DNA from: an uncultured Candidatus Saccharibacteria bacterium
GTDB lineage: Bacteria; Patescibacteriota; Minisyncoccia; Phycocordibacterales; JAKFXT01
NCBI GenBank assembly: GCA_964541455.1
Contig: CAZIPS010000005.1
Span: 1-59,468, forward strand
Direction: 5' to 3'
Length of the DNA stretch: 59,468 nt
Part shown: positions 1 through 59,468 of the stretch, piece by piece
How the letters are laid out: every line of letters starts with the position of its first letter
Position numbering within the stretch: position 1 is the stretch's first letter
Notes under the pieces: generated by a model
What the model saw: only the letters and a program-made list of their open reading frames with translations
What the model was told of the DNA's origin: nothing
Databases searched by the model: none
Made by a program: the position numbers and the translations under genes

Positions 1-53
1 AGAGCAGCTCGCTGTTAACGAGTCGGTCGTAGGTTCGATCCCTACCCGCGGAG
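1..53 (+). tRNA. tRNA-Asn (anticodon GTT), 5' part cut off by the window edge
   Basis: Anticodon arm GCTCG-CTGTTAA-CGAGT (anticodon GTT). T arm GTAGG-TTCGATC-CCTAC at 29-45. Acceptor 3' strand CCGCGGA at 46-52 plus discriminator G53. No encoded CCA. Confidence 0.8.
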
Positions 54-101
54 CAGAAATGAAAAAACGCCATAGGGCGTTTTTTCATTTCTGCTCCGCG
101 G
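46..101. repeat. Perfect 26-bp inverted repeat with a 4-nt loop; it begins inside the tRNA acceptor 3' strand, and its inner A6CGCC/GGCGT6 part looks like a bidirectional terminator
   Basis: 46-71 CCGCGGAGCAGAAATGAAAAAACGCC is the exact reverse complement of 76-101. Confidence 0.75.
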
Positions 102-470
102 AGAAATGTGCCAATGCACATTTCGTGTAGGGATCGAAAACCTTGAGTATATCGCAGCGAGCCTCTGGGCGAAGCGAGATACGAAAGGTGTACCGTCCAT
201 GTAATGGAAGATCCCTTGGTGTAGGGATCGAACGAATTGCGGTCTACGAGCTCAGTATAACTTGTCGCAATCCGCGTTCTCAAAAGTAGATTTTGACGAA
301 AATCTATTTTTGAGAAAGATCGCCCTATACCACAAGAGTACTTTCATTTTCTAAAGCTGATTACAGCTAAGAAAATTAGATCGCCCGCGGAGCAAATGAT
401 TATGACTATATTTTGCAACGTATTTTTCTATACCCCCAATAGGACTTAGAACCTGTGATAGAATCTCAAA

Positions 471-941
471 ATGAAGTCAACAAAGAACAGCGAAAAAGCC
501 TTCCATTGGATCATAGAAATACTAAATCGTCATAATGTACCCTTTATAGTGCTCGGCGGTTTAGCGGCTCGTGCTTATGGTTCTACTCGTGAACTAAATG
601 ATATTGACCTAGTCATTCATCGTAATGATTTCGAAAAAATTCTACCTGAGGTAAAAGATTATCTTATTTTTGGCCCACAGATGAGCAAGGATGAGGAAAC
701 CGAAGGATACTCCATGGAACTTGAATACGAAGGACAGGATATTGATATCGGAGCCGAAGAAGATTGTAGAATTTTCAATAAAAAAACTAGAGAGTGGGAT
801 GTATTAAAAACCAACTTCGATGCAGACATGAAAGAGGTTTTTGGAATTACCGTTCCTTTGATGAAAAAAGAATCTATTATTGCTGAAAAGATGATGTTCG
901 ATCGCACAGTAGACCGTGAAGACATCGAACAAATGCAGTAG
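471..941 (+). CDS. Nucleotidyltransferase-fold (Pol-beta superfamily) protein
   Basis: 156-aa ORF. GGLAARAYGSTRELNDIDLVI fits the Gly-Ser...DxD NTase signature. Extended -10 TGaTAGAAT at 456-464 lies only 6 nt from the ATG, so the mRNA is probably leaderless. Confidence 0.6.
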   Translation: MKSTKNSEKAFHWIIEILNRHNVPFIVLGGLAARAYGSTRELNDIDLVIHRNDFEKILPEVKDYLIFGPQMSKDEETEGYSMELEYEGQDIDIGAEEDCRIFNKKTREWDVLKTNFDADMKEVFGITVPLMKKESIIAEKMMFDRTVDREDIEQMQ

Positions 942-1097
942 GTACAGAAAATTCTTTTACTAACATGTTCTAACATCGTCCAGTAAACGAAATGGGTTAA
1001 AACCTTCGCTCTAGACAAACTAAGTTTTTATTATATTATGTCATCGGATTTTGAGTTATCAACCGCAACCTAGTTTGGAAAATGGAGGTAGCAGAAT

Positions 1098-1370
1098 ATG
1101 TATACCCCAAAAAAAGAATCTCCCGCTGACCTTGACACAGTAGCATGGGACACTCTATTTTCGGCCAAACTGCCCGAGCGCCTTCGAAAAGAACTTGGAA
1201 ACTTGAAGACTGGACAGGATGGAATCATGTTTCGAGTGGGAGAAGGTTCCGTATTGTCAAACTGGAACAGTGCACTGAAGAAAGAGGGGTTCCCCTACCG
1301 GCTCCGAACGCCTACCAGAGGTATCGGCTTCCCCAATCAAAAGTATTATCTGCACAAGCTCATTCCATGA
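1098..1370 (+). CDS. Hypothetical protein (90 aa)
   Basis: GGAGG SD 8 nt upstream of the ATG and a hairpin terminator downstream. GC is visibly higher than in the neighbours. No recognisable domain. Confidence 0.5.
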   Translation: MYTPKKESPADLDTVAWDTLFSAKLPERLRKELGNLKTGQDGIMFRVGEGSVLSNWNSALKKEGFPYRLRTPTRGIGFPNQKYYLHKLIP

Positions 1371-1403
1371 GTGCTACTGGAGCTCTCTTCACTTCCGTAC
1401 TTC

Positions 1404-1444
1404 CGCCTGACAAAGCTATTCGCTGGTCAGGCGATTTATTTTTA
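1404..1444 (+). terminator. Intrinsic terminator candidate
   Basis: CGCCTGAC / GTCAGGCG stem (1404-1411 / 1426-1433) followed by ATTTATTTTT. Confidence 0.5.
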
Positions 1445-1503
1445 CTATCATAAAAACCCCACCCTTTTTCTTTTCACTACTACTTTTCTGCTATACTTCT
1501 TGT

Positions 1504-1950
1504 ATGAAACATATCTCTCTACACGCTTCATGGATTATTAAAGCACCCCTTCCTGAAGTGTTTGCTGTCATGACAGATTTTGAAAAATTCCCTGAATATT
1601 TTCCGAAAGTTGCAAGCGCTATAGAGATTACAAAACGAGAAGGAAATACTCTAGAAATACATGCCACCGTTAGATCGTTCGGTAGAGATTTCCCCGTCTA
1701 TATGAAAACACAGATTCTTCCACAAAAAGGCTATATTTCAGACAATCAGAGTCCTGTATTTGGAACCTCAGGTCATGAAGAGTTGCTCCTCTCTGAAATC
1801 CCTGAAGGCACCAACATTGATTACATCTACGAAGTAACTATTCACAAACGTTGGCTCCAGATTGTGGCGAAACCCCTAATCGGCTGGTACTCCATGAAAT
1901 TCTGGGAAAAGGCGGTCATCGATGAACTCCGAAAAAGAGTTGAGGAGTAG
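1504..1950 (+). CDS. SRPBCC (START/polyketide-cyclase-like) family protein
   Basis: 148-aa ORF. The N-terminus I.APLPEVFAVMTDFEKFPEYFP is typical of Polyketide_cyc2/SRPBCC proteins. Confidence 0.65.
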   Translation: MKHISLHASWIIKAPLPEVFAVMTDFEKFPEYFPKVASAIEITKREGNTLEIHATVRSFGRDFPVYMKTQILPQKGYISDNQSPVFGTSGHEELLLSEIPEGTNIDYIYEVTIHKRWLQIVAKPLIGWYSMKFWEKAVIDELRKRVEE

Positions 1951-1988
1951 CCTCTTCATCCTCTAAAAACCCTCGATTTTTGAGAATA

Positions 1989-2017
1989 TTGACAGAAGTT
2001 TGTTTATGATGTATCAT
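1989..2017 (+). promoter_or_regulatory. Sigma70-type promoter of high-GC cassette A
   Basis: TTGACA (1989-1994), 17-nt spacer, TATCAT (2012-2017), about 30 nt upstream of the ATG at 2047. Confidence 0.6.
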
Positions 2018-2046
2018 CATGTCAGTCAACTTAGGAGGAGAGCGAC

Positions 2047-2343
2047 ATGCTCCCGGAACGCTTGGATGCAACCGCGCTTGCATGCCTCACCGATGTGGAG
2101 TACAGGCGCTCCAGAGACAAGGAGGGGCGTGTACTCCCATTGGCACTCGACCCAACACGGATGCGGATACTGGCAGTATTTCATGGCTCGTATGTGCTGC
2201 GACACGATGCCATTAACGCGTTCAAGAAAAGGCATGAGGCGCGCCTCGCGGTGCTCACACAACCAGAAAGGGTGCTTGAGTGGTATGAGTTTTTAGTACC
2301 TCTCTATAACATGCCCCCAGGGCTTGAGGAAAAGAAGCCCTAG
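2047..2343 (+). CDS. Hypothetical protein (98 aa), high-GC cassette A
   Basis: AGGAGG SD 8 nt upstream. The ORF ends 17 nt before a GC-stem terminator. Chosen over the overlapping frames 2000-2296 and 2019-2216 on SD and terminator placement. Confidence 0.55.
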   Translation: MLPERLDATALACLTDVEYRRSRDKEGRVLPLALDPTRMRILAVFHGSYVLRHDAINAFKKRHEARLAVLTQPERVLEWYEFLVPLYNMPPGLEEKKP

Positions 2344-2359
2344 CCGTTCCATCACCCCA

Positions 2360-2387
2360 CCCCCGCTTCGGCCGGGGGTTTTGTTTT
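2360..2387 (+). terminator. Intrinsic terminator (CCCCCGC-TTCG-G(C)CGGGGG plus T-run)
   Basis: GC stem at 2360-2378 followed by TTTTGTTTT. Confidence 0.75.
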
Positions 2388-2637
2388 ATCTATGCGTGCA
2401 CCCTGCCCAACAACAGGGGCGGCGCATACCGCCTTTCATTTTTGAAATCCCTTTTTTAATGCGAATGGCTCTGGTCTCAGCTTTTTTACCCGAAGTAACC
2501 CAACAGATCCACTCATTACGGGCAAGCGGGGTAATACTTTCCCATAAAGCCTGCACTGAGGGAGTCCTCGCAATTGCACCCCTTAAATCATCTGGGAGCC
2601 TGTGAATTATTCCTCCTTTTATAGTTTTTTCTGGCAT
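2386..2637 (-). CDS. YdeI/OmpD-associated (OmdA) family protein
   Basis: 83-aa ORF. LPDDLRGAIARTPSVQALWESITPLARNEWICWVTSGKKAETRAIRIKKGISKM followed by a C-terminal RRPCCWAGCTHR tail is characteristic of this family. Confidence 0.7.
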   Translation of the reverse strand: MPEKTIKGGIIHRLPDDLRGAIARTPSVQALWESITPLARNEWICWVTSGKKAETRAIRIKKGISKMKGGMRRPCCWAGCTHR

Positions 2638-2666
2638 TACTTTAATTATAGAGTAGAATTAGGGAT

Positions 2667-3308
2667 ATGCACATTCTTACTCAAAGATTAAATCGTGTTG
2701 GCTTTCTTTTCACTTTTTTAATCTTTAGTGTCATTGTCTTTTTAGTTAACTTCCTTATGAACTGGTTTATGGGAGGTGCAATACAGTCTCATCTTCAATA
2801 CATACTCGAAAAGCCAGTTGCGATTACCGTAAGTGTTACTGTCTTATTTTTCTTTTTCTCTATCATACGCGCACGCCTTCATGACCTAAACCATTCAGGA
2901 TGGTGGGCTGGTATGTATGTCCCCATACTTTTCGGTATTTTAAATTATTATTATCTTCCTGCTGTTTGTACACTTATACTCTTTGTTTCCCTCACACCGC
3001 TCCTTTTTAAAAAAGGAAGTGATAATGCAAATACATATGGAGAGCCTCCTGTACTTTCTAAATTCTTAAAGGTTACCTTTTTTTGTATTGTCCTTATTCC
3101 CGTGATTTTTAGCTCAATATTCTTTTATTTTTACCCACCCAAAGAAATATCTCGAGGGGGAGGGATTTTTATTCCTAACGAACAATTTGAGGTCTGTCGA
3201 GGATTTTACTTAGAAACATTTAACGCTACAGCTGTTGATGGGGGTGCTGGCGGATACTGTTTTGGAAAAGTTGAAACAGTTACTGGCCCAGCTACTCTTA
3301 CCCAATAG
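2667..3308 (+). CDS. DUF805-family membrane protein with a long C-terminal extension
   Basis: Multi-TM ORF carrying the RARLHDLNHSGWW signature of DUF805 (YhaH-like). At 213 aa it is about 90 aa longer than typical family members. Confidence 0.65.
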   Translation: MHILTQRLNRVGFLFTFLIFSVIVFLVNFLMNWFMGGAIQSHLQYILEKPVAITVSVTVLFFFFSIIRARLHDLNHSGWWAGMYVPILFGILNYYYLPAVCTLILFVSLTPLLFKKGSDNANTYGEPPVLSKFLKVTFFCIVLIPVIFSSIFFYFYPPKEISRGGGIFIPNEQFEVCRGFYLETFNATAVDGGAGGYCFGKVETVTGPATLTQ

Positions 3309-3430
3309 GCGGAAACTATACGGCGCCCCAAACGCCCTACATTGCACCGGTCCCACAAAACGCCGGCGCAACGGGGATGTATGAACCCCCGCGGATCATC
3401 TACTACTTCCACTGACACAACCCGCAACAC

Positions 3431-3452
3431 CCCCCGCTTCGGCGGGGTTTTT
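3431..3452 (+). terminator. Intrinsic terminator CCCCGC-TTCG-GCGGGG plus T5
   Basis: Stem 3432-3437 / 3442-3447, UUCG-type loop, TTTTT at 3448-3452. Confidence 0.75.
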
Positions 3453-3517
3453 AAATAATTGACATATAAAAAATAATATATCATTATTATAAAAGACAAA
3501 TTGCCACGGGAGGCAGC

Positions 3518-4099
3518 GTGAGTACTATATTCTGGCTCAACATGATTGGCGCCATCATCGGCTGCGGTTCAGCGATCGTGTATGGTGTGCGGATCTGGCT
3601 GGGTAAGGAGAAGGCTAACCTGGCTACCTGGACTATCATCCTCACTCTGGATGGCGTAGGGCTGTACCTCGCCTTCGCAACAGGCAATGACGAAGCCTAT
3701 ATCCAGATCGGTTGGTGCCTGGCAGCGCTGATGATTGTCATTGGCGCATGGAAACAGAAGGGTGATTGGGTTTGGACGGAAAATGAAACCCAGACACTCA
3801 TCCTCTGCATCGCATCGGTTGTGGTGTGGCTTATGAGCGAAGCGGTAACCTTTTCTCTTTTGGGGTATATCGCTGCAACAGCATTCTCGGTATGGCCACA
3901 GGCAAAGGACTATATCCGCGACCAAGTGATGGCACGCAAGAGTGCCTGGATTTGGCAAGTAAGCATTATTGCCATTGTTTTCCCAATCGCCGCAAAACTT
4001 TTGCAAGGGAAGTATGGTGCTGAACACCTGCTTCTCTATGGGTGGTTTCTGGTTCTCAACGTGTGCATGGCAGCCCTGTGTATGCGCAAACCAGAATAA
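3518..4099 (+). CDS. Hypothetical 6-TM membrane protein, high-GC cassette C
   Basis: 193-aa ORF with a GTG start. GGGAGG SD 4 nt upstream, TTGACA at 3459-3464 and a terminator at 4119-4143. Hydrophobic segments throughout. No family recognised. Confidence 0.6.
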   Translation: MSTIFWLNMIGAIIGCGSAIVYGVRIWLGKEKANLATWTIILTLDGVGLYLAFATGNDEAYIQIGWCLAALMIVIGAWKQKGDWVWTENETQTLILCIASVVVWLMSEAVTFSLLGYIAATAFSVWPQAKDYIRDQVMARKSAWIWQVSIIAIVFPIAAKLLQGKYGAEHLLLYGWFLVLNVCMAALCMRKPE

Positions 4100-4118
4100 G
4101 GCACCCATCATTCCTGTA

Positions 4119-4143
4119 CCCCCCGCTTCGGCGGGGGTTTTTA
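4119..4143 (+). terminator. Intrinsic terminator CCCCCCGC-TTCG-GCGGGGG plus T5
   Basis: Same hairpin core as at 3431 and 8988. Confidence 0.8.
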
Positions 4144-4152
4144 TATTAGAAA

Positions 4153-4554
4153 CTATATAGTGCTCGCTTTTGAAAAAGTGCGCCAAAGAAGGTATGCAAC
4201 CAGTGCAGCAATTGAAATCGACATTACCTCGACAATTTCAAACTCAGCAACTCCACCAAAATAACGAAGACTTGAAGGAATAAAAGGCCAGAGCATGGTC
4301 CACACAAAAAGCCCCGTTTGAATTTTCCTACTCTTTGTAATAAATGGGTTGAAAAGGAGGGCAAAAGCAATAAAGAAATCAAGTACCCCCACAAGCGGAG
4401 TGAGCTGATAGGCAAAATTCTTAAAGAGCGGTACTAAGCTAATAATATCCATAAACTCTTGACTGTGCGCGAGTCCCTCAAAAAGCTTATTGCCAAACAT
4501 ATACGCCACATAGAGTGCGAGTACATACCAAAGGTACAATGTTATTTTTTGCAT
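4153..4554 (-). CDS. Hypothetical 4-TM membrane protein
   Basis: 133-aa hydrophobic ORF with backbone-like AT-rich composition. Confidence 0.5.
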   Translation of the reverse strand: MQKITLYLWYVLALYVAYMFGNKLFEGLAHSQEFMDIISLVPLFKNFAYQLTPLVGVLDFFIAFALLFNPFITKSRKIQTGLFVWTMLWPFIPSSLRYFGGVAEFEIVEVMSISIAALVAYLLWRTFSKASTI

Positions 4555-4601
4555 AGTATCAACATACTCTCTTTTCTTACATACACCAAGGATATATAAA
4601 C

Positions 4602-4627
4602 AAAAAACCCGCTTAGGCGGATTTTTT
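4602..4627 (-). terminator. Short hairpin with A6/T6 flanks downstream of the 4648 gene
   Basis: AAAAAACCCGC-TTAG-GCGGATTTTTT. Confidence 0.45.
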
Positions 4628-4647
4628 GCTTATGCCTTTTCTCCCTA

Positions 4648-4875
4648 CTACTGTGCATTTGGTCCGTCCGGTGCATTGCGCCCATCAGTAACCACAAAAC
4701 TCACACAGTCCCCTTGATTCTTAAACATGCCATTATATGATTCCCAACCTCCATCCTTACACTGATCTACATCAGTTGGATACTGCGAAGGGGGGCCAAC
4801 CGTTGCTCCTGCTACCCCTGCAAAGTTAGCAAGTACCGCAAAACTAATCGCCCCACTGATCAAATACTTCTTCAT
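4648..4875 (-). CDS. Small secreted Cys-containing protein
   Basis: Start moved to the MKKYLISGAISFAVLANFAGVAGA signal peptide (ATG at 4875). The mature part carries 2 Cys. Confidence 0.5.
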   Translation of the reverse strand: MKKYLISGAISFAVLANFAGVAGATVGPPSQYPTDVDQCKDGGWESYNGMFKNQGDCVSFVVTDGRNAPDGPNAQ

Positions 4876-4945
4876 ATGTAAAAACTTATTATTAATACAC
4901 GTATAATACATCCCAAACCCAAGTTAAGTTACACACTTATCAACT

Positions 4946-6319
4946 TCATGGAAGTGAGATGCCTTTAGCGATACGTACTCGATTAAATACGTATGGAACT
5001 ACCCCAACAAGAATACCACCTATACCAAAAACTGTTGTAAGCACATCAAAACTTTTGATACTATAAAGTCCAATAAAGAAAAGAAAACATGCACTCACCA
5101 AGGGCCAAATTACCTGTGTAAGTGCGAGCCAAAAAGATTTGTATATATTCCCCCGGTAATACCAAGCACAAGCAAACCCCGCAAGCCCCAAATAGAAGGA
5201 AATCTGAAAACCAATCGCACTAATAAAGTTCGAAAGAATCTGATTTACAGTGGGAATATACGAAGAAAGAAGTAGTAATGCCATACCAAACCCCCAAATA
5301 AAAAGTACTGCAACATAAGGGGTTTTCCAGGTGGGGTGCAGTTTTGCATAACGAGAATGAAGTACCCCATCACGTCCTTTGGCAAAAAGGGTGCGAGTAA
5401 ATTGCAAAATGGAAGTTTCAAGTGTCCCCACAGTACTTAAAAGCACCGCGATAATTGCAGCGTAGCCAAAAGTATTGCCATACAATTTTTCCGCTACTGC
5501 ATAAATCACATTAGTATTGTAGTGTTGAATTTCAGCATCAGTAAGTCCTAAAAGGACAATTACCATAAACAACACAAAAAAAGTAAGCAGGTATACCATG
5601 GCCCAAAGGGCTCCCCGCCCAGGAGTAATGCCTGGATCTTTTGTTTCCTCATTTAAATTCATAACAACATCCCACCCCCAATAGAAAAACATGGCAATAA
5701 GCGCCCCATTTACAAAAGTCTCTGGAGTAAAGCCGCCTAAAGAAAACCAACTCCATGAAAAAGGATGTGTGGCTGCATGTGGAAAAACGATAAGACTCGC
5801 AACTGCAATTACTGTAAGAATCATAATTTCAACAACTGTCATTGCCACCTGTACATAGCTTGTAAGCTTAATTCCCTTGAGCACCACAAAAGAAATGAAT
5901 GTAAGCAGTGTTGCAGCGATTATGGTAATAAAATGCACCTCGTTTATCCGCTCTGGCGCAAAAATTAAAAGGAGGGCATTGGCCGCGGGAATGGTTCCCG
6001 ACACCATAAAAAGACATGATGCAACAAGAAGCGCCCACCCCGCAAAAAACCCCCATGTTTTCCCAAATATCTGCCCTACCCATGCATACGCGGCTCCAGC
6101 ATGTGGATTCATTTTGTTAAGGTTGATAAACGCAAACGTGATACCAAACATAATGAGCCCACAATAGAGAATACTCGCCGTTGAAAATACCCCCACCGCC
6201 AAAATAATTGTTGAAGCGGTCACTTCAATACTAAAAGCAGGAGCCGTCCCTGCAATACCCATAATGATCGATTCCCAGATACCGAGTGCCCCACGCGTAA
6301 GAGAATGTTCTTTATGCAT
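4946..6319 (-). CDS. APC-superfamily amino acid/polyamine permease
   Basis: 457 aa with about 12 TM segments. The N-terminus GIWESIIMGIAGTAPAFS is typical of amino-acid permeases. Confidence 0.75.
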   Translation of the reverse strand: MHKEHSLTRGALGIWESIIMGIAGTAPAFSIEVTASTIILAVGVFSTASILYCGLIMFGITFAFINLNKMNPHAGAAYAWVGQIFGKTWGFFAGWALLVASCLFMVSGTIPAANALLLIFAPERINEVHFITIIAATLLTFISFVVLKGIKLTSYVQVAMTVVEIMILTVIAVASLIVFPHAATHPFSWSWFSLGGFTPETFVNGALIAMFFYWGWDVVMNLNEETKDPGITPGRGALWAMVYLLTFFVLFMVIVLLGLTDAEIQHYNTNVIYAVAEKLYGNTFGYAAIIAVLLSTVGTLETSILQFTRTLFAKGRDGVLHSRYAKLHPTWKTPYVAVLFIWGFGMALLLLSSYIPTVNQILSNFISAIGFQISFYLGLAGFACAWYYRGNIYKSFWLALTQVIWPLVSACFLFFIGLYSIKSFDVLTTVFGIGGILVGVVPYVFNRVRIAKGISLP

Positions 6320-6339
6320 AGTTAGCCTAAAAATAAGTA

Positions 6340-7395
6340 TTAATCGGGTGTTCCCTGACTCATTTCATCGTACACACTAAGAGAAATCTGTTGCAAAATT
6401 TCTTCTAGATCATTAAAATCCCTCCCCTCAGTCATAACACAGATAGTATAAGGATCTTTCCCACCTTTAACATATACAAGTCCACATTCGTGAAGTTGAT
6501 GTAACACTACCTCTGATGTTGAGGCACGTGTAAACGAACGTTCGCCAAACTTGTGCGCCACCACAACGTCTGAAGGAAGCTTTGCGATAAGACCTTTATT
6601 AAAACTTGCCTTAGTAAGAATACTAAGCGCTTCATTCGAATAAATACTGGTAAGATACGAAGTGTTATACAACATTCTAAAAACATTGGCATAACTTCTT
6701 GTCGTAACCAAGTTTTCGGTTTCACCAGACTCCTTTTTAAAACGTAGTCCGAGCGCCTCCATTATGCGATCCATGAACTGATTTGGATAATAATCAAAAA
6801 GTATCTGAGCTGCGGTATTATCAGAATTAACCACAGCACGCCTCATAAGCTCTTTGACCGTATACACTTTCCCTACTTCCAACTTCTCAGGCACATCATA
6901 GTATTGAGTACCGTAAAGATTAGGAGCTCCAGTGTAGCGAACTGTTTGATCAAGTATACGTGGTTCAACCTCAGCCAACTTAAACCCGCCAATTAAAAGC
7001 GGAAGTTTTAAAAGACTTGCAAGATAGTACACTTCACTGTCATTCACCTCAGCAAAACGATTCGTACTAAGATCACGAACAAAAACCGAAATGCGCATAG
7101 CTTTGTTGGAGTTAAGATAGCCTTGTGTCTGTACTTTGAGGCGATCACGCAATTTAGAAAGTATCTCCTCTTTTGCATCAGAATCTATACAATCAAGAGA
7201 TGGGCGTAAATAAGGAAGGTCTGTATCACATGTTGACGCTAAAGATGACGGGAAATAAAAATGTCCTATCAAAAAACCAGCAAATAGTGCAACAACAAAA
7301 AATGCTAACAATTGCTTTTTTGCATGCACCTGCTCCCATATTTTTTGCCACATATCGTCTACGAATTTTACCACATTATAGAACCCCCACGCCAA
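6340..7395 (-). CDS. Membrane-anchored serine hydrolase, class A beta-lactamase / PBP-like
   Basis: N-terminal TM. SxxK (SLLK), SDN (NSDNTAA) and KxG-like (HKFGE) motifs occur in the canonical order. Confidence 0.7.
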   Translation of the reverse strand: MAWGFYNVVKFVDDMWQKIWEQVHAKKQLLAFFVVALFAGFLIGHFYFPSSLASTCDTDLPYLRPSLDCIDSDAKEEILSKLRDRLKVQTQGYLNSNKAMRISVFVRDLSTNRFAEVNDSEVYYLASLLKLPLLIGGFKLAEVEPRILDQTVRYTGAPNLYGTQYYDVPEKLEVGKVYTVKELMRRAVVNSDNTAAQILFDYYPNQFMDRIMEALGLRFKKESGETENLVTTRSYANVFRMLYNTSYLTSIYSNEALSILTKASFNKGLIAKLPSDVVVAHKFGERSFTRASTSEVVLHQLHECGLVYVKGGKDPYTICVMTEGRDFNDLEEILQQISLSVYDEMSQGTPD

Positions 7396-7434
7396 ACCCT
7401 TGTTTAAGTAATCGCCTTCGCCTAGACTAACCCC

Positions 7435-8049
7435 ATGCTCAAAAAAGCCTTAAAAGAGCTTAGTACACACAAACGTTTCGCCTCCCTTATTAAAAAATAT
7501 GGGAGACCAAAACTCAAACGAGGAAATGACCCTTTTAAAGCCCTTGTACGCTCGATTGTTTACCAACAGCTTTCAACTAAAGCGGCAGCTACTATTTATA
7601 ATCGTTTCCTTGCTCTTTTTAATAATGACGGAAAACACCCAACCCCAGCACAAATTTTAAATACACCGATTACCACTCTTAAATCCTCCGGTCTCTCTGC
7701 GCAAAAATGTAGCTATCTCCACGATCTTGCACTCAAGTTTACTGACGGCACCATACATGCTTCGTCACTTAAAACCATGAACAATGAGGAAGTTGTTGCT
7801 CATTTGACACAAATCAGGGGAATTGGTGAATGGTCAGTCCATATGTTTCTTATCTTTACCTTAAATCGACTGAATGTACTTCCAACAGGAGATCTTGGAG
7901 TACGAAAAGGATTTCAAATCGTATACAAATTGAAAACGCTTCCTGATAAGAAAACAATGTTAAAAAAAGCTGCGCCATGGAGCAACGAAGCAAGCCTTGC
8001 TAGTTGGTATTTTTGGCGGGTTGCTGATGAGGTTAAGTTAAAAAAATAA
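7435..8049 (+). CDS. DNA-3-methyladenine glycosylase II family (HhH-GPD, AlkA-like)
   Basis: IRGIGEWSVHMFLIF...LPTGDLGVRKG is a helix-hairpin-helix followed by the catalytic Asp. Confidence 0.8.
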   Translation: MLKKALKELSTHKRFASLIKKYGRPKLKRGNDPFKALVRSIVYQQLSTKAAATIYNRFLALFNNDGKHPTPAQILNTPITTLKSSGLSAQKCSYLHDLALKFTDGTIHASSLKTMNNEEVVAHLTQIRGIGEWSVHMFLIFTLNRLNVLPTGDLGVRKGFQIVYKLKTLPDKKTMLKKAAPWSNEASLASWYFWRVADEVKLKK

Positions 8050-8058
8050 TTAAAGCTT

Positions 8059-8087
8059 TTGACATCAACAAAAAAACGATGTATTGT
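8059..8087 (+). promoter_or_regulatory. Sigma70-type promoter of high-GC cassette D
   Basis: TTGACA (8059-8064), 17-nt spacer, TATTGT (8082-8087). Confidence 0.55.
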
Positions 8088-8134
8088 ATTGCCGGGCATT
8101 TCGCCCATTTTGCTGTTCTTCCAAGGAGAGATTC

Positions 8135-8980
8135 ATGAAAAGGTTTTTGCTCGGAGTCATCTGCTGCCTCTTGGCCATATCGGCAAATGGCGCAGTGGTG
8201 ACATCGCAATTCACGATAGACGTCGTGCCCTGGCTCGCGCCAAACGTCTTTGGCTCCCCCTCATTCGGGGCAGCAGAAGCGAACGCCGTGCAGGGCATTT
8301 ACGCCGGTGCTGCGACCTACGGCCCCGCCGGACCAGAACAGTTCAACAAAACCACGGGTCCTGTTTCAACTGCGGAAGTGGTGGTCACTGGCTTCACAAG
8401 CTGGAGGGGACAAATTGATCCCGGTACCAACTTCGGCACAGCCTATGCCAACGAACTTGGCAACCGCATGACCTTCGGCGTCAGGATCGAAGGACACAAC
8501 GGAGCACAATTCTCAATCGGCCAGATGGCGTTCAGCGCCACAAGTACTGACCCCTTCAACGCGTTGGCTTTCGGCTTCAATGCCGGAGCCTACAACTACG
8601 GCGCAGGCTACATCGGTATCCTCTACGGAACCGACGGAATGTTCGGCGGAGGAGATGACACGTTCATCACCTCAGGACCAAACAACCAGCTAGTTGACGC
8701 CTTGGTCGGGCGTGGTAGCGGCAACAGCTTCGCCGCCTACTGCAGCGGTATCTGCGACCAGATCGATCAACAGGCCGCGCTCGATGCGGTGGCAGCCTAC
8801 CCAGGGACCCCCTTCGAGTTCACCGGAACCTACCGGCTCATGGCGGGGACCCAGGTACTTGCCGTAGGAGAAGGCACATTCGAAATCGGCAACAACGTGC
8901 CAGAGCCCGGAAGTCTTCCCCTCTTCGGCGCTGCCTTCCTCGGCATCGCCGGCTTACGGATCATGAAACGAAAATCATGA
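8135..8980 (+). CDS. Secreted PEP-CTERM sorting-domain protein, high-GC cassette D
   Basis: Start set at MKRFLLGVICCLLAISANGA (signal peptide) with an AAGGAG SD 8 nt upstream. The C-terminus VPEPGSLPLFGAAFLGIAGLRIMKRKS is a canonical PEP motif plus TM helix plus basic tail. Confidence 0.8.
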   Translation: MKRFLLGVICCLLAISANGAVVTSQFTIDVVPWLAPNVFGSPSFGAAEANAVQGIYAGAATYGPAGPEQFNKTTGPVSTAEVVVTGFTSWRGQIDPGTNFGTAYANELGNRMTFGVRIEGHNGAQFSIGQMAFSATSTDPFNALAFGFNAGAYNYGAGYIGILYGTDGMFGGGDDTFITSGPNNQLVDALVGRGSGNSFAAYCSGICDQIDQQAALDAVAAYPGTPFEFTGTYRLMAGTQVLAVGEGTFEIGNNVPEPGSLPLFGAAFLGIAGLRIMKRKS

Positions 8981-8987
8981 TTCGCCC

Positions 8988-9014
8988 CCCCCCGCTTCGG
9001 CGGGGCTTTTGTTT
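8988..9014 (+). terminator. Intrinsic terminator CCCCGC-TTCG-GCGGGG plus CTTTTGTTT
   Basis: Stem 8990-8995 / 9000-9005. Confidence 0.75.
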
Positions 9015-9063
9015 ATACCTCTCACAATACAACCAAAAGATAGTGTTATACTTTCTCTGTAGT

Positions 9064-9624
9064 ATGAAAGAAAGCAGCCGTACAATCCGTGATATTTTTA
9101 AAGAAATTATTTTTATAAGTGTCGGTATCGGCACTTTCCTTTTTCTCGTAAAAGTTGGGGTTGTAGAGCAGTTTATTGCCTATTCAAAAAATCTCGGAGT
9201 TCTTGGCATCTTTGGAGTGGGACTTTTCTTCACCTCGGTTATGACTGCAGGGCCGGCAGCAATTCTTTTAGCGCTTATGACTAGAAGCTTTCCTATCATT
9301 GTCGTTGCTTTTTTTGGTTCGCTTGGCTCTATGGTGGGAGATCTCCTTATATTCCTTTTTATACGCAAAACAGTTGTCCAAAACACCGATGTACTCATCG
9401 GGAAAAAAGCATACCAAAAGCTCTACTCCTATACCCACCTTGGGTTTGTGCGTTGGATGGGAGCGGTAGTTGGAGCGTTTGTTATTATCTCCCCCCTCCC
9501 CGACGAGCTTGCACTTACTATCATGGGGCTCTTCAGAATTCACCCACGCTATATTGTCCTCATTTCTTTTGCAATGAATTTCTTTCTTATCTATGGCTTA
9601 GGCGTTGCTGCGCAAGCCTATTAA
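9064..9624 (+). CDS. Hypothetical multi-TM membrane protein
   Basis: Start moved to the ATG at 9064 (MKESSRTIRD) because the longer ORF runs through the cassette D terminator. Confidence 0.5.
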   Translation: MKESSRTIRDIFKEIIFISVGIGTFLFLVKVGVVEQFIAYSKNLGVLGIFGVGLFFTSVMTAGPAAILLALMTRSFPIIVVAFFGSLGSMVGDLLIFLFIRKTVVQNTDVLIGKKAYQKLYSYTHLGFVRWMGAVVGAFVIISPLPDELALTIMGLFRIHPRYIVLISFAMNFFLIYGLGVAAQAY

Positions 9625-9636
9625 TTCCTTGTTTAC

Positions 9637-10110
9637 CTACGGTGCTGGATTACACACTACCGCATTTGGGTCCGGGTAACGAAGTTTACAAGTATTATTC
9701 CATACCCCCTTATAATAGGGGCTACCTGAACATCCTCCCTCTTGAGAAACTTGTATGCAATATGCACTACCATTTGACGTATAGTAATAGATTTGTTCAG
9801 GGTTAACGCTATTAGTATCCGTCGGGATAATGGGTATATACGTAGGTGCAAGTCCTGTAATCCATGCCCCATTTGCCCCAGATACCCACCCCCCTCCTGT
9901 TGAGGGATATCCACCATTATCATTTCGATAAAGCTCAAGTGCAGTAACCATCTGACGAAGATCTGAAAGACGCTTAGTATCCCTACTCTTAAGTGTTGCC
10001 GTTTTAAGTGAAGACAATAAAATCGAAGAAAGAAGTCCGATAATCGACAGTACTACTAACAGTTCAATGAGTGTAAAGCCGCTCCTTTGTCCAATATATT
10101 TTTTCTGCAT
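9637..10110 (-). CDS. Type IV pilin / pseudopilin with prepilin-type N-terminal cleavage-methylation domain
   Basis: MQKKYIGQRSG|FTLIELLVVLSIIGLLSSILL is a class III signal peptide. The C-terminal domain contains Cys residues. Confidence 0.8.
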   Translation of the reverse strand: MQKKYIGQRSGFTLIELLVVLSIIGLLSSILLSSLKTATLKSRDTKRLSDLRQMVTALELYRNDNGGYPSTGGGWVSGANGAWITGLAPTYIPIIPTDTNSVNPEQIYYYTSNGSAYCIQVSQEGGCSGSPYYKGVWNNTCKLRYPDPNAVVCNPAP

Positions 10111-10111
10111 A

Positions 10112-10411
10112 TTATTTAAGTCCCATTGTTGCATGGATCTTTGCTTCCTCGTCTTTAGAAACTGTCGTTTTCATGGTGGGAGATGAAAATGTAGAAAACA
10201 ATACGATAACCATAAATGCAGAACACAAAAGTGCTACACCCGCTAACAGCTGATAAGCTTGATGGCCATTTTTTACGATACCCACCTTGAGTACCAAGTT
10301 AACAAGCGTAGGGACCTGTTCATCCCCTAAAATTTTCCTCGAAGTGAAGGGGCGACCGTATTCGTCAGTTTCTTGTAATTCAAGTTCTGCCATATCTAAA
10401 TATTTAATCAT
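10112..10411 (-). CDS. Small hypothetical single-TM protein directly upstream of the pilin
   Basis: 99-aa ORF. Its stop codon lies 1 nt before the pilin ATG. Confidence 0.45.
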   Translation of the reverse strand: MIKYLDMAELELQETDEYGRPFTSRKILGDEQVPTLVNLVLKVGIVKNGHQAYQLLAGVALLCSAFMVIVLFSTFSSPTMKTTVSKDEEAKIHATMGLK

Positions 10412-10467
10412 GATATTTTATATTTACAACATATTAGGTGTAGATACTCCATGCTACACTTATCATT

Positions 10468-11373
10468 ATGCAACCCTCAACGACTCCTTTGGCATATAAA
10501 ATTTTTTTCTCTCTCTTCCTAATATGTCTCATTGCTGCTCTTTCTTTTTCAAGTTTTAAATATTACGAAACAAAAAAAGAACTTAATAAAGTAGAGGCTG
10601 AATATGACATAACTAGAAAGGATCTTGGCAATGTGATTAACGAACTACAGGGGCATCTTGCAAGTAGTACGGTTGAAAACCGCGACTTAAACGACCTCCT
10701 TACTATCCTAAAAGCACGTAACCAAGATTTCCAAAACGAGATCGAGGTCAAAGATCAAACTGTTGCCACATTAGTTAAACTTACTACTACTGACCCCGAA
10801 CTGCTGAAGAAGTATTCAAAAGTATATTTCTTAAATGAGAACTACATCCCTGCTACTCTTTCACTCATTGATACAGCGTTTCTCTACCGCAAAAGCACCC
10901 CTCTACAAATTCATACACAAGTGAAACCCTATCTCGAATCACTTTTACGAGATGCAAAAAGTAATAACATAGACCTATTGGTGCTTTCTGGTTATCGGTC
11001 ATTTGCTACTCAAAAAGCAATACGTGATAAATACACAGTCATCTATGGTGCCAATACCACCAACACCTTTTCGGCGGACCAAGGATATTCGGAACATCAG
11101 CTAGGCACTACTGTTGATTTCACCACTAACAAAGGTGGGGCAACCCTTGATGGCTTCGATAAACAACCGGCGTACCCATGGCTCAATGAAAATGCTTACA
11201 AATACGGCTTTATTATTTCTTACCCGGCGAACAATAAATACTACATTTTTGAACCATGGCACTGGCGTTTCGTGGGAGTTGCCCTTGCCACCTATCTCCA
11301 TGCCCAACATATGTATTTCTACGACATGCCGGAGCGCGATATTGATACTTACTTAATAAAAATATTCGATTAG
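10468..11373 (+). CDS. Membrane-anchored D-alanyl-D-alanine carboxypeptidase, peptidase M15 (VanY) family
   Basis: SGYRSFATQ, SEHQLGTTVD and EPWHWRF are the zinc-ligand and catalytic motifs of VanY/M15B. Confidence 0.8.
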   Translation: MQPSTTPLAYKIFFSLFLICLIAALSFSSFKYYETKKELNKVEAEYDITRKDLGNVINELQGHLASSTVENRDLNDLLTILKARNQDFQNEIEVKDQTVATLVKLTTTDPELLKKYSKVYFLNENYIPATLSLIDTAFLYRKSTPLQIHTQVKPYLESLLRDAKSNNIDLLVLSGYRSFATQKAIRDKYTVIYGANTTNTFSADQGYSEHQLGTTVDFTTNKGGATLDGFDKQPAYPWLNENAYKYGFIISYPANNKYYIFEPWHWRFVGVALATYLHAQHMYFYDMPERDIDTYLIKIFD

Positions 11374-11400
11374 TTACACTTTGTTATACAAAGTCTCTCT

Positions 11401-11799
11401 TTACTCCCCGTCACTTTCTTTAAGATCAAGGCATACAGAATTCATACAAAAACGCTTCCCACTTTTAGTTGGTCCATCCATAAACACGTGTCCCAAATGA
11501 GACCCACACCGAGCACACACAACTTCTGTTCTTCTCATACCATGGCTCGTATCCTCAAGCAGGGTAACTGCCCCAGGAAGTGCTTCATCAAAACTTGGCC
11601 AACCAGTCCCTGAATCAAATTTAGTGGTTGAAGCAAAAAGAGGGTTCCCACAACCAGCGCAATTATACGTTCCGTTTTTGTGTTCGTGCACATACTGACC
11701 GGTAAAAGGAGCTTCTGTCCCCCCTCCACGAAGCACATCGTATGCTTCTTTCCCTAATTTCTCCTTCCAAGCCTCTTCTGTTTTTGGGATATCATCCAT
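11401..11799 (-). CDS. msrB: Peptide-methionine (R)-S-oxide reductase
   Basis: Two CxxC pairs (CAGCGNPLF, CARCGSHLGHVF) and the GWPSF motif. Confidence 0.9.
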   Translation of the reverse strand: MDDIPKTEEAWKEKLGKEAYDVLRGGGTEAPFTGQYVHEHKNGTYNCAGCGNPLFASTTKFDSGTGWPSFDEALPGAVTLLEDTSHGMRRTEVVCARCGSHLGHVFMDGPTKSGKRFCMNSVCLDLKESDGE

Positions 11800-11865
11800 A
11801 TAAAAGTATTATACCTCGCTTTTTCCCCAGCAAAACAGTCAAAAACACTGCTATACTGAAATGAT

Positions 11866-13518
11866 ATGGCACTATCAAAAGAACTCATTGAGGAACTTCG
11901 CTCCCTCATTAAAGGGGACGTTTCAACTACCCCAAAAGATATAGACACCTATAGTCACGACACAAGCCTTTTTAAAATTACGCCAAGTGCGGTTGTCTTC
12001 CCCAAGACAGCCTCTGACGTCGCAAACATCGTAAAGTTTGTCGCAGAGAAAAAAGCTGAGGGAATAGATATAAGTGTTACGGGGCGTTCAGCGGGCACTG
12101 ATATGACCGGTGGCCCCCTTACTGAATCGATTGTCCTTGTATTCACCAAGTACATGAACCACTTCCTCGGTATTGAAGCATCATCTGCTTCGGCCGAGCC
12201 TGGAATGCTATATCGAGATTTTGAAAAAGAAACACTCAAAAAAGACTTGTTGCTTCCAAGCTACCCCGCATCAAGAGAACTCTGTGCTATGGGAGGTATC
12301 GTTGCCAACAATTCAGGAGGCGAAAAAACACTTACCTACGGAAAAACCGAGGATTATGTGGAGAAACTAGAGGTAGTACTTTCTGATGGCAACATGTATA
12401 CCATACGTCCCCTTACCATGTCTCAATTAGCCGAAAAAGAATCGCTCGCTACTTTTGAGGGAAACATCTACCGCAGTCTCCATACTCTTATAGAAAAAAA
12501 TTACGATCTTTTGCAAGCTGCCAAACCAAAAGTAAGTAAAAATTCGGCTGGATATATGCTCTGGAACGTTATGAATAAAGAAAAGGGAGTATTTGACCTC
12601 ACTCGACTCTTTGTTGGTTCACAGGGTACACTCGGCATACATACTGCAGCAACATTCCGACTAGTAAAACCAAAAACACACTCGCGTCTTCTTGTTATGT
12701 TTTTGAAAAAAACTGACATACTTCCTGACCTCATCAATCACGTGTTGCAATTTAAACCAGAAAGTTTCGAATCCTACGATGATCATACATTCAAAATTGC
12801 CCTTAAAATGTTTCCTCAAATTGTAAAACGTCTAGGCGGAAGTATGATTACTCTTGGCCTACAATTCCTTCCAGAATTTTGGGCGATTCTTACAGGAGGG
12901 ATTCCAAAGCTAGTTATGCTTGCCGAGTTTACTGCAGATTCTGATGAAGAAGCCTACAAAAAAGCCGAGGAAGCTCAAAAGAGTGTTCTTTCTTTTAACA
13001 TTAAAACGCTTATTACCTCAACCGATACTGAAGCAGAAAAGTACTGGGTAGTAAGACGTGAGAGTTTTAATCTTCTTCGTCAGCGGGTAAAAAATTTGCG
13101 CACTGCCTGCTTTATCGATGACCTCATCGTAAAGCCTATAGATCTTCCTCAATTTATTCCTGAACTCTATGCGCTCCTTGATAGTTATAACCTCACCTAC
13201 ACCATCGCGGGGCACATGGGTGATGCAAATTTCCACATCATTCCGCTTATGGACCTCACCAAGGAAAGCACCAAAACACTCATTTACGAAGTAACTGAAA
13301 AAGTGTACTCAATGATTGCTAAGTATCATGGCTCAATCACCGCTGAACACAATGACGGACTCATGCGAACCCCATATCTACCAACCATGTTTGGTAGCGA
13401 GGTATACCACCTCTTTGAAGAAGTTAAAAATATTTTTGACCCACAAAACATTTTCAACCCTGGGAAAAAAGTGTTTGGTTCGCTTCAGTTCGCTAAAGAT
13501 CACGTCGATATTTCCTAG
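11866..13518 (+). CDS. FAD-binding oxidoreductase (GlcD/FAD_binding_4 family)
   Basis: 550 aa. PCMH-type FAD-binding region (VTGRSAGTDMTGG; GGIVANNSGGEKTLTYG) plus a C-terminal FAD-oxidase domain. Confidence 0.75.
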   Translation: MALSKELIEELRSLIKGDVSTTPKDIDTYSHDTSLFKITPSAVVFPKTASDVANIVKFVAEKKAEGIDISVTGRSAGTDMTGGPLTESIVLVFTKYMNHFLGIEASSASAEPGMLYRDFEKETLKKDLLLPSYPASRELCAMGGIVANNSGGEKTLTYGKTEDYVEKLEVVLSDGNMYTIRPLTMSQLAEKESLATFEGNIYRSLHTLIEKNYDLLQAAKPKVSKNSAGYMLWNVMNKEKGVFDLTRLFVGSQGTLGIHTAATFRLVKPKTHSRLLVMFLKKTDILPDLINHVLQFKPESFESYDDHTFKIALKMFPQIVKRLGGSMITLGLQFLPEFWAILTGGIPKLVMLAEFTADSDEEAYKKAEEAQKSVLSFNIKTLITSTDTEAEKYWVVRRESFNLLRQRVKNLRTACFIDDLIVKPIDLPQFIPELYALLDSYNLTYTIAGHMGDANFHIIPLMDLTKESTKTLIYEVTEKVYSMIAKYHGSITAEHNDGLMRTPYLPTMFGSEVYHLFEEVKNIFDPQNIFNPGKKVFGSLQFAKDHVDIS

Positions 13519-13550
13519 TTAAGCTTGAGCAGAGAGGCAACTGTTTCCTT

Positions 13551-15416
13551 ATGAAAGAAATGCCCATTGATAAAAAAAGAATACTTGATGCTGTACTTAC
13601 GTTTGTAAGCTTTTTAGGGATTCTTGTATACTACATCGCCTCTCGTGGCATGTTGCCTGCCTCATACAACACTTTTATTAACTATGGTGTCATCGTAATT
13701 ATTATCCTTGGAGCAACCCCTCTTTTATACAACATAATAAAAAACCTCATTGCACGTACTTTTGCTGTTGATATTATTGCCCTTTTTGCGCTCATTACTA
13801 CCCTTCTCATCCATGAATGGATGGCGTCTCTCGTCATTCTTCTTATGATTTCAGGAGGAGCATACCTTGAAGATTATGCTGCAGGGAAAGCAAGAGACGC
13901 TCTTAAAAAACTTCTAAACGCCACCCCAAGACGCGCCCATGTTGTTAAGGATGGCATTGTAACTGATGTACTTATACATGAGGTGGTGCGCGGTATGGAA
14001 CTACTTGTAAAGCCACACGAAATAATCCCACTTGATGGTATCGTAACTTACGGAACCTCAACGGTAAATGAATCCGTGCTTACCGGAGAACCTCTCCCAA
14101 GGGCAGTGTCCCTCCATGATCATGTATATGGAGGAACATTAAACGAAAGTGGGTTACTTAAAATACATGCTATTACTGATTTTGCGCACAGCCGTTTTGC
14201 TCAAATTATAGAACTTGTAAAAAAGGCCGAGGAAGAAAAAGCGCCACTCGTACGTATGGCTGATCGATATAGTGTAGGATTCACCCTTTTTACCCTTGGT
14301 ATGTCAGGAATTGCTTACACCATTGATCCTAAACTTGTTGCTGCTGTCCTTGTAGTTGCCACCCCCTGCCCACTTCTTCTTGCAGCACCGATTGCTTTTA
14401 TTGCCGGCATGAGTCGAAGTGCCAAAGAAGGAATAATCGTAAAACATGGTGGTGTATTTGAAATTCTTACGAAGGTTTCGGCTTTCTTTTTTGACAAAAC
14501 TGGAACTATTACAGAAGGCGCTCCCCACGTTGAAGATGTATTCGTTGAGAAAAAGGGGTTATTGAAAAAAGATATTGCAACCATTGCTGCTTCGCTTGAG
14601 CAATTTTCAACTCATATCTTAGCGACAAGCATGCTTTCCTATGCCAAGAAAGAAAATCTTGCGCTCCTCAACACCCTTCACAGTGAAGAAATTTTAGGAA
14701 AAGGGATTAAGGGAACAATTGATCAAAAACACTATATGCTTGGCACACTTTCCTACCTAGAATCACAGGGGGTGCATATTTCAACACGCGCCCACTCACT
14801 TGATAACATTATCCATGAAAAAGGGAGCACTGCCGTACATCTTGCAGAGGGTACTACGCTACTTGGCACTGTGAGTTTTGGAGACAATCTCCGCAAGGGT
14901 ATTAAGGAAATGCTTATGACCATAAAACACCTTAATCACAATAGCTTCTTTATACTTGCAACTGGCGATAATGAGGCGCGCGCCAAGGAAATTACTAAAA
15001 ATATGCCTTTTACTGAAATTAAGGCCGAATGCCTCCCAGAAGATAAGGTCACCCTTATTAAAAAATATATGAAAGAGGGCCGCGTTACTGCCATGGTGGG
15101 TGATGGAGTAAATGATAGCCCCGCGCTTAAATCAGCAAGCGTCGGTATTGCGCTTCAGATACATGGAGAGACTGCCTCAACTGATGCCGCTGACGCAGTC
15201 ATAAACAGTGACGATATAAAGAAACTCCCTACCCTTCTTTCTATTAGCCATCGCACCGTTACTATCGCCAAAGAATCCATGCTCGTAGGTATAGGGTTAA
15301 GCGTAGCGCTTATGATACTGGCGCTTACAGGAAATGTCCCTCCCCTTTACGGAGCAATACTCCAAGAAACCATTGACGTCGTAGTGATTTTTAACGCCCT
15401 GCGCGCGCTTGTGTAA
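13551..15416 (+). CDS. P1B-type (heavy-metal) P-type ATPase
   Basis: DKTGTIT phosphorylation site and GDGVNDSPAL hinge. TM6 reads ATPCPLL (TPC instead of CPC). No N-terminal HMA domain is visible. Confidence 0.8.
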   Translation: MKEMPIDKKRILDAVLTFVSFLGILVYYIASRGMLPASYNTFINYGVIVIIILGATPLLYNIIKNLIARTFAVDIIALFALITTLLIHEWMASLVILLMISGGAYLEDYAAGKARDALKKLLNATPRRAHVVKDGIVTDVLIHEVVRGMELLVKPHEIIPLDGIVTYGTSTVNESVLTGEPLPRAVSLHDHVYGGTLNESGLLKIHAITDFAHSRFAQIIELVKKAEEEKAPLVRMADRYSVGFTLFTLGMSGIAYTIDPKLVAAVLVVATPCPLLLAAPIAFIAGMSRSAKEGIIVKHGGVFEILTKVSAFFFDKTGTITEGAPHVEDVFVEKKGLLKKDIATIAASLEQFSTHILATSMLSYAKKENLALLNTLHSEEILGKGIKGTIDQKHYMLGTLSYLESQGVHISTRAHSLDNIIHEKGSTAVHLAEGTTLLGTVSFGDNLRKGIKEMLMTIKHLNHNSFFILATGDNEARAKEITKNMPFTEIKAECLPEDKVTLIKKYMKEGRVTAMVGDGVNDSPALKSASVGIALQIHGETASTDAADAVINSDDIKKLPTLLSISHRTVTIAKESMLVGIGLSVALMILALTGNVPPLYGAILQETIDVVVIFNALRALV

Positions 15417-15424
15417 AACACCAA

Positions 15425-15913
15425 CTATTTGACAGCTACTCCTTTACACTTACCGCATTTACATCCATACGGCTTAATAAACTCATCAACATACTCCTTC
15501 CCATAATCGTAAGAGAGCTCCTCACCTACTGGGATAGCACGCTTTGCAAAAATAAGTACTCGATTCTTTTTTATCTCAACTTCGCAATTAGGCTTACAGG
15601 AGTGGTTGATATAACGAGCAGTATTACTACGTGTTGCCCCATCAATCGTCCATTTACTATTTACCTCAAAAAGATATTTCCCAAGATGGTTTTCTGCTTC
15701 CTTAGTCGTAAGTATCTTACCCACATACTCAATAACAAAATCACCTCGTGCTATAGGCTCCTTAGCAAAAAGGCCAAGCCCCGCGTACGAGCGCCCCACT
15801 TTTACCCCCGCTGGCATCAATTTTTTAAAATCAACCTTAAAGGTTTTTTTGGCTTTCTTTTTCACTCCCTCTTTAGAAACAGCTTTTTTCTCCCCCTTCT
15901 TAGTCTTCGGCAT
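15425..15913 (-). CDS. SET-domain protein (putative protein-lysine methyltransferase) with a Lys-rich N-terminal tail
   Basis: RYINHSCKPNC, ELSYDYG and a post-SET-like CKCGKCKG. N-terminus MPKTKKGEKKAVSKEGVKKKAKK. Confidence 0.85.
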   Translation of the reverse strand: MPKTKKGEKKAVSKEGVKKKAKKTFKVDFKKLMPAGVKVGRSYAGLGLFAKEPIARGDFVIEYVGKILTTKEAENHLGKYLFEVNSKWTIDGATRSNTARYINHSCKPNCEVEIKKNRVLIFAKRAIPVGEELSYDYGKEYVDEFIKPYGCKCGKCKGVAVK

Positions 15914-15975
15914 AATTAGCTACGTGTTAGAATTAACAAGAGCATGGGTCGCATGCTCGCGGCTTATTGTAACAA

Positions 15976-17427
15976 GTGAAAACGCTCTCTACAAGAAATA
16001 TGAACTATTCTAAAAGTATATTAATAGGGATCACCTTTTTGGGGGTATTCCTTGCACAAAATGCCTTTGCCCAAGTAACCCCAACTGTTACTACCCTTAC
16101 CACTTCAGCAACACAAATAGCGAGCGGGAGTTCAATTGGCGTTTCGTGGGACATTGCTAATGCTTCAGGATATACCCTCACGGTTACTTGTGGCGCAGGA
16201 GTAACTTTAAAAAAGACTGATAATACGGACCTTGCTTGTAACACCCCTGTCACCAATACCACAGTAAGCACTGATGCTATCGATCTCCTTGCGTATAACA
16301 CGTACGGATCGAGTCAAAACATTACCTTCACCATCACCCCACTTGATAATACAGGCGTTGCAGTACCCACACAGACTCAAAACAAATCAGTGGTACTTAT
16401 GACAGAACCAAACCCCATTAATACCCTAACAAGTTCTGCAACAACAAGTAGTATTTCGTCCTTCGTCCCAATTACCGTCACTTGGGAAGGCAAAACTGGG
16501 CTAAGGGCCACTAATGTTAAAATAGATTGCCAAGACGGCCTTACTGCAACCTCGAGTAGTTATCAAAATGGTGGTACTCCGCTCCCTTGCGTAACCCCAC
16601 TATTTTCAACAGACCAAAGTGGGTCAGGATCTTTTACTTTTTCTGTACAAAACACCTCTGGATCAGATAAAACGCTTACCATAACCATCCTTCCTGGGAC
16701 AGGGACTGGCATATACGATGGTATTCATACTCGCACTCTCCCCATTGTTATCAAGCCTATCCTCCAATTACCTACCCCTACGCTTTCATTCAACAGCTTA
16801 AAAAATCCCATTAATTCCGGCGAAAGCACTCTCATCACATGGAGCGTGACTGATGCTATAGGATTTAATATGAATGTTTCGTGTCCCGCGCAAGTAAGCA
16901 TCATTATGACAAGCGGAAACGCTACCTCAACCCTTCCCTGTACTTCGCTAGCCCTTGCCTCTTCTTCCATTCCAACAAATTCCGTATATCTTCAACTTTA
17001 TAACGGAACAGGAGCCTCTGTCCCAGTAACACTCACGGGACTCCCTCTTTTAAGCAACAATACCTATGATGGACTCCATAGCAAAACATTAAATCTTGTA
17101 CTTAATCCGACCACCACAGTAGCAAATTTGTTAAATACCACAAACTCTGTAACCTCAACCACAGCCTCAAAAAAGACCGTGACCCTCCTTACTAAACAAC
17201 TTATAAAAGGCTCTCAAAATGCTGAAGTAAAAATCCTCCAAACGTATCTAAGTACTGATAAGACACTCTACCCTGAAGCCTCAGTTACAGGCCTTTTTGG
17301 TCCCGCTACTGAAAGAGCAGTACAACGTTTCCAAGTAAAATATGGCTTGGCGAAGAAGGGGGTTGTGGGCTACGGACAAGTGGGACCAAAAACAAGAGCA
17401 AAGTTAAACGAACTTCTTCTAAAGTAA
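15976..17427 (+). CDS. Secreted protein with three tandem Cys-pair Ig-like modules and a C-terminal peptidoglycan-binding domain
   Basis: Signal peptide present (GTG at 15976, or ATG at 16000). Repeated TxxC...C modules. The C-terminal ...VKILQTYL...GLFGPATERAVQRFQVKYGL... matches PG_binding_1. Confidence 0.65.
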   Translation: MKTLSTRNMNYSKSILIGITFLGVFLAQNAFAQVTPTVTTLTTSATQIASGSSIGVSWDIANASGYTLTVTCGAGVTLKKTDNTDLACNTPVTNTTVSTDAIDLLAYNTYGSSQNITFTITPLDNTGVAVPTQTQNKSVVLMTEPNPINTLTSSATTSSISSFVPITVTWEGKTGLRATNVKIDCQDGLTATSSSYQNGGTPLPCVTPLFSTDQSGSGSFTFSVQNTSGSDKTLTITILPGTGTGIYDGIHTRTLPIVIKPILQLPTPTLSFNSLKNPINSGESTLITWSVTDAIGFNMNVSCPAQVSIIMTSGNATSTLPCTSLALASSSIPTNSVYLQLYNGTGASVPVTLTGLPLLSNNTYDGLHSKTLNLVLNPTTTVANLLNTTNSVTSTTASKKTVTLLTKQLIKGSQNAEVKILQTYLSTDKTLYPEASVTGLFGPATERAVQRFQVKYGLAKKGVVGYGQVGPKTRAKLNELLLK

Positions 17428-17430
17428 TTC

Positions 17431-18096
17431 ATGAAAAAGAAAGGGGGTACACATACACCACGAACGCAATTCAATACTTCTTTAGCACGAAAACTTGGGC
17501 TCACCACTCTTGAAGTTAGATTGTTTAAAAAACTTTCAACGCCAAAAAAAATTCAAGACTTTTTAAACAGTCTCCCCAATAATCTCGAAAAAAATGGCGA
17601 GTCCCTTTGTTCAGTGCGCGAATCTTTAAACCGGCAAACATTTCATTGTATCGAAGGCGCCCTAATTGCGGCACTTGCCCTCTACCTTCACGGTAAAACA
17701 CCCTTCATTCTTGATATGCGTGCAACCAAAGAAGATGATGATCATGTGGTTGTTCCATTTAAGGTAAACGGGTACTGGGGGATAATAAGTAAATCAAATC
17801 GTTCAGTGCTGCGTTACCGAGACCCTATTTATAAAACTATTCGTGAGCTCATGATGAGCTATGCCCATGAATACTTCCTACCTAATGGTAAAAAAACTTT
17901 TAAAGAATACTCTCTCCCTTTTGACCTTAAGAAGGCTACTCACATCAATTGGGTAAGCAGCCGAGGTGATCTATGGGAGCTTTCTAAGCTACTAGATGCC
18001 CTCCCCCATATACCCGTCCTTCCTAAACACAACCCCTCGCTCCGCAAAGTTGATCCTATCGAACTAGAGGCCAATAAGCTTAAAGAATACTACTAA
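17431..18096 (+). CDS. Hypothetical protein, possibly a transglutaminase/papain-like fold
   Basis: 221-aa ORF with candidate Cys (FHCIEGA) and His/Asp (DDDHVVV) residues. The fold assignment is tentative. Confidence 0.35.
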   Translation: MKKKGGTHTPRTQFNTSLARKLGLTTLEVRLFKKLSTPKKIQDFLNSLPNNLEKNGESLCSVRESLNRQTFHCIEGALIAALALYLHGKTPFILDMRATKEDDDHVVVPFKVNGYWGIISKSNRSVLRYRDPIYKTIRELMMSYAHEYFLPNGKKTFKEYSLPFDLKKATHINWVSSRGDLWELSKLLDALPHIPVLPKHNPSLRKVDPIELEANKLKEYY

Positions 18097-18099
18097 ACG

Positions 18100-19008
18100 C
18101 TATGCCTCATGGCTTACTGGAAGATCAAAGGTGAACGTTGATCCACGCATAACCCCATCTGATGTCGCTTTTATGGTACCTCCATGACGTTTTATGATTG
18201 TTTGTGCAATATAAAGCCCGAGTCCCATTCCTTCAGTATCTTTCCCTGTCGCCTCTTTTGAGCGGAAGAATTTAGTGAAAAGGTGCGCAAGGTCACTTCG
18301 ACGCATACCAATACCGCTATCCCGAATAATAAATCGAATAAATTTATTTTTATACAAATACATACCGACATCAATCGAACCCCCCACTCCAGTGTATGTA
18401 ATAGCGTTTTCAAGAAGTACTCGAATAACAAATTCAATGCGTTTTACATCAACAGCAATCAAAGGCAGATCTTTAGCGACTTGAATGGTGAATTTAATAT
18501 TTTTCTCCGTTATCTGTGGACCAAAGGATGCAATCACGTGCTCCACGAGCTCTCTCATACTTTCTGCCTTAAACACATATGCGAACCCCTCTTCAATTTT
18601 CGCCATGTTGATCAAAATATCAGTCATTTCAACCAATCGTGATGTAGCGCTTTCAATTTGGTTTATCGAGACATGCTTTTCTTCCTCTGTTTGGTTCTTT
18701 TTCAAATTTTCAATAGACCACGTGATGTAGGTAAGTGGGGTGCGGAACTTATGCGTCACCACATTTACAAACTCATACTTTGAAACCTCGAAACGTCTCT
18801 CGCGTACCCACACTGCCGCAACAAGTATGAGTAAGATAAGTCCTGAAAATCCCGGTACTGCGTATTGAGAAGGGTTAGGATACACAAGTGTGATGTAGCT
18901 CCACACAATATCCTTATAGTAATTAAGCGCAATGAGCACTAATCCAAGCATTAAAAAGAAAAAAGACGGGATAAGTGCCTTTAGACCAAAAAGTTTTTGC
19001 GCATTCAT
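18100..19008 (-). CDS. Membrane sensor histidine kinase (HisKA + HATPase_c)
   Basis: H-box THKFRTPLT, G1 box DSGIGM and G2 box GMGLGLYIAQ, with 2 N-terminal TM segments. No response regulator is adjacent. Confidence 0.85.
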   Translation of the reverse strand: MNAQKLFGLKALIPSFFFLMLGLVLIALNYYKDIVWSYITLVYPNPSQYAVPGFSGLILLILVAAVWVRERRFEVSKYEFVNVVTHKFRTPLTYITWSIENLKKNQTEEEKHVSINQIESATSRLVEMTDILINMAKIEEGFAYVFKAESMRELVEHVIASFGPQITEKNIKFTIQVAKDLPLIAVDVKRIEFVIRVLLENAITYTGVGGSIDVGMYLYKNKFIRFIIRDSGIGMRRSDLAHLFTKFFRSKEATGKDTEGMGLGLYIAQTIIKRHGGTIKATSDGVMRGSTFTFDLPVSHEA

Positions 19009-19052
19009 TAGTTTCTAGTATACTCGGTTTACATTAAACCTAAAAGGATACT

Positions 19053-19751
19053 GTGATGAAAATACACCGTTTTATTGGAAATTTTGCGTGGGGCAATGAC
19101 CAAGTAAGTACCGAAGATGATCATCTGCTGCATCAACTTCACTCTGTACTTAAATGTAAAGTCGGACAGCAATTTATGTTGAGTGATGGAAAAGAAAAGG
19201 AAGCGCTCGTAACGCTCTCCTTACTCACTAAAAAAGAGGCCGCTTTTAACATCAACACCCTTCAAACACGTGCAGAAGGTTTTTCACACCATGTGCATCT
19301 TTTTGTCTCTATCCTCAAGCGAGATAATTTTGAGTGGGTAGTACAAAAAGCCGTAGAATGCGGTGTTACCAGTATTACCCCCCTTTTATGCGATCGCACT
19401 ATTAAAACTAAGATTTCAGAAGAGCGACTGCTTAAAATAATGCATGAAGCAACCGAACAATCCGATCGGATAAAGCTCTCAACACTTCATCCTACAACCT
19501 CCTTTACCGAAGCAATTACACAACTCACAGAATCAAAAATTCCTTTTTACATAGCCGACAAAGAAGGAGTCTCGACCCCCGCACTTACCACAAAGGAAGT
19601 TGCGCTCTTTATTGGACCAGAGGGTGGCTTTACCCCCGAAGAAAAAAAATATGCTGAAGTACATGGTGGGCACACCCTCTCCTTTGGCGAAACAACGCTT
19701 CGTGCCGAGACAGCGGCAATTGTGGGGACCTTTCTACTTACTAATCTTTAG
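19053..19751 (+). CDS. rsmE: 16S rRNA (uracil1498-N3)-methyltransferase
   Basis: HRF N-terminal motif, FIGPEGGFTPEE and LRAETAAI are typical of RsmE. Confidence 0.85.
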   Translation: MMKIHRFIGNFAWGNDQVSTEDDHLLHQLHSVLKCKVGQQFMLSDGKEKEALVTLSLLTKKEAAFNINTLQTRAEGFSHHVHLFVSILKRDNFEWVVQKAVECGVTSITPLLCDRTIKTKISEERLLKIMHEATEQSDRIKLSTLHPTTSFTEAITQLTESKIPFYIADKEGVSTPALTTKEVALFIGPEGGFTPEEKKYAEVHGGHTLSFGETTLRAETAAIVGTFLLTNL

Positions 19752-19775
19752 TGCGCCCTGTGTTAGAATCACTCT

Positions 19776-20252
19776 ATGACTCAACTTACACCTAAAAACA
19801 AGCATAATCCCTTTGACTCATGGGCTTTTAAGATCACTCGTGCGGTGGGCTCCCCCACTTCAATCATTGTGCACACAATACTTTTTCTGTTTTCGTTTAG
19901 CTTACATGTCTTTGGCATTGCATATAGCGATATTTTTCTCTTCCTCACCACCATTGTGTCGCTTGAAGCAATCTACCTCTCACTCCTCATTCAAATGACA
20001 GTAAACATTAACACCGCACACCTCGAATCTGTTTCAGCTGACATGGGAGAAATCCAAGAGGATGTTGAGGAGCTCCAAGAAGATATTGGCGAAATTCAGG
20101 AAGATGTAGGGGAAATTCAGGAGGACGTTGAGGATATCCAAGAAGATGTTGATGAAATTACTGAAATTATCGACGAAAATGACAACTTCCTTGAAGCCAT
20201 AACAAAAGAGGAAAAGCCAAAGGTGACTAAAAAAAGAGTCATTAAAAAATAA
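19776..20252 (+). CDS. DUF1003-like 2-TM protein with an acidic heptad-repeat tail
   Basis: The N-terminal FDSWAFKITRAVGSP...LEAIYLSLLIQM resembles DUF1003. The C-terminus carries six (G/E)E(I/L)QEDV repeats. Confidence 0.5.
   Translation: MTQLTPKNKHNPFDSWAFKITRAVGSPTSIIVHTILFLFSFSLHVFGIAYSDIFLFLTTIVSLEAIYLSLLIQMTVNINTAHLESVSADMGEIQEDVEELQEDIGEIQEDVGEIQEDVEDIQEDVDEITEIIDENDNFLEAITKEEKPKVTKKRVIKK
20046..20171 (+). repeat. Six in-frame tandem 21-bp repeats (GEIQEDV heptads)
   Basis: Read directly: GEIQEDV, EELQEDI, GEIQEDV, GEIQEDV, EDIQEDV, DEITEII. Confidence 0.8.
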
Positions 20253-20276
20253 AAAGGGGAGTCCCCCTTTTTATTT
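20251..20276. terminator. Bidirectional hairpin terminator between convergent genes
   Basis: AAAAAGGGG-AGT-CCCCCTTTTTATTTTT. Confidence 0.5.
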
Positions 20277-20293
20277 TTAGTTTATGAGAAAAA

Positions 20294-20710
20294 TTACGCT
20301 TCTCCTCCAGCAGCTGCGTTCACCCAAATCGCTGCCTCTGCTTCACTTTTAAAAGACTTAAAGTTGGTACGCCCAGAAAGTGAAGCTAGCATGTCCTGCG
20401 CCATAAGAATATAATCACTCCCCCCGTATGTTGCTGACCGATGCACCATTTCTTTATCCTCAATCAAAAGGTTAGTAAGAATAGTAACTGCTTCTGGTGC
20501 ATACCCTGTCACTCCTTCAATATCGATAATTACCTTTACTGCGGTATAGGTATTCTCGTAGCGGTCTTTAATAAGGTTGTGTACTTCATGTGTCCATTTT
20601 TCAAGCGCAACTAAGTTAAGCCCCTCAAGACGGCCACCAAGCGAAAGGTGGATAATACCATCATCGGTCGTGGTAATAGTAAATTTTCGCTTGTCTTCTT
20701 CTTTTTCCAT
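20294..20710 (-). CDS. Hypothetical protein (138 aa), possibly STAS-like
   Basis: Clean ORF. The domain call is weak. Confidence 0.4.
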   Translation of the reverse strand: MEKEEDKRKFTITTTDDGIIHLSLGGRLEGLNLVALEKWTHEVHNLIKDRYENTYTAVKVIIDIEGVTGYAPEAVTILTNLLIEDKEMVHRSATYGGSDYILMAQDMLASLSGRTNFKSFKSEAEAAIWVNAAAGGEA

Positions 20711-20796
20711 AAATGAATGGTTAGTTTATGTAAGTATACTGGGTTTTATCTGAGCCTTCCACCCCGCTATCCCCCTTAAAACCCCTAACACCCAAA

Positions 20797-20830
20797 GCAA
20801 AAACCGTAACACAAAGTGTTACGGTTTTTG
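20797..20830 (-). terminator. Intrinsic terminator of the RRM-protein gene
   Basis: 9-bp stem CCGTAACAC / GTGTTACGG with a 3-nt loop, flanked by A-run and T-run. Confidence 0.7.
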
Positions 20831-20841
20831 CTTTGAGAAAC

Positions 20842-21117
20842 TTAGTAGTTTCCGCGAGGTGGACGCTCTGCCATTGGACGAGCTTCGTTTACGAGGATCT
20901 TGCGACCACCCATATCCGCACCATTGAACTTAGCAACAGCAGCATCAGCCTCTTCATCGTTAGTCATGGTAACGAAACCAAAACCACGTGAACGACCGGT
21001 CATCTTATCGATGATCACAGCAGCGTCTTCTACAACACCTGCTGCAGCGAAATACTGCTTCAATTCGTCAACAGTTGTGCTGTAAGGCAAACCACCAACG
21101 TATAATTTTTTAGCCAT
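20842..21117 (-). CDS. RRM-type (RNP-1/RNP-2) RNA-binding protein
   Basis: RNP-2 KLYVGGL, RNP-1 RGFGFVTM and a short RG-rich tail. Confidence 0.9.
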   Translation of the reverse strand: MAKKLYVGGLPYSTTVDELKQYFAAAGVVEDAAVIIDKMTGRSRGFGFVTMTNDEEADAAVAKFNGADMGGRKILVNEARPMAERPPRGNY

Positions 21118-21300
21118 TTTCTTTCAATCAAACTTTTTAAACTGGTAGTCGACCTTGAGAAACGTGGCACTTGGTGGAAAACTCCTTTACGTACTACTCT
21201 CACTCAAACTTACTACTTGTATAGAAATCTAGCACACTTTATCCCTTTTGTATAGGATATTCTGCCAAATCTGATACAATGAGCCTTACTTACACATCCT

Positions 21301-22611
21301 ATGAACGAACCCTCAAAAAGACCCCTTTCCCGTGACCCCTACAAGGGAACCCGAGATTTTTACCCAGAGGATATGGCCCGTCTTAAGTGGCTTTTCCAAA
21401 AAATGCGCGAAACCTGCGAGTCTTATGGCTATGTTGAGTATACTGCCTCCCCGCTTGAGTCCACCGAACTTTATGCCGCCAAATCGGGCGAGGAAATAGT
21501 AAACGAGCAAACCTACTCCTTTATCGACCGCGGGGGGCGCAATGTAACACTTCGCCCCGAAATGACCCCAACTGTTGCGCGCATGGTAGCTGCTCGAAGA
21601 CGAGAACTTCCCTTTCCATTGCGTTGGTACTCTATTCCGAATCTCTTTCGCTATGAGCAACCACAGCGAGGAAGGCTCCGCGAACACTATCAGCTCAATG
21701 TTGATATATTCGGCGTTAAAGGACTTCAGGGCGAGGTTGAGGTTATTTCACTGGGTCACTCGTTACTCCTAAATCTTGGGGCAAGCGAAGAGAATTTTGT
21801 TATCAAGATAAACAATCGCCTAGCCTTTCAAACGCTTACTACGTATTGGGGACTTAGTGAAAACACTTCACATAAACTTGCTAAACTAATAGATAAAAAA
21901 GCCAAACTTCCTGTTGAAACCTTCCGCCAAGAACTTTCAACGGTTGTGCCTGAACAATTCAGCCTTATTTCTAAATTACTTGATACAAAAACTCTCAAGG
22001 AATTTAGAAATCACCTACCAGAAGCCCTAAAGGACCATCAAGCTTGGGCCGACATTGAGACGGTAATGAGTGAGCTAAAAAATACAGGTATCACTAATGC
22101 TGTTTTCGACCCAACCCTCATGCGTGGGTTTGATTACTATACTGGTATTGTGTTTGAGTTTTTCGATACCGACCCATCTAACAGTCGCTCGCTTTTTGGT
22201 GGCGGAAGATACGATGAACTCCTTGCCATTTTTGACGAAGAAGTAGTCCCTGCCATTGGTTTTGGTATGGGGGATGTTACTGCCATTGATTTCCTCGAAA
22301 CACATAAGCTACTCACTCCCTATGTCTCCCCTGTAACACTCTATCTTTGTAAAACCGAAGCAACGTTCACTCCTTTTGCCACACAACTTGCAACACAATT
22401 GCGCGCAGCTGGTATTACCGTAGCAGTTGACCTAAGCACCAAAAAACTAGGAGATCAAATAAAAACTGCCGACAAACAGCATATTCCTTTTATTATTTGC
22501 ATTGGAGAAGAGGAGGTAAATACAAACTCCTTCACCCTCAAAGAACTTTCTTCAGGCAAGGAAACTAAGGGGGACATCAAGAAACTTATTGCACATCTAC
22601 TTAAAAAATAA
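21301..22611 (+). CDS. hisS: Histidine--tRNA ligase
   Basis: Class II motifs (TLRPEMT, RYEQPQRGR, RGFDYYTGIVFE, GGGRYD) and a C-terminal anticodon-binding domain. Confidence 0.95.
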   Translation: MNEPSKRPLSRDPYKGTRDFYPEDMARLKWLFQKMRETCESYGYVEYTASPLESTELYAAKSGEEIVNEQTYSFIDRGGRNVTLRPEMTPTVARMVAARRRELPFPLRWYSIPNLFRYEQPQRGRLREHYQLNVDIFGVKGLQGEVEVISLGHSLLLNLGASEENFVIKINNRLAFQTLTTYWGLSENTSHKLAKLIDKKAKLPVETFRQELSTVVPEQFSLISKLLDTKTLKEFRNHLPEALKDHQAWADIETVMSELKNTGITNAVFDPTLMRGFDYYTGIVFEFFDTDPSNSRSLFGGGRYDELLAIFDEEVVPAIGFGMGDVTAIDFLETHKLLTPYVSPVTLYLCKTEATFTPFATQLATQLRAAGITVAVDLSTKKLGDQIKTADKQHIPFIICIGEEEVNTNSFTLKELSSGKETKGDIKKLIAHLLKK

Positions 22612-22674
22612 CCTAAAAGTATCTATAACTTTTAGCTCTCTACTAAAATATGATACACTTGCGATTATATTTTT

Positions 22675-23262
22675 ATGAGCAAGAAGCTTAACAAAGTAGT
22701 ATTTGATCTTGAAACAAAAAACCTCTTTCAAGAAGTGGGGTCAAGTGATCCAGCAGCTCTTTCTATGTCAATCGCTTGCATCTATGAAAGCGCAACTGAC
22801 ACCTACAGCAGCTTTCTTGAAGAAGACCTCTTTAAACTTTGGCCTATTTTGGAACGGGCTGATATGCTCATTGGCTACAACTCTGATCATTTTGATATCC
22901 CGCTTCTCAACAAGTACTACCATGGAGATCTTAACTCTATCAAAAGCCTTGATCTATTAGTTGAAATACGAAAATCACTTGGACGCCGTGTATCCCTTGA
23001 CCAAGTAGCCGAAGGCACCCTTGGCCGTAAGAAAACTGGGCATGGCCTCCAAGCTATACAATGGTGGAAACAGGGAGATATAGAAAGTATTCGCACATAC
23101 TGCCTTGAAGATGTTCGTATCACCAAAGACATCTACGATTATGCCTTAGAAAATAAAATGCTGAAGTTTAAAGAAGCAGGGAAACTATTTGATATACCGC
23201 TCGATGTTAAGAATTGGGAGAAAAAAGAGGAAAAAGCCATGACTTTCTCGCTTCCGTTTTAA
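22675..23262 (+). CDS. DEDD-type 3'-5' exonuclease (RNase H-like fold)
   Basis: Exo motifs VFDLET, YNSDHFDIPLL and CLEDVRITKDIY. Confidence 0.65.
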   Translation: MSKKLNKVVFDLETKNLFQEVGSSDPAALSMSIACIYESATDTYSSFLEEDLFKLWPILERADMLIGYNSDHFDIPLLNKYYHGDLNSIKSLDLLVEIRKSLGRRVSLDQVAEGTLGRKKTGHGLQAIQWWKQGDIESIRTYCLEDVRITKDIYDYALENKMLKFKEAGKLFDIPLDVKNWEKKEEKAMTFSLPF

Positions 23263-23263
23263 A

Positions 23264-24037
23264 CTATTCTACAAACAAAAGGGCAACCATAACAAGTACA
23301 CCAAGCACCATACCAAGGCTCTGAATAAGCGCTTTTTCTACCCCTACATCTTTGTGTAGTTCTGGTACAAGATCAGAGCCTGCGATGTAAATAAAACCGC
23401 CTGCTGCAAATGGGATCATTATTTGCGAAAGGTTTACTATAGCCCCTGCGCCGTACACAAAAAGAACTGCACCAACAAGCGAGGTAAGCGCTGCGTAACA
23501 ATTAAAAAGTACTGCTCTTTTTTTTGTAAATCCAGCATGCAAAAGAAGTGCCACATTTCCAATCTCGTGTGGTATCTCATGTAAGACCACTGCAACCGTT
23601 GTTGCAACCCCAACAGGAACTGATACAAGAAAACTTGCAGCAATAAGCCCCCCATCAATAAAGTTATGAATGAGATCAGCGATGAGCACCATAGGGCCCA
23701 CAGGATGAATATGTGCATCATGTTCAGCACTTTCATCTTCGTGATGATGATGCCAATGTAAGAACTTCTCAAGTGCAAAAAAGAAAAAGATACCAAAAAG
23801 TATGTAGAAAGGAGCGAGATTCCCCGTATCGGCCTCACGAAGCGCATCGGGAATGAGGTGAATGAAAGCATCCCCAAAAAGAGCTCCTGCTGAAACACTT
23901 ACCAAAAAGAAGAGGTAGGGACGAAGTGTTTTCTCACTAATAAAAAGGGCGAAAATACCCACAAGAGAAATGGCACTTGTGATAATCACCGCAATGATGC
24001 TAAGTACTGTAATGTTCATTATGGGTAATAATACCAT
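23264..24037 (-). CDS. ZIP-family divalent metal transporter
   Basis: His-rich loop HWHHHHEDESAEHDAH and the HEIPHEIGN signature. Confidence 0.85.
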   Translation of the reverse strand: MVLLPIMNITVLSIIAVIITSAISLVGIFALFISEKTLRPYLFFLVSVSAGALFGDAFIHLIPDALREADTGNLAPFYILFGIFFFFALEKFLHWHHHHEDESAEHDAHIHPVGPMVLIADLIHNFIDGGLIAASFLVSVPVGVATTVAVVLHEIPHEIGNVALLLHAGFTKKRAVLFNCYAALTSLVGAVLFVYGAGAIVNLSQIMIPFAAGGFIYIAGSDLVPELHKDVGVEKALIQSLGMVLGVLVMVALLFVE

Positions 24038-24106
24038 CTAAAAGCCCCATTGCAGTCGTATACGCTGTGACTTACAATAGGCTCATTACTTTCTTTATTT
24101 TTTACT

Positions 24107-24841
24107 ATGGAACCAACACAACAACCAGCCCCCGCAACAGCTCCTAAAAGCGGCAATCTCGGCATTCCTGTAGCGATTGTTATTGCTGGAATTATTATCG
24201 CCGGTGCAGTGTACCTACGTGGCGAACCCTCTAAAGGAGCAGATGATCAGGGCTTTACCGCTCAAAACAAAAAAACAACGCTTCGCCCTGTTGATGCGAC
24301 CGATCATATCCTTGGGAACCCCAAGGCAGACCTTGTAGTTATCGAATATTCAGATACTGAATGTCCTTTCTGTAAGCGTTTCCAAGGGACTATGCAGCAA
24401 ATAATGTCTGACTACGGCAAAGACGGAAAAGTAGCTTGGGTATATCGCCAAATGCCACTTCAACAACTCCACAGTAAGGCCCCCAAAGAAGCCGAAGCAA
24501 CTGAGTGTGTTGCTGAACTTGGTGGTAATGACAAGTTTTGGGCGTACGTTGATAGTATTTACGAAACTACTAATTCAAATGACAGCTTAGATCCCGCACA
24601 ACTCCCTATCCTTGCCGCAAAAATCGGTATTGATGCCAAAGCTTTTGATACCTGTCTTTCAAGTGGCAAATACGCACAAAAAATCAAAGCAAGTATTGCC
24701 GAAGGCACACTTGCAGCAGGAACACAGGCAACCCCCTTCAGTGTCATAGTAGACAAGAAAGGTAATACGTACCCCATAGAAGGAGCCTACCCCTACGCAA
24801 CGCTTAAACCAATTATTGATGGGCTTTTAAAAGGAAATTAG
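24107..24841 (+). CDS. Membrane-anchored DsbA-family thiol:disulfide oxidoreductase
   Basis: N-terminal TM segment. CPFC active site within a thioredoxin-like context. Confidence 0.8.
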   Translation: MEPTQQPAPATAPKSGNLGIPVAIVIAGIIIAGAVYLRGEPSKGADDQGFTAQNKKTTLRPVDATDHILGNPKADLVVIEYSDTECPFCKRFQGTMQQIMSDYGKDGKVAWVYRQMPLQQLHSKAPKEAEATECVAELGGNDKFWAYVDSIYETTNSNDSLDPAQLPILAAKIGIDAKAFDTCLSSGKYAQKIKASIAEGTLAAGTQATPFSVIVDKKGNTYPIEGAYPYATLKPIIDGLLKGN

Positions 24842-24852
24842 CCCTCTAACAT

Positions 24853-24876
24853 AAAACCCTCTTTACGAGGGTTTTA
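24853..24876. terminator. Bidirectional hairpin terminator between convergent genes
   Basis: AAAACCCTC-TTTAC-GAGGGTTTT. It overlaps the helicase stop codon. Confidence 0.55.
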
Positions 24877-27800
24877 TGTTAGCTCGATCATTTTTGCAAG
24901 CGCACAATACTCGCAGTCTTTCTTTTGGCATCCCCCTTTTTCAACAAATGAAAGTGTTGTTATTTCTTCTGCCACAACCTTAATGGTTTCTTTTAATGCT
25001 TCTACTTCCTCATCAGTAATAGTGAAATTTTCTGAAATATAGTTACCCTTTTCTGTTGGCTCTATAAACTCTATAACCCCCTCTTTCATTATTTCTTTTC
25101 CTTCACTATGCGCATCAACAAGTAGCTTGTAGAAAACGAGCTGGCGCTTTTCATTACCATTACTATTTTTAGTATTCCCCTCTATCTCGTTACGGCTCAT
25201 TGGCTTTTTAGTCTTGTAGTCTATCACCCGTACCATTTCTCCTTCTCCCCTATCTATGCGATCAAGGTTTCCTTTTAGTTGTAGCTCCTCACCGCTCTTT
25301 AAAGTTAAAGAGACTCCCTTAACAGCAACTTCAGCACGCATAGTAGGATCCCAAGATAGGACAACTTTTTTGAAATACCCAGGGAGTGTCCTCTCCCCCT
25401 TTTTTAGTGACTCTTCGTACTCAAGTTCTGAAAATGGCAAACTTTTTAGTTTAGAATAGAAACTTGCCATAAAACTCTCTTCAGTGACACTTTCAAGTGC
25501 TTTCACTCTATCTATTGATTCCTTAAGGGCATGATGCACCGCAATACCATAAAGTTGGTGCTTGGTTTGTGATTGTGGTAGACGAATAAGATTAACAAAA
25601 AAGTATCGCCACACACATTCCAAATAATTGTTAAGCGCGGTTACTGCAAGTCCCTGATCAAAAAAGCGTTCCTTTAGATACTCTTTATCTAAAAGCTTCG
25701 CCCCGCCCCCTCTTTTTTCTAGCATTAAAAGATGCTTCCTTTCTATTACTGTCGGTGCCTCCTTTTTAGTAAAAAGAGACGGGTCAATTTCCTCTATAAA
25801 GCGCGAAGGCGTGAGTGCTTTGCCATCGTTCGTACTTTGGGGCCGGGTCAGGGTGAGCGATTTTTTGGCACGAGTGAGTGCAACATAGAGGAGCCTTCGT
25901 TCATCATCCTCCTCACCCTTTATCGCGCCTCCAACTGGCAGATGAAATGAGTCACGTGAGCGCTTGCCCCCCCATTTGTTATCATTCAATCCCACCACAT
26001 AGACGTGTTCATACTCAAGTCCCTTGGCCTTGTGTGCCGTCATAAGTGAGACACTTTTTGTTGCCCCCACATGCTCACGTGCGGGTATTCCCATACCATA
26101 GAGAATCAGGGTATCGATGTGAGCCAAAAAATCAGAAAGTTTGCTGCTACGATTACTTTCAAGGAGCGTCCGTGATTCGTCGAGAAAAGCATCTATTTTG
26201 TTCAATATCGAAAGGGCCTGTGGCAGCGCTAAACAATGAGTCAAATACCCTGACTCTTTCATGACAAGTTCTAACACATCCGAAAGGCTTTTATTCTTTG
26301 AAGCTCTATGCCACTCCATGAGCTTACTCCCAAAAGTAGTTACAGCTTTCTCATCACTTAGAGTAAGACCTGAAAAGTTTTTACCTTTTAAAATTAGATT
26401 TATGAGAGTTCCTTCTCCACGTTTTAGTGCCCCAAACATAGCATAGGTATCAAGTAGTGGGATATTGAGAAAGTCTAAAAACATTGCTTTACCCAGAAGT
26501 TCATTATTCTCCGGCGTAACCACCGCTCGCAAAAGTAAGAGTAGTTTCTCAACTTCAGTATCAAGAAGTGCATCACTATCAGAGTGCACCACAAAAGGAA
26601 TACCGTAACGCGCCGAGATGAGAGAAAGCAGTTCTGCGTCTTTGTTCTCCCTATAGAGCACTGCTATCTCGCTCCCTGAAACCCCCTCCTTAAGTTTCTT
26701 TGCTATATCCTCTACCACAAAGCGTATTTCCTCCTCACTATTTGAAAACTCATAATACATAATAGGAGCAACATTCCCCTTCTCTACCCCTTCTGCTTGT
26801 AGTTCTGGTCGTGGTAATGCTACGCGCTCCACTTTGTCCCTAGTAATTAATGTATGCGAGAAATCGAGAATATTCTGCGTTGAGCGGAAGTTCTCTACGA
26901 GGGTTATAACCTTTGCCTTAGGATAGTGCTCTTTAAAGTAGAGAAAGTTTTGAAGCGATGCTCCTTGGAAACGAAATATGGCCTGCTTCTCATCGCCCAC
27001 AATAAAAAGGTTAGGGTTTTCATGATAAGAAGTAAGTAGTTCCAGCACAGCATTTTGTGAAGCATTAGCATCTTGATGTTCGTCTGCTAGAAGATATTGA
27101 TATGACTCTTGGAGGATTAACCGGAGATCCCCATGTTCACGAATGGCTGAAACCGCCTCAAGAATCATGTCTTCATAATCAAAAAGTTTCTCTTCCGCTA
27201 AAGCTTTCTCATAGGCCTCATACACAATGAGCAACTCTTTTTGTTTGGCAATATGTTTTTGCTGCTCTACATACTCACCTTTCATTTTGCCTTTGTGTGC
27301 CCCCTTTGTATGTATCTTTTCCGGTATATTTTCGAACTCCTTTTCCTCGTTTTCAATAACCCTCTTTAATTCAAATGGGCTTACTGCCTCACGCTTAAGA
27401 TCGCTTATGCTACTTAAAATGGAGCGCACATGGTAGTACGGATCTCCAAAAGGCCGGAGAAGTTCTAACTTTTCAGTATCGATAATTCCTTCCATGAGTC
27501 TAATTCTCCCCACCTTACTTACTACCGTGCGACCAATAATACGTGGAAAATACTCTGGATAACGAGCGATAACATCATTACAAAATCCATGAAAGGTATA
27601 GATATTTACGCGATAAGCACGGCTTCCAATGATTTGAGCGAGGCGCTTTCGCATAGCAAACACCCCTGACTCAGTAAAAGTAAGCGCGAGTATTTGCTCT
27701 GGTGCTGTGTCAGTTTTGCGCAAAATGTTGGCAATGCGCAGCGTCAAAATCTGCGTCTTCCCCGTCCCAGGACCCGCTATCACCATCACCGGCCCCTCAG

Positions 27801-27888
27801 TGGTATCCACCGCCTCCTTTTGCTCCTTATTGAGCCTTTTATAGCTATCTAGAAACACGTCTTCCATAGTATAAGGAGAGTATAACAT
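24874..27888 (-). CDS. UvrD/PcrA-type superfamily 1 helicase fused to a C-terminal PD-(D/E)XK nuclease with a Cys cluster
   Basis: Walker A AGPGTGKT, DEHQD-like LADEHQDAN and SF1 motifs. The C-terminal RIDR...VIDYKT nuclease motifs are followed by CQKKDCEYC. Confidence 0.8.
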   Translation of the reverse strand: MLYSPYTMEDVFLDSYKRLNKEQKEAVDTTEGPVMVIAGPGTGKTQILTLRIANILRKTDTAPEQILALTFTESGVFAMRKRLAQIIGSRAYRVNIYTFHGFCNDVIARYPEYFPRIIGRTVVSKVGRIRLMEGIIDTEKLELLRPFGDPYYHVRSILSSISDLKREAVSPFELKRVIENEEKEFENIPEKIHTKGAHKGKMKGEYVEQQKHIAKQKELLIVYEAYEKALAEEKLFDYEDMILEAVSAIREHGDLRLILQESYQYLLADEHQDANASQNAVLELLTSYHENPNLFIVGDEKQAIFRFQGASLQNFLYFKEHYPKAKVITLVENFRSTQNILDFSHTLITRDKVERVALPRPELQAEGVEKGNVAPIMYYEFSNSEEEIRFVVEDIAKKLKEGVSGSEIAVLYRENKDAELLSLISARYGIPFVVHSDSDALLDTEVEKLLLLLRAVVTPENNELLGKAMFLDFLNIPLLDTYAMFGALKRGEGTLINLILKGKNFSGLTLSDEKAVTTFGSKLMEWHRASKNKSLSDVLELVMKESGYLTHCLALPQALSILNKIDAFLDESRTLLESNRSSKLSDFLAHIDTLILYGMGIPAREHVGATKSVSLMTAHKAKGLEYEHVYVVGLNDNKWGGKRSRDSFHLPVGGAIKGEEDDERRLLYVALTRAKKSLTLTRPQSTNDGKALTPSRFIEEIDPSLFTKKEAPTVIERKHLLMLEKRGGGAKLLDKEYLKERFFDQGLAVTALNNYLECVWRYFFVNLIRLPQSQTKHQLYGIAVHHALKESIDRVKALESVTEESFMASFYSKLKSLPFSELEYEESLKKGERTLPGYFKKVVLSWDPTMRAEVAVKGVSLTLKSGEELQLKGNLDRIDRGEGEMVRVIDYKTKKPMSRNEIEGNTKNSNGNEKRQLVFYKLLVDAHSEGKEIMKEGVIEFIEPTEKGNYISENFTITDEEVEALKETIKVVAEEITTLSFVEKGGCQKKDCEYCALAKMIELT

Positions 27889-27987
27889 GCAGCCAAACAG
27901 CTCTTGTATTTTTATAATTTTGTGTTAATATAATTTTCAGTAATTTGACCCCCCCACGGCCAGTGGCCAGAAACTTAGGAGTCTCAC

Positions 27988-28431
27988 ATGTTGCACTTTT
28001 TCTCCCGAAACAACCTCCCTTCCATTGCTGATCTCCCCGCAGGGGCGGGTCTCAAGACGCGTTCCCTCGGCCAGTGGGCAGAGCTCAAGAATCCAGACGG
28101 ACCTCTGCAGGTTGGTGACGTGCTCTACTGCCTCAATCCTGATGGTGAAGTGATGGAGTACACCATTATCAGCAATGACCCTGGATTGACTGAAATTTCG
28201 GGGGCTAATCGAGTTCTTCTCACACAACACATCGACAAACTGGAATTGACCACAAGGACCATGAACTGCCTTCTTGCCGAGAGAATTGAAACAATCGGCG
28301 ACCTGATCAGGAAGACGGAACCCGAAATCCTAGTAATCCCAAACCTGGGAAGGAAGTCTCTCAACGAGATCAAGGAGGTGCTTGCTTCCAAGGGACTGAC
28401 GCTGCGAAAGACGCCACTCCCCAACCCCTGA
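27988..28431 (+). CDS. Stand-alone RNA polymerase alpha-subunit C-terminal-domain (alpha-CTD)-like protein, high-GC cassette E
   Basis: The C-terminal about 65 aa ([58 protein letters not shown]) match the alpha-CTD helix-hairpin-helix pattern. The N-terminal about 80 aa are unrelated. TAGGAG SD 6 nt upstream. Confidence 0.75.
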
Positions 28432-28447
28432 AGCGTTTGCCTCACCT

Positions 28448-28475
28448 CCGCCGCGGAGTACCGCGGCGGCTTTTC
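28448..28475 (+). terminator. Intrinsic terminator CCGCCGCGG-AGTA-CCGCGGCGG plus CTTTT
   Basis: Perfect 9-bp GC stem. Confidence 0.75.
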
Positions 28476-28526
28476 ATTTATACTCCTTCTACCCCATAGG
28501 AGTCTCCTATGGGGTAAAAATGTAAG

Positions 28527-28561
28527 TAAAAAATACTACACTTTAGATGTAGTATTTTTTA
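28527..28561 (-). terminator. Intrinsic terminator of rpoD
   Basis: ATACTACA / TGTAGTAT stem with A-run and T-run flanks, 23 nt after the rpoD stop. Confidence 0.6.
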
Positions 28562-28583
28562 CTTAGTCTCTCTATTTTTTAAA

Positions 28584-29894
28584 TTAGTAATTCTGCAAAC
28601 GATTAGACTTCTGATGCTCACGAATCTTCTGGTGCGCCTTAGCTTCAATCTGGCGAATACGCTCACGAGTAACACCGAACTCACGTCCTACTTCTTCAAG
28701 TGTGTGAGTAATGCCATCCATAAGCCCGTTACGCATTTCTAGAATCTTACGCTCCTTTGGTGAGAGATCGTCAAGGATCTCTTTGACTTGATCAGCCAAA
28801 ATACGCTGCGAAGTTTCTTGATCTGGCGAAATAATTTTATCGTCCGCGATAAAATCTCCGAGCACCGAGCGACCATCATCATCCTCACTCCCTACTGGCG
28901 CTTCAAGCGACACGGTATCTTGGTTGATTTGTTCGATAGTATAGATCTTATCTACCTCAACTCCCATTTCAACAGCAATCTCCTCAGGTAGTGGGTCACG
29001 TCCCAAATCTTGTGAAAGACGGCGCACTACTTGTTTGTACTTAGCGATAGTTTCTACCATATGCACTGGGATACGGATGGTACGACTTTGATCCGCAAGA
29101 GCACGAGTAATAGCCTGACGAATCCACCACGTAGCATAGGTTGAAAACTTGAAGCCCTTGGTATAGTCGAACTTATCCACCGCCTTAAAGAGTCCAAGGT
29201 TCCCTTCTTGGATAAGATCAAGGAGGGTGAGGTCGGGACTGCGACCCACATACTTTTTAGCGATAGACACCACGAGACGGAGGTTGGCACGAGCAAGCAA
29301 GTTTTTGGCTTCTATGTCTTCCTCCACAATACGTTTTGCAAGATCGCGCTCTTCTGCTGCATTAAGGAGCGGATACTGCCCGATTTCCTTTAGATACATC
29401 TGAATAGAGTCATATGTATCAGAGGATGAGCCACCTTTATAACTATAGCGTTTATGTTCCTCTGGACTTGGTTCAATGTTAAGCATCCCTCCCCCTTCAA
29501 GCACATCGATGCCTGCCGTTTGGAACTTTTCGTATAATTCATCAAGGAAAGAAATATTCTCCTCAATTGTAGGGAACTCTTTTAGAATCTCATCATAGGT
29601 AACGAAACCACGCTCACGCCCCTTAGAGATAAGTGCATCTGACTTTTTCTGGAACTCCTGCTCTTTTTTCCCAAGTTTTACTGCAACCACCTTCGCTGGT
29701 TTTGCAGTTACCTTTTTAGCTTTGGGATGTTTGGCGAGCGTCTTTTTTACATTCGCTTTTTTTAACTTTTTGAAAAGTGTTTTCGTAGGCTTTTTTACCT
29801 TTGTCTTTGCAACCTTTTTGGTTGTTTTTGAGGGAGTTTTTTTCCCCTTTTTTACTACCTTCTTTTTAGCGGTCTTAGCGACTTTTTTAGACAT
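28584..29894 (-). CDS. rpoD: Primary-type sigma-70 factor with a histone-H1-like Lys-rich N-terminal extension
   Basis: Regions 1.2, 2 ([19 protein letters not shown]...[10 protein letters not shown]), 3 and 4.2 ([23 protein letters not shown]). The first about 78 aa are K/A/T/P-rich. Confidence 0.9.
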
Positions 29895-29942
29895 AGTGTG
29901 TATAGTAAGTTACTTTTTAAAATTTTAAAAGTCTTTTATAAT

Positions 29943-31685
29943 TTACGTTTTTGGTAACTCTTGGTTATTTTTCTTTATTGCTTCTTCGAGTAAGGCTATG
30001 TCTTTACTTAGTAACTGGTACTGTCGTATTTCTTTTTCTAAATTCTCTTTATCTCCCTCTTTTTCATACTCACCTATCAGTCTCTGCGTTTCTTTTGCTA
30101 CCTCTTTTTTAACTTCAAGCTGTAGCTCACGTAACAATTCCTTCACTACTTCGCCCCCCGGCCGCGGATCAATCATCATATCTGCCTTAAAAGATGCCTC
30201 TGTCACTGCAAGTGAATTATAGAACCGCTCTACCACCTCATCTCCAACTAGCGTCTTCACCTCCATAAGTACTTGGTCTTTATCTATATCTTCCCCCTCT
30301 TTCTTGCTCTCAAGGAAACCCAGAAGGTGACTCATGATCATGTCTTTTCGAGTGAGAAAGGCAGTACTTCCCACTTGCTTCTTTTCTTCTACTGCAACAC
30401 TCCCTGTAACATCTTTTGGTATACGCTTCATGTCTTCAATAAGTGCAGAACGTGGAATACCAAGCCGATTGGCAATCACTTCAATGAAGTGTTCTCGATC
30501 GACTGAGCTTTTAATCTGTGCCACATACGGCAATACACTTGTAGTTACTGCCAAACGAAACTTACGCTTATCGCTTTCTCGCAATGCAAGTACATCAAGA
30601 TAGAACTCGACAACGTGCTTACTACTTCTAATGATCTCTTTCCACTGCTCAACACTTTCTTTGACTATATCTGCCGGATCTTTGCCTCCCACAATATGTG
30701 CCACTTTTACATCAATCCCCTCCTGAAGTGCGAGTGAGGCACTTTTCCCAGAAGCAGTGAGTCCGGCAGTGTCAGCATCAAGCGAGAGTACGAGCCTGTC
30801 AGTAAAACGTTGCAACAAGGTGAGTTGGTCCTTAGTGAGCGCGGTTCCTGAAAGCGCTACTGTATTCGTAAACCCTGCCTGATGACTCATAAGGAGATCC
30901 ATTTGCCCTTCAACAACAATGGCGAACGTCCATTTACGTATCCCCTCTTTTGCCTTGTCGAAGCCGTAGAGTATATGAGACTTGTGATAAAGCGGTGTTT
31001 CGGGACTGTTCACATACTTAGCAGGAGTGCTATCACTTCCTTCAAGACTTTGATCGAAGATTCGTCCTGAAAAAGCAACCACTCGACCACTACTATCAAA
31101 GAGGGGGAACATGATGCGCCCTCTAAACCGATCGTAAGCTCCTTTCGGCCCCATTTTGGTTAATCCTGCTTTTTCAATAAGTGCAGGATCATAATTTCTA
31201 CTCACTAAGTAGTCAGAGAGTGCGCGCCATGAAGCCTTCGCATATCCAAGCTTAAACTTTTCGATGGTTTCAGAAGTAAGTCCTCGGTCAGTTAAATAGG
31301 TCTGTACCTCACTATGTTCTTTCAGAGTGTCGCGATAATAATTCATCGCTTCTTCAAGAATTAGGAGGAGCTCTTTCTTCTCATCCTTAGCCTCACTTTT
31401 CTCGAACGTAAGTGGTACCCCCGCTCTTTCAGCAAGCACTTTAAGTGCCCCACTGAAATCAATACCCTCAAAGCGTTGTACGAACTCAAAGATATCTCCC
31501 TTTGCCCCGCACCCAAAACAATAGAATGTATTACGCACAGGAGAAATAAAGAACGACGGTGTCTTTTCATTATGAAAAGGACAGCGCGCTTTAAAGTTAA
31601 TGCCAGCGCCCTCAATCTTTATATAAGAGCCTATGATCTCTGCTATGCCGAGACGCTCTTTGATTGCTTCGGTTGTTGTTGACAC
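29943..31685 (-). CDS. dnaG: DNA primase
   Basis: Zinc ribbon CPFHNEKTPSF...CFGCGAKGD and Toprim EGQMD...DADTAG. GTG start. Confidence 0.9.
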   Translation of the reverse strand: MSTTTEAIKERLGIAEIIGSYIKIEGAGINFKARCPFHNEKTPSFFISPVRNTFYCFGCGAKGDIFEFVQRFEGIDFSGALKVLAERAGVPLTFEKSEAKDEKKELLLILEEAMNYYRDTLKEHSEVQTYLTDRGLTSETIEKFKLGYAKASWRALSDYLVSRNYDPALIEKAGLTKMGPKGAYDRFRGRIMFPLFDSSGRVVAFSGRIFDQSLEGSDSTPAKYVNSPETPLYHKSHILYGFDKAKEGIRKWTFAIVVEGQMDLLMSHQAGFTNTVALSGTALTKDQLTLLQRFTDRLVLSLDADTAGLTASGKSASLALQEGIDVKVAHIVGGKDPADIVKESVEQWKEIIRSSKHVVEFYLDVLALRESDKRKFRLAVTTSVLPYVAQIKSSVDREHFIEVIANRLGIPRSALIEDMKRIPKDVTGSVAVEEKKQVGSTAFLTRKDMIMSHLLGFLESKKEGEDIDKDQVLMEVKTLVGDEVVERFYNSLAVTEASFKADMMIDPRPGGEVVKELLRELQLEVKKEVAKETQRLIGEYEKEGDKENLEKEIRQYQLLSKDIALLEEAIKKNNQELPKT

Positions 31686-31706
31686 ACTTTGTTGGTTACT
31701 ACCAAA

Positions 31707-34700
31707 CTAAAGAATATCTACAGGTTGTTGTGCTCGGTCGGCTTCTTTAGCTACTTCCGCTACTAATGCATGTTTATGAGATCCTTTGAACCCAGATCCT
31801 GCTGGAATAAGGCGTCCAATAATAACGTTCTCCTTGAGTCCCTTAAGATCGTCCGTACTTCCTTTAACTGAAGCACCGATCAAAATCTTGGTGGTATGTT
31901 GGAATGAAGCAGCAGAAAGGAAACTTTCACGAGTGAGCGACACTTCTTGGATACCCATTACCATTTGCTCTACCTTAGCCTCCTCGCCTCCGGTTGCTTT
32001 AACACGATTATTCTCTGCCTGAAGTGTTGCTTCACTTACAATATCCCCAACTACAAAAGCGGTGTCTCCACGGCTCTTCACCTTACGGCGTGAGAACATC
32101 TGACGGATAATGACTTCAATATGCTTACGTGAAATAGAAGCACCTTGGAGTTCATAAATCTTGGTAATTTCCTGAATGATATAATCCTCTGCTCGCTCAC
32201 GGCCTCCATACTTAAAGAGATCTGAAATATCAGCTGATCCATCAGTCAAAAGATCACCCTTCACTACCTTACTTCCAGGAGAGACGAGTGGCATACGACG
32301 GAAGTTCACTGTGTACTCGATCGCCTCACGGCCCTTACCCTTGCGTGCCTCAACTTCTGGCATCACCACAAGGATCTTCTCTTTTCCTTCGTTGCGGATT
32401 TCAACTACCTCACCATCAACAGTTGCAACAACGGCTGGATTCTTAGGCTCACGACGCTCGAACACTTCTTCAACACGTGGCAAACCTTGTGTAATGTCTC
32501 CACCAACTGAAGCAGTACCTCCCGCGTGGAACGTACGCATTGTAAGCTGTGTTCCTGGTTCACCAATCGCTTGCGCGGCAACAGTTCCAATAGCTTCTCC
32601 GAGATTTACCAATACTCCCGTTCCAAGATCTGCACCATAACAAGTAGCGCAAATACCACTTAGACTCTTACAAGTAACTGGAGAGCGTACTTTTACTTCA
32701 GCAACTCCTGCTTTTTCAATAGCTTCTGCATCTTTGTGAAGAATAAAATGTCCACGCTTAAAGAGTACTGTCCCAGAAGCGTCTTCCACATCTGCTACTA
32801 AGTGGCGTCCCTTAATGTTTTTCGCAAGTGGGATTTCGATTCCCGAAGCTGACTTTTTAGCAATGATGATACCTTCTTTAGTGCCACAATCATTTTCTGA
32901 AATCACAAGGTCTTGTGCCACATCGAAAAGACGACGGGTAAGGTATCCAGCTTTCGCAGTGTTAAGCGCTGTATCAGAAAGCCCCTTACGTGCTCCGTGA
33001 GTAGTAATGAAGTACTCAAGTGGTGTAAGACCTTCCTTGTATGATGAGAGAATTGGGAATTCAATAGTCTCTCCAGCCGTGTTTTGAATAAGCCCCTTCA
33101 TACCTGCCATCTGTGCCAAGTTACCAGTTGAACCACGAGCACCACTCTTCAACATATCCCATACAGAACTGTTTTTCTCAAGTGCTTCAGGGGTTGCCTT
33201 TTCAACATCGTTTTTAGCAGCGTGCCAAATCTCGATGTTCTGACGAGCCTTTTCTTCTCCTGAAAGAAGTCCTTCGTTGTACTCGTTAAGTACCTCTTCA
33301 GACTTTTTCTTAGCATCATCAATAAGCTTTTTCTTAGCATCAGGTACACGGATATCATCAATACTCCAAGTAATACCAGAACTTGTAACATACCTAAATC
33401 CAAAGGCCTTAATCTTATCGAGGATTCCAGGCACTGCATTTACTCCATAGCGATCAATCAAATCATCAATGATAGCAGTAATACTCTTACGGTCGATTTC
33501 CTTGTTGATAAATGGATAATCAGAAGGAAGCGTGCTGTTAAAGAGGAGGCGTCCAACTGTTGATTCAAACACGCGACCTTCGAACTGGGCGTACTTTGCT
33601 GTATCGGTTGGAAGAATTTTAACCTTAGCGTGGAATGATACTTCTCCAAAATCTGCTGCGGTAATCGCTGCATTTGGGTTAGCAAATATTTTCCCCTCAC
33701 CCTTTTCTCCCTCAACAATCTTTGTCATCCAATATGAACCAAGCACAATATCGAGAAGCTTAGTGATCACCACTGGTTCACCGTTTCCAGGCTTAAGAAT
33801 ATTCTTATCAGCTGACATGAAATTCTTAGCTTCAGCTTGTGCTTCTTCACCAAGTGGAAGGTGTACAGCCATCTGGTCACCATCGAAGTCAGCGTTAAAG
33901 GCAGGACACACAAGTGGGTGCACCTGAATTGCATTACCTTCAATAAGGATCGGCATGAATGCTTGAATACCCAAACGGTGAAGTGTCGGTGCGCGGTTTA
34001 GAAGTACGTACTTTCCATGAATCGCCTCTTCAAGAATTGCCCATACTTCGGGTATCCCCTCATCGATAAGACGATTAGCACCACGAATGTTAAAAGCAAG
34101 TTCTTTCTTCAAAAGCCCTGCGATCACGAAGGGACGGAAAAGTTCAAGTGCCATGTGCTTTGGAAGCCCACATTGGTTGAGCTTTAGATCAGGCCCCACC
34201 ACAATCACTGAACGCGCTGAATAGTCCACACGCTTACCCAAAAGGTTCTGACGGAAAAGACCTTGTTTAGTTTTGAGGTTATCTGCAAGCGACTTAAGAG
34301 GACGACGTTGTGCAGCTGAAATAGCTCCACCTGATGAACCACCATGCTTAATGGAGTTATCAATAAGTGCATCCACCGCTTCTTGAAGAATACGCTTTTC
34401 GTTACGAAGAATCACGTCAGGAGCGTTAATCTCCTTGAGTTTCTTCAAGCGGTTGTTACGGTTAATAACGCGACGATACAAGTCATTTAGATCACTCGTT
34501 GCATGACGCCCTCCTTCAAGCGCAACCATAGGACGAAGTGCTGGAGGAATAACAGGAAGACGAGTAAGGAACATCCATTCAGGGCGAAGTCCTGAACGAA
34601 TCATTGACTGGATAAGACTCATACGCTTTTGAAGTTTCTCGCGATCTGCGGCACCCGCCTTCTCAAGCAATGCTGCCACTTCAACACGAAGCTTCTCAAG

Positions 34701-35387
34701 GTTGATTGACTTACAAAGGTTGTATATTGCCTCAGCTCCAATAGAAGCTTCAAACATTGTTCCGTAACGAACAGAGAAACGATGGAAGGTTGCTTCATCG
34801 AGCACGCGCCCAAGAGTAATCGCTTCTATATCTCCCTTAGCAGAAAGAAGTAGCTCTTTTACCTTTTCCTTAGACTTATCATCTTGAAGTGATTTAATTT
34901 TATTTTTGTATTCAGCATCAAGATCACGCAAGATACGGTCGCGCTCATCTTGTACTACCTTTGTCACAATATAGCCAGCGAAATACACTACCTTCTCAAT
35001 ATCAGAAGCTCCGATACCAAGAAGAAGTGAGATGCGGCTTGGTACACCACGAAGGAACCACACATGTGACACTGGAGTACAAAGCTCGATATGCCCCATG
35101 CGCTCACGACGCACAATAGAACGAGTAAGTTCTACACCACATTTCTCACAGACAATACCCTTGTAGCGTATACCACGATACTTACCACAGTAACACTCGT
35201 AATCACGCTCTGGACCGAAAATTTTCTCATCGAAGAGTCCCGCCTTTTCTGGACGTTGGGTACGATAGTTAATGGTTTCTGGTTTTGTGACCTCACCATA
35301 TGACCAATCGCGAATCATGTCAGGAGACGCTAAGGTAATCTTCACAAGATCGAAATCATTTTGCTGTTCTCTTTTTATTGGGTTCAT
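31707..35387 (-). CDS. rpoC: DNA-directed RNA polymerase subunit beta'
   Basis: Zn-binding CYCGKY...CEKCG, the catalytic [12 protein letters not shown], and trigger-loop/bridge-helix regions. Confidence 0.97.
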
Positions 35388-35407
35388 ATACTTGTTTAGT
35401 ATTATCC

Positions 35408-38400
35408 TTAGTTAGTAATATCTTCATCAGCCTCACTCTCTCTCTTGTGGGTCAAGTCAACATTGAGTGCAAGACCTTTCAAGTTGCTCAAAAGCACATT
35501 AAAGGATGCAGGGATGTTTGGCTGATTAATACGTACCCCTTTCACAATAGAATCAAAGGCAGCTGAACGACCAACAATATCATCTGATTTGATAGTGAGG
35601 ATTTCACGAAGCGTGTGAGCGGCACCATATCCAAGAAGTGCCCACACCTCCATTTCTCCAAAGCGTTGACCTCCACTTTGTGCCTTACCACCAAGAGGTT
35701 GTTGTGTAATAAGTGAGTAAGGACCAATTGAGCGCATGTGGATCTTGTCTTCCACCATATGGTGCAGCTTCAAGATATACATATACCCAACGGCAATGTC
35801 TTGCCCAAATTTTTCACCTGATCGTCCGTCATAAAGTGGAATCTTTCCATTTTCAGGGTATCCCGCCTTCTTAAGTTCTTGCTTAATTTCAACATCAGTT
35901 GCTCCCATAAATGGAGGTACGATTGCCTGATAGTCGAGGGTATTTGCAGCAAGTCCCAAGTGCATTTCCAAAATCTGTCCGAGGTTCATACGACTTGGCA
36001 CACCAAGTGGGGTCAAGATCATATCAATAGGTGTTCCGTCCTCCATGTACGGCATATCTTCAACAGGAAGGATGCGAGAAATAACTCCCTTGTTACCGTG
36101 ACGCCCTGCAAGCTTGTCACCCACTGAAATATTACGAAGTTGAGCGATCTCAATATAGATCTTTTTGATGATACCTGAATCAAGATTGTCTCCCTTCTCA
36201 CGTGAGAATACCTTTACACCAATAACGCGCCCTCGCTTACCATTTTCCATGCGAAGTGAAGTATCCTTCACATCCCGTGCCTTATCTCCAAAGATAGAAC
36301 GGAGTAGACGCTCTTCAGGAGTCAATTGTGTCTCACCCTTTGGCGTAATCTTTCCAACCAAAATATCTCCTGGACGCACTTCAGCTCCAATGCGGACAAC
36401 ACCATCTTCATCGAGATTTTTAAGTTTACCTTCAGAAACGTTTGGAATATCGTGCGTGGTTACTTCTGGACCAAGTTTGGTATCACGTACCGACACTTCG
36501 AACTCTTCGATGTGAATAGAAGTAAACTTACTGTTTTTTACGAGACGCTCTGAGAGAATAATCGCATCTTCATAGTTGTTACCTGACCAACTCATAAAAG
36601 CAACGAGTGTATTTTGACCGATGGCCATCTGCCCCTTGTCTGATGTTGAAGTATCGGCTAGGAGATCTCCACGCTTCACCTTTGTTCCTACTGTTACTAC
36701 AGGACGCTGATGGAACGCAGTAAATCCGTTTGTACGCACGAAGTTTACCAACGGGTATTCAATTTTTCCTTTCTTACCCTCAACAACAATTTTGCGTGCA
36801 TCAGACACAATAACCTCTCCTTCCTCTTTAGCGAGGATGAGACGACCAGTATCACGAGCTGCAGCTTCTTCAATACCAGTAGCAACAAGGGGAGCTTCAG
36901 GGATAATACAAGGAGTCGCCTGCTTCTGCATATTACTTCCCATGAGCGCGCGGTTAGCATCATCATGATCAAGGAATGGAATCATTGATGTTGCGATAGA
37001 AAACGCCTGATCCGGTGCCACGTCAATAAAATGCACTTCTTTCTTAGGCACGATTGAAGGACTCCCCTCTTTACGTACTTCAACACTTTCTACAGTAATG
37101 TTCCCATTATCATCGTATGGCGTAGCAGCATGTGCAATGTTGTACTTCTCCTCTTCAAGCGCGTTTAGATAGAGAATTTCTTTTGTAATTTTCCCATTAA
37201 GCACTTTTGCGTACGGCGTTTCGATCATACCGAAATCATTGATACGAGCATATGTGGCAAGACGCAAGATAAGACCGATGTTCGGACCTTCTGGGGTATG
37301 AATAGGACAAAGTCGTCCGTAGTGACTAGGGTGTACATCGCGCACTTCAAAGCCTGCACGTTCACGGGTGAGCCCTCCGGGACCAAGTGCTGAAAGTGTA
37401 CGGAGGTGTTCAAGCTCTTGAAGAATATTTTCTTGAGCCATGAACTGTGAGAGCTGGTTCGTAGTGAAAAATTCTTTAACCGATGCTTGGAATGGACGTG
37501 GGTTGATAAATTGAATAGGTAGGGTTGAAGTCGCATCAATAGTAGACATGCGATCCTGAATATTACGCTTCATACGTGCCATACCTACACGCATTTTCTG
37601 CTGGAGCATTTCACCAACATAACGTACGCGACGACTACCAAGGTGATCGATGTCATCTGGGAGTGCGTTAGGCGTATTGTTGAGTGACACAACATGCTTT
37701 GCAATGAGCCCTACGTCAGTGAGGTTTAGCGTGCGCACAGAAAGCGTTTTCTCATCAAGAGGAAGGTTAAAACGCTTGTTAAAGCGGAAACGTCCCACAG
37801 GAGAAATGTCATAACGCTCAGTTTCAAAAATTGAGTTCACGAACTCACGGGCGTTATCAGCTGTCGCCAAATCACCATCGCGCATGCGCTTATAGATCTC
37901 AATGTAAGCGTCCGCTGTTGTTTTCGCAGTATCTTTAGCAAGTGTGAGTTCAAGCACCTTTTTAAACTGCTCATCCCCTTTAGCAAGGTTTAATATGTCT
38001 GTATCTGTTTCAGCCCCCATCACACGAAGGAGTGAAGTGACAGGAAACTTACGCTTACGGTCAATACGTACGTACATGGCGCCATCTGGATCTGTCTCAA
38101 ACTCAATCCAAGCTCCACGAGAAGGAATAACACGAGCGCCGAAGTAACCTCGCCCCTTTACTTCCTCAAGAGTGAAGAGCACTCCAAAAGAACGTGCGAG
38201 CTGTGGTACGATCACACGCTCAACACCGTTAATCACGAAAGTTCCGTGATCAGTCATGAGTGGGAAATCAACCATGAAGATTTCCTGCTCTTTCTTAGAG
38301 TTAATACTCTTATTAGTGAGGCGTACTATAGTGCGTAGCGGCGCTTCGTAGGAGAGTTTATTGGCCTTAGCATAATGCTCATCATACTTTGGCTGTCCAA

Positions 38401-38596
38401 GCTCAAAACTAACAAATTCAAGAGTGAATTTCTTGTCAGAGTAATCTTTTATGGGAGAGAATTCTTTGAAAATTTCTTTGAGCCCCTCTTCCACCATCCA
38501 TTTGTAGGATAGGACTTGAGGTTCTACGAGATTAGGAAGCGTGGTGAGCGGTTCTTTGAAACGCCCGAAATACTTTTTTTCCATGGTGTATACCAA
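35408..38596 (-). CDS. rpoB: DNA-directed RNA polymerase subunit beta
   Basis: Conserved blocks, for example GDKLAGRHGNKGV and PFMGATD-type. The listed start is TTG at 38596; the ATG at 38584 (MEKKYFGRF) is the more likely start. Confidence 0.97.
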   Translation of the reverse strand: MVYTMEKKYFGRFKEPLTTLPNLVEPQVLSYKWMVEEGLKEIFKEFSPIKDYSDKKFTLEFVSFELGQPKYDEHYAKANKLSYEAPLRTIVRLTNKSINSKKEQEIFMVDFPLMTDHGTFVINGVERVIVPQLARSFGVLFTLEEVKGRGYFGARVIPSRGAWIEFETDPDGAMYVRIDRKRKFPVTSLLRVMGAETDTDILNLAKGDEQFKKVLELTLAKDTAKTTADAYIEIYKRMRDGDLATADNAREFVNSIFETERYDISPVGRFRFNKRFNLPLDEKTLSVRTLNLTDVGLIAKHVVSLNNTPNALPDDIDHLGSRRVRYVGEMLQQKMRVGMARMKRNIQDRMSTIDATSTLPIQFINPRPFQASVKEFFTTNQLSQFMAQENILQELEHLRTLSALGPGGLTRERAGFEVRDVHPSHYGRLCPIHTPEGPNIGLILRLATYARINDFGMIETPYAKVLNGKITKEILYLNALEEEKYNIAHAATPYDDNGNITVESVEVRKEGSPSIVPKKEVHFIDVAPDQAFSIATSMIPFLDHDDANRALMGSNMQKQATPCIIPEAPLVATGIEEAAARDTGRLILAKEEGEVIVSDARKIVVEGKKGKIEYPLVNFVRTNGFTAFHQRPVVTVGTKVKRGDLLADTSTSDKGQMAIGQNTLVAFMSWSGNNYEDAIILSERLVKNSKFTSIHIEEFEVSVRDTKLGPEVTTHDIPNVSEGKLKNLDEDGVVRIGAEVRPGDILVGKITPKGETQLTPEERLLRSIFGDKARDVKDTSLRMENGKRGRVIGVKVFSREKGDNLDSGIIKKIYIEIAQLRNISVGDKLAGRHGNKGVISRILPVEDMPYMEDGTPIDMILTPLGVPSRMNLGQILEMHLGLAANTLDYQAIVPPFMGATDVEIKQELKKAGYPENGKIPLYDGRSGEKFGQDIAVGYMYILKLHHMVEDKIHMRSIGPYSLITQQPLGGKAQSGGQRFGEMEVWALLGYGAAHTLREILTIKSDDIVGRSAAFDSIVKGVRINQPNIPASFNVLLSNLKGLALNVDLTHKRESEADEDITN

Positions 38597-38630
38597 CTAT
38601 TATTAAAACTTATTAATCCTCTCTCCTTCA

Positions 38631-38665
38631 CAAAAAAAGAAAACCGCCCCATCCTCCCTAGGGGC
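38631..38665 (-). promoter_or_regulatory. Terminator-like hairpin inside the rpoB 5' leader (candidate attenuator)
   Basis: On the minus strand: GCCCC-TAGGGAGGAT-GGGGC followed by GGTTTTCTTTTTTT. It ends about 35 nt before the rpoB start. Confidence 0.45.
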
Positions 38666-38789
38666 TTTTCGCTCTCACTTTTTTGTTATGTACGGCTTTG
38701 CACGTGGCTTTTTTAGAGTGATGTTTGAGCCTCACTCTAGCGACTTATGGAGTAACCTTTATCCATAACACAATCGTAGGTTAGCCGAA

Positions 38790-38817
38790 ATTATACGCGC
38801 AAAAATGGCTATGTCAA
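38790..38817 (-). promoter_or_regulatory. Near-consensus sigma70 promoter for rpoB
   Basis: On the minus strand: TTGACA (38817-38812), 16-nt spacer, TATAAT (38795-38790). This implies a leader of about 190 nt. Confidence 0.6.
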
Positions 38818-38842
38818 GCGTTTTTTCCGCCTTTTGGGGATA

Positions 38843-38877
38843 AGTAAAAAACAAAGCCCGCGGGATTCCCCGCGGGC
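38843..38877 (-). terminator. Intrinsic terminator of high-GC cassette F
   Basis: On the minus strand: 9-bp GC stem GCCCGCGGG / CCCGCGGGC (38877-38856) around a GAAT loop, followed by TTTGTTTTTT. Confidence 0.8.
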
Positions 38878-38894
38878 TCGATGCCTAACTCCTG

Positions 38895-39944
38895 TCAGCC
38901 GGAAACGCCACTTGCCATCCTAAAGTCGGCTTCTGTTTCCCGGACCGCCGCCGCCCTAGCTTTCTCACTCAGAAGGCGCCTTTGGCCCTTGCGAATTGTG
39001 CGGATCTCCTGAAGGAACCGTCCTGCCTTTGATCTCGCCACCACGGCCTCCTCAAGAGTTTTGGCTGGCCTCGGCACCCTATCTAAGCACAGGTAATCAG
39101 GGAGTTTCGTCTGGAGTGCTATTTCGAGCAGTTTCGCCTCACATGCTTCGGACAGGTCAAGCATATAGGGACGGAGCAGATTGAGCTCGCCGATGTGGTC
39201 GAGAACTTCCACCATCCAGGGTTTTGCTACCTCGAGCTGCTCCCACTGCACGCTCATTGCCTGCTTTTCTTCTTCCTTCAGCCACGAGTCAAGTACAGGC
39301 GCGCGGATTTGAAAGAGGGTACGCGCCAAAGTACAAAGGAACTCGTGAACCTTCTTCGCTGTTGAGCTCCCCCTTTCGTGTCGAGCTGGAAAGTTGACGA
39401 AGCCCTCCTCAGGGTCGTTTCGGAAAAAGTGTTGAATCATCGGGAAAAGATCCCCGAGAATATGCCTTTCCCAAAAAGGGCTTAGGCCATGTCTCCCCTC
39501 TCCTTCTGGCGTTTGAGCAAAAACCTTGCTGGTCACAACATCAAGTGCCTTGCTTGCAACCATTCGGCGCAAGTCAGAAACCGATACCAGCTGTGGGTTG
39601 CCATTAGCGTCGCGGGCCATGGTGATATGCTTGTCAGAATCGCCCACTTCGCCCCTCATGAGACTGAAAGACGACCAACCATCTGCCACTCGCAAATAGA
39701 AGCCGGCCTTGTCCTTATATGCATACTCTTTCTCTGCGTAGTGACGACGCTGAAGTGGAACATCGAAGCCCGAGAGGAGGAGCCCCACCATCTCGTGGTA
39801 AGTAGCTCCATGCCAACGGACCAGCCACTCGTGCCAGTTCTTTGTAGGAAGAACCTTCCTTTTGTTGAGCGGGAGTATGCCGTCGATCAAAGCATTTTCT
39901 GCCGCAATGCGCTCCTCCACAACTCGATCAAAAAGTGACATCAC
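38895..39944 (-). CDS. Hypothetical protein (349 aa), high-GC cassette F
   Basis: Long clean ORF. TTGACA at 40041-40036 (minus strand), a purine-rich SD and its own terminator. No domain recognised. Confidence 0.65.
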   Translation of the reverse strand: MMSLFDRVVEERIAAENALIDGILPLNKRKVLPTKNWHEWLVRWHGATYHEMVGLLLSGFDVPLQRRHYAEKEYAYKDKAGFYLRVADGWSSFSLMRGEVGDSDKHITMARDANGNPQLVSVSDLRRMVASKALDVVTSKVFAQTPEGEGRHGLSPFWERHILGDLFPMIQHFFRNDPEEGFVNFPARHERGSSTAKKVHEFLCTLARTLFQIRAPVLDSWLKEEEKQAMSVQWEQLEVAKPWMVEVLDHIGELNLLRPYMLDLSEACEAKLLEIALQTKLPDYLCLDRVPRPAKTLEEAVVARSKAGRFLQEIRTIRKGQRRLLSEKARAAAVRETEADFRMASGVSG

Positions 39945-40048
39945 CTTACCCTACCTTTCCGGTTAAAACAGTTATGCCCCGCACTGTGACGGGACGAGGT
40001 ACTACCACTTCTTAAATTACTCCTTATATAGAGCGTGTCAATTAAGAC

Positions 40049-40723
40049 TTAGTTTTTATTTTTCCACTCCTCTATCTTTTTATGATCTCCTGTGATCAAA
40101 ACCTCTGGGACTGAATATTTTTTTCCCTGATATTCAAAACTTTCTGGTCGAGTATATACTTCAGAGCTTGAAACGCGATATTCCTCTACTGACTCAAGGT
40201 TACCCAAGACTCCTTTCACACGACGGGAAATACTATCAAGTACAACCATGGCAGGGAGCTCTCCCCCGGTGAGCACATAGGGACCAACTGATAATTCTTC
40301 GGCTTTTAGTATCTTTTGTACTCGTGCATCTATCCCTTCATAGCGTCCACAAATCAAAATGAGATTAGTATATTTTTTAACTGCTTTTTCAGCTACGTCT
40401 GATGAGAATTGGCTCCCACTTGGCGAGAAGAAAAACACCTTAGCCTTCTTAGGATCTTTTATTTTTTTATAGGCTTTTTCTATCGCAAGGAGTACTGGCT
40501 CGGCACGAATAACCATACCAGGTCCCCCTCCATAAGGGCGATCATCAACTATTTTGCTCACATTACCATCGGGCCACACTTTTCTGTATTTTCCCTTCAC
40601 AAAATCCCGTGGGTTATAGAATGAAATTTTTATTTTCTTTTCTTTTTTGGCGCGCGCCAAAATAGACTCATTTAAATATGAGTCAAAGCTTTCCGGGAAA
40701 AGGGTGATGATATGGAAATGCAT
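40049..40723 (-). CDS. trmD: tRNA (guanine37-N1)-methyltransferase
   Basis: MHFHIITLFPESF, the GGGPGMV loop, CGRYEGID and the LTGGELPAMV SPOUT knot motifs. Confidence 0.95.
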   Translation of the reverse strand: MHFHIITLFPESFDSYLNESILARAKKEKKIKISFYNPRDFVKGKYRKVWPDGNVSKIVDDRPYGGGPGMVIRAEPVLLAIEKAYKKIKDPKKAKVFFFSPSGSQFSSDVAEKAVKKYTNLILICGRYEGIDARVQKILKAEELSVGPYVLTGGELPAMVVLDSISRRVKGVLGNLESVEEYRVSSSEVYTRPESFEYQGKKYSVPEVLITGDHKKIEEWKNKN

Positions 40724-40724
40724 A

Positions 40725-40760
40725 TAAAAAACCGTGGAATTACCATACCACGGTTTTTTA
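40725..40760 (-). terminator. Hairpin with T-run located between the KH gene and the trmD ATG
   Basis: On the minus strand: ACCGTGG / CCACGGT stem with a 10-nt loop and T6, ending 2 nt before the trmD ATG. Confidence 0.55.
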
Positions 40761-40779
40761 TATTTGTCTTTATTTAGAT

Positions 40780-41100
40780 TTAGATAGTCCCCTCTTTGAG
40801 TCCCTCTATAACCTCGTCCACACTTGACGCTGAAGCACCAACTACCTGACGGCCTTCTGGCTCATTAATCTTGAGGTTAACGCGAGCATTATTCTTCATA
40901 CCCACCACTCGAAGTAGTGTACGGATAGCCTTGGCAGTGTTGCCCGAGCGACCGATCACTTTCCCCATATCATTTGGATCAACATCGAGAGTAAGGAGTA
41001 CCCCCATTTCATCAACTGTTCTTGTAATTTTTACTGCATTCGGATTATCCACTAACGACTTAACGACGTGCTCTAGAAATACTGCATCTTGTTCTGTCAT
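40780..41100 (-). CDS. KH-domain RNA-binding protein (YlqC/UPF0109 type)
   Basis: VIGRSGNTAKAIRTLL is the GxxG KH motif. The position between rpsP and trmD matches Firmicutes. Confidence 0.85.
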   Translation of the reverse strand: MTEQDAVFLEHVVKSLVDNPNAVKITRTVDEMGVLLTLDVDPNDMGKVIGRSGNTAKAIRTLLRVVGMKNNARVNLKINEPEGRQVVGASASSVDEVIEGLKEGTI

Positions 41101-41117
41101 AGGTCTCTTGTTGTCAA

Positions 41118-41145
41118 ATTATAGTGTTAAAACGATGAGTGACAA
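41118..41145 (-). promoter_or_regulatory. Sigma70-type promoter candidate for the KH gene
   Basis: On the minus strand: TTGTCA, 16-nt spacer, TATAAT. Confidence 0.45.
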
Positions 41146-41189
41146 TCTTTAGCTCATCATTAGTCTTGATTATATAAAAATTACCCCAA

Positions 41190-41234
41190 AAAACAATCCC
41201 TCCCTCGCCAAGGGCGAGGGAGGGATTGTTTTTA
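41190..41234 (-). terminator. Strong intrinsic terminator after rpsP
   Basis: Stem of 16 bp or more, CAATCCCTCCCTCGCC / GGCGAGGGAGGGATTG, with a T-run on the minus strand. Confidence 0.8.
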
Positions 41235-41238
41235 GTTA

Positions 41239-41643
41239 TTATGCAGCTACCTCTGCTTCAGTGGGTGCCTCTGCTTCTACTTGAGGAGCTTCGACCACCG
41301 GAGTCTCAACAGGGGCCTCTGCTACTGGAGTTTCTGCTTTAGGTGCCTCTTCTTTCACTTCCTTTACTGGAGGGGTCTTCTTTGGAAGTACATTTTTCTT
41401 TTTACCAGTAATAACTTTTTCTGACACCAAGAGATTATGCACCGTGTCTGTTGCTTGAGCTCCAACACTCATCCAGTACTTCACACGTTCAGCATTTATA
41501 ACTGGCTTGTTAAAACGTGGGTCATAGTTGCCAAGCACCTCAAGCACCTTACCACTTTTTGTAGAATTAAGACGGTCAGTCAAAACCACACGAAAATTAG
41601 ATTCGTGTTTGCGGCCAACGCGCTGTAGTCGTATTCGTAACAT
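41239..41643 (-). CDS. rpsP: 30S ribosomal protein S16 with a K/E/P/A-rich C-terminal extension
   Basis: Start placed at the ATG at 41643 (MLRIRLQRVGRKHESNFRVV, the canonical S16 N-terminus). The 71 upstream codons of the listed ORF are not protein-like. Confidence 0.9.
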   Translation of the reverse strand: MLRIRLQRVGRKHESNFRVVLTDRLNSTKSGKVLEVLGNYDPRFNKPVINAERVKYWMSVGAQATDTVHNLLVSEKVITGKKKNVLPKKTPPVKEVKEEAPKAETPVAEAPVETPVVEAPQVEAEAPTEAEVAA

Positions 41644-41908
41644 AAGGGGAACCTTACCAAAAAAGAAGCCTAAGGTCAAATAGCCCGGACATAAATATAC
41701 CCCATAACACACCCTACGCCCAAGGTAGCCCCTCCCTAAGGAAGCATTAAAAAAAAAGGGGCGACCTTCCCAGGTTACCCCTAATCGCTCATAGAACCAT
41801 GTTCGGGCTAAACGAATAGGAACGAGCCGCAAGACCTGTATCATAGCGCAAAACAAAAATTTGTATAGTCAATCCCCGTTTTCCATGCTACTCTGGTGCT
41901 CTATATAT

Positions 41909-43852
41909 ATGCACCCAAAACAGGCGAAAAAACCGACTGAAACCCTCGAGGGCACTATCTCAATCACCAGCAAAGGCGTGGGGTATGTTGCTATTGAGGG
42001 ACGTGAGGAAGATGTTGAAATTGCCCCTGAAAAAACAGGCGTTGCACTCCACGGAGACACTGTTCGTATCGCACTCATCGGTAAGAACTTCTACAACCGC
42101 GTAGTGGGTGAAGTGCTCGAAGTTATAGAGCGCCGAAAAACTCACTTCACAGGGAGCGTTATAAAAGATGGCAACCACACAGTGATTGTCGCTGACAATC
42201 GCAAAATTCACGTTGTTTTTGAAACAACTGACCCTGTTACTTTAAACACCAAAGTGTATTTTAAACTCATTTCATGGCGCCGCAGAGAGGATACTCCTAA
42301 AGTACGTATCCTTAAGGTAATCGGGGAAAAAGGAGATCACAATACCGAAATGGAATCGATCGTCCTCGACCGCGGTTTTTCCCCTACCTTCCCACCTGAA
42401 GTAGAGGCTGAAGCTGAAGCAATAAAAAGAGGGGCAGAAGCCGATCTTAAAGGAGAAGCTGCTAAACGCCGAGACATGCGTGGAACACTCACTATGACTA
42501 TTGATCCGTTCGATGCAAAAGACTTCGATGACGCGATTTCATTCCTCACTCTCCCAAATGGCCATTACGAAATCGGCATCCATATCGCTGACGTTTCGCA
42601 CTATCTGCAACATGGATCGCATCTCGACAAAGAGGCGGTGAAGCGGGCCACCTCCGTATATCTTGTAGACCGTACTATCCCTATGCTTCCTGAAATCCTC
42701 TCAAATGACCTCTGTAGCCTTAACCCAAATGAAGACAAGCTCGCTTTCTCTGCTATTTTTGAAATGGATACTACGGGGAAAGTCTATAACAAATGGTTCG
42801 GTCGCACGATCATTAACTCCACTAAACGTTTTACCTACGAAGAGGCACAGGAAAGCATTATTGGAAAAAGTGAGCTATACCGAGAAGAACTTACGATATT
42901 AAATACCATTGCCAAAAAACTCACTCTCGAAAGAACACGCAAGGGAGCCATCTCTTTCGAGCAGGATGAAGTTAAGTTTGTACTCAACGAAAAGGGAGTA
43001 CCCATCAAAGTTATTCGCAAGGTGCGCTTTGATGCGCACAAGCTCGTAGAAGAATTCATGCTCCTTGCTAATCGCGAGGTTGCCTTTTTCATAAACGAGC
43101 ACCATAAGAAAAAACATGGTGAGAAAGATACCCCTCTTTTCCTCTACCGTATTCATGATGTTCCTCATACAGAAAAAATCGCTGAACTGGCCCTTTTTGT
43201 AAAAGCACTTGGCTACGATTTACCTATCAAAGATACACATGTAACCGGTGTTGAATTAAATGCCCTTTTTAAACAGTTAGAGGGGAAGGCGGAAGAGATG
43301 ATGATTAAAACCGCTGCCGTACGCTCAATGGCAAAAGCGATTTATTCGGTGAACAATATTGGTCACTATGGTTTAGCGTTTGACTACTACACTCACTTCA
43401 CTTCCCCTATCCGCCGTTATCCTGATGTGCTCGTACACCGACTTGTTGCGGAGTATCTCGAAGGCAAGAAAATACCCCAACAAGAATTTGCCCGCCTTGA
43501 AAAACTTGCCTCAATCACCACCGAAGCCGAAATTCGTGCTGCGGAAGCAGAGCGTGAAAGTATAAAAATGAAACAAGTTGAGTACATGAGTACCCGCATC
43601 GGGCAAACCTTTGAAGGTACTATTTCAGGAGTTACTGAATGGGGAATGTACATAGAAGATAAGGAAACTAAAAGTGAAGGTATGATCCGCCTTAAAGACT
43701 TAACCGATGATTATTACGCACTCGATCAAAAGAATTATCGCCTCGTTGGAGAACGTACGAAAAAAACCTACGCCCTTGGAGACAGTGTAAAATTCCAAAT
43801 CATTGGCACCGACGTAGAACGACGCATGATCGATCTAAAGCTTGTAAAATAA
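41909..43852 (+). CDS. rnr: Ribonuclease R (RNB family, C-terminal S1 domain)
   Basis: OB/CSD region, RNB catalytic region (TIDPFDAKDFDDA, HYGLAF..YTHFTSPIRRYPD) and S1 domain. The listed ORF starts at TTG 41861; ATG 41909 (MHPKQAKK) is preferred. Confidence 0.9.
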   Translation: MHPKQAKKPTETLEGTISITSKGVGYVAIEGREEDVEIAPEKTGVALHGDTVRIALIGKNFYNRVVGEVLEVIERRKTHFTGSVIKDGNHTVIVADNRKIHVVFETTDPVTLNTKVYFKLISWRRREDTPKVRILKVIGEKGDHNTEMESIVLDRGFSPTFPPEVEAEAEAIKRGAEADLKGEAAKRRDMRGTLTMTIDPFDAKDFDDAISFLTLPNGHYEIGIHIADVSHYLQHGSHLDKEAVKRATSVYLVDRTIPMLPEILSNDLCSLNPNEDKLAFSAIFEMDTTGKVYNKWFGRTIINSTKRFTYEEAQESIIGKSELYREELTILNTIAKKLTLERTRKGAISFEQDEVKFVLNEKGVPIKVIRKVRFDAHKLVEEFMLLANREVAFFINEHHKKKHGEKDTPLFLYRIHDVPHTEKIAELALFVKALGYDLPIKDTHVTGVELNALFKQLEGKAEEMMIKTAAVRSMAKAIYSVNNIGHYGLAFDYYTHFTSPIRRYPDVLVHRLVAEYLEGKKIPQQEFARLEKLASITTEAEIRAAEAERESIKMKQVEYMSTRIGQTFEGTISGVTEWGMYIEDKETKSEGMIRLKDLTDDYYALDQKNYRLVGERTKKTYALGDSVKFQIIGTDVERRMIDLKLVK

Positions 43853-43872
43853 AGCGCCGCCCTTCTGGCGGC
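43842..43872 (-). terminator. Intrinsic terminator of high-GC cassette G (also abuts the rnr stop)
   Basis: GCCGCC / GGCGGC stem with a 5-nt loop, followed on the minus strand by GCTTTATTTTAC. Confidence 0.6.
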
Positions 43873-43877
43873 AGCTC

Positions 43878-44114
43878 CTATCGTCCGTGGGTGAACACCC
43901 CTTTTTCCTTGTAGCGATTTGCGTAAAGAAGCGCTTCGTCAAGCGGAAGCGGCGGCATGAACTCGACCTTTGTTCGGTCACCGCCACAGGTCGAATACCG
44001 CGAAACCTCCTCGCAATGGGTTGGCGAGACCATACTGATAGTCACTGACATGGTTGTGCCGCCCGCCTGTTCCTTGCCGAAAAGCTGCCCCAAAAGGGCC
44101 GTGATAAGTTCCAT
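43878..44114 (-). CDS. Hypothetical small protein (78 aa), high-GC cassette G
   Basis: AAGGAGAAG lies directly upstream of the ATG. TTGACA at 44182-44177 (minus strand). Own terminator. No domain recognised. Confidence 0.55.
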   Translation of the reverse strand: MELITALLGQLFGKEQAGGTTMSVTISMVSPTHCEEVSRYSTCGGDRTKVEFMPPLPLDEALLYANRYKEKGVFTHGR

Positions 44115-44185
44115 CGCCTTCTCCTTCTTGGAAGTTACGAAAATTCCGAAGTTAAGGATACCCTTTGGAACCTTGTTGTCAATTT

Positions 44186-46273
44186 CTATACCGCCGACAC
44201 CTCAAGTCGCTCGATATCCCATATCTCTCTTCCAATCTTATCTTCAATGTCTTTAAGATCACGACGCAACTCCTCTTCACGACTTCGCTCTTCCTGTGTA
44301 GGATCCTTACTTACGCGATCGCGCTTAAGCATTTCAATTTCACGTTCGATATCACGGCGAAGCACGGCAAAACCCCTTCGTAATGCCTCTTGGGCTTCGT
44401 TTACTTCTTTGAGTACTACCTTATGCTTACGCTTAGCCCGCACGGCATGATAGAGCATGAGGATAAGGAGTCCTACCACAACGAGCACCAGTATAGAGAC
44501 TACTGCAAGATAGAGGGACTCATAACTCACACGTGTCACCCCAAAGACAATCGCCGCACGAGCCACATTCATCTCTATTTGTGAGGATGGAGGACTGCTT
44601 ATGTCTCCAAGCCTTGCCTGAGTCCAAAGAATATATTTTCCAGGAGAGAGGAACGTATTATGTCTATAGAACCATTCCCCTTTCTTATCTGATGTCACCT
44701 CGTAGCTAGTTGTCTCACCTGTTGAAATATTTTGAGAGAAGATAGTGACTGCAGTGTCTTTATTTTCTGTTTTCCCGCCAATATAGAAGATTTCATTATT
44801 TGAAACATTTTTAGAAATAGTGGTGACATAGGGAGGGGCAAGTTCTACTGTCCCCGCCTTATCATCTGCCGCATACACCCTACCTCCTGCCACAAGCGAA
44901 AGTAGAGAAAGACCAACAAAAGCAAAAGCGATTGCTACTGTACCGTACTTACTCTTATAACGTTTAAGCTCCTCAAGTTGTGAACGAATCTGGTCAGGTA
45001 GTTCTCTTGTTGCGCGTTTTGCTTCAAGTGTGTCGTGTTTGCGCTTGTAATGCATAACGCCATACACAAGAAGTGCAATAAGAAGAAGGAGGAGGATAAT
45101 AGAAAGTGCCCAAGGAATCGCGAAGCTTCCAATAATCAGCCCATCTTCACTCGTAAACCCGACAACCGCATCTGAAATATTAAGTCTTTTGATAACCTCT
45201 TGATAATTCCCCGCCTTATCATAGGCACGCACAAATACATCATATACCCCAGGATCAAGCCTTTGCGAAACATAGGGACTTTCTACTTCTATAAAAAGTG
45301 ACTGATTCCCCTTCTCTTCACTTGTATTTGGTTTAAGATTTACAATTTTTAACTCATAATGATCAACACCTGAGCTTTCATCAGTAGTACTAAATTTAAT
45401 AATCGGCTCACGAACGCTTGTACGTGCTGCTGGTAAAATAGCGATTGGAAAAAGCGCTGGGGGGGTCGTGTCTATATTAATCGCAAAATGTGTAACGCCC
45501 CCCCATGCACCATCACGGAATGATTTAATATGAAAATAATACCTTCCATCGGGAATATTTTTTTGAATAATTTGAGATCGTTTCCCTTCTCCCACATCAT
45601 CAGGTAGCGCCACAGGATCCGTATTAAAAATATAACTAAAATTTTGTACAAGTTCACTTGTCCCCCAACTCAAAATAGCAGAGGAGTTTGTATACCATAA
45701 ACTTTGATTCGGATGTGTCTCTGAAACAACAATTGGCCCAGCTGGTGGAGGAAGAGTCAGTAAATAAAGGGCGGTATCCTGATGACTCAAATCATTTGTC
45801 CCCTGCCCATCATTTAAAAGTATTTTCGAATTATCACTTGAAAAGCGAACAATCGCATTCCCAACTGACTTAACACGAAAAGTAAGTGTTGCAACGAGTG
45901 CGTTATTCACGTTTATACCCTTAGGGATTCCGCCCTGTAAACGCACTTCGCCTGTGGCATTATTAAACTTTGGCTGGCTTGTCCAAACAGAAATAATTGA
46001 AAGATTAGTCTTTGGGGAAACCAACTGAATCCTATCGGGCGGAAAGCGTAAATCAACATCAAGTGCATTCACCGACTTTCCCTCTGTATCAAGCAATATT
46101 TGTACATCAAAAGTGCTTCCTACTGTAAAAGCCCCTGAAGTTGGGCTCAGGATAAGTGCTCCCGCACTGACAGAGGATGCAAAACTAAAAAACAAAAATA
46201 ACCCTCCTAAAAGAGAAAAAATAAACTGACGAAATGTACTATGAGCTTTGGGGTGATTATTAGTAGGAATCAT
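44186..46273 (-). CDS. Cohesin-domain surface protein with three TM segments and a charged coiled-coil tail
   Basis: Signal/anchor sequence. Cohesin-like module LILSPTSGAFTVGSTFDVQILLDTEGKSVNALDVDLRFPPDRIQLVS...VATLTFRVKSVGNAIVRF. Ig-like modules with an SGVDHYEL motif. TM helices. ATG at 46273 is preferred over GTG at 46315. Confidence 0.65.
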   Translation of the reverse strand: MIPTNNHPKAHSTFRQFIFSLLGGLFLFFSFASSVSAGALILSPTSGAFTVGSTFDVQILLDTEGKSVNALDVDLRFPPDRIQLVSPKTNLSIISVWTSQPKFNNATGEVRLQGGIPKGINVNNALVATLTFRVKSVGNAIVRFSSDNSKILLNDGQGTNDLSHQDTALYLLTLPPPAGPIVVSETHPNQSLWYTNSSAILSWGTSELVQNFSYIFNTDPVALPDDVGEGKRSQIIQKNIPDGRYYFHIKSFRDGAWGGVTHFAINIDTTPPALFPIAILPAARTSVREPIIKFSTTDESSGVDHYELKIVNLKPNTSEEKGNQSLFIEVESPYVSQRLDPGVYDVFVRAYDKAGNYQEVIKRLNISDAVVGFTSEDGLIIGSFAIPWALSIILLLLLIALLVYGVMHYKRKHDTLEAKRATRELPDQIRSQLEELKRYKSKYGTVAIAFAFVGLSLLSLVAGGRVYAADDKAGTVELAPPYVTTISKNVSNNEIFYIGGKTENKDTAVTIFSQNISTGETTSYEVTSDKKGEWFYRHNTFLSPGKYILWTQARLGDISSPPSSQIEMNVARAAIVFGVTRVSYESLYLAVVSILVLVVVGLLILMLYHAVRAKRKHKVVLKEVNEAQEALRRGFAVLRRDIEREIEMLKRDRVSKDPTQEERSREEELRRDLKDIEDKIGREIWDIERLEVSAV

Positions 46274-47201
46274 GACTTGTCCCCTGCCTTCGGTGATAGA
46301 AAAAGAACAATACACCGAATACGGATACTATCAGTATACCTAATGTAAGAAGATAACTGAACCAACTATTTACTTTCTGTGGTGATAAGTCAGCACGCGT
46401 TTCCAATTCCTTTATACTGCTATTACCATTTCGATCAACCACCTTAAGATAAACATACGACTTTAATGTCTGATCCATAAGCAAGGCAGGGCTTGTAACT
46501 ACCTTCCAAGAAAAAGCTTCATTTTCTTTACCAGAAGGTATTTTTGTCGAGGTTTCAAGTAGTTCGAAATGATCCACCCCACTCTCAGCATCCTTTGCTG
46601 CAAAAACTATAAAATAAGCCCCCTCAAACATCGCCTCATTTTGTGCGATATCTAGTCGCGTGATTTGAGGGGGAACATTGTCGTTTGGAAGAATTGCTTC
46701 ACTTGTAACTCCATCCTTTTTTGCCAAAATTGGTAACTCAACTGGGGCAAGAATTACAGGAGTTGCTTTACCATCATTTTTATAAGCTATCCCAGTTCCC
46801 GCAACATGGGTTCCCCCCTCTTTGTGTGCGGTGAACACTACCGTCACCACCTCCCCTCCAGTAACTACCCCACGTGGAATAATTCCAGAAAAGAGAAGCG
46901 ACCCTTTTTGGGCTTTAGTATCTTTAAGATCAACACTTTTTACCCATGTTGAAATAATTGAAGACCCATCAAGTACTGAAGTGGGGGTCAAATATTCAGG
47001 ATCAAAGGTTAATGAGCCTTCAAGCGCATTAACAGCAGTTCCATCTTGAACAAGCATAAGGCGCACAGGGACCTTCATACCTACAGAAACTTCCAAGGTA
47101 CTTTTTTCAAACTGAAGCGAAGTAGCAAAAAGCAAATGCGGAAAAAACACTACAAAAACTAAAAAGAGTGCGGGTACTTTTTTAAAAAATAGTTTAATCA
47201 T
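46260..47201 (-). CDS. Cohesin-domain surface protein with a C-terminal TM anchor (paralogue of 44186-46273)
   Basis: Signal peptide. Cohesin-like SLQFEKSTLEVSVGMKVPVRLMLVQDGTAVNALEGSLTFDPEYLTPTS...VVTVVFTAHKEGGTHV. SGVDHFEL module. C-terminal TM helix. Confidence 0.65.
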   Translation of the reverse strand: MIKLFFKKVPALFLVFVVFFPHLLFATSLQFEKSTLEVSVGMKVPVRLMLVQDGTAVNALEGSLTFDPEYLTPTSVLDGSSIISTWVKSVDLKDTKAQKGSLLFSGIIPRGVVTGGEVVTVVFTAHKEGGTHVAGTGIAYKNDGKATPVILAPVELPILAKKDGVTSEAILPNDNVPPQITRLDIAQNEAMFEGAYFIVFAAKDAESGVDHFELLETSTKIPSGKENEAFSWKVVTSPALLMDQTLKSYVYLKVVDRNGNSSIKELETRADLSPQKVNSWFSYLLTLGILIVSVFGVLFFFYHRRQGTSHDSY

Positions 47202-47203
47202 AC

Positions 47204-48001
47204 TTACTTAAGCGGCTTTTCATGCCAGTAATACGCCATAATACTAAAATCATAGATATCAACCTTTCCATCTCGACTTAAATCAACACGCAATGGTGGA
47301 TCACGTTTATCAAACCAATAATACATGATGGAGAAGTCAACAATATCAACATACCCATCACAGTTTAAATCTGCCATCTCCTTGCATTCCAAAAGAGGTT
47401 TGGTAAGTGGAGGAATATATGAAATTGGTGGACCACCCCCACCCCCACTACTACTTGGAGGAGTCGTTGTAGTACTTCCAAGGGGGGTCGCCGTTATCTC
47501 ACTTGAAGTTGCAATATAATTACCAAAAAAATCTTCTGTACGTACTACAAAATAATAAGGTGTCCCATTTGTAAGACTTCCCATCGTCGTACTTAACACA
47601 TTCCCCACACTACTGTAAGTATAGGGCCCCCCCGCAGTAAGCGATTTGCCAATGGTGTATCCCCCAACGGTCCAACCCAAAAAACCAGAACTCCCTGTCC
47701 AAGAAAGTGCTACCGTTGTATCACCAGGAGTACCAGAAAGCGTCCCTGTCGTGACAAGAGGAAAATACAAAAACCCAGCCTTCACTTCGAAATTCGTAGC
47801 GGCGCTCTCTCCACTTGAAGGCTGCGCTAGAACTCCTTGAAGCTGATAATTTGCAGAAGAGGCGTATGATGCAGGGGCAATTACTGGATCTTGCACTTGA
47901 AAACTTGAGCCCGTATAGTCGTCAGCTAAAACGGCTAGTGGTCCCCCCACTCCCGTAAGGAGCAATAAAATAACTATAGCCTTAAGGGTCTTGGTGAACA
48001 T
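47204..48001 (-). CDS. Secreted FN3-domain protein with a C-terminal dockerin-type duplicated Ca-binding repeat
   Basis: Signal peptide. FN3-like region (ALSWTGSS...TPYYFVVRTEDFFGN). Gly/Ser/Pro linker. DLNCDGYVDIVDFSIM...DLSRDGKVDIYDFSIM are two dockerin EF-hand-like segments. Confidence 0.7.
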   Translation of the reverse strand: MFTKTLKAIVILLLLTGVGGPLAVLADDYTGSSFQVQDPVIAPASYASSANYQLQGVLAQPSSGESAATNFEVKAGFLYFPLVTTGTLSGTPGDTTVALSWTGSSGFLGWTVGGYTIGKSLTAGGPYTYSSVGNVLSTTMGSLTNGTPYYFVVRTEDFFGNYIATSSEITATPLGSTTTTPPSSSGGGGGPPISYIPPLTKPLLECKEMADLNCDGYVDIVDFSIMYYWFDKRDPPLRVDLSRDGKVDIYDFSIMAYYWHEKPLK

Positions 48002-48012
48002 TTAGGACTTTA

Positions 48013-48489
48013 TTAATTACTGGCAGGTGCATTGTTGACATTAAATGGAGAAACCTCGAGTATTTTATCTTGCTTCACACTATAGAGTATTGCCTTACCA
48101 CTCTTACTGTAAAGAAGCACTTTATCCCCTTTTTGGGCCTTAGCGAAAAAAGCCTGGTCTTTAAGCTTATCCGGATCTGAAACCGTTGCCAATGTTGGTT
48201 GTTCATCATCTGGAAGCACCATAAGTCGACTTACCTGTTTGACCGCTGCCTGTAGTTCCTTAAGTGCCTGCGCTTGTGGGTCCTTATTAGCATTAGCTTT
48301 TTGATAAAAGTAAAACGAAGAACCACCTGCCAAAAAGAGTAACACTACAAGCACCGTCGTCATTGGTGATTTTTTAAACAAATAACGCAAAGTTACTTTT
48401 ATTCTCCCCCAAAAACCAATGGTTTTCTCTTGAGGTGTAGTTACAAAAGAGGTAGACGTTTTTTGAATTTCAGGTTGTAGTGGAGGCAT
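48013..48489 (-). CDS. Hypothetical single-TM protein
   Basis: 158-aa ORF with one TM helix (TTVLVVLLFLAGGSSFYFY), lying between the giant gene and the dockerin gene. Confidence 0.5.
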   Translation of the reverse strand: MPPLQPEIQKTSTSFVTTPQEKTIGFWGRIKVTLRYLFKKSPMTTVLVVLLFLAGGSSFYFYQKANANKDPQAQALKELQAAVKQVSRLMVLPDDEQPTLATVSDPDKLKDQAFFAKAQKGDKVLLYSKSGKAILYSVKQDKILEVSPFNVNNAPASN

Positions 48490-48555
48490 AGGTGTATCTA
48501 TTACTAATAACTATAGGCGTAGTATAGCAAAGAGTAGCTATCGAATCTAATAAGA

Positions 48556-51500
48556 TTATTGTGCGGTACTTTCTTGTTGAACGGGGGGATTTCCTTCAGT
48601 AGTTTGAGGGGGTGTTGGGGTCACTCCTCCATCCACAATTGAAGGACTTGGTGGAGCTGTCGCTTGAGAAGACCCACTGTCTACACTCCCTGTGATTACT
48701 GTCGCTGAAGACGACGCCTCATTAGGGGGACTTGAAGTACTGCTTACTGGTGCTGAGGGAGTAGTAGTTGAAACATCGGCTGCAGGCGGCGCTGGAGCGG
48801 TATCATCCTCTTCGTATGCATTATTTCGCTCGGTGAACACTTTTGCATCTTTAACTGCAAGCGCTACCCAGCTAAAGCGGATGTCCTCTGGGGCCTTCGC
48901 ATTAATTCGAATAGTAAACCCATGTACACTCTTATTTGAAATAATGTAGCGCACATCACCCTTGAGAATTGCATCTCCCGTACTTGTTGCGTCGGTATCT
49001 TCAAGGCTTATGGAAGCATTTACAATCGGCGTATCAGTGTAATCCCTATCAAAGGCGACATAGACACTCTTGCTGCCCTTAGGAATAACTGCGAACCCTC
49101 CAGTATCTTTCGTGAAATATGGACGTCCAATAAAGAGTGTGTCGCTCATAAATGCAGTGGTAGTCCCTATACTTGATATGGTGTCAACACTAAGTCCCCC
49201 ATTAAAGACAGTGCTTCCTCCAACAGAAAGACCGCTACTTAATGTGAACGTCTCAATAGTTGTCGTTGCGCTACTTGTACCAACAGTAGTTGCCACATCG
49301 GTATGACTAAATGCATTAAGGAGATTTGCGAGAAGTGCGGTATGAGCAGGAGTTAGATTTCGTGCAGTAACGTCCCCCCCAAAGGCGATATTACCGAGCG
49401 CGTCAATAGTGAGCGCAGGTATATCATCACCATTTCCACTAAGTGTAGCAATCGCTGAAGTAGTACCTACACCCAAAGTATTCTCTGTTGAAGTCCCTGT
49501 GGTTGAGGCGATAGCAAGGAGAGTACTTGATGAAGTAGCAAAAGTTTTGTTGATTAAACTAATTTCAAGCTTACCATCAGCCCCAACGCGCACTGTGTAA
49601 TTACCAAGAGTAAGACTGTTTGTTGCAAGGTTCTGAGTGGTAATATTCTTAGCCTTAAGAGTATCTACATCAAGCGTAAGACCAGTAATATGTCCGGCCT
49701 CAACGTTTTCGGCACTCAAAAGTCCTGTCACAATTTCTGGAGCGATAATTTGTGACACCGCGCTCACACGATCAGTGAAAAGCTCTGATTGTGCTGCAAC
49801 TCCTTTATTTCGAGAGTCACGTAACTCAGTTAAGAAAGCAAGTACTGCGTCAGCCTTACGGTTTTGTGTCACCATAAAAGTAGATGAGGTTGCCATAGTA
49901 AGTGGCGAAGCCTCACTGCTTGTAGCAATATCAAGCCCTGTTGAAGACTCGAGTGATGCGAGGGCTGCCTTTCGATCATTCCAATCAGCCATCACTGTAT
50001 CAACATTTGCACCATTGTAATCAATCAAGTTCACAAACATCATAATGGTGGTGCATTGACGTCCGGGAATGAAGAAATCACTTTGTGGACAATCAACGAG
50101 AGTTTTTGGATCAATCGTTTCAAGTGCCTTACCAATCACACGACCAGAAAGAGAAGCTTTCATCGCATACCCAGGGACTGAAGCGGCAGTTAGGAAATCT
50201 CCTGCACGAATCATGCCATTTTCAGTTGAAACCCTTACAGGAACACGTCCAACAAGTGCAACAGGGAATGAATTTTTGGTATAGGCACCAGTAACAAACC
50301 CAGGGTCAGTTGAAACGACTCCAAGTACATCTGGCTGATACTGATACTTTGTTCTAAGCACTCCATGGTTGTATTTTGGATCAAGTGACACCACTTCACC
50401 GTTTTCAAGGTTTTGATCAGAAGTATAACGTTCTGCCAAGTCAGCGCCCGATGTGTTAATCGTTGAGCCAGATGCACCGTATATGTCTCCCGAAGAGGAG
50501 ACGCGGAACACTGAGATACCGTCTGACTGAAGATCGATAAGGTTAGTGTCTTTGGTTACCGCAACTTCAGTTAATGTTGGGGTTACTAATGTACGCTGTG
50601 GGTACACTGGAGTAGGTCCATTACCCATCCACACATCTTCTTGTATACCTCCATAACTTGGGAAGGCGCGTTTCAAATGGAAAGTAACTTGGAGCCATGT
50701 CTCACCTGTTCCGGGGTTTATCTTTGCTCCCGGGCGCTCTAGTGTTCGAGTGGTAGCTGTGGCAAGACCAGTCATAGTAGCTGCCGTGCGGATTTCAGCA
50801 GAAACCGCATCAAAAGTTCCCCCCTTAGTCTTCCATGTGAGCACAGAAGCACTATCAAGATCAGGAATATTTATTTCTTCTGTCGTGTACTTACCATAGG
50901 ATGCCCAACCACCATCATACTCATAAACAGAGGTAGAAGAAGCAGTGGAAGAAGCTGCACCACCTAGGAGCACGAATTTACCATTATCAAGCTGGAAAGC
51001 TGTCGCACCAGGACCGATGTTGTTGTAGTTGTTAGTTACAGGAGATCCTGCGGTTGTAATACCAAGTCCTGTTGAAGGTGCAGTGTTCGTAGTTCTTGAA
51101 ACCCAAGCACCGATTGCGCCGTTCACTCCAGGACCAGCAAGGTTAGTAGTATACGCACCTTCATTTTCAAGATAATGCTGGTAACGTGCTGTTGAAGTCG
51201 CACCAGCCCATACAGCAGTCCACGTTCCATCTGGTCGTGGCATTACAACATTACTTTCAAAACGAAGGTTACTGCTTGGGATGGCGATAGTTGGACCGAC
51301 GATCGGCTTTGGGTCATTAGTGGCTGTCCAAAGAGTTGTAGTGTTACGAGCTGCACAGGCAACGGTCACGCTTGTTCCTGTTGGTTGGTTAGCCTGAACT
51401 TCGAGCCACGTACCATCACTTCGCTGGAAAACGATGGTTCCTGGACCACTCGCAACAGCTGAAACACCAGTTGCTGTACGGAAGGTCATTTGGAATGGAT

Positions 51501-54500
51501 CAAAATACATCATTGTAGTAACCGCAGTACAAGCTTCACTTGCAACACCTGGATGGACTAGATAAGTACCGTTTGGAAGTGGAAGCGCAAAGGAGCCAGA
51601 ACCAATAACAACTGCATTGGTGTTAGGACCTGCCATCATTGTTTCCGTAAATGGATCATATATTGAAGTAGTGGTAGTAAAGTTGCCATGGAGAATGAGT
51701 ACACGGCCGTTTGGAAGTGGTATAGCCATTGCGCCACGGCCTGAATTACCAGTAAGATTTGGTCCCGTACTAAAGGTATTTGCAACTGGATCAAAAATAA
51801 CTGTAGTTGAAGTGGCACCACTTCCTGCAGTGTTCACTGCATTTGCAAGAGTAATCAAGAACTTACCATCAGGACGCTTGAAAGCTAGTGCACCAATACC
51901 AATGTTCACATTGATTCCGTAGGCAGCTGGTACTGTTCCAAGGTTAGTAATACTTTTAGTATCAGGATCATACACTTGCGCATTCGGAGAAGAGGTTGCA
52001 CCTGCGATAATCACAAATTTGCCATCAGGACGCTTCATCACAATTGAAGATGAGGCAATACCTGTTAAGAGTGAAGTCGTTGTCGCAAAAGCGCCATCAA
52101 AGAGCTGTGTACCGCTCCCTGAGGTTGTATTTTGAGTTCTAAAGTACTCATTATTTGCATTTTGCTGCAAGTTAAGTGCCACTGTTCCATCTGTTCTGTT
52201 ATTCACATTAAGTGTTGCACCAGACGGTGAAGTTGAAGCATTTCCAAAAGTGAAAGTTGTGCGCTTATAGAGGTTATTGTTATTAACCGCCAAATATTGA
52301 AGCACGGGGTCAAGCACATTTCTTTGATATCGAGTAATACCAGACTTTCTCATCCCCCACTCTTGATCAAGGAAGTAAGGAAGTGCACGCTTCAAGGTCA
52401 CACGCACCTGTACACGGTTTTGTGTGGTAATCGTTGGATCAATAAGGTCCCCACTCTTTGCAATCGACTTATAAGATCCGCTACATGATCCTGTTCCAGT
52501 TTTGACTTCAAATGTTACTACCCCCTCACCACCTATATCCCACGTAAGTGTTGAATTAGGATTAAGACCAGTTGCAACCATACAATCGGTTTCATATTGC
52601 CCTGCCAAACTTCCAGTAGTTGAAGCACCTCCAACAATAAAGCCCATATCATAGAGATCCACAGCGGTTGAATTACCACCACGGGTGATGGCATAAGTAC
52701 CATCAGGACGAAGAAACGCGATAGATGTAGAGGCGAGCGCATTTGCAAGTGTTGGCCCCGTAGTAAATCCTGCTGCGTTTGTTGCATTCGCTGGGTCAAT
52801 GATAGTCGTTGCGGTTTGGCCAGAACTTCGGATCAAAAGATATGTTCCATCCTGGCGCCAGACTGATTGAGCACCATCACCCAAAGCTGTTGCCGGACCA
52901 ACAGAGAGGCTAGTAAATGTTCCTACTCCGGAGTTAGTAGTTGAAGCAGTAGTCGCTGGGTTATAGAGTGTCGAAGCATTAGCATCACCAGAAAGGATAA
53001 GGAATGTTCCATCACGAAGCTGTATTGAAAACGCACCGCTCTTTATTGTTGGGCCGTTCGTTGGAGTAATTGCACTACTGTTCGCTCCTGTTCCTGTTGT
53101 TCCATAGTTTTGAGAATAAAGGAATGCTGTAGTTGAGTTACCACCTGCAAAAATGAGGAAGGAGCCATCAGGACGACGAATGGCGTGCGCACCAGAGCGA
53201 ATAGTTGCAGGTGAAGTTGGTCCTGCCGCTGACGTTCGAAGCCCTGGATCATAAATTGCTGTACCAGTTGACCCTCCACAATACACAATATACTTACCAT
53301 CATCCCTTTGTACTGCAAATGTTCCATCGGCTGCGGTACATGAAAGGGTTGGTCCAGCAGTTACAGCAGTGTTTCCATATGGGTCATAAATAGATGTCTG
53401 CGTAGTTGAACCAGCATGTATCAAAAGATATCTTCCATCAGGTTGGCGGAGTGAAATCGCTCCACCCCCCACACCCTGTGCTCCAGTTGCTGCAGTATAA
53501 CTTCCCATATTACCGCTATTACCATTCCAAATAGACGCAGTGAAAGTACCACCACCATGAATAATCATGTATCCACCATCGTCGCGAAGAACAACATGGC
53601 TTCCTGAGTTTATAGCAACGGCAGTAGTTGTCGCTGCAGGACTTGAAGCAACACCGAGATTACTATTCATAATAGTTCCACGAGAAAGTATCACGTCACT
53701 ACCGCTTGTTGCAGTATTAGTAAATACTGCACCGGTGTAGTTAAAATCTGTAGTCTGACCAGTTGAAACAGTGCTCTTCACCACATCACTTGTTGCCCCT
53801 GTAATAGTAAGACCTCCGCCGTTTGCAAAGACTGCTTTATCAACCCCACCTGTCTGCAAGTGAAGGATATCTCCCGCCCCACGCTGATCAAGTACTGCTA
53901 CGGGGTTAGCTGAGGTAGAAGAGGCGCCAAAAGTTACCCAAGGAGTAGTTGATCCGACTCCCAAACGTTTGTTAGTGCTGTCCCAATTAAAATTCGTAGC
54001 ATCTCCACTAAAGTTTACCCCGTCATCAGTAAACTGTATTGCTTTAGCTGTCCCTCCTGGGGTCCCTCCTCCAGCTCCTGCGTCTGCACCACACTGAACA
54101 TTTCCATTGCTATCAGTCTCAAGAACAAATGTTCCATTACATCCTGTAAGCGTTGAGAGGGTCATACCCTGACTTGCCACGCGGATCCCGGTGAAGGTTG
54201 AAGTTCCGTTGGTTGTATTTAGCTGTGCAGCACTGATACCACCGTTAAAGGAGGAAGTAGCTTGTGAATTAATTAGAAGTGCGCCTGTTGTTGCGATAGT
54301 CATTAAGGTAGTAGTAGCATTTAGGGCATCACTACTAGTTCCAAAGTAGAAGTTGCCATTAGCGAAACGGATGATACCGTGTTTTGCATTCGTCCCCCCA
54401 TTTGGATCAGTAAGGGCCAACTGTGGAACAGTAGAAGAAGCAAGTTGAAGGAGCCAATTTGGAGTAGTAGTGCCGATACCAATTGCACCTGATGGCTTGA

Positions 54501-57500
54501 TAAGCATCTTAATTGAAGAAGAAGCGAGCCCACCTGTTGTAAAACGAATTTCTGCTAAAGAATTAGTGGTGGAAGCAGTACCAAGAAGGAGGGCCGTGTC
54601 TGAACTATAGAGATAAGTATCAAGTGGATTACCCGCGTTCTGCAGAGCTTGACTATATCCCGACCCATTAATACCTAGATTGCCATAATAGGTAGTTTCT
54701 GTACCAATGTTTGATGTAACTACAAGATCAGATGAAGCCGATGTTCCGCCATTTCTATTTTGCACATTTACCTGCATGTAGTTATCAATATTTCCTGTAA
54801 AGAGTCCGGCCGTCACCCCACTACTGCCAACCTCAGAAGTAAAGCGAGCAAGAGTTGGTGAAGTGGTACCTATACCAATATTACCCGTAGCGCTAATTGT
54901 TAAATATGTTGATGTTGATGTAAGCGCATCACTACTAGTTCCAAAATAGAAATTACCGTTCGCAAAACGGAGGATACCATGTTTAGCATTAGTCCCTCCT
55001 CTTGGATCAGTGAGAGTTAATTGTGGAGCAGTTGCAGAAGCAATCTGGAGCATCCATGCAGGAGTAGAAGTACCGATACCGACAGTCCCCGCTGAATCTA
55101 CATTAAACAAACTTGCATTATTTTGCCTAATATCAAAAATTTTAAACCCAGTTGTTGTAGCAATATTTGAATTAATTCTAAAGAAAGTACCTTGAGAACC
55201 CACCGTTGAACCAGAGGGTAAAGTAAATTGCGCTGCACTATAACCATCAGAAAGGCCATTCAGCGTATTCCAACTATATGATAAATCTGGGGAATCGCTT
55301 GTAGAAGAACCTACATTAAAATATCCACCTGTTTTATAGACTGAAAGTGCGAGTTTATTTACCCCCGAATTATCCCCAACTGACAATTGAGCAGCGGGGG
55401 TTGTTGAACCCACGCCAACGTCCCCACTACTTAATATCGTAAGTAATGTTGAGGTTGAGTTAAGGGCATCTACTGCCTTACCAAAATAGAAGTTCCCATT
55501 TGCAAAGCGGATGATCCCATGTTTAGTGTTCGTTCCTCCGCTCGGGTCCGTAAGAGCTAGCTGTGGGGCGGTACTAGAAGAAAGTTGAAGGAGCCAATTA
55601 GGAGTAGTGGTGCCTATCCCAACCGTAACTCCATACTGATTTCCCACACCCCCTAATACCATGGCATTTGATTTATTCACTATCGCTCCTGCACCAATAG
55701 CTGTTGAATAACTAAGGGTACCCAAACCAGCATCTGATTCAGCCCCTAGAAAAGTGTTGTAAATTCCAGTAGTAGTAGTAGTGCCCGCCCAAGTACCAAG
55801 TGCAGTTGAAGAAGCGCCTGTTGTTCCATAAAGTGCCCACCACCCTACTGCAACAGATGAAGAACCTGTTTGATTGTTACGCAATGCTTGATATCCAAGA
55901 GCAGTATTATACGAGCCTGTAGTATTTGAAATAAGAGACCATCCACCCAACACAGAGTTATAAGAACCACTTATATTGCTATTCATCGCTTGGAACCCAA
56001 GAACATTATTATATACACCCGTAATGTTATTAGCAGCCGCCCCATACCCTACTGCTACATTGTTTGTTCCAGTATTGTTAGCCGCCAGAGCATATGCACC
56101 AAACGCAGCATTTCCATCCGCACTATTTGATTGAAGCGCATTTAGACCAACTGCCGTATTTTCATTGCCCGTACTATTAGAATAGAGTGCACTATTTCCA
56201 ATTGCCACGTTATCAGCGCCTCCTGTATTGCTGTATTGCGCTAATTGACCAATCGCAATATTTCCGTTTCCATTTTTAGAAGATCGAATACCAAGTGCTG
56301 AATTACCAATAGCAATAGTATTTAGCCCTGTATTTAACTCCGCTCCTCCAGCTCCATTTCCTATTGCAATCTGCTTTGTAGCGTCATTGGCAATAGTTAA
56401 GAACGTACTTGTTGCATTAAGTGCATCACTACTTGTACCGATATAGAAGTTGCCGTTCGCAAATCTCAAGATACCATGTTTTGCATTCGTGCCTCCGTTA
56501 GGATCAGTGAGTGCTAACTGTGGTCCAGTTGAAGAAGCAATTTGGAGCATCCAGGCAGGGGTGGTGGTGCCGATACCGACAAGGGTGTTTACTCCCCCAT
56601 TTACGTAAATAGCATTTGGATTAAGGGCACTTGTAGTAGTGGCCCACTTTGAGTTAGGAGGGGCTCCTGCTCCACCTCCACTGGTATCATCTCCACAGAA
56701 AATATTGCCATTTGCATCAGTAGTGAGTTTCCCAGAGTTTGCGAAGCCTGCACAGTTAAGTGAGGCGACACGGATACCATTAGTGAATGTTGATGTAGCA
56801 CTTCCAGTGATGTTGAGTGCTGCAGCATTTATGCCTGCCGTGAAGGTACTGGTTGCAGCACTTCCTACAGTAAGTACTCCTGAAACGCTAAGTGCTCCAG
56901 TGGTGGTGGCATTGCCATTTGCAAAGAGATTACCTTCTACAGAGAAACGCGAAGTAGGAGTAGTGGTACCAATACCGAGGAAGCCATTTGAGGTGAGAGT
57001 GAGGGCAGAGATTGAAGAGGTGGCAAACGTTGAGTTACTTGAAGTAGCAACATAGAGGAATCCTCCTGCATTGCGGAATGACCAATGATTGTTAGCACCA
57101 CTGGTGTCTGAAAGGGTGAGTTGAGGAGCGGTTGAGGTTGAGAGTTGGAGCATCCAATTAGGTGTCGTGGTACCTAACCCCAAATACCCACCATATGTCA
57201 TACGTGACATTTCAACACCCAATAAACTGGTTGACCAGAAGAATGGATCGATATTAATTTTCCCAATACTACCGTTATTATTCGCCTCCATCACAAGACC
57301 AGGATTAATGTCATAGATTTTTGACATCTTGTTGACATTGGTCGAATTAATAAAGAGCGAGCCTTGTAAATATGAATCTCCGACAACCCCAAGCTTCACA
57401 CCTGTCGTACCTCCAGGGTTATAACTAGAGCCGGCAATTACTGTACTCACATTTGTCATACCAACACCAACATCACCACCATTATTAACAATAAATCTTG

Positions 57501-59468
57501 TTGCTGTTGAGGAGCCGACAACAAATGCAGGACCGGTAATCTGATTTGGATTTATTGAGAGCATACCCCATGGCGACGTTGTTCCAATACCGACACTATT
57601 TGTTGAACCGATAATAGAGAGAGCTGTTGAGGTTGAAGTTAACGCATCACTACTTGTCCCTATGTAGAAGTTTCCGTTAGCGAAACGAATGACCCCATGT
57701 TTAGCATCAGTGCCTCCGTTAGGATCGGTGAGGGCAAGTTGTGGGGCGGTTGAAGAAGCAAGTTGGAGGAGCCAGTTAGGGGTAGTAGTACCGAGGCCTG
57801 CCCTTCCAGAATTAAGAATGGTGAGTTTTGCAGAATCTGATGGACCAATCATCGTTGATGAGGCAGTGTTGTTGGTGATGTTTGAACCGAAGGCTGATGC
57901 TCCTTGTGCAGATGACCAGATGTTGTAACCAAGAGCAGTTGAGAAGAGTTGGGTAGCTGTTGATGAAGCACCAACGGCGGAGGATTGAATACCGGAAGCT
58001 GTAGTTGAAGCACCGAAGGCAGAGGAGTATTGACCAACTGCGCTATTTTGATAGCCGATAGCAGAAGCTCCTAGTGCTCCCGCATTATTTACAGCACCGA
58101 CTGCAGTAACATACTGAGTTGAACCACCTGCGGTGTTGCTATAGCCCACGGTCAAACTTCGAATAGAGTTAATAACGTTTGAATTACCAACAGCAGTAGC
58201 GTCATCGGCTGATGATACATTATTGTTACTACCGAAGGCATTCATGCGTGGGTTACCACCCGTACCACCAATAATATTATTGTTTCCATAAGAGAGGATA
58301 CCGAGGTCGGTAATTGCTGAATTTAATGTTCCCCCATTACCAACCATGAAGACTCCTTGACTTGGAGTGAAGCGGACAATACTTGAGGTTGCTGAGAGTG
58401 CGTCAGATGATGAGGCGATGTAGAAACTTCCGTTTGCGTAACGCAAGACCATGTGTTTAGCGTTAGTGCCTCCGTTAGGATCCGTAAGCGCAAGTTGTGG
58501 GGCGGTTGAAGAGGCAATTTGAAGTGACCAGTTAGGGGTAGTGGTGCCGACTCCTAAATAAGGATTAACGATAAGACCTCCTTTCGTGACAGCAGTGCCA
58601 CCATATGTGCCAACCGCTACACCAAGGTTTACAGAATCACCACTTAAATAAGAAGTGGCTACATTGTTACCAAAAGTGAAAGCGGTTGTCTGGTTAGTTG
58701 GTGTACCAAATACAATGGCCCCACTATCTTGTGCATATAAGACATTACTGGATCCTGAAGATCCACCCTCAAGAGAGAGAAGGATTGAGTTAGAGTTAGC
58801 TGTCGAGCTTACTCTAATAAACTTACTTGAACCATTGCCTGTTCCAGCAACAGTAAGATATCCATCTGGGGAAGCCGTGCCGATTCCAACCTTACCACCA
58901 AAATAAGCAGAGGTATTTGATGTCACTCCCACCGCCCCAGCAACACTCAGTGAAGCATTTGGACTCGTACTTCCAATACCTAATCTACCACTGGTATCTA
59001 AAGTTAATGCAGACATTGATGATGTGGCAAATGTAGATGGCGATGCGGTTGCTATGTAGAACAGTCCTCCTACTGATCGTTGAACCCAATGATTTGATGT
59101 AAGTGACCCGTCAGAAAGCGCAAGTTGTGGGGCGGTTGAGGAGGCAATCTGTACTAGCCAGTTAGGAGTGGTGGTACCAATACCGACATAGCCCTTACCA
59201 TAGAATTGGATTGATTCGTTACTAACTGTTGTAGTAGCAAAACCAACAGAACCTGAACCTGATCCTGATCCACAAGCTGCCCCTGTTCCTGTAATGAGTC
59301 CTGTGGCTGAAGCTTGAAGACAAGTAGTACCATTACCCCCTAAGTTAGATACAAAGAGTTGAGAAGTTGACGCAGTACCAGTTACGGTAAGTGCAGAAGT
59401 GGTGGCATTTGTCGCAAAGAGATTAGTGAAGTTACCGGTCGTTGCAAAGAATGAGGTACTCGTACTGT
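48556..59468 (-). CDS. Giant (>3,630 aa, N-terminus outside the window) tail-fibre/adhesin-like surface protein
   Basis: Single open frame. My manual translation of 59017-59190 upstream of the first ATG (59016) found no stop and continues the same repeat (…GIGTTTPNWLVQIASSTAPQLALSD…); 59191-59468 was not translated, so openness to the window edge is inferred. It contains 8 conserved modules, YadA-head-like NxAxG repeats, two Kelch-like propellers and an S/T/P-rich C-terminus. Confidence 0.85.
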   Translation of the reverse strand, partial: STSTSFFATTGNFTNLFATNATTSALTVTGTASTSQLFVSNLGGNGTTCLQASATGLITGTGAACGSGSGSGSVGFATTTVSNESIQFYGKGYVGIGTTTPNWLVQIASSTAPQLALSDGSLTSNHWVQRSVGGLFYIATASPSTFATSSMSALTLDTSGRLGIGSTSPNASLSVAGAVGVTSNTSAYFGGKVGIGTASPDGYLTVAGTGNGSSKFIRVSSTANSNSILLSLEGGSSGSSNVLYAQDSGAIVFGTPTNQTTAFTFGNNVATSYLSGDSVNLGVAVGTYGGTAVTKGGLIVNPYLGVGTTTPNWSLQIASSTAPQLALTDPNGGTNAKHMVLRYANGSFYIASSSDALSATSSIVRFTPSQGVFMVGNGGTLNSAITDLGILSYGNNNIIGGTGGNPRMNAFGSNNNVSSADDATAVGNSNVINSIRSLTVGYSNTAGGSTQYVTAVGAVNNAGALGASAIGYQNSAVGQYSSAFGASTTASGIQSSAVGASSTATQLFSTALGYNIWSSAQGASAFGSNITNNTASSTMIGPSDSAKLTILNSGRAGLGTTTPNWLLQLASSTAPQLALTDPNGGTDAKHGVIRFANGNFYIGTSSDALTSTSTALSIIGSTNSVGIGTTSPWGMLSINPNQITGPAFVVGSSTATRFIVNNGGDVGVGMTNVSTVIAGSSYNPGGTTGVKLGVVGDSYLQGSLFINSTNVNKMSKIYDINPGLVMEANNNGSIGKINIDPFFWSTSLLGVEMSRMTYGGYLGLGTTTPNWMLQLSTSTAPQLTLSDTSGANNHWSFRNAGGFLYVATSSNSTFATSSISALTLTSNGFLGIGTTTPTSRFSVEGNLFANGNATTTGALSVSGVLTVGSAATSTFTAGINAAALNITGSATSTFTNGIRVASLNCAGFANSGKLTTDANGNIFCGDDTSGGGAGAPPNSKWATTTSALNPNAIYVNGGVNTLVGIGTTTPAWMLQIASSTGPQLALTDPNGGTNAKHGILRFANGNFYIGTSSDALNATSTFLTIANDATKQIAIGNGAGGAELNTGLNTIAIGNSALGIRSSKNGNGNIAIGQLAQYSNTGGADNVAIGNSALYSNSTGNENTAVGLNALQSNSADGNAAFGAYALAANNTGTNNVAVGYGAAANNITGVYNNVLGFQAMNSNISGSYNSVLGGWSLISNTTGSYNTALGYQALRNNQTGSSSVAVGWWALYGTTGASSTALGTWAGTTTTTGIYNTFLGAESDAGLGTLSYSTAIGAGAIVNKSNAMVLGGVGNQYGVTVGIGTTTPNWLLQLSSSTAPQLALTDPSGGTNTKHGIIRFANGNFYFGKAVDALNSTSTLLTILSSGDVGVGSTTPAAQLSVGDNSGVNKLALSVYKTGGYFNVGSSTSDSPDLSYSWNTLNGLSDGYSAAQFTLPSGSTVGSQGTFFRINSNIATTTGFKIFDIRQNNASLFNVDSAGTVGIGTSTPAWMLQIASATAPQLTLTDPRGGTNAKHGILRFANGNFYFGTSSDALTSTSTYLTISATGNIGIGTTSPTLARFTSEVGSSGVTAGLFTGNIDNYMQVNVQNRNGGTSASSDLVVTSNIGTETTYYGNLGINGSGYSQALQNAGNPLDTYLYSSDTALLLGTASTTNSLAEIRFTTGGLASSSIKMLIKPSGAIGIGTTTPNWLLQLASSTVPQLALTDPNGGTNAKHGIIRFANGNFYFGTSSDALNATTTLMTIATTGALLINSQATSSFNGGISAAQLNTTNGTSTFTGIRVASQGMTLSTLTGCNGTFVLETDSNGNVQCGADAGAGGGTPGGTAKAIQFTDDGVNFSGDATNFNWDSTNKRLGVGSTTPWVTFGASSTSANPVAVLDQRGAGDILHLQTGGVDKAVFANGGGLTITGATSDVVKSTVSTGQTTDFNYTGAVFTNTATSGSDVILSRGTIMNSNLGVASSPAATTTAVAINSGSHVVLRDDGGYMIIHGGGTFTASIWNGNSGNMGSYTAATGAQGVGGGAISLRQPDGRYLLIHAGSTTQTSIYDPYGNTAVTAGPTLSCTAADGTFAVQRDDGKYIVYCGGSTGTAIYDPGLRTSAAGPTSPATIRSGAHAIRRPDGSFLIFAGGNSTTAFLYSQNYGTTGTGANSSAITPTNGPTIKSGAFSIQLRDGTFLILSGDANASTLYNPATTASTTNSGVGTFTSLSVGPATALGDGAQSVWRQDGTYLLIRSSGQTATTIIDPANATNAAGFTTGPTLANALASTSIAFLRPDGTYAITRGGNSTAVDLYDMGFIVGGASTTGSLAGQYETDCMVATGLNPNSTLTWDIGGEGVVTFEVKTGTGSCSGSYKSIAKSGDLIDPTITTQNRVQVRVTLKRALPYFLDQEWGMRKSGITRYQRNVLDPVLQYLAVNNNNLYKRTTFTFGNASTSPSGATLNVNNRTDGTVALNLQQNANNEYFRTQNTTSGSGTQLFDGAFATTTSLLTGIASSSIVMKRPDGKFVIIAGATSSPNAQVYDPDTKSITNLGTVPAAYGINVNIGIGALAFKRPDGKFLITLANAVNTAGSGATSTTVIFDPVANTFSTGPNLTGNSGRGAMAIPLPNGRVLILHGNFTTTTSIYDPFTETMMAGPNTNAVVIGSGSFALPLPNGTYLVHPGVASEACTAVTTMMYFDPFQMTFRTATGVSAVASGPGTIVFQRSDGTWLEVQANQPTGTSVTVACAARNTTTLWTATNDPKPIVGPTIAIPSSNLRFESNVVMPRPDGTWTAVWAGATSTARYQHYLENEGAYTTNLAGPGVNGAIGAWVSRTTNTAPSTGLGITTAGSPVTNNYNNIGPGATAFQLDNGKFVLLGGAASSTASSTSVYEYDGGWASYGKYTTEEINIPDLDSASVLTWKTKGGTFDAVSAEIRTAATMTGLATATTRTLERPGAKINPGTGETWLQVTFHLKRAFPSYGGIQEDVWMGNGPTPVYPQRTLVTPTLTEVAVTKDTNLIDLQSDGISVFRVSSSGDIYGASGSTINTSGADLAERYTSDQNLENGEVVSLDPKYNHGVLRTKYQYQPDVLGVVSTDPGFVTGAYTKNSFPVALVGRVPVRVSTENGMIRAGDFLTAASVPGYAMKASLSGRVIGKALETIDPKTLVDCPQSDFFIPGRQCTTIMMFVNLIDYNGANVDTVMADWNDRKAALASLESSTGLDIATSSEASPLTMATSSTFMVTQNRKADAVLAFLTELRDSRNKGVAAQSELFTDRVSAVSQIIAPEIVTGLLSAENVEAGHITGLTLDVDTLKAKNITTQNLATNSLTLGNYTVRVGADGKLEISLINKTFATSSSTLLAIASTTGTSTENTLGVGTTSAIATLSGNGDDIPALTIDALGNIAFGGDVTARNLTPAHTALLANLLNAFSHTDVATTVGTSSATTTIETFTLSSGLSVGGSTVFNGGLSVDTISSIGTTTAFMSDTLFIGRPYFTKDTGGFAVIPKGSKSVYVAFDRDYTDTPIVNASISLEDTDATSTGDAILKGDVRYIISNKSVHGFTIRINAKAPEDIRFSWVALAVKDAKVFTERNNAYEEDDTAPAPPAADVSTTTPSAPVSSTSSPPNEASSSATVITGSVDSGSSQATAPPSPSIVDGGVTPTPPQTTEGNPPVQQESTAQ
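54330..59200 (-). repeat. Eight dispersed in-frame copies of an approximately 150-bp coding module at roughly 550-950 bp spacing
   Basis: The consensus peptide G(I/L)GTTTP(N/A)W(L/M)LQ(L/I)ASSTAPQLALTDPNGGTNAKHG(I/V)(I/L)RFANGNFY(I/F)GTSSDAL recurs near 59120, 58480, 57730, 57120, 56510, 55550, 55010 and 54400. The copies are also recognisable at nucleotide level. Confidence 0.85.

Follow-up and report, generated by a model that had tools for sequence, protein, structure and literature searches.

The 59,468-nt stretch of DNA analysed here (the window) raises the question of how a series of short, GC-rich units came to lie between the genes of a bacterial chromosome. The window belongs to the chromosome of an ultra-small Paceibacteria bacterium (candidate phyla radiation, CPR/Patescibacteria), has 42.9% GC outside these segments and contains no 16S rRNA gene. 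The cassettes are placed among housekeeping genes (rpoBC, rpoD, dnaG, trmD, and hisS), and the native genes around them are mostly leaderless. A preliminary description had listed seven units, A to G, in an "AT-rich backbone"; at ~43% GC the backbone is only moderately AT-rich. All seven units were confirmed, and an eighth (Z) had been overlooked. Seven of the eight are single genes that carry a ribosome-binding site and a terminator of their own, and most of these seven have a recognisable promoter. We consider it about four-in-five likely that the segments were acquired horizontally and form autonomous single-gene transcription units, or "chromosomal morons", in a Paceibacteria chromosome. 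Their parts are as follows.

1012-1445, forward strand: cassette Z; promoter-like TAGACA-N16-TATTAT at 1012-1039, GGAGG Shine-Dalgarno (SD) site at 1084-1088
1098-1370, forward strand: Z ORF, 90 aa; hairpin and T-run at 1406-1445
1989-2392, forward strand: cassette A; -35 box TTGACA at 1989-1994, -10 box TATCAT at 2012-2017, AGGAGG at 2033-2038
2047-2343, forward strand: A ORF, 98-aa orphan, GC3 0.612
2359-2379 plus T-run, forward strand: A terminator, a one-base variant of the shared hairpin
3309-3455, forward strand: segment B, 60% GC, starting at the stop of the DUF805 gene; shared hairpin at 3432-3447 plus T-run
3459-4147, forward strand: cassette C; -35 box TTGACA at 3459-3464, -10 box CATTAT at 3482-3487, GGGAGG at 3508-3513
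3518-4099, forward strand: C ORF, 193-aa multi-pass membrane protein, GC3 0.596
4120-4137 plus T-run, forward strand: C terminator
8059-9014, forward strand: cassette D; -35 box TTGACA at 8059-8064, -10 box TATTGT at 8082-8087, AAGGAG at 8123-8128
8135-8980, forward strand: D ORF, 281-aa secreted protein with signal peptide and C-terminal PEP-CTERM anchor, GC3 0.680
8990-9005 plus T-run, forward strand: D terminator
27945-28480, forward strand: cassette E; TTGACC at 27945, no convincing -10 box, TAGGAG at 27976-27981
27988-28431, forward strand: E ORF, 147 aa, orphan N-terminal part (1-72) and alpha C-terminal domain (77-139)
28448-28469 plus T-run, forward strand: E terminator, nine G-C pairs
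40041-38843, reverse strand: cassette F; -35 box TTGACA at 40041-40036, -10 box TAATTT at 40019-40014, SD region at 39956-39942
39995-39971, reverse strand: F leader, a conserved 25-nt 5'UTR hairpin motif
39941-38895, reverse strand: F ORF, 348-aa orphan protein, GC3 0.586
38879-38854, reverse strand: F terminator, 11 pairs, nine of them G-C
44182-43845, reverse strand: cassette G; -35 box TTGACA at 44182-44177, -10 box TATCCT at 44160-44155, promoter score 10/12
44126-44117, reverse strand: G SD site, AAGGAGAAGG
44114-43878, reverse strand: G ORF, 78-aa orphan, GC3 0.641
43873-43855, reverse strand: G terminator

Both composition and translation signals mark the units as foreign. Segments A to G are the top seven maximal-scoring GC segments of the window, with a GC content of 0.50-0.60 vs. 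0.429 for the rest of the window (on the boundaries first drawn), and no backbone window of the same length equals the GC of any of them. Hand counts of G+C per 60 nt given earlier (40/60 and 35/60 in two units, 19/60 in the backbone) were exact. The GC3 of the six cassette ORFs (A and C to G) is 0.586-0.680 (z = 6.6-9.4), with a backbone value of 0.366 (sd 0.033, maximum 0.427, n = 42 genes). The relative synonymous codon usage (RSCU) of the pooled cassettes is uncorrelated with that of the backbone (r = 0.05), and the codon usage of each cassette is closer to the other cassettes than to the backbone. GC ranking, equal-length windows and GC3 agree with the sharp difference originally reported. 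Z is intermediate (GC 0.48, GC3 0.495, SD duplex -10.7 kcal/mol) and is therefore probably an older, partly ameliorated acquisition; its ORF has no Pfam match. Segment B has no promoter, no ORF with a start codon (a frame is open for 39 codons from 3296) and no Rfam match. It is either what is left of the 3' end of a GC-rich gene since displaced, or a 3'UTR/terminator of foreign origin that the DUF805 gene now uses.

SD:anti-SD duplex energies are -6.8 to -10.3 kcal/mol in the cassettes vs. a backbone mean of -1.5, and values of -6.8 kcal/mol or lower occur in 6 of 6 cassettes vs. 1 of 42 backbone genes (Fisher p = 5.7e-7), which upholds the claim that GGAG-type SD sites belong to the cassettes and not to the backbone. 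Backbone genes are often leaderless: a -10 box (at least 5/6 match) lies 6-8 nt upstream of the start codon in 8 of 42 backbone genes (random-position control: mean 1.6, at most 5) and in no cassette. The anti-SD motif is missing in many Parcubacteria (PMC9297842); if this organism lacks it too, the cassette SD sites may be non-functional relics. The (A/T)TTGAC(A/C) boxes that had been taken as a cassette hallmark do stand at the upstream edges, but they are not cassette-specific, because consensus TTGACA-N16/17-TATAAT promoters drive backbone genes too; the rpoB promoter (38817-38790) scores 12/12 and a backbone promoter-like site at 41145 scores 11/12. The promoter of E is doubtful, since TTGACC is followed by no acceptable -10 box and the promoter scan makes no call, a point that counts against acquisition of autonomous units. 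The -10 box of F also fails the scan, yet it is conserved in the F family. Judged from sequence, the promoters and SD sites are presumably in use.

Other CPR or CPR-like genomes carry homologues of C, D, and F, built as the same kind of cassette but placed at unrelated loci; the closest relatives of C and F lie in such genomes and not in an identified host, and that of D probably does too. The F homologues (30-46% identical) carry the TTGACA promoter, the conserved leader and an SD site, and the GC terminator is present in the two whose downstream flank was read (L093, L097); they sit at a different locus in a relative with 76% RpoC identity and on metagenome contigs of 34-62% GC. A C homologue (P0229, 54%) follows a PBP gene on a CPR-type contig (L119), in a GC-elevated cassette with TTGACA promoter, AGGAGG SD and GC terminator. 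The closest D homologue is in L144, where two tandem GC-rich cassettes encode PEP-CTERM-type proteins; the family is also found in other Minisyncoccota MAGs, and annotated members from Acidobacteriota and Aquabacterium are located in EPS/EpsI loci. D resembles Gram-negative PEP-CTERM/exosortase proteins in its signal peptide, its C-terminal VPEP-TM-basic motif (PF07589, 24.7 bits vs. a cutoff of 20.7; the motif passes Pfam and TIGRFAM domain cut-offs) and its homologues in EpsI/polysaccharide-export loci, but it is encoded in a Paceibacteria genome, in a window with no visible exosortase. Its AF2 model (pLDDT 92) is beta-rich with several helices and has no PDB fold match. E carries the fold signature of stand-alone RNA polymerase alpha-CTD proteins (PF03118, 3e-21), short versions of which occur on Proteobacteria-like contigs beside EpsI/HxlR genes and on viral contigs. 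Unlike these, E adds the orphan 72-residue N-terminal part, has a CTD of betaproteobacterial type (70-71% identical to RpoA of the Burkholderiales/Neisseria type) and adjoins rpoD-dnaG-rpoC-rpoB in a CPR genome, between a divergent UvrD-like helicase and the rpoD end. The A protein has no Pfam, PHROG, NCBIfam, or PADLOC match and no phage or viral relative, and the G protein no family, phage or viral match.

The earlier suggestion of a high-GC donor, possibly a host, was not borne out: the highest identities to outside sequences are 64% (D), 54% (C), and 30-46% (F), with 55% also among the best values, and Gram-negative affinity was seen for D and E only. For none of the cassettes did a near-identical donor sequence turn up, so "recent" acquisition is argued only from un-ameliorated composition.

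The units come from a metagenome assembly and their composition breaks sharply at gene boundaries, as would be expected had reads of a high-GC organism been joined chimerically into a CPR contig by faulty assembly or binning. This is very improbable. Thirteen contigs that were assembled independently (ENA SPAdes and MEGAHIT assemblies, Logan), and that stem from at least six samples, match the window collinearly with 99.5-100% identity; their coverage is low (about 2-4x, going by the contig names). Together they span both D junctions (L001-L004), both E junctions (L005-L012) and the trmD-to-F junction base for base. The recurrence of the D and E junctions in independent assemblies excludes chimerism there, and with trmD/F it answers the artefact concern raised at the outset. 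Moreover, the breaks match functional signals (promoter, terminator), the neighbouring ORFs are intact, and it is implausible that chimeras arose independently seven or eight times, each a precise fit to an intergenic gap. The same contigs show D and E to be fixed in all sampled strains of the species, which counts against acquisition.

That fixation would instead suit native, vertically inherited Paceibacteria genes whose GC content, SD sites and terminators are kept by selection, e.g., for mRNA stability or for a separate SD-dependent translation regime. Consistent with this, C- and F-family genes come mostly from CPR-like contexts and never depart from the cassette anatomy, hosts of 34-62% GC share the conserved F leader, and many Paceibacteria have similar single-gene islands (GC3 0.62-0.80, TTGACA promoters, GC terminators, SD sites in about half), several of them downstream of rpoD, like E. 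We nevertheless regard vertical inheritance as improbable. In the closest relative (L013, RpoC 80% identical) the trmD-rpoB gap is only 249 bp; in the window it is 1452 bp, of which F accounts for 1199 bp, and the 253-bp remainder, rpoB promoter included, aligns to the L013 gap. The orthologous site is thus empty, as the preliminary description had proposed to check. Such a clean empty site is available for F only; at E the UvrD gene beside the cassette is missing from the relative as well, and the relatives did not cover the sites of A to D, G, and Z. E, F, and G are absent from the vicinity of rpoBC in each of 80 relatives, the F family occupies differing loci in different genomes, and the families are very patchily distributed (for F, a 5.8-billion-protein index holds 2 homologues; for C, there are 33 representatives among 1.8 billion). 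Selection for high GC also fits poorly with the ordinary GC3 (0.35-0.41) of the highly expressed native genes rpoB, rpoC, S16 and the KH-domain protein. F-family GC3 often departs from that of the host in either direction, below it in a 62%-GC contig and above it in 42-44% GC genomes, which is the pattern of transfer. The best named matches of D and E are in Gram-negative phyla.

If the units were acquired, they could have been moved by a dedicated cassette-mobilisation system (integron-like, MITE-like or a terminator-targeting element), or be morons of a decayed prophage, with the hairpin or the promoter/terminator ends as recombination sites. The hairpin CCCCGCTTCGGCGGGG (16 nt) occurs in three exact copies (B, C, and D) and one single-mismatch copy (A), as first described, vs. 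~0.01 matches expected by chance. D, F, and G begin 3-9 nt past the stop codon of a co-oriented gene. The cassettes are self-contained modules in intergenic gaps, as had been claimed: F lies in the space that runs from the trmD stop (40049) to the conserved rpoB promoter, and G fills the one bounded by the stops of RNase R (43852) and of a 709-aa surface-protein gene (44186). The region downstream of rpoD and the trmD-rpoB gap are recurrent insertion spots, the same gene families appear at different loci, and both GC islands of a relative (L044) immediately precede a ~130-bp inverted-repeat element. AGG-rich arginine usage is common to the cassettes and to islands of other Paceibacteria; this usage and the A-D hairpin are left unexplained by independent, assorted donors and so count against the reading that we prefer. 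A mobilisation system is nonetheless unlikely. No ORF in the 59-kb window matches a phage, integrase or transposase family, in line with the preliminary description, and its suggestion of an undescribed mobilisation process found no support, since no cassette has a target-site duplication or terminal (inverted) repeat and no recombinase is present. The L044 element is missing from the window, the hairpins of E, F, and G are unrelated to the shared one, and viral contigs, phage records and plasmids yielded no close relative of A, C, D, F, or G. Hairpins of perfect G+C stems followed by T-runs are ordinary terminators, unlike imperfect attC-like repeats; those of A to G are the top-ranked terminator-like sites in the scanned regions, save for a long backbone hairpin at 41190-41232.

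Horizontally acquired single-gene units invite comparison with known systems. Phage morons ("The moron comes of age", PMC3594210) form transcription units of their own within the genomes of phages and prophages. Like them, the units are single genes with their own promoter and factor-independent terminator, have a nucleotide composition unlike their neighbours, carry accessory cargo (often surface or regulatory proteins in morons) and, in the case of F, separate genes that are direct neighbours in a related genome. Unlike morons, they lie in a cellular CPR chromosome amid housekeeping genes, in a window without phage genes, their proteins have no PHROG matches or close viral relatives, there are eight in 59 kb, and they are SD-led in leaderless surroundings. 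Integron gene cassettes are likewise small, mobile, single-ORF units of foreign composition with related cargo in different genomic places, but they are promoterless, attC-ended, arrayed by intI/attI and expressed from Pc, whereas the present units are scattered, have their own promoter, SD and terminator, lack an integrase and end in plain-terminator 3' hairpins. Patescibacteria commonly carry individually transferred genes (PMC12455944); as here, these enter streamlined CPR genomes, mostly from other Patescibacteria, though the donors are diverse. Those transfers were detected at the gene level by phylogeny and IslandViewer. Since that study mentions promoters nowhere, it describes neither a promoter/SD/terminator anatomy nor the contrast with a leaderless backbone nor recurrent intergenic hotspots. 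Competence pili were proposed there as an uptake route (PMC12455944), and a type IV pilin gene is present in the window at 9637-10134.

Most likely, then, the units reflect a known process, horizontal acquisition, which here takes an unusually clean form that resembles phage morons. When and in which direction each transfer took place, and what the genes do, we infer. The DNA may have been taken up through natural transformation, or have arrived on an unseen vector, and then been inserted by illegitimate recombination; a unit would survive only where it fits, immediately behind a co-oriented gene's stop codon and ahead of the next promoter. Each unit would bring or keep its own SD-bearing 5'UTR, GC-rich ORF and strong G+C-stem intrinsic terminator, and most a recognisable sigma-70-type promoter; with its own signals the gene would be expressible and transcriptionally insulated in an SD-less, frequently leaderless genome. 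The units would be part of a flexible gene pool that is exchanged among Paceibacteria genomes and that, for D and E at least, draws ultimately on Gram-negative bacteria.

Patescibacteria/Paceibacteria (Parcubacteria) MAGs supply the best matches to the RpoC encoded at 31707-35387 (minus strand), with L013 (JBBTUX010000017; 80% identical) and L014 (76%) nearest, and the gene order rpoD-dnaG-rpoC-rpoB-trmD-KH-S16-RNase R is kept in both of these genomes. Pfam searches of all larger ORFs returned housekeeping genes together with surface genes typical of CPR bacteria (hisS, a UvrD-like helicase, sigma-70, a type IV pilin, VanY, a P-type ATPase, cohesin/Big_13 proteins and a 3486-aa giant protein), and all 42 backbone ORFs, i.e., those outside the GC-rich units listed below, are cellular, housekeeping or surface genes. 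None of the window's ORFs had a Pfam match to an integrase, transposase or phage protein. Because the gene content is cellular, lacks such mobile functions, and is syntenic with 80 Paceibacteria chromosomes, which confirms its chromosomal setting, the window is part of a CPR chromosome. The giant 3486-aa ORF (48556-59016, minus strand) has only faint YadA-head and Kelch matches and adjoins Big_13- and cohesin-domain proteins (44186-47201); a comparable giant-protein/cohesin/dockerin cluster adjoins a homologue of cassette D in the high-GC Minisyncoccota locus L098. The window opens inside a tRNA gene, of which it holds only the 3' part, at positions 1-53 (Rfam RF00005, 33.7 bits), and ARAGORN found no complete tRNA in the window.

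Between the backbone genes lie the following units, given with the matching GC-rich maximal-scoring segment where there is one.

1012-1445, plus strand: unit Z, with a promoter-like site, GGAGG, a 90-aa orphan ORF (1098-1370) and a terminator
1989-2392, plus strand: cassette A, orphan protein; GC-rich segment 2034-2433
3309-3455, plus strand: segment B, without an ORF; GC-rich segment 3283-3447
3459-4147, plus strand: cassette C, protein of a rare family; GC-rich segment 3503-4137
8059-9014, plus strand: cassette D, PEP-CTERM-type protein; GC-rich segment 8149-9006
27945-28480, plus strand: cassette E, alpha-CTD protein; GC-rich segment 27947-28470
38843-40041, minus strand: cassette F, protein of an orphan family; GC-rich segment 38856-39837
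39971-39995, minus strand: 25-nt leader motif of cassette F, GTCCYGTCAYAGTRCGGGGCRTAAC, also present in loci L093, L097 and L122-L143
43845-44182, minus strand: cassette G, orphan protein; GC-rich segment 43854-44103

The GC content is 43.7% for the whole window and 42.9% outside the segments. A preliminary description had proposed seven high-GC segments, and these were returned as the seven best GC-rich segments by a maximal-scoring-segment analysis; its three hand counts of G+C are exact, and the sharp contrast that it drew is borne out, as backbone windows of the same length never reach the GC content of any segment. The six cassette ORFs have a GC at third codon positions (GC3) of 0.586-0.680 vs. 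0.366±0.033 (maximum 0.427) in the 42 backbone genes (z = 6.6-9.4). Since the contrast is seen at synonymous sites, amino-acid composition cannot be its cause, and GC3 is ordinary in the highly expressed native genes rpoB, rpoC, S16 and that of the KH-domain protein. Codon usage of the pooled cassettes is uncorrelated with that of the backbone (r = 0.05), and each cassette is nearer to the other cassettes than to the backbone. Unit Z, absent from the preliminary description and found by scanning for SD-led ORFs, has a GC3 of 0.495, between the backbone and the other cassettes, and is plausibly an older, partly ameliorated acquisition.

The -35 boxes, Shine-Dalgarno (SD) motifs and hairpins were all found where they had been described. 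A consensus promoter scan called A (11/12), C, D and G (10/12), as well as Z, and the promoter of F, TTGACA-N16-TAATNT, is conserved in its family; E has a TTGACC with no acceptable -10 box downstream, and its promoter is doubtful. The -35 box had been regarded as a hallmark of the cassettes and is indeed present at each of them, but consensus promoters are used in the backbone too (that of rpoB, TTGACA-N16-TATAAT at 38817-38790, is conserved in L013), and the box is therefore no mark of foreignness. The claimed contrast in SD sites is strong, with anti-SD duplexes of -6.8 to -10.3 kcal/mol in six of six cassettes vs. a backbone mean of -1.5 (Fisher p = 5.7e-7); a single backbone gene of 42 reaches -6.8 kcal/mol or lower, and its match is really a -10 box. 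Eight backbone genes carry a TATAAT-like box (at least 5/6 matching) 6-8 nt 5' of the start codon (starts at, e.g., 1504, 2637 on the minus strand, 2667, 11799 on the minus strand, 11866, 19008 on the minus strand and 19776), compared with a mean of 1.6 and a maximum of five at random positions, and owing to this enrichment the eight are probably transcribed as leaderless mRNAs. In agreement with a leaderless backbone, the anti-SD motif is missing in about half of Parcubacteria (PMC9297842). Cassette terminators, all consisting of a G+C hairpin followed by a T-run, top both scanned regions with the exception of one long backbone hairpin, at 41190-41232 between the S16 gene and the promoter region of the KH-protein gene. 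With 20 bp of perfect pairing (AAAACAATCCCTCCCTCGCC...GGCGAGGGAGGGATTGTTTT) and the composition of the backbone, this hairpin resembles a terminator acting in both directions.

Chimeric assembly does not explain these units. Look-ups of exact proteins gave 13 contigs, which come from six or more samples and from several assemblers and all match the window collinearly at 99.5-100% identity; both junctions of D are spanned by L001-L003, both of E by L005-L011, and that of trmD with F by L121, so that the D, E and trmD-F junctions are reproduced in independent contigs. In a strain-level search for empty sites, only two contigs encoded the exact trmD protein, and the one retrieved carries the F junction. 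An empty site for F is provided by L013, where the trmD-rpoB gap is 249 bp vs. 1452 bp in the window (the 1199-bp F plus 253 bp), and the 253 bp left outside F, rpoB promoter and leader included, align with the gap in L013. Across the 80 related loci this gap ranges from 125 to 3968 bp, is minimal in about 15, and is GC-rich in the window alone; E, F and G are encoded near rpoBC in none of the 80. The relative also lacks the adjacent UvrD gene, so E has no clean empty site; of the two sites covered by the relatives' loci, those of E and F, only that of F occurs in clean, empty form. In L008, the most divergent strain among the same-species contigs (99.5% identical), all 20 SNPs across 27908-31589 are confined to rpoD/dnaG. 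The 530-bp cassette E has none against an expectation of about 3.6, which weakly hints that E is younger than its surroundings.

At the sequence level, the units bear the marks of horizontal transfer: atypical GC3 and codon usage, a patchy phyletic distribution and absence at the orthologous locus. A moron is defined as a unit of foreign composition that is transcribed independently and sits between two genes adjoining each other in a related genome (PMC3594210). The units resemble phage morons in having their own predicted promoter (doubtful in E) and factor-independent terminator, in a GC3 that deviates from flanking genes and, for F only, in neighbors (trmD and rpoB) that are adjacent in relatives. 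They appear to fit the definition structurally but fail the criterion of phage residence, being located in a cellular chromosome rather than a phage or prophage genome. The cassette proteins had no PHROG matches, and a phage or plasmid origin of A, C, D, F and G drew nothing from scans of PHROGs, PADLOC and IMG/VR or from tblastn against phage and plasmid records; for E, distant alpha-CTD-only proteins in viral contigs were the sole viral-side matches. Whereas integron cassettes are promoterless ORFs ending in attC and arrayed beside intI/attI, the window's units bring expression signals of their own, lie dispersed over 42 kb without an integrase, and end in perfect 6-11 bp G+C stems with T-runs; with their own signals, no intI and apparently no attC, they are therefore not integron cassettes. 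Classical genomic islands, IS elements and MITEs are marked by direct repeats at their flanks or inverted repeats at their ends, by integration next to a tRNA and by a recombinase or transposase, in contrast to the units, which are 0.15-1.2 kb long and lack such repeats or a recombinase; judged by these features, they are neither classical islands nor IS/MITE elements. Single-gene transfers into Patescibacteria have already been documented (PMC12455944), and in the literature we found no description of the cassette anatomy, the contrast with a leaderless backbone, or recurrent hotspots.

The cargo of the cassettes is varied. PEP-CTERM proteins consist of a signal peptide followed by a C-terminal PEP motif, transmembrane helix and basic cluster, and are processed by exosortase. 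Cassette D encodes a signal-like N-terminal helix and a C-terminus matching PF07589 (24.7 bits, cutoff 20.7) and TIGR02595 (19.7 bits, cutoff 16); its model is confident (pLDDT 92), with no meaningful fold match in the PDB (TM at most 0.34). It has 205 homologues, the named ones being from Acidobacteriota, Aquabacterium and Minisyncoccota; their settings include EpsI/polysaccharide-export loci on higher-GC (53-62%) Gram-negative-type contigs and also a 55%-GC Paceibacteria genome, in which the gene is of native composition. The closest (64%) lies on the short contig L144, which has two tandem GC-rich cassettes encoding PEP-CTERM-type proteins with AT-rich spacers between. The alpha-CTD of E (residues 77-139) is 70-71% identical to RpoA of the Burkholderiales/Neisseria type and the N-terminal 72 residues are essentially orphan; only PF03118 (CTD) was matched, the N-terminal PF01193 and PF01000 of RpoA being absent, and equivalog models for RpoA gave 83.9 bits against a cutoff of 302. 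E is thus predicted to be a stand-alone alpha-CTD protein and not an RNA polymerase alpha subunit. Genes of this kind occur beside EpsI/HxlR genes on 62-65%-GC contigs, the more distant ones in viral contigs. The C family is rare (33 representatives among 1.8 billion proteins), with no relatives found in JGI metagenome contigs; its best homologue (54%) is on a CPR-type contig, 3' of a PBP gene, within a two-gene unit of elevated GC that has its own TTGACA promoter, an AGGAGG and a GC terminator. Segment B had no Rfam match at E<=1; at 3296-3415, a frame offset from the DUF805 gene is open for 39 codons that specify a Pro/Tyr-rich peptide; it closes immediately ahead of the terminator and may be the leftover 3' end of a lost GC-rich gene.

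Cassette F has only two homologues in a 5.8-billion-protein index, one of them in the MAG that supplies L014, where it occupies another locus, 3' of the ATP-synthase operon, and has a GC close to that of the backbone. The TTGACA promoter, the 25-nt 5'UTR motif, the SD and the GC terminator are common to all three F genes. The leader motif is the sole part of cassette F that blastn recovers in other loci. Searched for exactly in metagenome contigs, it matched 22 loci, and in at least 18 an F-family protein (30-46% identical) begins 16-27 nt 3' of the motif; it is retained in 19 distinct leaders on contigs of 34-62% GC despite the low identity of the proteins. The motif folds as a 7-bp hairpin with G.U wobble pairs, so that it would work at the RNA level only, on the sense strand. 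It had no match in Rfam even at E<=10 and is a candidate for an undescribed cis-regulatory element or operator of an orphan family of ~350-aa proteins. F genes are often off-composition relative to their own contigs, in either direction, and the settings that were sampled, with PBP, pilus ATPase and ROK genes, are chromosomal. Pfam matched none of 15 family members, the family profile had no match among PDB sequences, and an AF2 model from three sequences was poor (pLDDT 59.7).

Similar units occur in relatives. In 1.47 Mb of related loci, 33 GC-rich islands scored at least 12 (~one per 44 kb) vs. five in the 59-kb window. Those inspected in L034, L044, L056, L071 and L086 are single genes or short runs that combine a GC3 of 0.62-0.80 with TTGACA promoters and GC terminators; about half have an SD, and the N-termini of several encoded proteins resemble signal peptides. 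SD usage in relatives, gauged by a crude and noisy best-of-three-starts measure, gave an at most suggestive result. Several islands lie directly 3' of rpoD, the position of E, a spot that varies in L034, L044, L071 and L013. Across Paceibacteria, two intergenic spots, downstream of rpoD and the trmD-rpoB gap, are repeatedly variable and often GC-rich. When cassettes A, D, E and F were compared with islands in L034, L044, L071, L086, L119 and L144, AGG made up 28% and 22% of Arg codons, respectively, vs. only 5-6% in AT-rich and high-GC Paceibacteria backbones alike (p = 3e-9 and 1e-7), and both groups prefer Leu-CTC. Cassette RSCU correlates moderately with every high-GC reference tried (r = 0.35-0.62), singling out no donor, and none of the reference loci tried matches the AGG-rich usage, which points to a common donor class or gene pool outside the sequences compared.

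How such units enter the chromosome may be considered from their edges. D, F and G each follow a co-oriented gene, starting 3-9 nt past its stop codon, and reach almost to the next promoter or a convergent stop. No target duplications or terminal repeats emerged from a k-mer search covering the two junctions of each of the eight units, and no direct or inverted repeats of at least 8 nt flank them, save the terminator hairpin shared by B and C. A dedicated mobilisation mechanism might be suspected from the identical hairpin in A-D, the recurrent insertion hotspots and a ~130-bp inverted-repeat element after both islands of L044, yet no target duplications, terminal repeats or recombinases accompany the units, and the idea finds no positive support in this window. 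The L044 element (2418-2550 and 19250-19402; arms TCCGCACACCAACT...AGTTGGTGTGCGGA), directly 3' of both GC-rich islands, is in neither the window nor any other locus. The A-D hairpin was also considered as a lineage-typical terminator and is absent from all other-genome loci examined for it. The most economical reading would instead combine DNA uptake via competence pili, which are common in CPR (PMC12455944), insertion through illegitimate recombination, and a strong survivorship filter in a compact, leaderless genome, by which inserts would be kept only if they carry their own promoter, SD and terminator and landed between transcription units, where they would be expressed without doing harm. 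The window itself encodes a type IV pilin. In a more far-reaching reading, to which we assign a probability of about 0.3, Paceibacteria would share a circulating pool of autonomous, GC-rich, AGG-codon-rich, SD-led cassettes that insert without an element-encoded recombinase at a few permissive intergenic spots (downstream of rpoD and in trmD-rpoB). Their cargo, in which host-type proteins would be enriched (secreted proteins, PEP-CTERM ones among them, and an RNA polymerase alpha-CTD of betaproteobacterial type), would form the host-interaction toolkit of an episymbiont, with SD initiation distinct from that of leaderless native genes, and the undescribed, extremely conserved 5'UTR hairpin of F would control its orphan family.

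CPR/Patescibacteria have tiny genomes and depend on hosts, and to our knowledge their gain of new functions is poorly understood. The window shows gene gain at single-gene resolution, with complete expression modules dropped between housekeeping genes and recognizable by three independent signals: synonymous-site GC, SD-led vs. leaderless initiation, and G+C-rich terminators. The 80 related loci point to a general pattern; if it is one, accessory and possibly host-interaction genes of uncultured CPR bacteria could be listed simply from sequence. It also raises the question of whether acquired genes rely on SD-dependent initiation in a lineage reported often to lack the anti-SD. Finally, the cargo, in particular the putative PEP-CTERM surface protein and the betaproteobacterial-type alpha-CTD beside the RNA polymerase genes, may offer leads to the still-unknown hosts of Paceibacteria.

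What the first reader, a model, noticed from the sequence alone, without database searches (positions are those of the whole stretch)
27945..28475. Orphan RNA polymerase alpha-CTD protein encoded beside the rpoB-rpoC-dnaG-rpoD block
Cassette E encodes a 147-aa protein. Its last 65 aa or so follow the alpha-subunit C-terminal domain pattern ([53 protein letters not shown]). Its first 80 aa are unrelated and Pro/Gly/Asp-rich, and there is no alpha N-terminal dimerisation domain.

It is high-GC and carries its own SD and terminator. Its terminator lies about 110 nt from the rpoD stop, and the two genes converge. A free alpha-CTD could bind UP-element DNA or the activators that normally contact alpha, so it could act as a decoy or adaptor that reprograms transcription. 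That would be a plausible payload for a horizontally acquired cassette.

A perfect 12-bp hairpin (28490-28516) separates its terminator from the rpoD terminator.
Basis: partly seen in the sequence, partly recalled or inferred. Interest (0 to 1): 0.65.

Follow-up and report, generated by a model that had tools for sequence, protein, structure and literature searches.

The report
Foreign-type free RNA polymerase alpha-CTD gene
A tiny-genome (Paceibacteria-type CPR) wastewater bacterium carries one extra small gene for a free copy of the DNA-docking tail of RNA polymerase's alpha subunit; the copy is of the beta/gamma-proteobacterial type rather than the bacterium's own, so it was acquired from outside, and what it does is untested.

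Summary
ORF 27988-28431 (+) encodes 147 aa. Residues 77-140 are a genuine RNA polymerase alpha-CTD: Pfam PF03118 E 3e-21, and the AlphaFold model lies 0.4-0.8 A from solved E. coli alpha-CTD.

It is not a broken rpoA. The genome has an intact 318-aa rpoA with its own CTD on another contig. The orphan CTD is 68-71% identical to betaproteobacterial RpoA and 60% to E. coli, but only 48% to the resident RpoA, and a tree places it among beta/gamma-proteobacterial sequences.

GC3 is 0.62 against a genome mean of 0.38. Sixty relatives lack the gene, including four congeners. Eight independent assemblies carry it unchanged.

It occupies a slot whose -35 box and terminator are shared with the sister species, where they flank a GNAT-like gene instead.

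All DNA-contact residues are kept. Substitutions avoid conserved sites (p = 6e-5), yet dN is ten times that of true rpoA and is concentrated on protein-contact surfaces.

The N-terminal 76 aa are acidic, mostly predicted disordered, and without homologues.

Non-RpoA alpha-CTD proteins recur in about 5% of 401 genomes of the class, so this is a new member of a catalogued but uncharacterised kind. A decoy or adaptor role is plausible but unproven, and no evidence of expression was found.

The parts
27904..27931 (+). Promoter-like element of the slot: -35 TTGTAT (27904-27909), 16-nt spacer, TGn + TAATAT (27926-27931). The -35 context CTCTTGTATTT is identical (11/11) in sister species G001.
   Evidence: Consensus match only; no transcript start was mapped.
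27977..27981 (+). Shine-Dalgarno AGGAG, 6 nt upstream of the ATG. A strong SD is found before only 12 of 314 long ORFs of this genome.
27988..28431 (+). Orphan gene, 147 aa plus stop. GC 0.53 and GC3 0.62 (genome GC3 0.38 +/- 0.06).
27988..28215 (+). N-terminal half (aa 1-76): acidic (pI 4.6) with no signal peptide or TM segment. Residues 1-34 are predicted disordered; residues 35-65 form a low-confidence beta-hairpin. There is no full homologue anywhere. Residues 49-76 weakly resemble part of a Big_9/cadherin-like 'DPDGDxLxYxxxSSDP' repeat.
28216..28407 (+). Alpha-CTD domain (aa 77-140, equal to E. coli alpha 252-315). The DNA itself matches a betaproteobacterial rpoA nucleotide profile over 28232-28407.
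28448..28479 (+). Intrinsic terminator: CCGCCGCGG-AGTA-CCGCGGCGG plus a T-run. It is 27/28 identical to the terminator in the same slot of G001, where it follows a GNAT-like gene.
28490..28516 (.). Perfect 12-bp palindromic hairpin (ACCCCATAGGAG-TCT-CTCCTATGGGGT). It is single-copy in this genome; similar hairpins occur at several sites in congeners G002 and G003.
28523..28565 (-). AT-rich 19-bp terminator hairpin of rpoD, shared in diverged form with G001. It marks the far boundary of the slot.

Best explanation
The gene is a lineage-specific, horizontally acquired accessory gene. It encodes a cytoplasmic protein made of an acidic, largely unstructured 76-residue N-terminal extension and a fully folded RNA polymerase alpha-CTD.

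The CTD descends from a beta/gamma-proteobacterial-type RpoA. It probably came through an already free-standing paralogue rather than by direct clipping of an rpoA gene. It is not a duplicate of the resident rpoA.

The gene sits in a fixed expression slot between the AddA-like helicase gene and rpoD. The slot's -35 box and terminator are orthologous to those of the sister species; only the leader and ORF have been exchanged.

Because it lacks the alpha N-terminal domain, the protein cannot assemble into RNA polymerase (inference from established alpha-subunit biology). All residues of the DNA-binding '265 determinant' are kept, while the activator- and sigma-contact surfaces have diverged.

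I therefore infer that it binds A/T-rich minor-groove (UP-element-like) DNA in trans. In that role it would compete with, or substitute for, polymerase-borne alpha-CTD at some promoters, or tether another factor there.

Shown: domain identity, fold, foreign descent, insertion site, and constraint on the fold. Inferred: DNA binding, any effect on transcription, and expression itself.

The confidence of 0.6 below refers to the whole statement. I put the identity-and-origin part at about 0.85 and the functional mechanism at about 0.3.
For: Domain and fold:
- Pfam E 3.4e-21 and PDB sequence matches at E about 1e-18.
- AF2 pLDDT 93-98 over aa 80-140.
- Foldseek rmsd 0.4-0.8 A over 64 residues to E. 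coli alpha-CTD, with only alpha-CTD hits.

Foreign descent:
- 71% identity to beta RpoA against 47% to the resident RpoA.
- The best 80 of at least 592 matches in 185,579 species genomes are all Betaproteobacteria.
- In the tree the CPR RpoA clade has 99/95 support, and the orphan falls in the proteobacterial group supported at 95/85.
- A beta rpoA nucleotide profile hits 28232-28407 at E 2e-24.
- GC3 is 0.62 against 0.38 +/- 0.06.

Recent arrival:
- The gene is absent from 60 relatives, including 4 congeners.

Not an artefact:
- It is identical in 8 assemblies from several studies and present in more than 15 wastewater or sludge runs.

Slot:
- The terminator is 27/28 identical and the -35 box 11/11 identical with G001, which has a GNAT-like gene there.

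Constraint:
- 1 of 26 universally conserved sites changed against 19 of 37 variable sites (Fisher p = 6e-5).
- R265, N268, C269, N294, G296, K298 and S299 are all retained.
- Synonymous sites are saturated, yet the frame is intact.

Precedent:
- Other non-RpoA alpha-CTD proteins occur in the class.
- A beta-type stand-alone (P0068) lies on 62-64% GC contigs.
Against: - No transcript evidence: the one metatranscriptome that carries this organism's helicase gives no contig over the orphan, and no RNA run holds it.
- No polymorphism exists in the gene, so selection within this lineage cannot be measured.
- dN is ten times that of true rpoA. This fits relaxed constraint as well as new function.
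- The constraint on the fold may have acted in a previous host.
- The N-terminal half has no homologue and no confident fold.
- The genome-contig scan was seeded on exact peptides such as KSLNEIKE, which favours beta-type sequences.
- The 64-column tree leaves the position within Proteobacteria unresolved.
Confidence: 0.6

Rival explanations
1. Neutral passenger. The ORF is a chance chimera of imported DNA (an alpha-CTD-coding piece behind unrelated sequence) that landed in a slot providing a promoter and terminator. It was fixed in a nearly clonal population by drift and has no function in this organism.
For: - It is a singleton with no full-length relative among 5.8 billion proteins.
- The N-terminal half is disordered and unmatched.
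- dN is ten-fold elevated relative to rpoA.
- There is no expression evidence.
- The population has no informative variation.
- The +1 frame of 28031-28117 faintly resembles RpoA residues 173-198 (p about 0.01). That would fit a scrambled rpoA 3' fragment.
Against: - Substitutions avoid conserved alpha-CTD sites (p = 6e-5), and all DNA-contact residues are intact.
- The frame is open despite saturated synonymous divergence from every rpoA.
- A good SD sits at ideal spacing in a genome where SDs are rare.
- Non-RpoA alpha-CTD proteins recur in the class.
- The rpoA nucleotide profile does not extend upstream of the CTD, and the in-frame protein profile stops at residue 76.
Confidence: 0.25
2. 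Cross-phylum mimicry. The protein copies the alpha-CTD of Betaproteobacteria, the dominant neighbours and possible hosts of this episymbiont-type bacterium in activated sludge. It would act on their transcription factors or DNA after transfer into the partner cell, or it would neutralise partner- or phage-derived factors that target alpha-CTD.
For: - The CTD is of beta type, not CPR type.
- The organism lives in wastewater and activated sludge.
- G045, from another family, carries a GC-rich cassette with a proteobacterial-type stand-alone alpha-CTD.
- Earlier scan notes report other-phylum-type alpha-CTDs in other CPR genomes (leads only, not checked here).
Against: - There is no signal peptide or hydrophobic segment, and no secretion or injection genes lie next to it.
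- The surfaces that contact activators and sigma (D259K, K271L, position 287, K291V, T292I, G315R) are the parts that have diverged from the beta type. A mimic should do the opposite.
- The host of this lineage is unknown.
Confidence: 0.07
3. Fragment of a disrupted rpoA, or an assembly or binning artefact that joins proteobacterial DNA to a CPR contig.
For: The domain is otherwise found at the end of rpoA, and the composition is foreign.
Against: - An intact 318-aa rpoA with its own CTD lies on contig C2.
- The same junctions on both sides were assembled independently eight times with 0 mismatches in the gene.
- The best nucleotide identity to any beta rpoA is only 66%, so this is not contaminating proteobacterial DNA.
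Confidence: 0.02

Closest known systems
C-terminal domain of bacterial RNA polymerase alpha subunit (RpoA alpha-CTD; Pfam PF03118; E. coli structures 1COO, 1LB2, 3K4G, 3N97)
   Same: - Same fold: rmsd 0.4-0.8 A.
- 60% identity to E. coli and 68-71% to Betaproteobacteria.
- All residues of the DNA-binding 265 determinant are present: R265, N268, C269, N294, G296, K298, S299. The roles of these residues are taken from my knowledge of the E. coli literature; their positions are mapped.
   Different: - There is no alpha N-terminal domain and no flexible linker, so it cannot be part of core polymerase.
- Residues of the sigma-contact and activator-contact surfaces are changed (D259K, K271L, position 287 Pro, K291V, T292I, G315R).
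- The proteobacterial tail 'GMKLENWPP' is replaced by 'RKTPLPNP'.
- The non-synonymous rate is ten-fold higher.
Uncharacterised non-RpoA 'alpha C-terminal domain-containing' proteins. Examples: NCBIfam PRK07758; metagenomic P0002, P0068 and P0086; CPR second copies in G045, G338, G282, G069, G212, G046, G194 and G008.
   Same: - A short protein with a C-terminal alpha-CTD behind an unrelated N-terminal module.
- Sporadic distribution: about 20 of 401 genomes of the class.
- P0002 and P0068 share derived residues with the orphan (T264/T266 in P0002, R315 in both) and group with it in the tree.
- G045 is likewise a GC-rich insert in an AT-rich CPR genome.
   Different: - The N-terminal half is unique: it is not a coiled coil, a zinc ribbon or a sigma-region-4 HTH as in the others.
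- No sigma4-domain partner is fused or adjacent, unlike P0002, G069, G212 and G046.
- Its CTD is the closest of all these to genuine beta RpoA.
- None of these proteins has been studied experimentally, as far as the searchable library shows.
Phage 'morons' and genomic islets: self-contained gene units of deviant composition inserted between conserved genes
   Same: A single ORF of deviant GC with promoter, SD and terminator lies between two conserved genes. It is absent from close relatives.
   Different: - There is no phage or mobile-element context, no integrase and no flanking direct repeats (PHROGs gave no hit).
- The promoter -35 box and the terminator are shared with the sister species around a different gene, so they belong to the site and not to the incoming unit.

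Membership tests
RNA_pol_A_CTD domain (Pfam PF03118) | Significant match to the family profile above the curated cut-off | tested here: met
   75.2 bits against a cut-off of 23.8, E 3.4e-21, residues 77-133; 76.4 bits in the genome scan.
RNA_pol_A_CTD domain (Pfam PF03118) | Compact helical alpha-CTD fold with a helix-hairpin-helix DNA-binding element | tested here: met
   AF2 pLDDT 93-98 over residues 80-140 with helices 89-97, 103-107, 111-116 and 122-134. Foldseek: 8y5t_A2 TM 0.94 at rmsd 0.4 A; 1lb2_E TM 0.93 at rmsd 0.8 A.
RNA_pol_A_CTD domain (Pfam PF03118) | DNA-contact residues of the 265 determinant (R265, N268, C269, G296, K298, S299) | tested here: met
   All are present as R90, N93, C94, G121, K123 and S124 (alignments). 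Actual DNA binding was not tested.
Bacterial RNA polymerase alpha subunit (RpoA; NCBIfam TIGR02027 / PRK05182) | N-terminal dimerisation and core-assembly domain (PF01000 + PF01193) | tested here: not met
   No hit to these families. RpoA equivalog models score 39-84 bits against cut-offs of 228-523 and match only their last 63-69 positions or so. The beta RpoA profile aligns only positions 248-311.
Bacterial RNA polymerase alpha subunit (RpoA; NCBIfam TIGR02027 / PRK05182) | It is the genome's only source of alpha-CTD (that is, a split rpoA) | tested here: not met
   The resident rpoA (318 aa, contig C2) has its own CTD at 61 bits.
Sigma4 + alpha-CTD accessory proteins (fused or adjacent, as in G069, G212, G046 and the P0002 operon) | A sigma-70 region-4-like HTH in the same protein or in an adjacent co-oriented gene | tested here: not met
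   There is no Sigma70_r4 hit in the orphan. The neighbour rpoD is convergent and separated by two terminators.
Ig-like Big_9 / cadherin-like repeat (N-terminal half) | Match across the ~90-residue repeat | tested here: not met
   Only profile positions 33-60 of 96 align, at 12.0 bits. None of 2000 shuffles reaches this, but it is far below a domain-level match. No Pfam hit. Single stretches score at most 14.5 bits.
Mobile gene cassette (integron- or phage-moron-like) | Recombination site, integrase or phage context, or signals carried by the unit itself | tested here: not met
   No repeats flank the unit, and there are no PHROGs or PADLOC family hits of note. The -35 box and terminator are shared with G001 around a different gene.

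The most novel reading that the evidence does not exclude
CPR/Patescibacteria repeatedly capture the alpha-CTD of the RpoA type of the bacteria they live on or beside (here Betaproteobacteria of activated sludge). They keep it as a free protein in dedicated expression slots. On this reading the module is a molecular mimic used in the interaction with that partner or its phages, and the phylogenetic type of a CPR genome's orphan alpha-CTD would then predict its partner's phylum.
Probability: 0.07. Interest if true: 0.8.

Novelty: new member of a known kind. Interest (0 to 1): 0.42.

Why it matters
Free-standing alpha-CTD proteins are listed in domain databases, but I found no experimental study of any of them. 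This one has three useful properties:
- The CTD is very close to the well-studied E. coli domain, so established assays can be applied.
- The DNA-contact residues are intact while the protein-contact surfaces have drifted.
- Its origin is datable and cross-phylum, and its insertion site is defined.

It is therefore a convenient test case for whether a polymerase tail released from the enzyme acts as a transcription modulator.

It also documents, at base-pair resolution, how a reduced CPR genome swaps the coding content of a slot while keeping the slot's promoter and terminator.

If the foreign type of the domain reflects the organism's partner, it would give a sequence-based clue to CPR host range. 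That remains speculative.

Tried and rejected
1. Disrupted or split rpoA: rejected, because an intact rpoA with its own CTD lies elsewhere.

2. Assembly chimera: rejected.

3. Gene conversion with the resident rpoA as the cause of the eight CPR-like residues in the CTD: no tract was found. The longest shared nucleotide run is 8 nt.

4. The N-terminal half as a full Ig-like domain: the large summed E-values come from many weak repeats of at most 14.5 bits each. An independent repeat HMM aligns only 28 residues.

5. The N-terminal half as a frame-shifted remnant of the rpoA alpha-NTD end: only a +1-frame hint at p about 0.01. It is supported by neither the nucleotide profile nor the in-frame profile, so it is left as a hint.

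6. L039 (Caldimonas) as a full-length homologue: it is an ordinary rpoA-rplQ locus.

7. A shared betaproteobacterial donor for all GC-rich cassettes of the window: not supported. The PEP-CTERM cassette family spans Acidobacteria, Alphaproteobacteria and a CPR MAG.

8. Phage or defence-system origin: no PHROGs hit, and only a marginal PglW HhH match.

9. Expression: one metatranscriptome was uninformative and no RNA run was found.

10. Literature: seven searches found no paper on free-standing alpha-CTD proteins. One search was badly framed and returned only irrelevant papers.

11. Single-sequence AlphaFold was uninformative (pLDDT 40).

Full report
**1. What is in the sequence**

The window has an ORF at 27988..28431 on the + strand, 147 codons plus stop. 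The frame opens only three codons upstream of the ATG. An AGGAG lies at 27977-27981, six bases before the ATG.

The ORF is followed by a 9-bp all-G-C hairpin with a T-run at 28448-28479 (-20.2 kcal/mol). Next comes a perfect 12-bp hairpin at 28490-28516 (-20.3 kcal/mol, z = -5.5). Then comes the AT-rich terminator of the convergent rpoD gene at 28523-28565.

Local GC reaches 0.57-0.61 at both ends of the gene, against about 0.42 in the flanks. Upstream, on the opposite strand, is a UvrD/PD-(D/E)XK helicase-nuclease gene. Downstream are rpoD, dnaG, rpoC and rpoB.

**2. The C-terminal half is a genuine alpha-CTD**

- Residues 77-133 match Pfam RNA_pol_A_CTD at E 3.4e-21, 75 bits against a cut-off of 23.8.
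- RpoA equivalog models of NCBIfam match only with their last 63-69 positions or so and stay far below their cut-offs. So the protein contains the domain but is not an RpoA.
- Solved E. coli alpha-CTD chains match at E about 1e-18. Orphan residues 77-139 align to E. coli 252-314.
- With an alignment of 33 sequences, AlphaFold models residues 80-140 at pLDDT 93-98.
- The model superposes on E. coli alpha-CTD at 0.4 A (8y5t_A2, TM 0.94) and 0.8 A (1lb2_E, TM 0.93). All top structural matches are alpha-CTDs.

**3. It is not the genome's own alpha-CTD**

The genome is 721 kb in 24 contigs and 99% complete. Earlier notes of this scan call it Paceibacteria-type CPR. It has exactly two PF03118 matches: the orphan and a full-length 318-aa rpoA on contig C2 with its own CTD.

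The identities of the orphan CTD to other alpha-CTDs are:

| Compared with | Identity |
|---|---|
| Resident RpoA CTD | 47-48% |
| Consensus of CPR RpoA CTDs | 49% |
| E. coli | 60% |
| Consensus of betaproteobacterial RpoA | 68% |
| Individual beta sequences | up to 71% |

- In a scan of one genome for each of 185,579 species, the best 80 matches were all Betaproteobacteria: Comamonadaceae, Rhodocyclaceae, Rubrivivax, Accumulibacter, Thauera and others.
- That scan is seeded on exact peptides such as KSLNEIKE, which favours this type. The less biased word-index search over 5.8 billion proteins gave the same picture.
- In a maximum-likelihood tree the CPR RpoA CTDs form a clade with 99/95 support. 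The orphan falls in a group supported at 95/85 with proteobacterial RpoAs. It sits in an unresolved beta/gamma cluster on a long branch of 0.41, against about 0 for true RpoAs.
- A nucleotide profile of beta rpoA genes recognises window 28232-28407 at E 2e-24 and nothing on either side.

**4. It is a recent arrival in a conserved slot**

- None of 60 relatives, including four genomes of the same genus, has the gene. They match only through their rpoA, at 28-48% identity.
- The orphan's GC3 is 0.62 against 0.38 +/- 0.06 for 315 long ORFs of the genome.
- A strong SD precedes only 12 of 314 long ORFs.

In the closest relative, G001, rpoD is 85% identical and the helicase gene 79% identical at the DNA level. 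There the same interval holds a 203-aa GNAT-like gene and a 248-aa gene.

Two short elements are nevertheless shared between the genomes. The -35 context CTCTTGTATTT is identical at 11/11, followed by a -10-like hexamer. The terminator TCCGCCGCGGAGTACCGCGGCGG-TTTT is identical at 27/28, and in G001 it closes the GNAT-like gene.

So the promoter and terminator belong to the site, and the leader plus ORF were exchanged. This agrees with earlier notes of this scan on GC-rich, SD-led orphan genes in fixed slots of this genome. I treated those notes as leads and tested the point here for this slot only.

The gene is not an assembly artefact. Eight assemblies from several studies carry it with both junctions and without a single mismatch. 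More than 15 wastewater or activated-sludge runs hold the stretch.

**5. How the domain has evolved**

All seven DNA-contact residues known from E. coli are retained (R265, N268, C269, N294, G296, K298, S299). Their roles come from my knowledge of the E. coli literature; their positions come.

- Of 26 sites identical in beta and CPR RpoAs the orphan changed one. Of 37 variable sites it changed 19 (Fisher p = 6e-5).
- Against beta rpoA genes, synonymous sites are saturated: pS 0.72, compared with 0.60 among beta genes.
- dN is ten times higher: 0.34 against 0.034.
- The excess lies in E. coli positions 252-292 (pN 0.375). The helix-hairpin-helix loop and the last helix, positions 293-314, are almost unchanged (pN 0.08).
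- The changed positions include D259K, K271L, position 287 (Pro), K291V, T292I and G315R. In E. coli these positions lie on the sigma- and activator-contact surfaces (my knowledge).
- Eight of the orphan's differences from the beta type coincide with the CPR consensus. No nucleotide conversion tract with the resident rpoA exists; the longest shared run is 8 nt.

The simplest reading is a long-diverged free-standing paralogue. It was selected for fold and DNA binding and released from the contacts a polymerase-borne CTD must keep. The data cannot say whether that selection acted in this lineage or in a former host.

Such paralogues exist. P0068 (108 aa) lies on 62-64% GC contigs beside HxlR and an exosortase-associated EpsI gene. 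P0002 (124 aa) shares T264, T266 and I292 with the orphan. It sits four bases upstream of a sigma-70 region-4 protein in an AT-rich contig.

**6. The N-terminal half**

Residues 1-76 are acidic (pI 4.6; the CTD has pI 9.0). They have no hydrophobic segment, so there is no signal peptide or membrane anchor. Residues 1-34 are predicted disordered and residues 35-65 form a low-confidence beta-hairpin.

No protein among 5.8 billion shares this half. An exhaustive HMMER search of 1.84 billion representatives with residues 1-80 returned giant Ig-repeat proteins at E down to 8e-29. Those values are sums over up to 19 repeats of at most 14.5 bits each.

An HMM of the repeat, built without reference to the query, aligns only residues 49-76 to positions 33-60 of 96. 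The score is 12.0 bits, and none of 2000 shuffles reaches it. I read this as a short motif resemblance ('[17 protein letters not shown]' against 'DPDGDxLxYxxxSSDPxV'), not a domain.

In the +1 frame, 28031-28117 faintly resembles RpoA residues 173-198 (21 of 2000 shuffles score as high). Neither the nucleotide profile nor the in-frame profile supports an rpoA origin of this half. Its origin is open.

**7. How common such proteins are**

Among 401 genomes of the class, about 20 have a second PF03118 match. The ones I read carry the CTD behind various N-terminal modules:

- coiled coils in G338 and G045;
- a Cys4 motif in G282;
- sigma-region-4-like HTH segments in G069, G212 and G046.

G045, from a different family, is another GC-rich insert (GC3 0.59 in a locus of GC 0.39), and its CTD also groups with proteobacterial sequences.

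Earlier notes of this scan list many more stand-alone alpha-CTDs in CPR genomes, some said to be of another phylum's type (not checked here). Seven searches of the paper library found no study of any free-standing alpha-CTD protein. Work with isolated alpha-CTD uses purified fragments, for example PMC2801614.

**8. Most likely mechanism, and its limits**

Without the N-terminal domain the protein cannot enter core polymerase. With an intact 265 determinant it should bind A/T-rich minor-groove DNA of the UP-element kind.

It could therefore occupy such sites in competition with polymerase-borne CTD, or recruit something there. The acidic, disordered N-terminal tail might modulate binding. This mechanism is inference, at about 0.3.

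No transcript was seen. One metatranscriptome has an exact contig over the helicase gene but none over the orphan, and no RNA run holds the gene. Contig data cannot show absence.

- The neutral-passenger rival stays at about 0.25.
- The cross-phylum mimicry idea is at about 0.07. It is weakened because the protein-contact surfaces are exactly what has diverged from the beta type, and because there is no export signal.

**9. Verdict**

The gene is real, foreign in descent and sits at a defined, conserved slot. It is a new member of a catalogued but unstudied kind of protein. Proximity to rpoD is probably incidental. Interest is moderate.

Noticed in passing
window 27889-28583, compared with L031 (G001:C1:24500-31500): The helicase/rpoD interval is a variable slot. 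G001 has a GNAT-like 203-aa gene plus a 248-aa gene there. The -35 box (11/11) and the first terminator (27/28) are conserved between the two species around unrelated ORFs.
   Followed up: yes
window 28490-28516; L028 (G002) positions 94 and 889; L029 (G003) position 1506: The 12-bp palindrome CCCCATAGGA-NNN-TCCTATGGGG is single-copy here. It recurs at several sites in congeners. In G002 it is twice followed by the same ~40-nt sequence (gtaagtcaca..aaacgggaac..tttgtccgg), which suggests a small repeated element or a shared regulatory hairpin.
   Followed up: partly
window 2358-2381, 3429-3452, 4118-4141, 8987-9010: A family of near-identical GC-rich terminators (CCCCCCGC-TTCG-GCGGGGG-TTTT) closes the other high-GC islands of the window. 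All high-GC ORFs share GC3 of 0.59-0.67 against a genome mean of 0.38.
   Followed up: partly
window 8084-8980 (+): A high-GC ORF has a PEP-CTERM sorting signal (Pfam E 2.6e-5) in a CPR genome. Its family has over 300 members at 47-63% identity. Named sources include Acidobacteria, Phenylobacterium and a 'Minisyncoccota' MAG. One 98%-identical variant exists (P0177).
   Followed up: partly
L131 (metagenome contig, 989 bp) 16-390 and 394-930: The stand-alone alpha-CTD protein P0002 is followed 4 nt later by a 178-aa protein with a sigma-70 region-4 domain. The same two modules are fused in single proteins of G069, G212 and G046 (L121, L123, L118). This recurrent alpha-CTD + sigma4 pairing may be a functional unit.
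   Followed up: partly
L129 (metagenome contig) 508-1113 and 1172-1483: A naturally split rpoA: the alpha N-terminal domain (201 aa) and the alpha-CTD (103 aa) are separate adjacent genes between rpsD and rplQ.
   Followed up: no
window 38895-39944 (-): A 349-aa high-GC ORF (GC3 0.59) with no Pfam match lies between trmD and the rpoB promoter region.
   Followed up: no
L006 (Logan SRR32910815 contig), compared with window 28584-29894: One strain has 17 SNPs in rpoD and 3 in dnaG but none in the 676 bases that cover the orphan and its flanks. This could be a recombination tract in rpoD or a recent sweep of the slot.
   Followed up: no

Follow-up and report, generated by a model that had tools for sequence, protein, structure and literature searches.

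The five packed genes that occupy the end of the window, that is, the whole 59,468-nt stretch of DNA analysed here, most plausibly encode a surface-fibre system of the Patescibacteria (CPR), in which a secreted adaptor (C) plugs onto two membrane anchors (A and B) and most likely has the giant fibre protein (G) as its partner. We assign a probability of about 0.55 to this reading. Patescibacteria are mostly uncultured and presumably live attached to other microbes. To our knowledge, attachment molecules are known for a few cultivated Saccharibacteria only, namely type IV pili and Pam pili. According to export signals and topology prediction all five products are exported or inserted into the membrane, and we infer an adhesive role for the system.

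The genes lie on the minus strand, as do all features given below, in the order G-D-C-B-A. Along this order they are separated by 66, 11 and 2 nt, and the last two overlap by 14 nt. When we recomputed the five co-directional genes of the initial annotation, coordinates and spacings came out identical, and the quarter of the window said to be spent on one system amounts to 25.7%. For A we use the ATG start (44186..46273); the longest open reading frame has a GTG start at 46315. The reading frame of G, for which more than 3,630 codons without a stop had been claimed, comprises 3,636 codons with zero internal stops, runs from 59466 down to the stop codon at 48556-48558 and is open at the window edge. 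As the window is the whole contig, the N-terminus of G is missing. It had also been considered that G could be a frameshifted pseudogene. This is contradicted by four assemblies made independently from other samples (L001-L004), which align to positions 40092-56286 without gaps and with 99.99-100% identity and show no frameshift in G, the G sequence of L001-L003 being identical; the comparison spans G residues ~1061-3636, and bases 56287-59468 are represented by this contig alone. The GC content of the cluster (0.42-0.46) is like that of the remaining window. After A follows an open reading frame of 78 codons (43878-44114), which we found in the same species only and therefore do not count as part of the system. 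A terminator-like hairpin at 43855..43873, recognised by its match to the consensus only (a seven-pair stem with six G-C pairs, then a T-rich run), may end the transcription unit.

The giant secreted fibre protein G (48556..59468, its 5′ end cut by the contig end) has neither a transmembrane segment nor a dockerin nor a sorting motif in the 3,636 codons present, as judged by topology prediction and motif reading. Its homologues are between 911 and more than 3,100 residues long. Only the C-terminal modules are conserved across them and the body varies; in the four N-termini that we read, the signal peptide and a 'YQGRL' domain are conserved as well. The fibre region (53887..59199) contains 15 'G[IVL]G[TS]xxP' motifs and seven copies of a module of ~200 residues ('PNWLLQLASSTAPQLALTD'), whose DNA copies are just 60-80% identical. 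Residues ~400-545 (57832..58269) form YadA-head-like repeats with 31.9 bits to Pfam YadA_head (cut-off 25; 22.8 bits when the whole of G is searched), and a second YadA-head-like stretch was read by eye at residues ~1030-1262 (55681-56379). Eleven blade-like motifs fall into two groups. The first propeller-like region, residues ~1950-2290 (52597..53619), has six 'R(P/Q)DGxFLI' blade motifs at a spacing of about 48 residues and is a motif reading only, since Pfam has no match there. The second, Kelch-type region, residues ~2470-2870 (50857..52059), has five blade motifs and matches Kelch_3 with one blade (24.2 bits, cut-off 22) and Kelch_6 (24.4 bits). Of the two beta-propellers originally proposed, the second has Pfam matches and the first has none.

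The conserved C-terminal part of G begins with a module, M1 (residues ~2990-3155, 50002..50499), which is homologous to the autochaperone of the phi29 gp12 pre-neck appendage (Peptidase_G2 / IMC-like), including the cleavage-site Asp and the nearby Glu. In a profile search against the PDB, M1 matches 6qz9 and 3gqh (1e-3 and 4e-3), and its 'DLAERY' aligns with 'DFAEYF' at the start of the crystallised C-terminal fragment, the longer 'GADLAERY' being aligned to 'SDFAEYFE' of the phi29 gp12-type domain. This alignment places a putative self-cleavage site before Asp3009 (codon 50440-50442). In the motif D-x-A-E-x-Y the residues D, A, E and Y are each kept in 36-37 of 39 sequences (D in 37, E in 36). 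Pfam PF11962 matches 11 of the 39 M1 relatives at E<=0.1 (best 2.9e-5), and the M1 of G itself scores 17.8 bits against a cut-off of 25. The AF2 model of M1 (pLDDT ~90) gave 42 Foldseek matches in BFVD at E<=1e-3, the best of which (1.3e-12) is named 'Preneck appendage protein'. A phi29-like cleavage by M1 would detach the conserved C-terminal part of ~630 residues from the fibre. M1 is followed by a predicted helical segment (residues ~3155-3225, 49792..50004, with a further helix at ~3199-3220; helices at residues 216-237 and 260-281 of the AF2 model of the C-terminus). Then comes M2 (residues ~3385-3560, 48787..49314), an H-type-lectin-like knob present in all relatives and modelled with pLDDT ~90. 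Pfam H_lectin (PF09458) is found in M2 of 22 of 36 relatives at E<=0.1 (best 1.6e-5), the M2 of G itself scoring 17.9 bits against a cut-off of 24. Foldseek returned HPA, SLL-2, discoidin II and tips of pyocin fibres or tailspikes at marginal E values (4e-3 to 1e-1), and a sequence search of M2 against the PDB gave zero matches. G ends in a low-complexity tail rich in Pro, Thr, Ser and Glu (48559..48786) without a transmembrane helix or sorting motif, and a tail of this kind, 50-150 residues long, is present in every G homologue. M1 and the YadA_head match thus bear out the phage-tail-fibre-like and trimeric-adhesin-head-like modules that had been proposed for G.

The adaptor C (47204..48001) consists of a signal peptide (residues 1-27), a conserved N-module (28-81, 47759-47920), an FN3 domain (82-175, 47477-47758), a Gly-rich linker and a dockerin (203-265, 47207-47395). 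The dockerin is a tandem of calcium-binding loop-helix segments (DxNxDGxxxxxD), 'DLNCDGYVDIVD' and 'DLSRDGKVDIYD', in which D, N, D and D are invariant in 25 C relatives. In both helices the motif 'DFSI(M)xYW' hardly varies, and a Cys pair is conserved. C itself scores 22.7 bits against Pfam Dockerin_1 (PF00404), just below the cut-off of 22.9, and PF00404 is annotated in about half of the listed C relatives. The profile of the C family matches 15 PDB chains, every one a dockerin (best 2y3n_B, 8.1e-10), and the AF2 model shows two helices with pLDDT ~90. By profile and model, the C-terminal segment is a true type I dockerin, in line with the duplicated dockerin of the initial annotation. The FN3 domain noted there was confirmed by the structure search with the C model. 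Foldseek returned FN3 matches only; thus the small dockerin did not surface in this search. The N-module has a pLDDT of ~32 on its own and is predicted to be disordered when alone. It occurs in 170 representative clusters, always immediately behind the signal peptide. Apparent 16-fold and 6-fold matches in two further proteins (P0244 and P0301) are Ser/Thr-rich repeat look-alikes and not copies of it.

The membrane anchor B (46260..47201) has a signal peptide, a cohesin module (residues 25-170, 46692-47129), an Ig-like module and a C-terminal transmembrane helix (~279-301, 46299-46367). The larger anchor A (44186..46273) is paralogous to B (8e-07) and contains a signal peptide, a cohesin module (35-190, 45704-46171), two Ig-like modules, a TM-loop-TM insert of ~90 residues (~377-466, 44876-45145) that is absent from most relatives, a Big_13-like module (504-550, 44624-44764), a transmembrane helix (~581-614, 44432-44533) and a charged coiled-coil cytoplasmic tail (44189-44431) conserved in 52 homologues. 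The cohesin module of B scores 24.8 bits against Pfam Cohesin (PF00963, cut-off 24.1; 22.5 bits for full-length B). A alone has no match to this Pfam model; the family cohesin HMM scores it at 5.3e-41. Searches of the PDB with the single sequences of A or B yielded nothing useful, so profiles were needed. The profile of the A/B family finds cohesins of Ruminococcus flavefaciens scaffoldins at the top (5m2o, 5aoz, 5m2s), and Pfam Cohesin matches 37 of 100 modules of the family (best 9.5e-11). Judged by these profiles, the N-terminal modules of A and B are cohesins, as had been suspected for the two paralogues. The window's own cohesin and dockerin score right at the Pfam cut-offs, and C would pair with A and B through a putative cohesin-dockerin interface.

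D (48013..48489) is a bitopic membrane protein with a basic N-terminus and a conserved ectodomain of ~90 residues; its single transmembrane helix, predicted at residues ~41-62, agrees with the earlier description of a 158-residue single-TM protein. It occurs in 49 loci in one to three copies, nearly always directly upstream of C. Neither Pfam nor NCBIfam nor the PDB gave a match to D, also when searched with a profile of 46 sequences.

Relatives of C are found in at least 531 species-level genomes, and the named ones belong mostly to Paceibacteria-type groups. The order G-D-C-B-A, whose conservation the initial annotation had made a test of the system, recurs in about 80 Patescibacteria loci that we fetched, and in every locus exactly one dockerin gene is accompanied by two to four cohesin genes. 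Between G and D, 19 loci and the closest relative have a gene for a serine hydrolase of the Beta-lactamase2 type (PF13354). Among the best 150 N-module proteins 101 end in a dockerin, and the full-length ones without a dockerin mostly have a transmembrane helix at the C-terminal end. A natural fusion protein (P0254), which we did not find on any contig, joins residues 12-174 of C (5e-52) directly to residues 408-688 of A (8e-41) and omits both dockerin and cohesin. Near the two TM-anchored C variants with a recorded downstream flank (P0316 and P0241) there are no cohesin or dockerin genes. Both variants keep the upstream genes: G is confirmed for P0316, and the upstream genes of P0241 are known by their sizes and one Beta-lactamase2 match only. 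Contexts without cohesin number three, namely L095 (a 52-kb contig), L096, which repeats the upstream part of L095, and P0241; DNA is available for two of the three. D also lies upstream of TM-anchored variants. It is kept in one such locus (L093) that is cut just downstream; a gene of 175 codons in L095 does not match the D profile. Thus, the adjacency of G and C persists where the anchor type changes. The fusion, the TM-ended relatives of C and the TM variants without nearby cohesin genes all point to the cohesin-dockerin pair as the anchor of C, and this comparative evidence supports that the pair anchors C at the membrane.

We propose that the system could be assembled as follows. A and B would sit with their C-terminal helices in the cytoplasmic membrane, and their Ig-like stalks would hold the cohesin outward. 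Secreted C would then plug its calcium-binding dockerin into these cohesins and thereby tether the FN3 domain and the N-segment to the cell, a step favoured by the comparative data. The N-segment, unstructured alone, probably acquires order when it contributes strands to a partner, like the donor strands of the CPR Pam pilus. Most likely it is the fibre G, whose gene lies two places upstream, that serves as this partner; the contact with G is the weakest step of the scheme. G is probably a trimer whose folding is aided by the phi29-gp12-type autochaperone module, and the conserved motif suggests that M1 may cut itself off before Asp3009. The long and species-variable body of G with its fibre modules, YadA-like heads and two propellers would extend away from the cell and attach to a host cell or a surface. 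For D our guess is a membrane-bound factor for assembly or holding. It is further possible, and here we are tentative, that these parts make up a lineage-wide plug-in system, in which a phage-derived, self-processing trimeric fibre, its body open to free exchange, is mounted by an adaptor with a donor-strand-like N-module shared with Pam, the plug being interchangeable in evolution with a transmembrane helix.

We searched the literature for work that pairs cohesin or dockerin, tail fibre or surface protein with CPR, Patescibacteria or Parcubacteria and found no description of the five-gene operon. The statement that no function is known to be described for such a module needs amendment in one respect: a preprint on the Pam pilus of the CPR (Troman et al., bioRxiv 10.64898/2026.03.03.709456, June 2026) has one module in common with C and mentions a co-localised tail-fibre-like protein. 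In NCBIfam the N-module of C matches CPR_pilus_PamT (NF058579) with 22.1 bits at positions 4-77 of 241, the equivalog cut-off being 240; the similarity thus covers ~75 positions including the signal peptide. The PamT N-terminus is matched by 9 of 25 C relatives (best 4.4e-8), and the N-module also heads one protein with a Pam pilin C-domain. By sequence, the N-module of C appears homologous to the start of PamT over the N-terminal segment only. C, A, B and D might form the membrane base of a donor-strand pilus of the Pam type whose pilins are encoded elsewhere, with C being PamR- or PamT-like and G a separate fibre or tip adhesin. In the preprint, PamR consists of an N-terminal strand, an FnIII domain and a TM anchor and is proposed to tether the pilus via this strand, and a tail-fibre-like gene is co-localised with pam operons (10.64898/2026.03.03.709456). 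Both systems are CPR-specific, Sec-exported and devoid of a trans-envelope machine, and both have membrane-anchored accessory proteins with C-terminal helices. A and B have the layout of two beta-rich domains and a C-terminal helix that PapD/FimC-like chaperones have; in sequence they match cohesin and none of the Pam or PapD models. We did not detect the pilin domain of PamA/B/E or the PapD-like chaperone at our locus: the NCBIfam Pam pilin model matches none of the five window proteins or ten A/B relatives, a jackhmmer search of limited sensitivity found no Pam_pilin_C-like domain in the window or in the 10 kb around C at 90 loci, and PamC/PamD-like proteins, searched with equally limited sensitivity, were not found in the window proteins, the A/B relatives and the same 90 loci. 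With no Pam pilin domain found in these searches and with 22.1 bits where 240 are called for, the locus is not a pam operon. Moreover, the dockerin-cohesin plug is absent from the preprint, most reports of Pam pilins concern Saccharimonadia and Microgenomatia whereas the named relatives of our locus are mostly of the Paceibacteria type, and the tight G-D-C adjacency holds across anchor types. We consider a pilus base rather unlikely.

A general envelope scaffold, such as an S-layer-like coat or a wall-remodelling complex, would fit the very wide conservation of the operon, the conserved cytoplasmic tail of A, the PF13354 hydrolase gene and the Pro/Thr-rich tails of G, which resemble wall-spanning linkers. 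However, G is a fibre rather than a lattice-forming protein: it is modular and hypervariable, measures between 911 and more than 3,600 residues, and has heads of the adhesin type, propellers and a lectin-like knob. In addition, Pfam finds no SLH or other wall-binding domain in the five proteins, so that we regard this role as improbable. The cohesin and dockerin modules, together with some relatives automatically named cellobiohydrolase or dockerin proteins, could also call to mind a cellulosome-like enzyme complex for polysaccharide breakdown. Yet each locus has one dockerin protein, the only one in the 59-kb window; a multi-cohesin scaffoldin is absent, 177 of 179 cohesin ORFs having a single module; and none of the five proteins has a glycoside-hydrolase or carbohydrate-binding match in Pfam. 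Such a complex is very unlikely. We give even less credence to the remnant of a prophage or tailocin with a tail-fibre gene that came to lie beside surface genes by chance. M1 and the fibre motifs of G are phage-like, but the cluster lies among housekeeping genes (RNase R, S16, KhpA, TrmD, rpoBC) in a synteny shared with the closest relative, has a native base composition and has no capsid, tail or integrase gene nearby. Moreover, 2.9 million viral contigs contain essentially no members of the C family, the five weak matches being to FN3 only.

The preferred reading of a fibre plugged onto the cell has counterparts in known systems. Cohesin-dockerin pairs anchor proteins at cell surfaces in R. 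flavefaciens, where ScaE holds the adhesin CttA, and in the anchoring scaffoldins of Clostridium thermocellum, and non-cellulosomal pairs exist as well. As in cellulosomal anchoring, the secreted partner here has a duplicated calcium-binding dockerin at its C-terminus, and the protein bound to the cell displays one cohesin; the profiles of C and A/B match those structures, and an adhesive component would be plugged onto the cell. In contrast to cellulosomal systems, the anchors are transmembrane helices instead of SLH domains or sortase signals, enzymes and a multi-cohesin scaffoldin are lacking, and for one dockerin there are two to four anchors with one cohesin apiece. Further differences are the patescibacterial host, the coupling of the pair to a giant phage-like fibre and a Pam-type N-module, and the 'DFSI(M)xYW' helices and Cys pair of the dockerin. 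With phi29 gp12 and other tail fibres or tailspikes that have a C-terminal intramolecular chaperone, G shares the autochaperone module (cleavage motif and fold), a modular fibre body and a lectin-like knob resembling fibre tips. Unlike phi29 gp12, it is cellular, Sec-exported and encoded in a housekeeping neighbourhood, about 500 further conserved residues follow M1 where the phage protein ends, and it is variable in the middle and conserved at both ends. G resembles the YadA family in its head repeats above the Pfam cut-off and its long modular fibre, but Pfam finds no C-terminal beta-barrel anchor, the C-terminus being a lectin-like domain with a low-complexity tail. CPR cells probably have no outer membrane. 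For both reasons G is not a trimeric autotransporter adhesin.

We also considered the essential dockerin-domain protein SEML1_0315 of Southlakia epibionticum (Cell 2023). It is a stand-alone, Ig-rich protein of 927 residues with unrelated neighbours and belongs to a different system.

At least several hundred species-level genomes contain the operon, and most of them belong to other CPR classes. The true size and diversity of G are under-reported, because the giant gene breaks short-read assemblies. The system offers testable parts, namely the cohesin-dockerin pair, the Pam-linked N-module and the giant fibre, whose hypervariability could account for host specificity. It would also be a clear example from nature of cohesin and dockerin serving surface display in a context other than polysaccharide degradation, and the fusions and TM-anchored variants are an evolutionary record of what the pair replaces. 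On the more tentative reading of a lineage-wide plug-in system, the fibre gene would be the main determinant of the host or surface of the episymbiont, and the cohesin-dockerin joint would let fibres be mounted, swapped and shed without a trans-envelope machine.

The five co-directional genes occupy the last quarter of the window (44186–59468, minus strand, 25.7%). The largest (48556 to beyond 59468) codes for the giant fibre protein G, whose frame is stop-free over 3,636 codons up to the window edge; since the window is the entire contig, the start of G is missing. Then follow D, a small transmembrane (TM) protein (48013–48489, 158 aa), C, a secreted FN3-dockerin protein (47204–48001, 265 aa), and the cohesin membrane anchors B (46260–47201, 313 aa) and A (44186–46273, 695 aa counted from ATG). 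We recovered the coordinates and the tight packing described in the initial annotation, that is, gaps of 66, 11 and 2 nt and then an overlap of 14 nt. Located 3′ to A is a 78-codon ORF (43878–44114, minus strand) present in same-species contigs only, and after it a GC-rich hairpin with a T-rich run (43855–43873, minus strand) which may terminate the operon.

When one genome was scanned for each species, a relative of C turned up in at least 531 genomes, and the relatives with names are almost all Patescibacteria/CPR. The gene order had been proposed to be conserved, and indeed the 80 loci kept as a rule show G-D-C-B-A on one strand. D is found in one to three copies. With our own profiles exactly one dockerin ORF was detected in every locus, together with two (55 loci), three (19 loci) or four (2 loci) cohesin ORFs; the whole 59-kb window contains one and two, respectively. 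A small GIY-YIG-type ORF lies between C and B at L080:11338–11664, L074:11313–11660 and L082:7432–7722, and ORFs of the same family are found at other places in eight further loci, which suggests a mobile element targeting the operon.

It had been cautioned that G would be a pseudogene if broken by frameshifts. The stretch 40092–56286 is present, gap-free and with 99.99–100% identity, in four independent assemblies from other samples. Thus, G is not a frameshifted pseudogene over residues ~1061–3636, and the caveat stays with the first ~1,060 codons, which are supported by this contig only. The ends of three of the near-identical contigs (L001–L003) map to 55,970–56,286, between diverged repeat copies of the G fibre region which share 60–80% DNA identity, and contigs L090 and L091 of relatives likewise end within their G genes. 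Such giant genes are thus cut short systematically in short-read metagenomes.

C starts with a signal peptide and a conserved N-terminal segment of 55 residues (N-segment), continues with an FN3 domain and ends, past a Gly-rich linker, in a dockerin; its relatives usually have ~440 aa and carry two additional Ig-like modules. Pfam Dockerin_1 scores 22.7 bits (cut-off 22.9), the two calcium loops are canonical and invariant among 25 relatives, and a profile of the dockerin segment matched 15 PDB chains, all of them dockerins (best 2y3n_B, 8.1e-10). In the AF2 model the FN3 domain, confirmed by Foldseek, and the dockerin have a pLDDT of ~90 and the N-segment of ~32. The secreted FN3 protein with a duplicated dockerin segment is thereby borne out. 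A cysteine pair (residues 206 and 214) is conserved in the family alignment around the first calcium loop ('C...ADLNCDG') and suggests a possible disulphide clasp; a 'DFSI' motif is nearly invariant in both dockerin helices across CPR classes.

The N-terminal modules of the paralogues A and B, suspected to be cohesins, can be assigned to this family. Pfam Cohesin matches 37 of 100 such modules of their relatives (best 9.5e-11) with no other family being consistent, the B module by itself reaches 24.8 bits (cut-off 24.1), and the best PDB matches of the module profile are Ruminococcus flavefaciens scaffoldin cohesins. In B there follow one Ig-like module and, at the C-terminus, a TM helix. In a typical A homologue (~600 aa) the cohesin is followed by a pair of Ig-like modules, one Big_13-like module and a TM helix; the tail is a charged coiled coil and conserved. 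The A protein of the window has an additional insert (residues ~377–466; 44876–45145, minus strand) in which a Lys/Arg-rich loop joins a TM helix to another TM segment of signal-peptide-like type. Shared only with L005, L017, L020, L069 and L079, it resembles a scar left by the fusion of two genes; in some relatives A is split.

How C might be attached is best seen in proteins which lack the cohesin–dockerin pair. An exhaustive search with the N-segment gave 170 representative clusters, in which it invariably directly follows the signal peptide. Among the best 150 proteins, 101 end in a dockerin and the full-length ones without it mostly in a TM helix. One protein, P0254, joins C residues 12–174 (50% identity, 5e-52) straight to A residues 408–688 (35%, 8e-41); it keeps the Big_13-like module, TM helix and coiled-coil tail of A, lacks exactly dockerin and cohesin, and is a natural Rosetta-stone fusion of the C front with the C-terminal half of A. 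L095 (a 52-kb contig) and L096 have a complete 962-aa G homologue, a small gene and then a TM-anchored C variant. In L095 unrelated genes follow (peptidase, NUDIX, DnaG, RpoD), with no cohesin or dockerin gene within 8 kb of the variant; L096 ends soon past it. Another variant, P0241, is preceded by a large gene, a Beta-lactamase2 gene and a 132-aa gene and followed by an unrelated peptidase, and in L093 D is retained directly upstream. These comparisons indicate that the dockerin with the cohesin anchors, and a covalent membrane anchor, can substitute for each other. What stays constant is G, usually D, and the N-segment–FN3 protein. The interchangeability is the strongest support, of a comparative kind, for the idea that a secreted subunit is plugged onto membrane anchors, to which the P0254 fusion and the TM-anchored variants both point.

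G was described as combining adhesin-head repeats, propellers and phage-fibre modules, and motifs or matches of all three kinds were found. Its body contains 15 'GIGTTTP'-type fibre motifs, a module of ~200 residues present seven times, YadA-head repeats (31.9 bits, cut-off 25) and two groups of propeller-blade motifs, the second with a Kelch_3 match (24.2 bits, cut-off 22). Homologues range from 911 to >3,600 aa, and their only part conserved throughout is the C-terminal ~640 residues. Here module M1 (aa ~2990–3155) aligns to the autochaperone at the C-terminus of gp12, the phi29 pre-neck appendage, 'GADLAERY' corresponding to gp12 'SDFAEYFE', where Asp is the first residue of the released fragment crystallised as 3gqh; each of D, A, E and Y is kept in 36–37 of 39 sequences. 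Modelled (pLDDT ~90), this region resembles viral 'preneck appendage' and tail-fibre proteins (E down to 1.3e-12). Module M2 (aa ~3385–3560) is H-type-lectin-like, with a Pfam H_lectin match in 22 of 36 relatives and, in Foldseek, marginal similarity to lectins of snails and slime moulds and to fibre-tip knobs. Every homologue ends in a Pro/Thr/Ser/Glu-rich tail, in which no TM helix or sorting signal was found. Homologues with a readable N-terminus (L035, L056, L061, L069, L095) have at their beginning a signal peptide as well as a 'YQGRL' domain, which is conserved. From this start and the constant C-terminus we infer that G is exported and conserved at both ends with a variable middle.

We suggest that A and B are membrane anchors displaying cohesins, to which C would dock via its dockerin. 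The N-segment of C would hold a partner, most likely G, which would be a probably trimeric, probably self-processing and species-variable fibre reaching to a host or surface. D, with its basic N-terminus, single TM helix and strongly conserved ~90-residue ectodomain (for which database searches gave no match), could be an assembly factor. To this reading as a whole we assign a probability of about 0.55.

One part of C connects it to another CPR surface system. According to a preprint of June 2026, the Pam pili of Ca. Mycosynbacter amalyticus consist of Ig-like pilins linked by donor-strand exchange, with PapD-like membrane-anchored chaperones, the tip subunit PamT, the FnIII protein PamR as proposed tether via an N-terminal strand and TM helix, and a tail-fibre-like gene co-localised with the pam operon; cohesin and dockerin are unmentioned (Troman et al., bioRxiv 10.64898/2026.03.03.709456). 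The NCBIfam PamT model ('CPR-type pilus protein PamT') matches C residues 6–77 with profile positions 4–77 of 241 (8e-5; 22 bits, cut-off 240), 9 of 25 C relatives (best 4.4e-8) and also TM-anchored variants, and one N-segment protein, P0303, bears a Pam pilin C-domain. The disorder of the N-segment alone would fit a strand-donating or strand-completing element. The small proteins might anchor a Pam-type pilus encoded elsewhere, which we consider possible but rather unlikely. Searches of limited sensitivity, covering the window and the surroundings of C up to 10 kb away in 90 loci, gave neither a Pam pilin domain nor a chaperone-like match, so the locus appears not to be a pam operon; it shares with the Pam pilus one module (the N-segment or PamT start) and the overall logic, and differs in having no detected Pam pilin domain. 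The window also encodes a 165-aa ORF (9637–10134, minus strand) with the type IV pilin-like N-terminus 'GFTLIELLVVLSIIGLL', from which the organism appears to have type IV pilin or pseudopilin-type filament subunits as well, and two more secreted proteins (15976–17427 and 8084–8980, plus strand), the first Ser/Thr-rich with Ig-like-looking repeats.

In 19 loci and the closest relative G and D are separated by a gene for a serine hydrolase of the Beta-lactamase2 type. The window has such a gene, or a paralogue (6340–7395, minus strand, 351 aa; 48% identical, 3e-109, to L090:1305–2312 of the closest relative), 40 kb from the cluster instead. An envelope scaffold or a wall-remodelling complex made of these products seems improbable to us. 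A cellulosome-like enzyme complex, suggested by the cohesin–dockerin pair, was tested and did not fit; we regard it as very improbable. Least credible is a prophage remnant: M1 is phage-like, but the genomic context speaks against it. Around the cluster lie housekeeping genes (RNase R, S16, KhpA, TrmD, rpoB/C, dnaG, rpoD), the GC content is uniform, a search of 2.9 million viral contigs for the C family came back essentially empty, and the window is cellular chromosome. It further contains a 349-aa ORF without Pfam family between trmD and rpoB (38895–39944, minus strand) and a tRNA gene truncated by the contig start to its 3′ portion (1–53, plus strand; Rfam, 33.7 bits).

Each module by itself belongs to a known kind, and dockerin proteins of CPR have been annotated automatically before; in the literature we found no published description of the conserved operon or of cohesin–dockerin anchoring in CPR. 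The cluster is real, widespread and testable, and it is tied, with a function that we infer, to a pilus system reported mere months ago.
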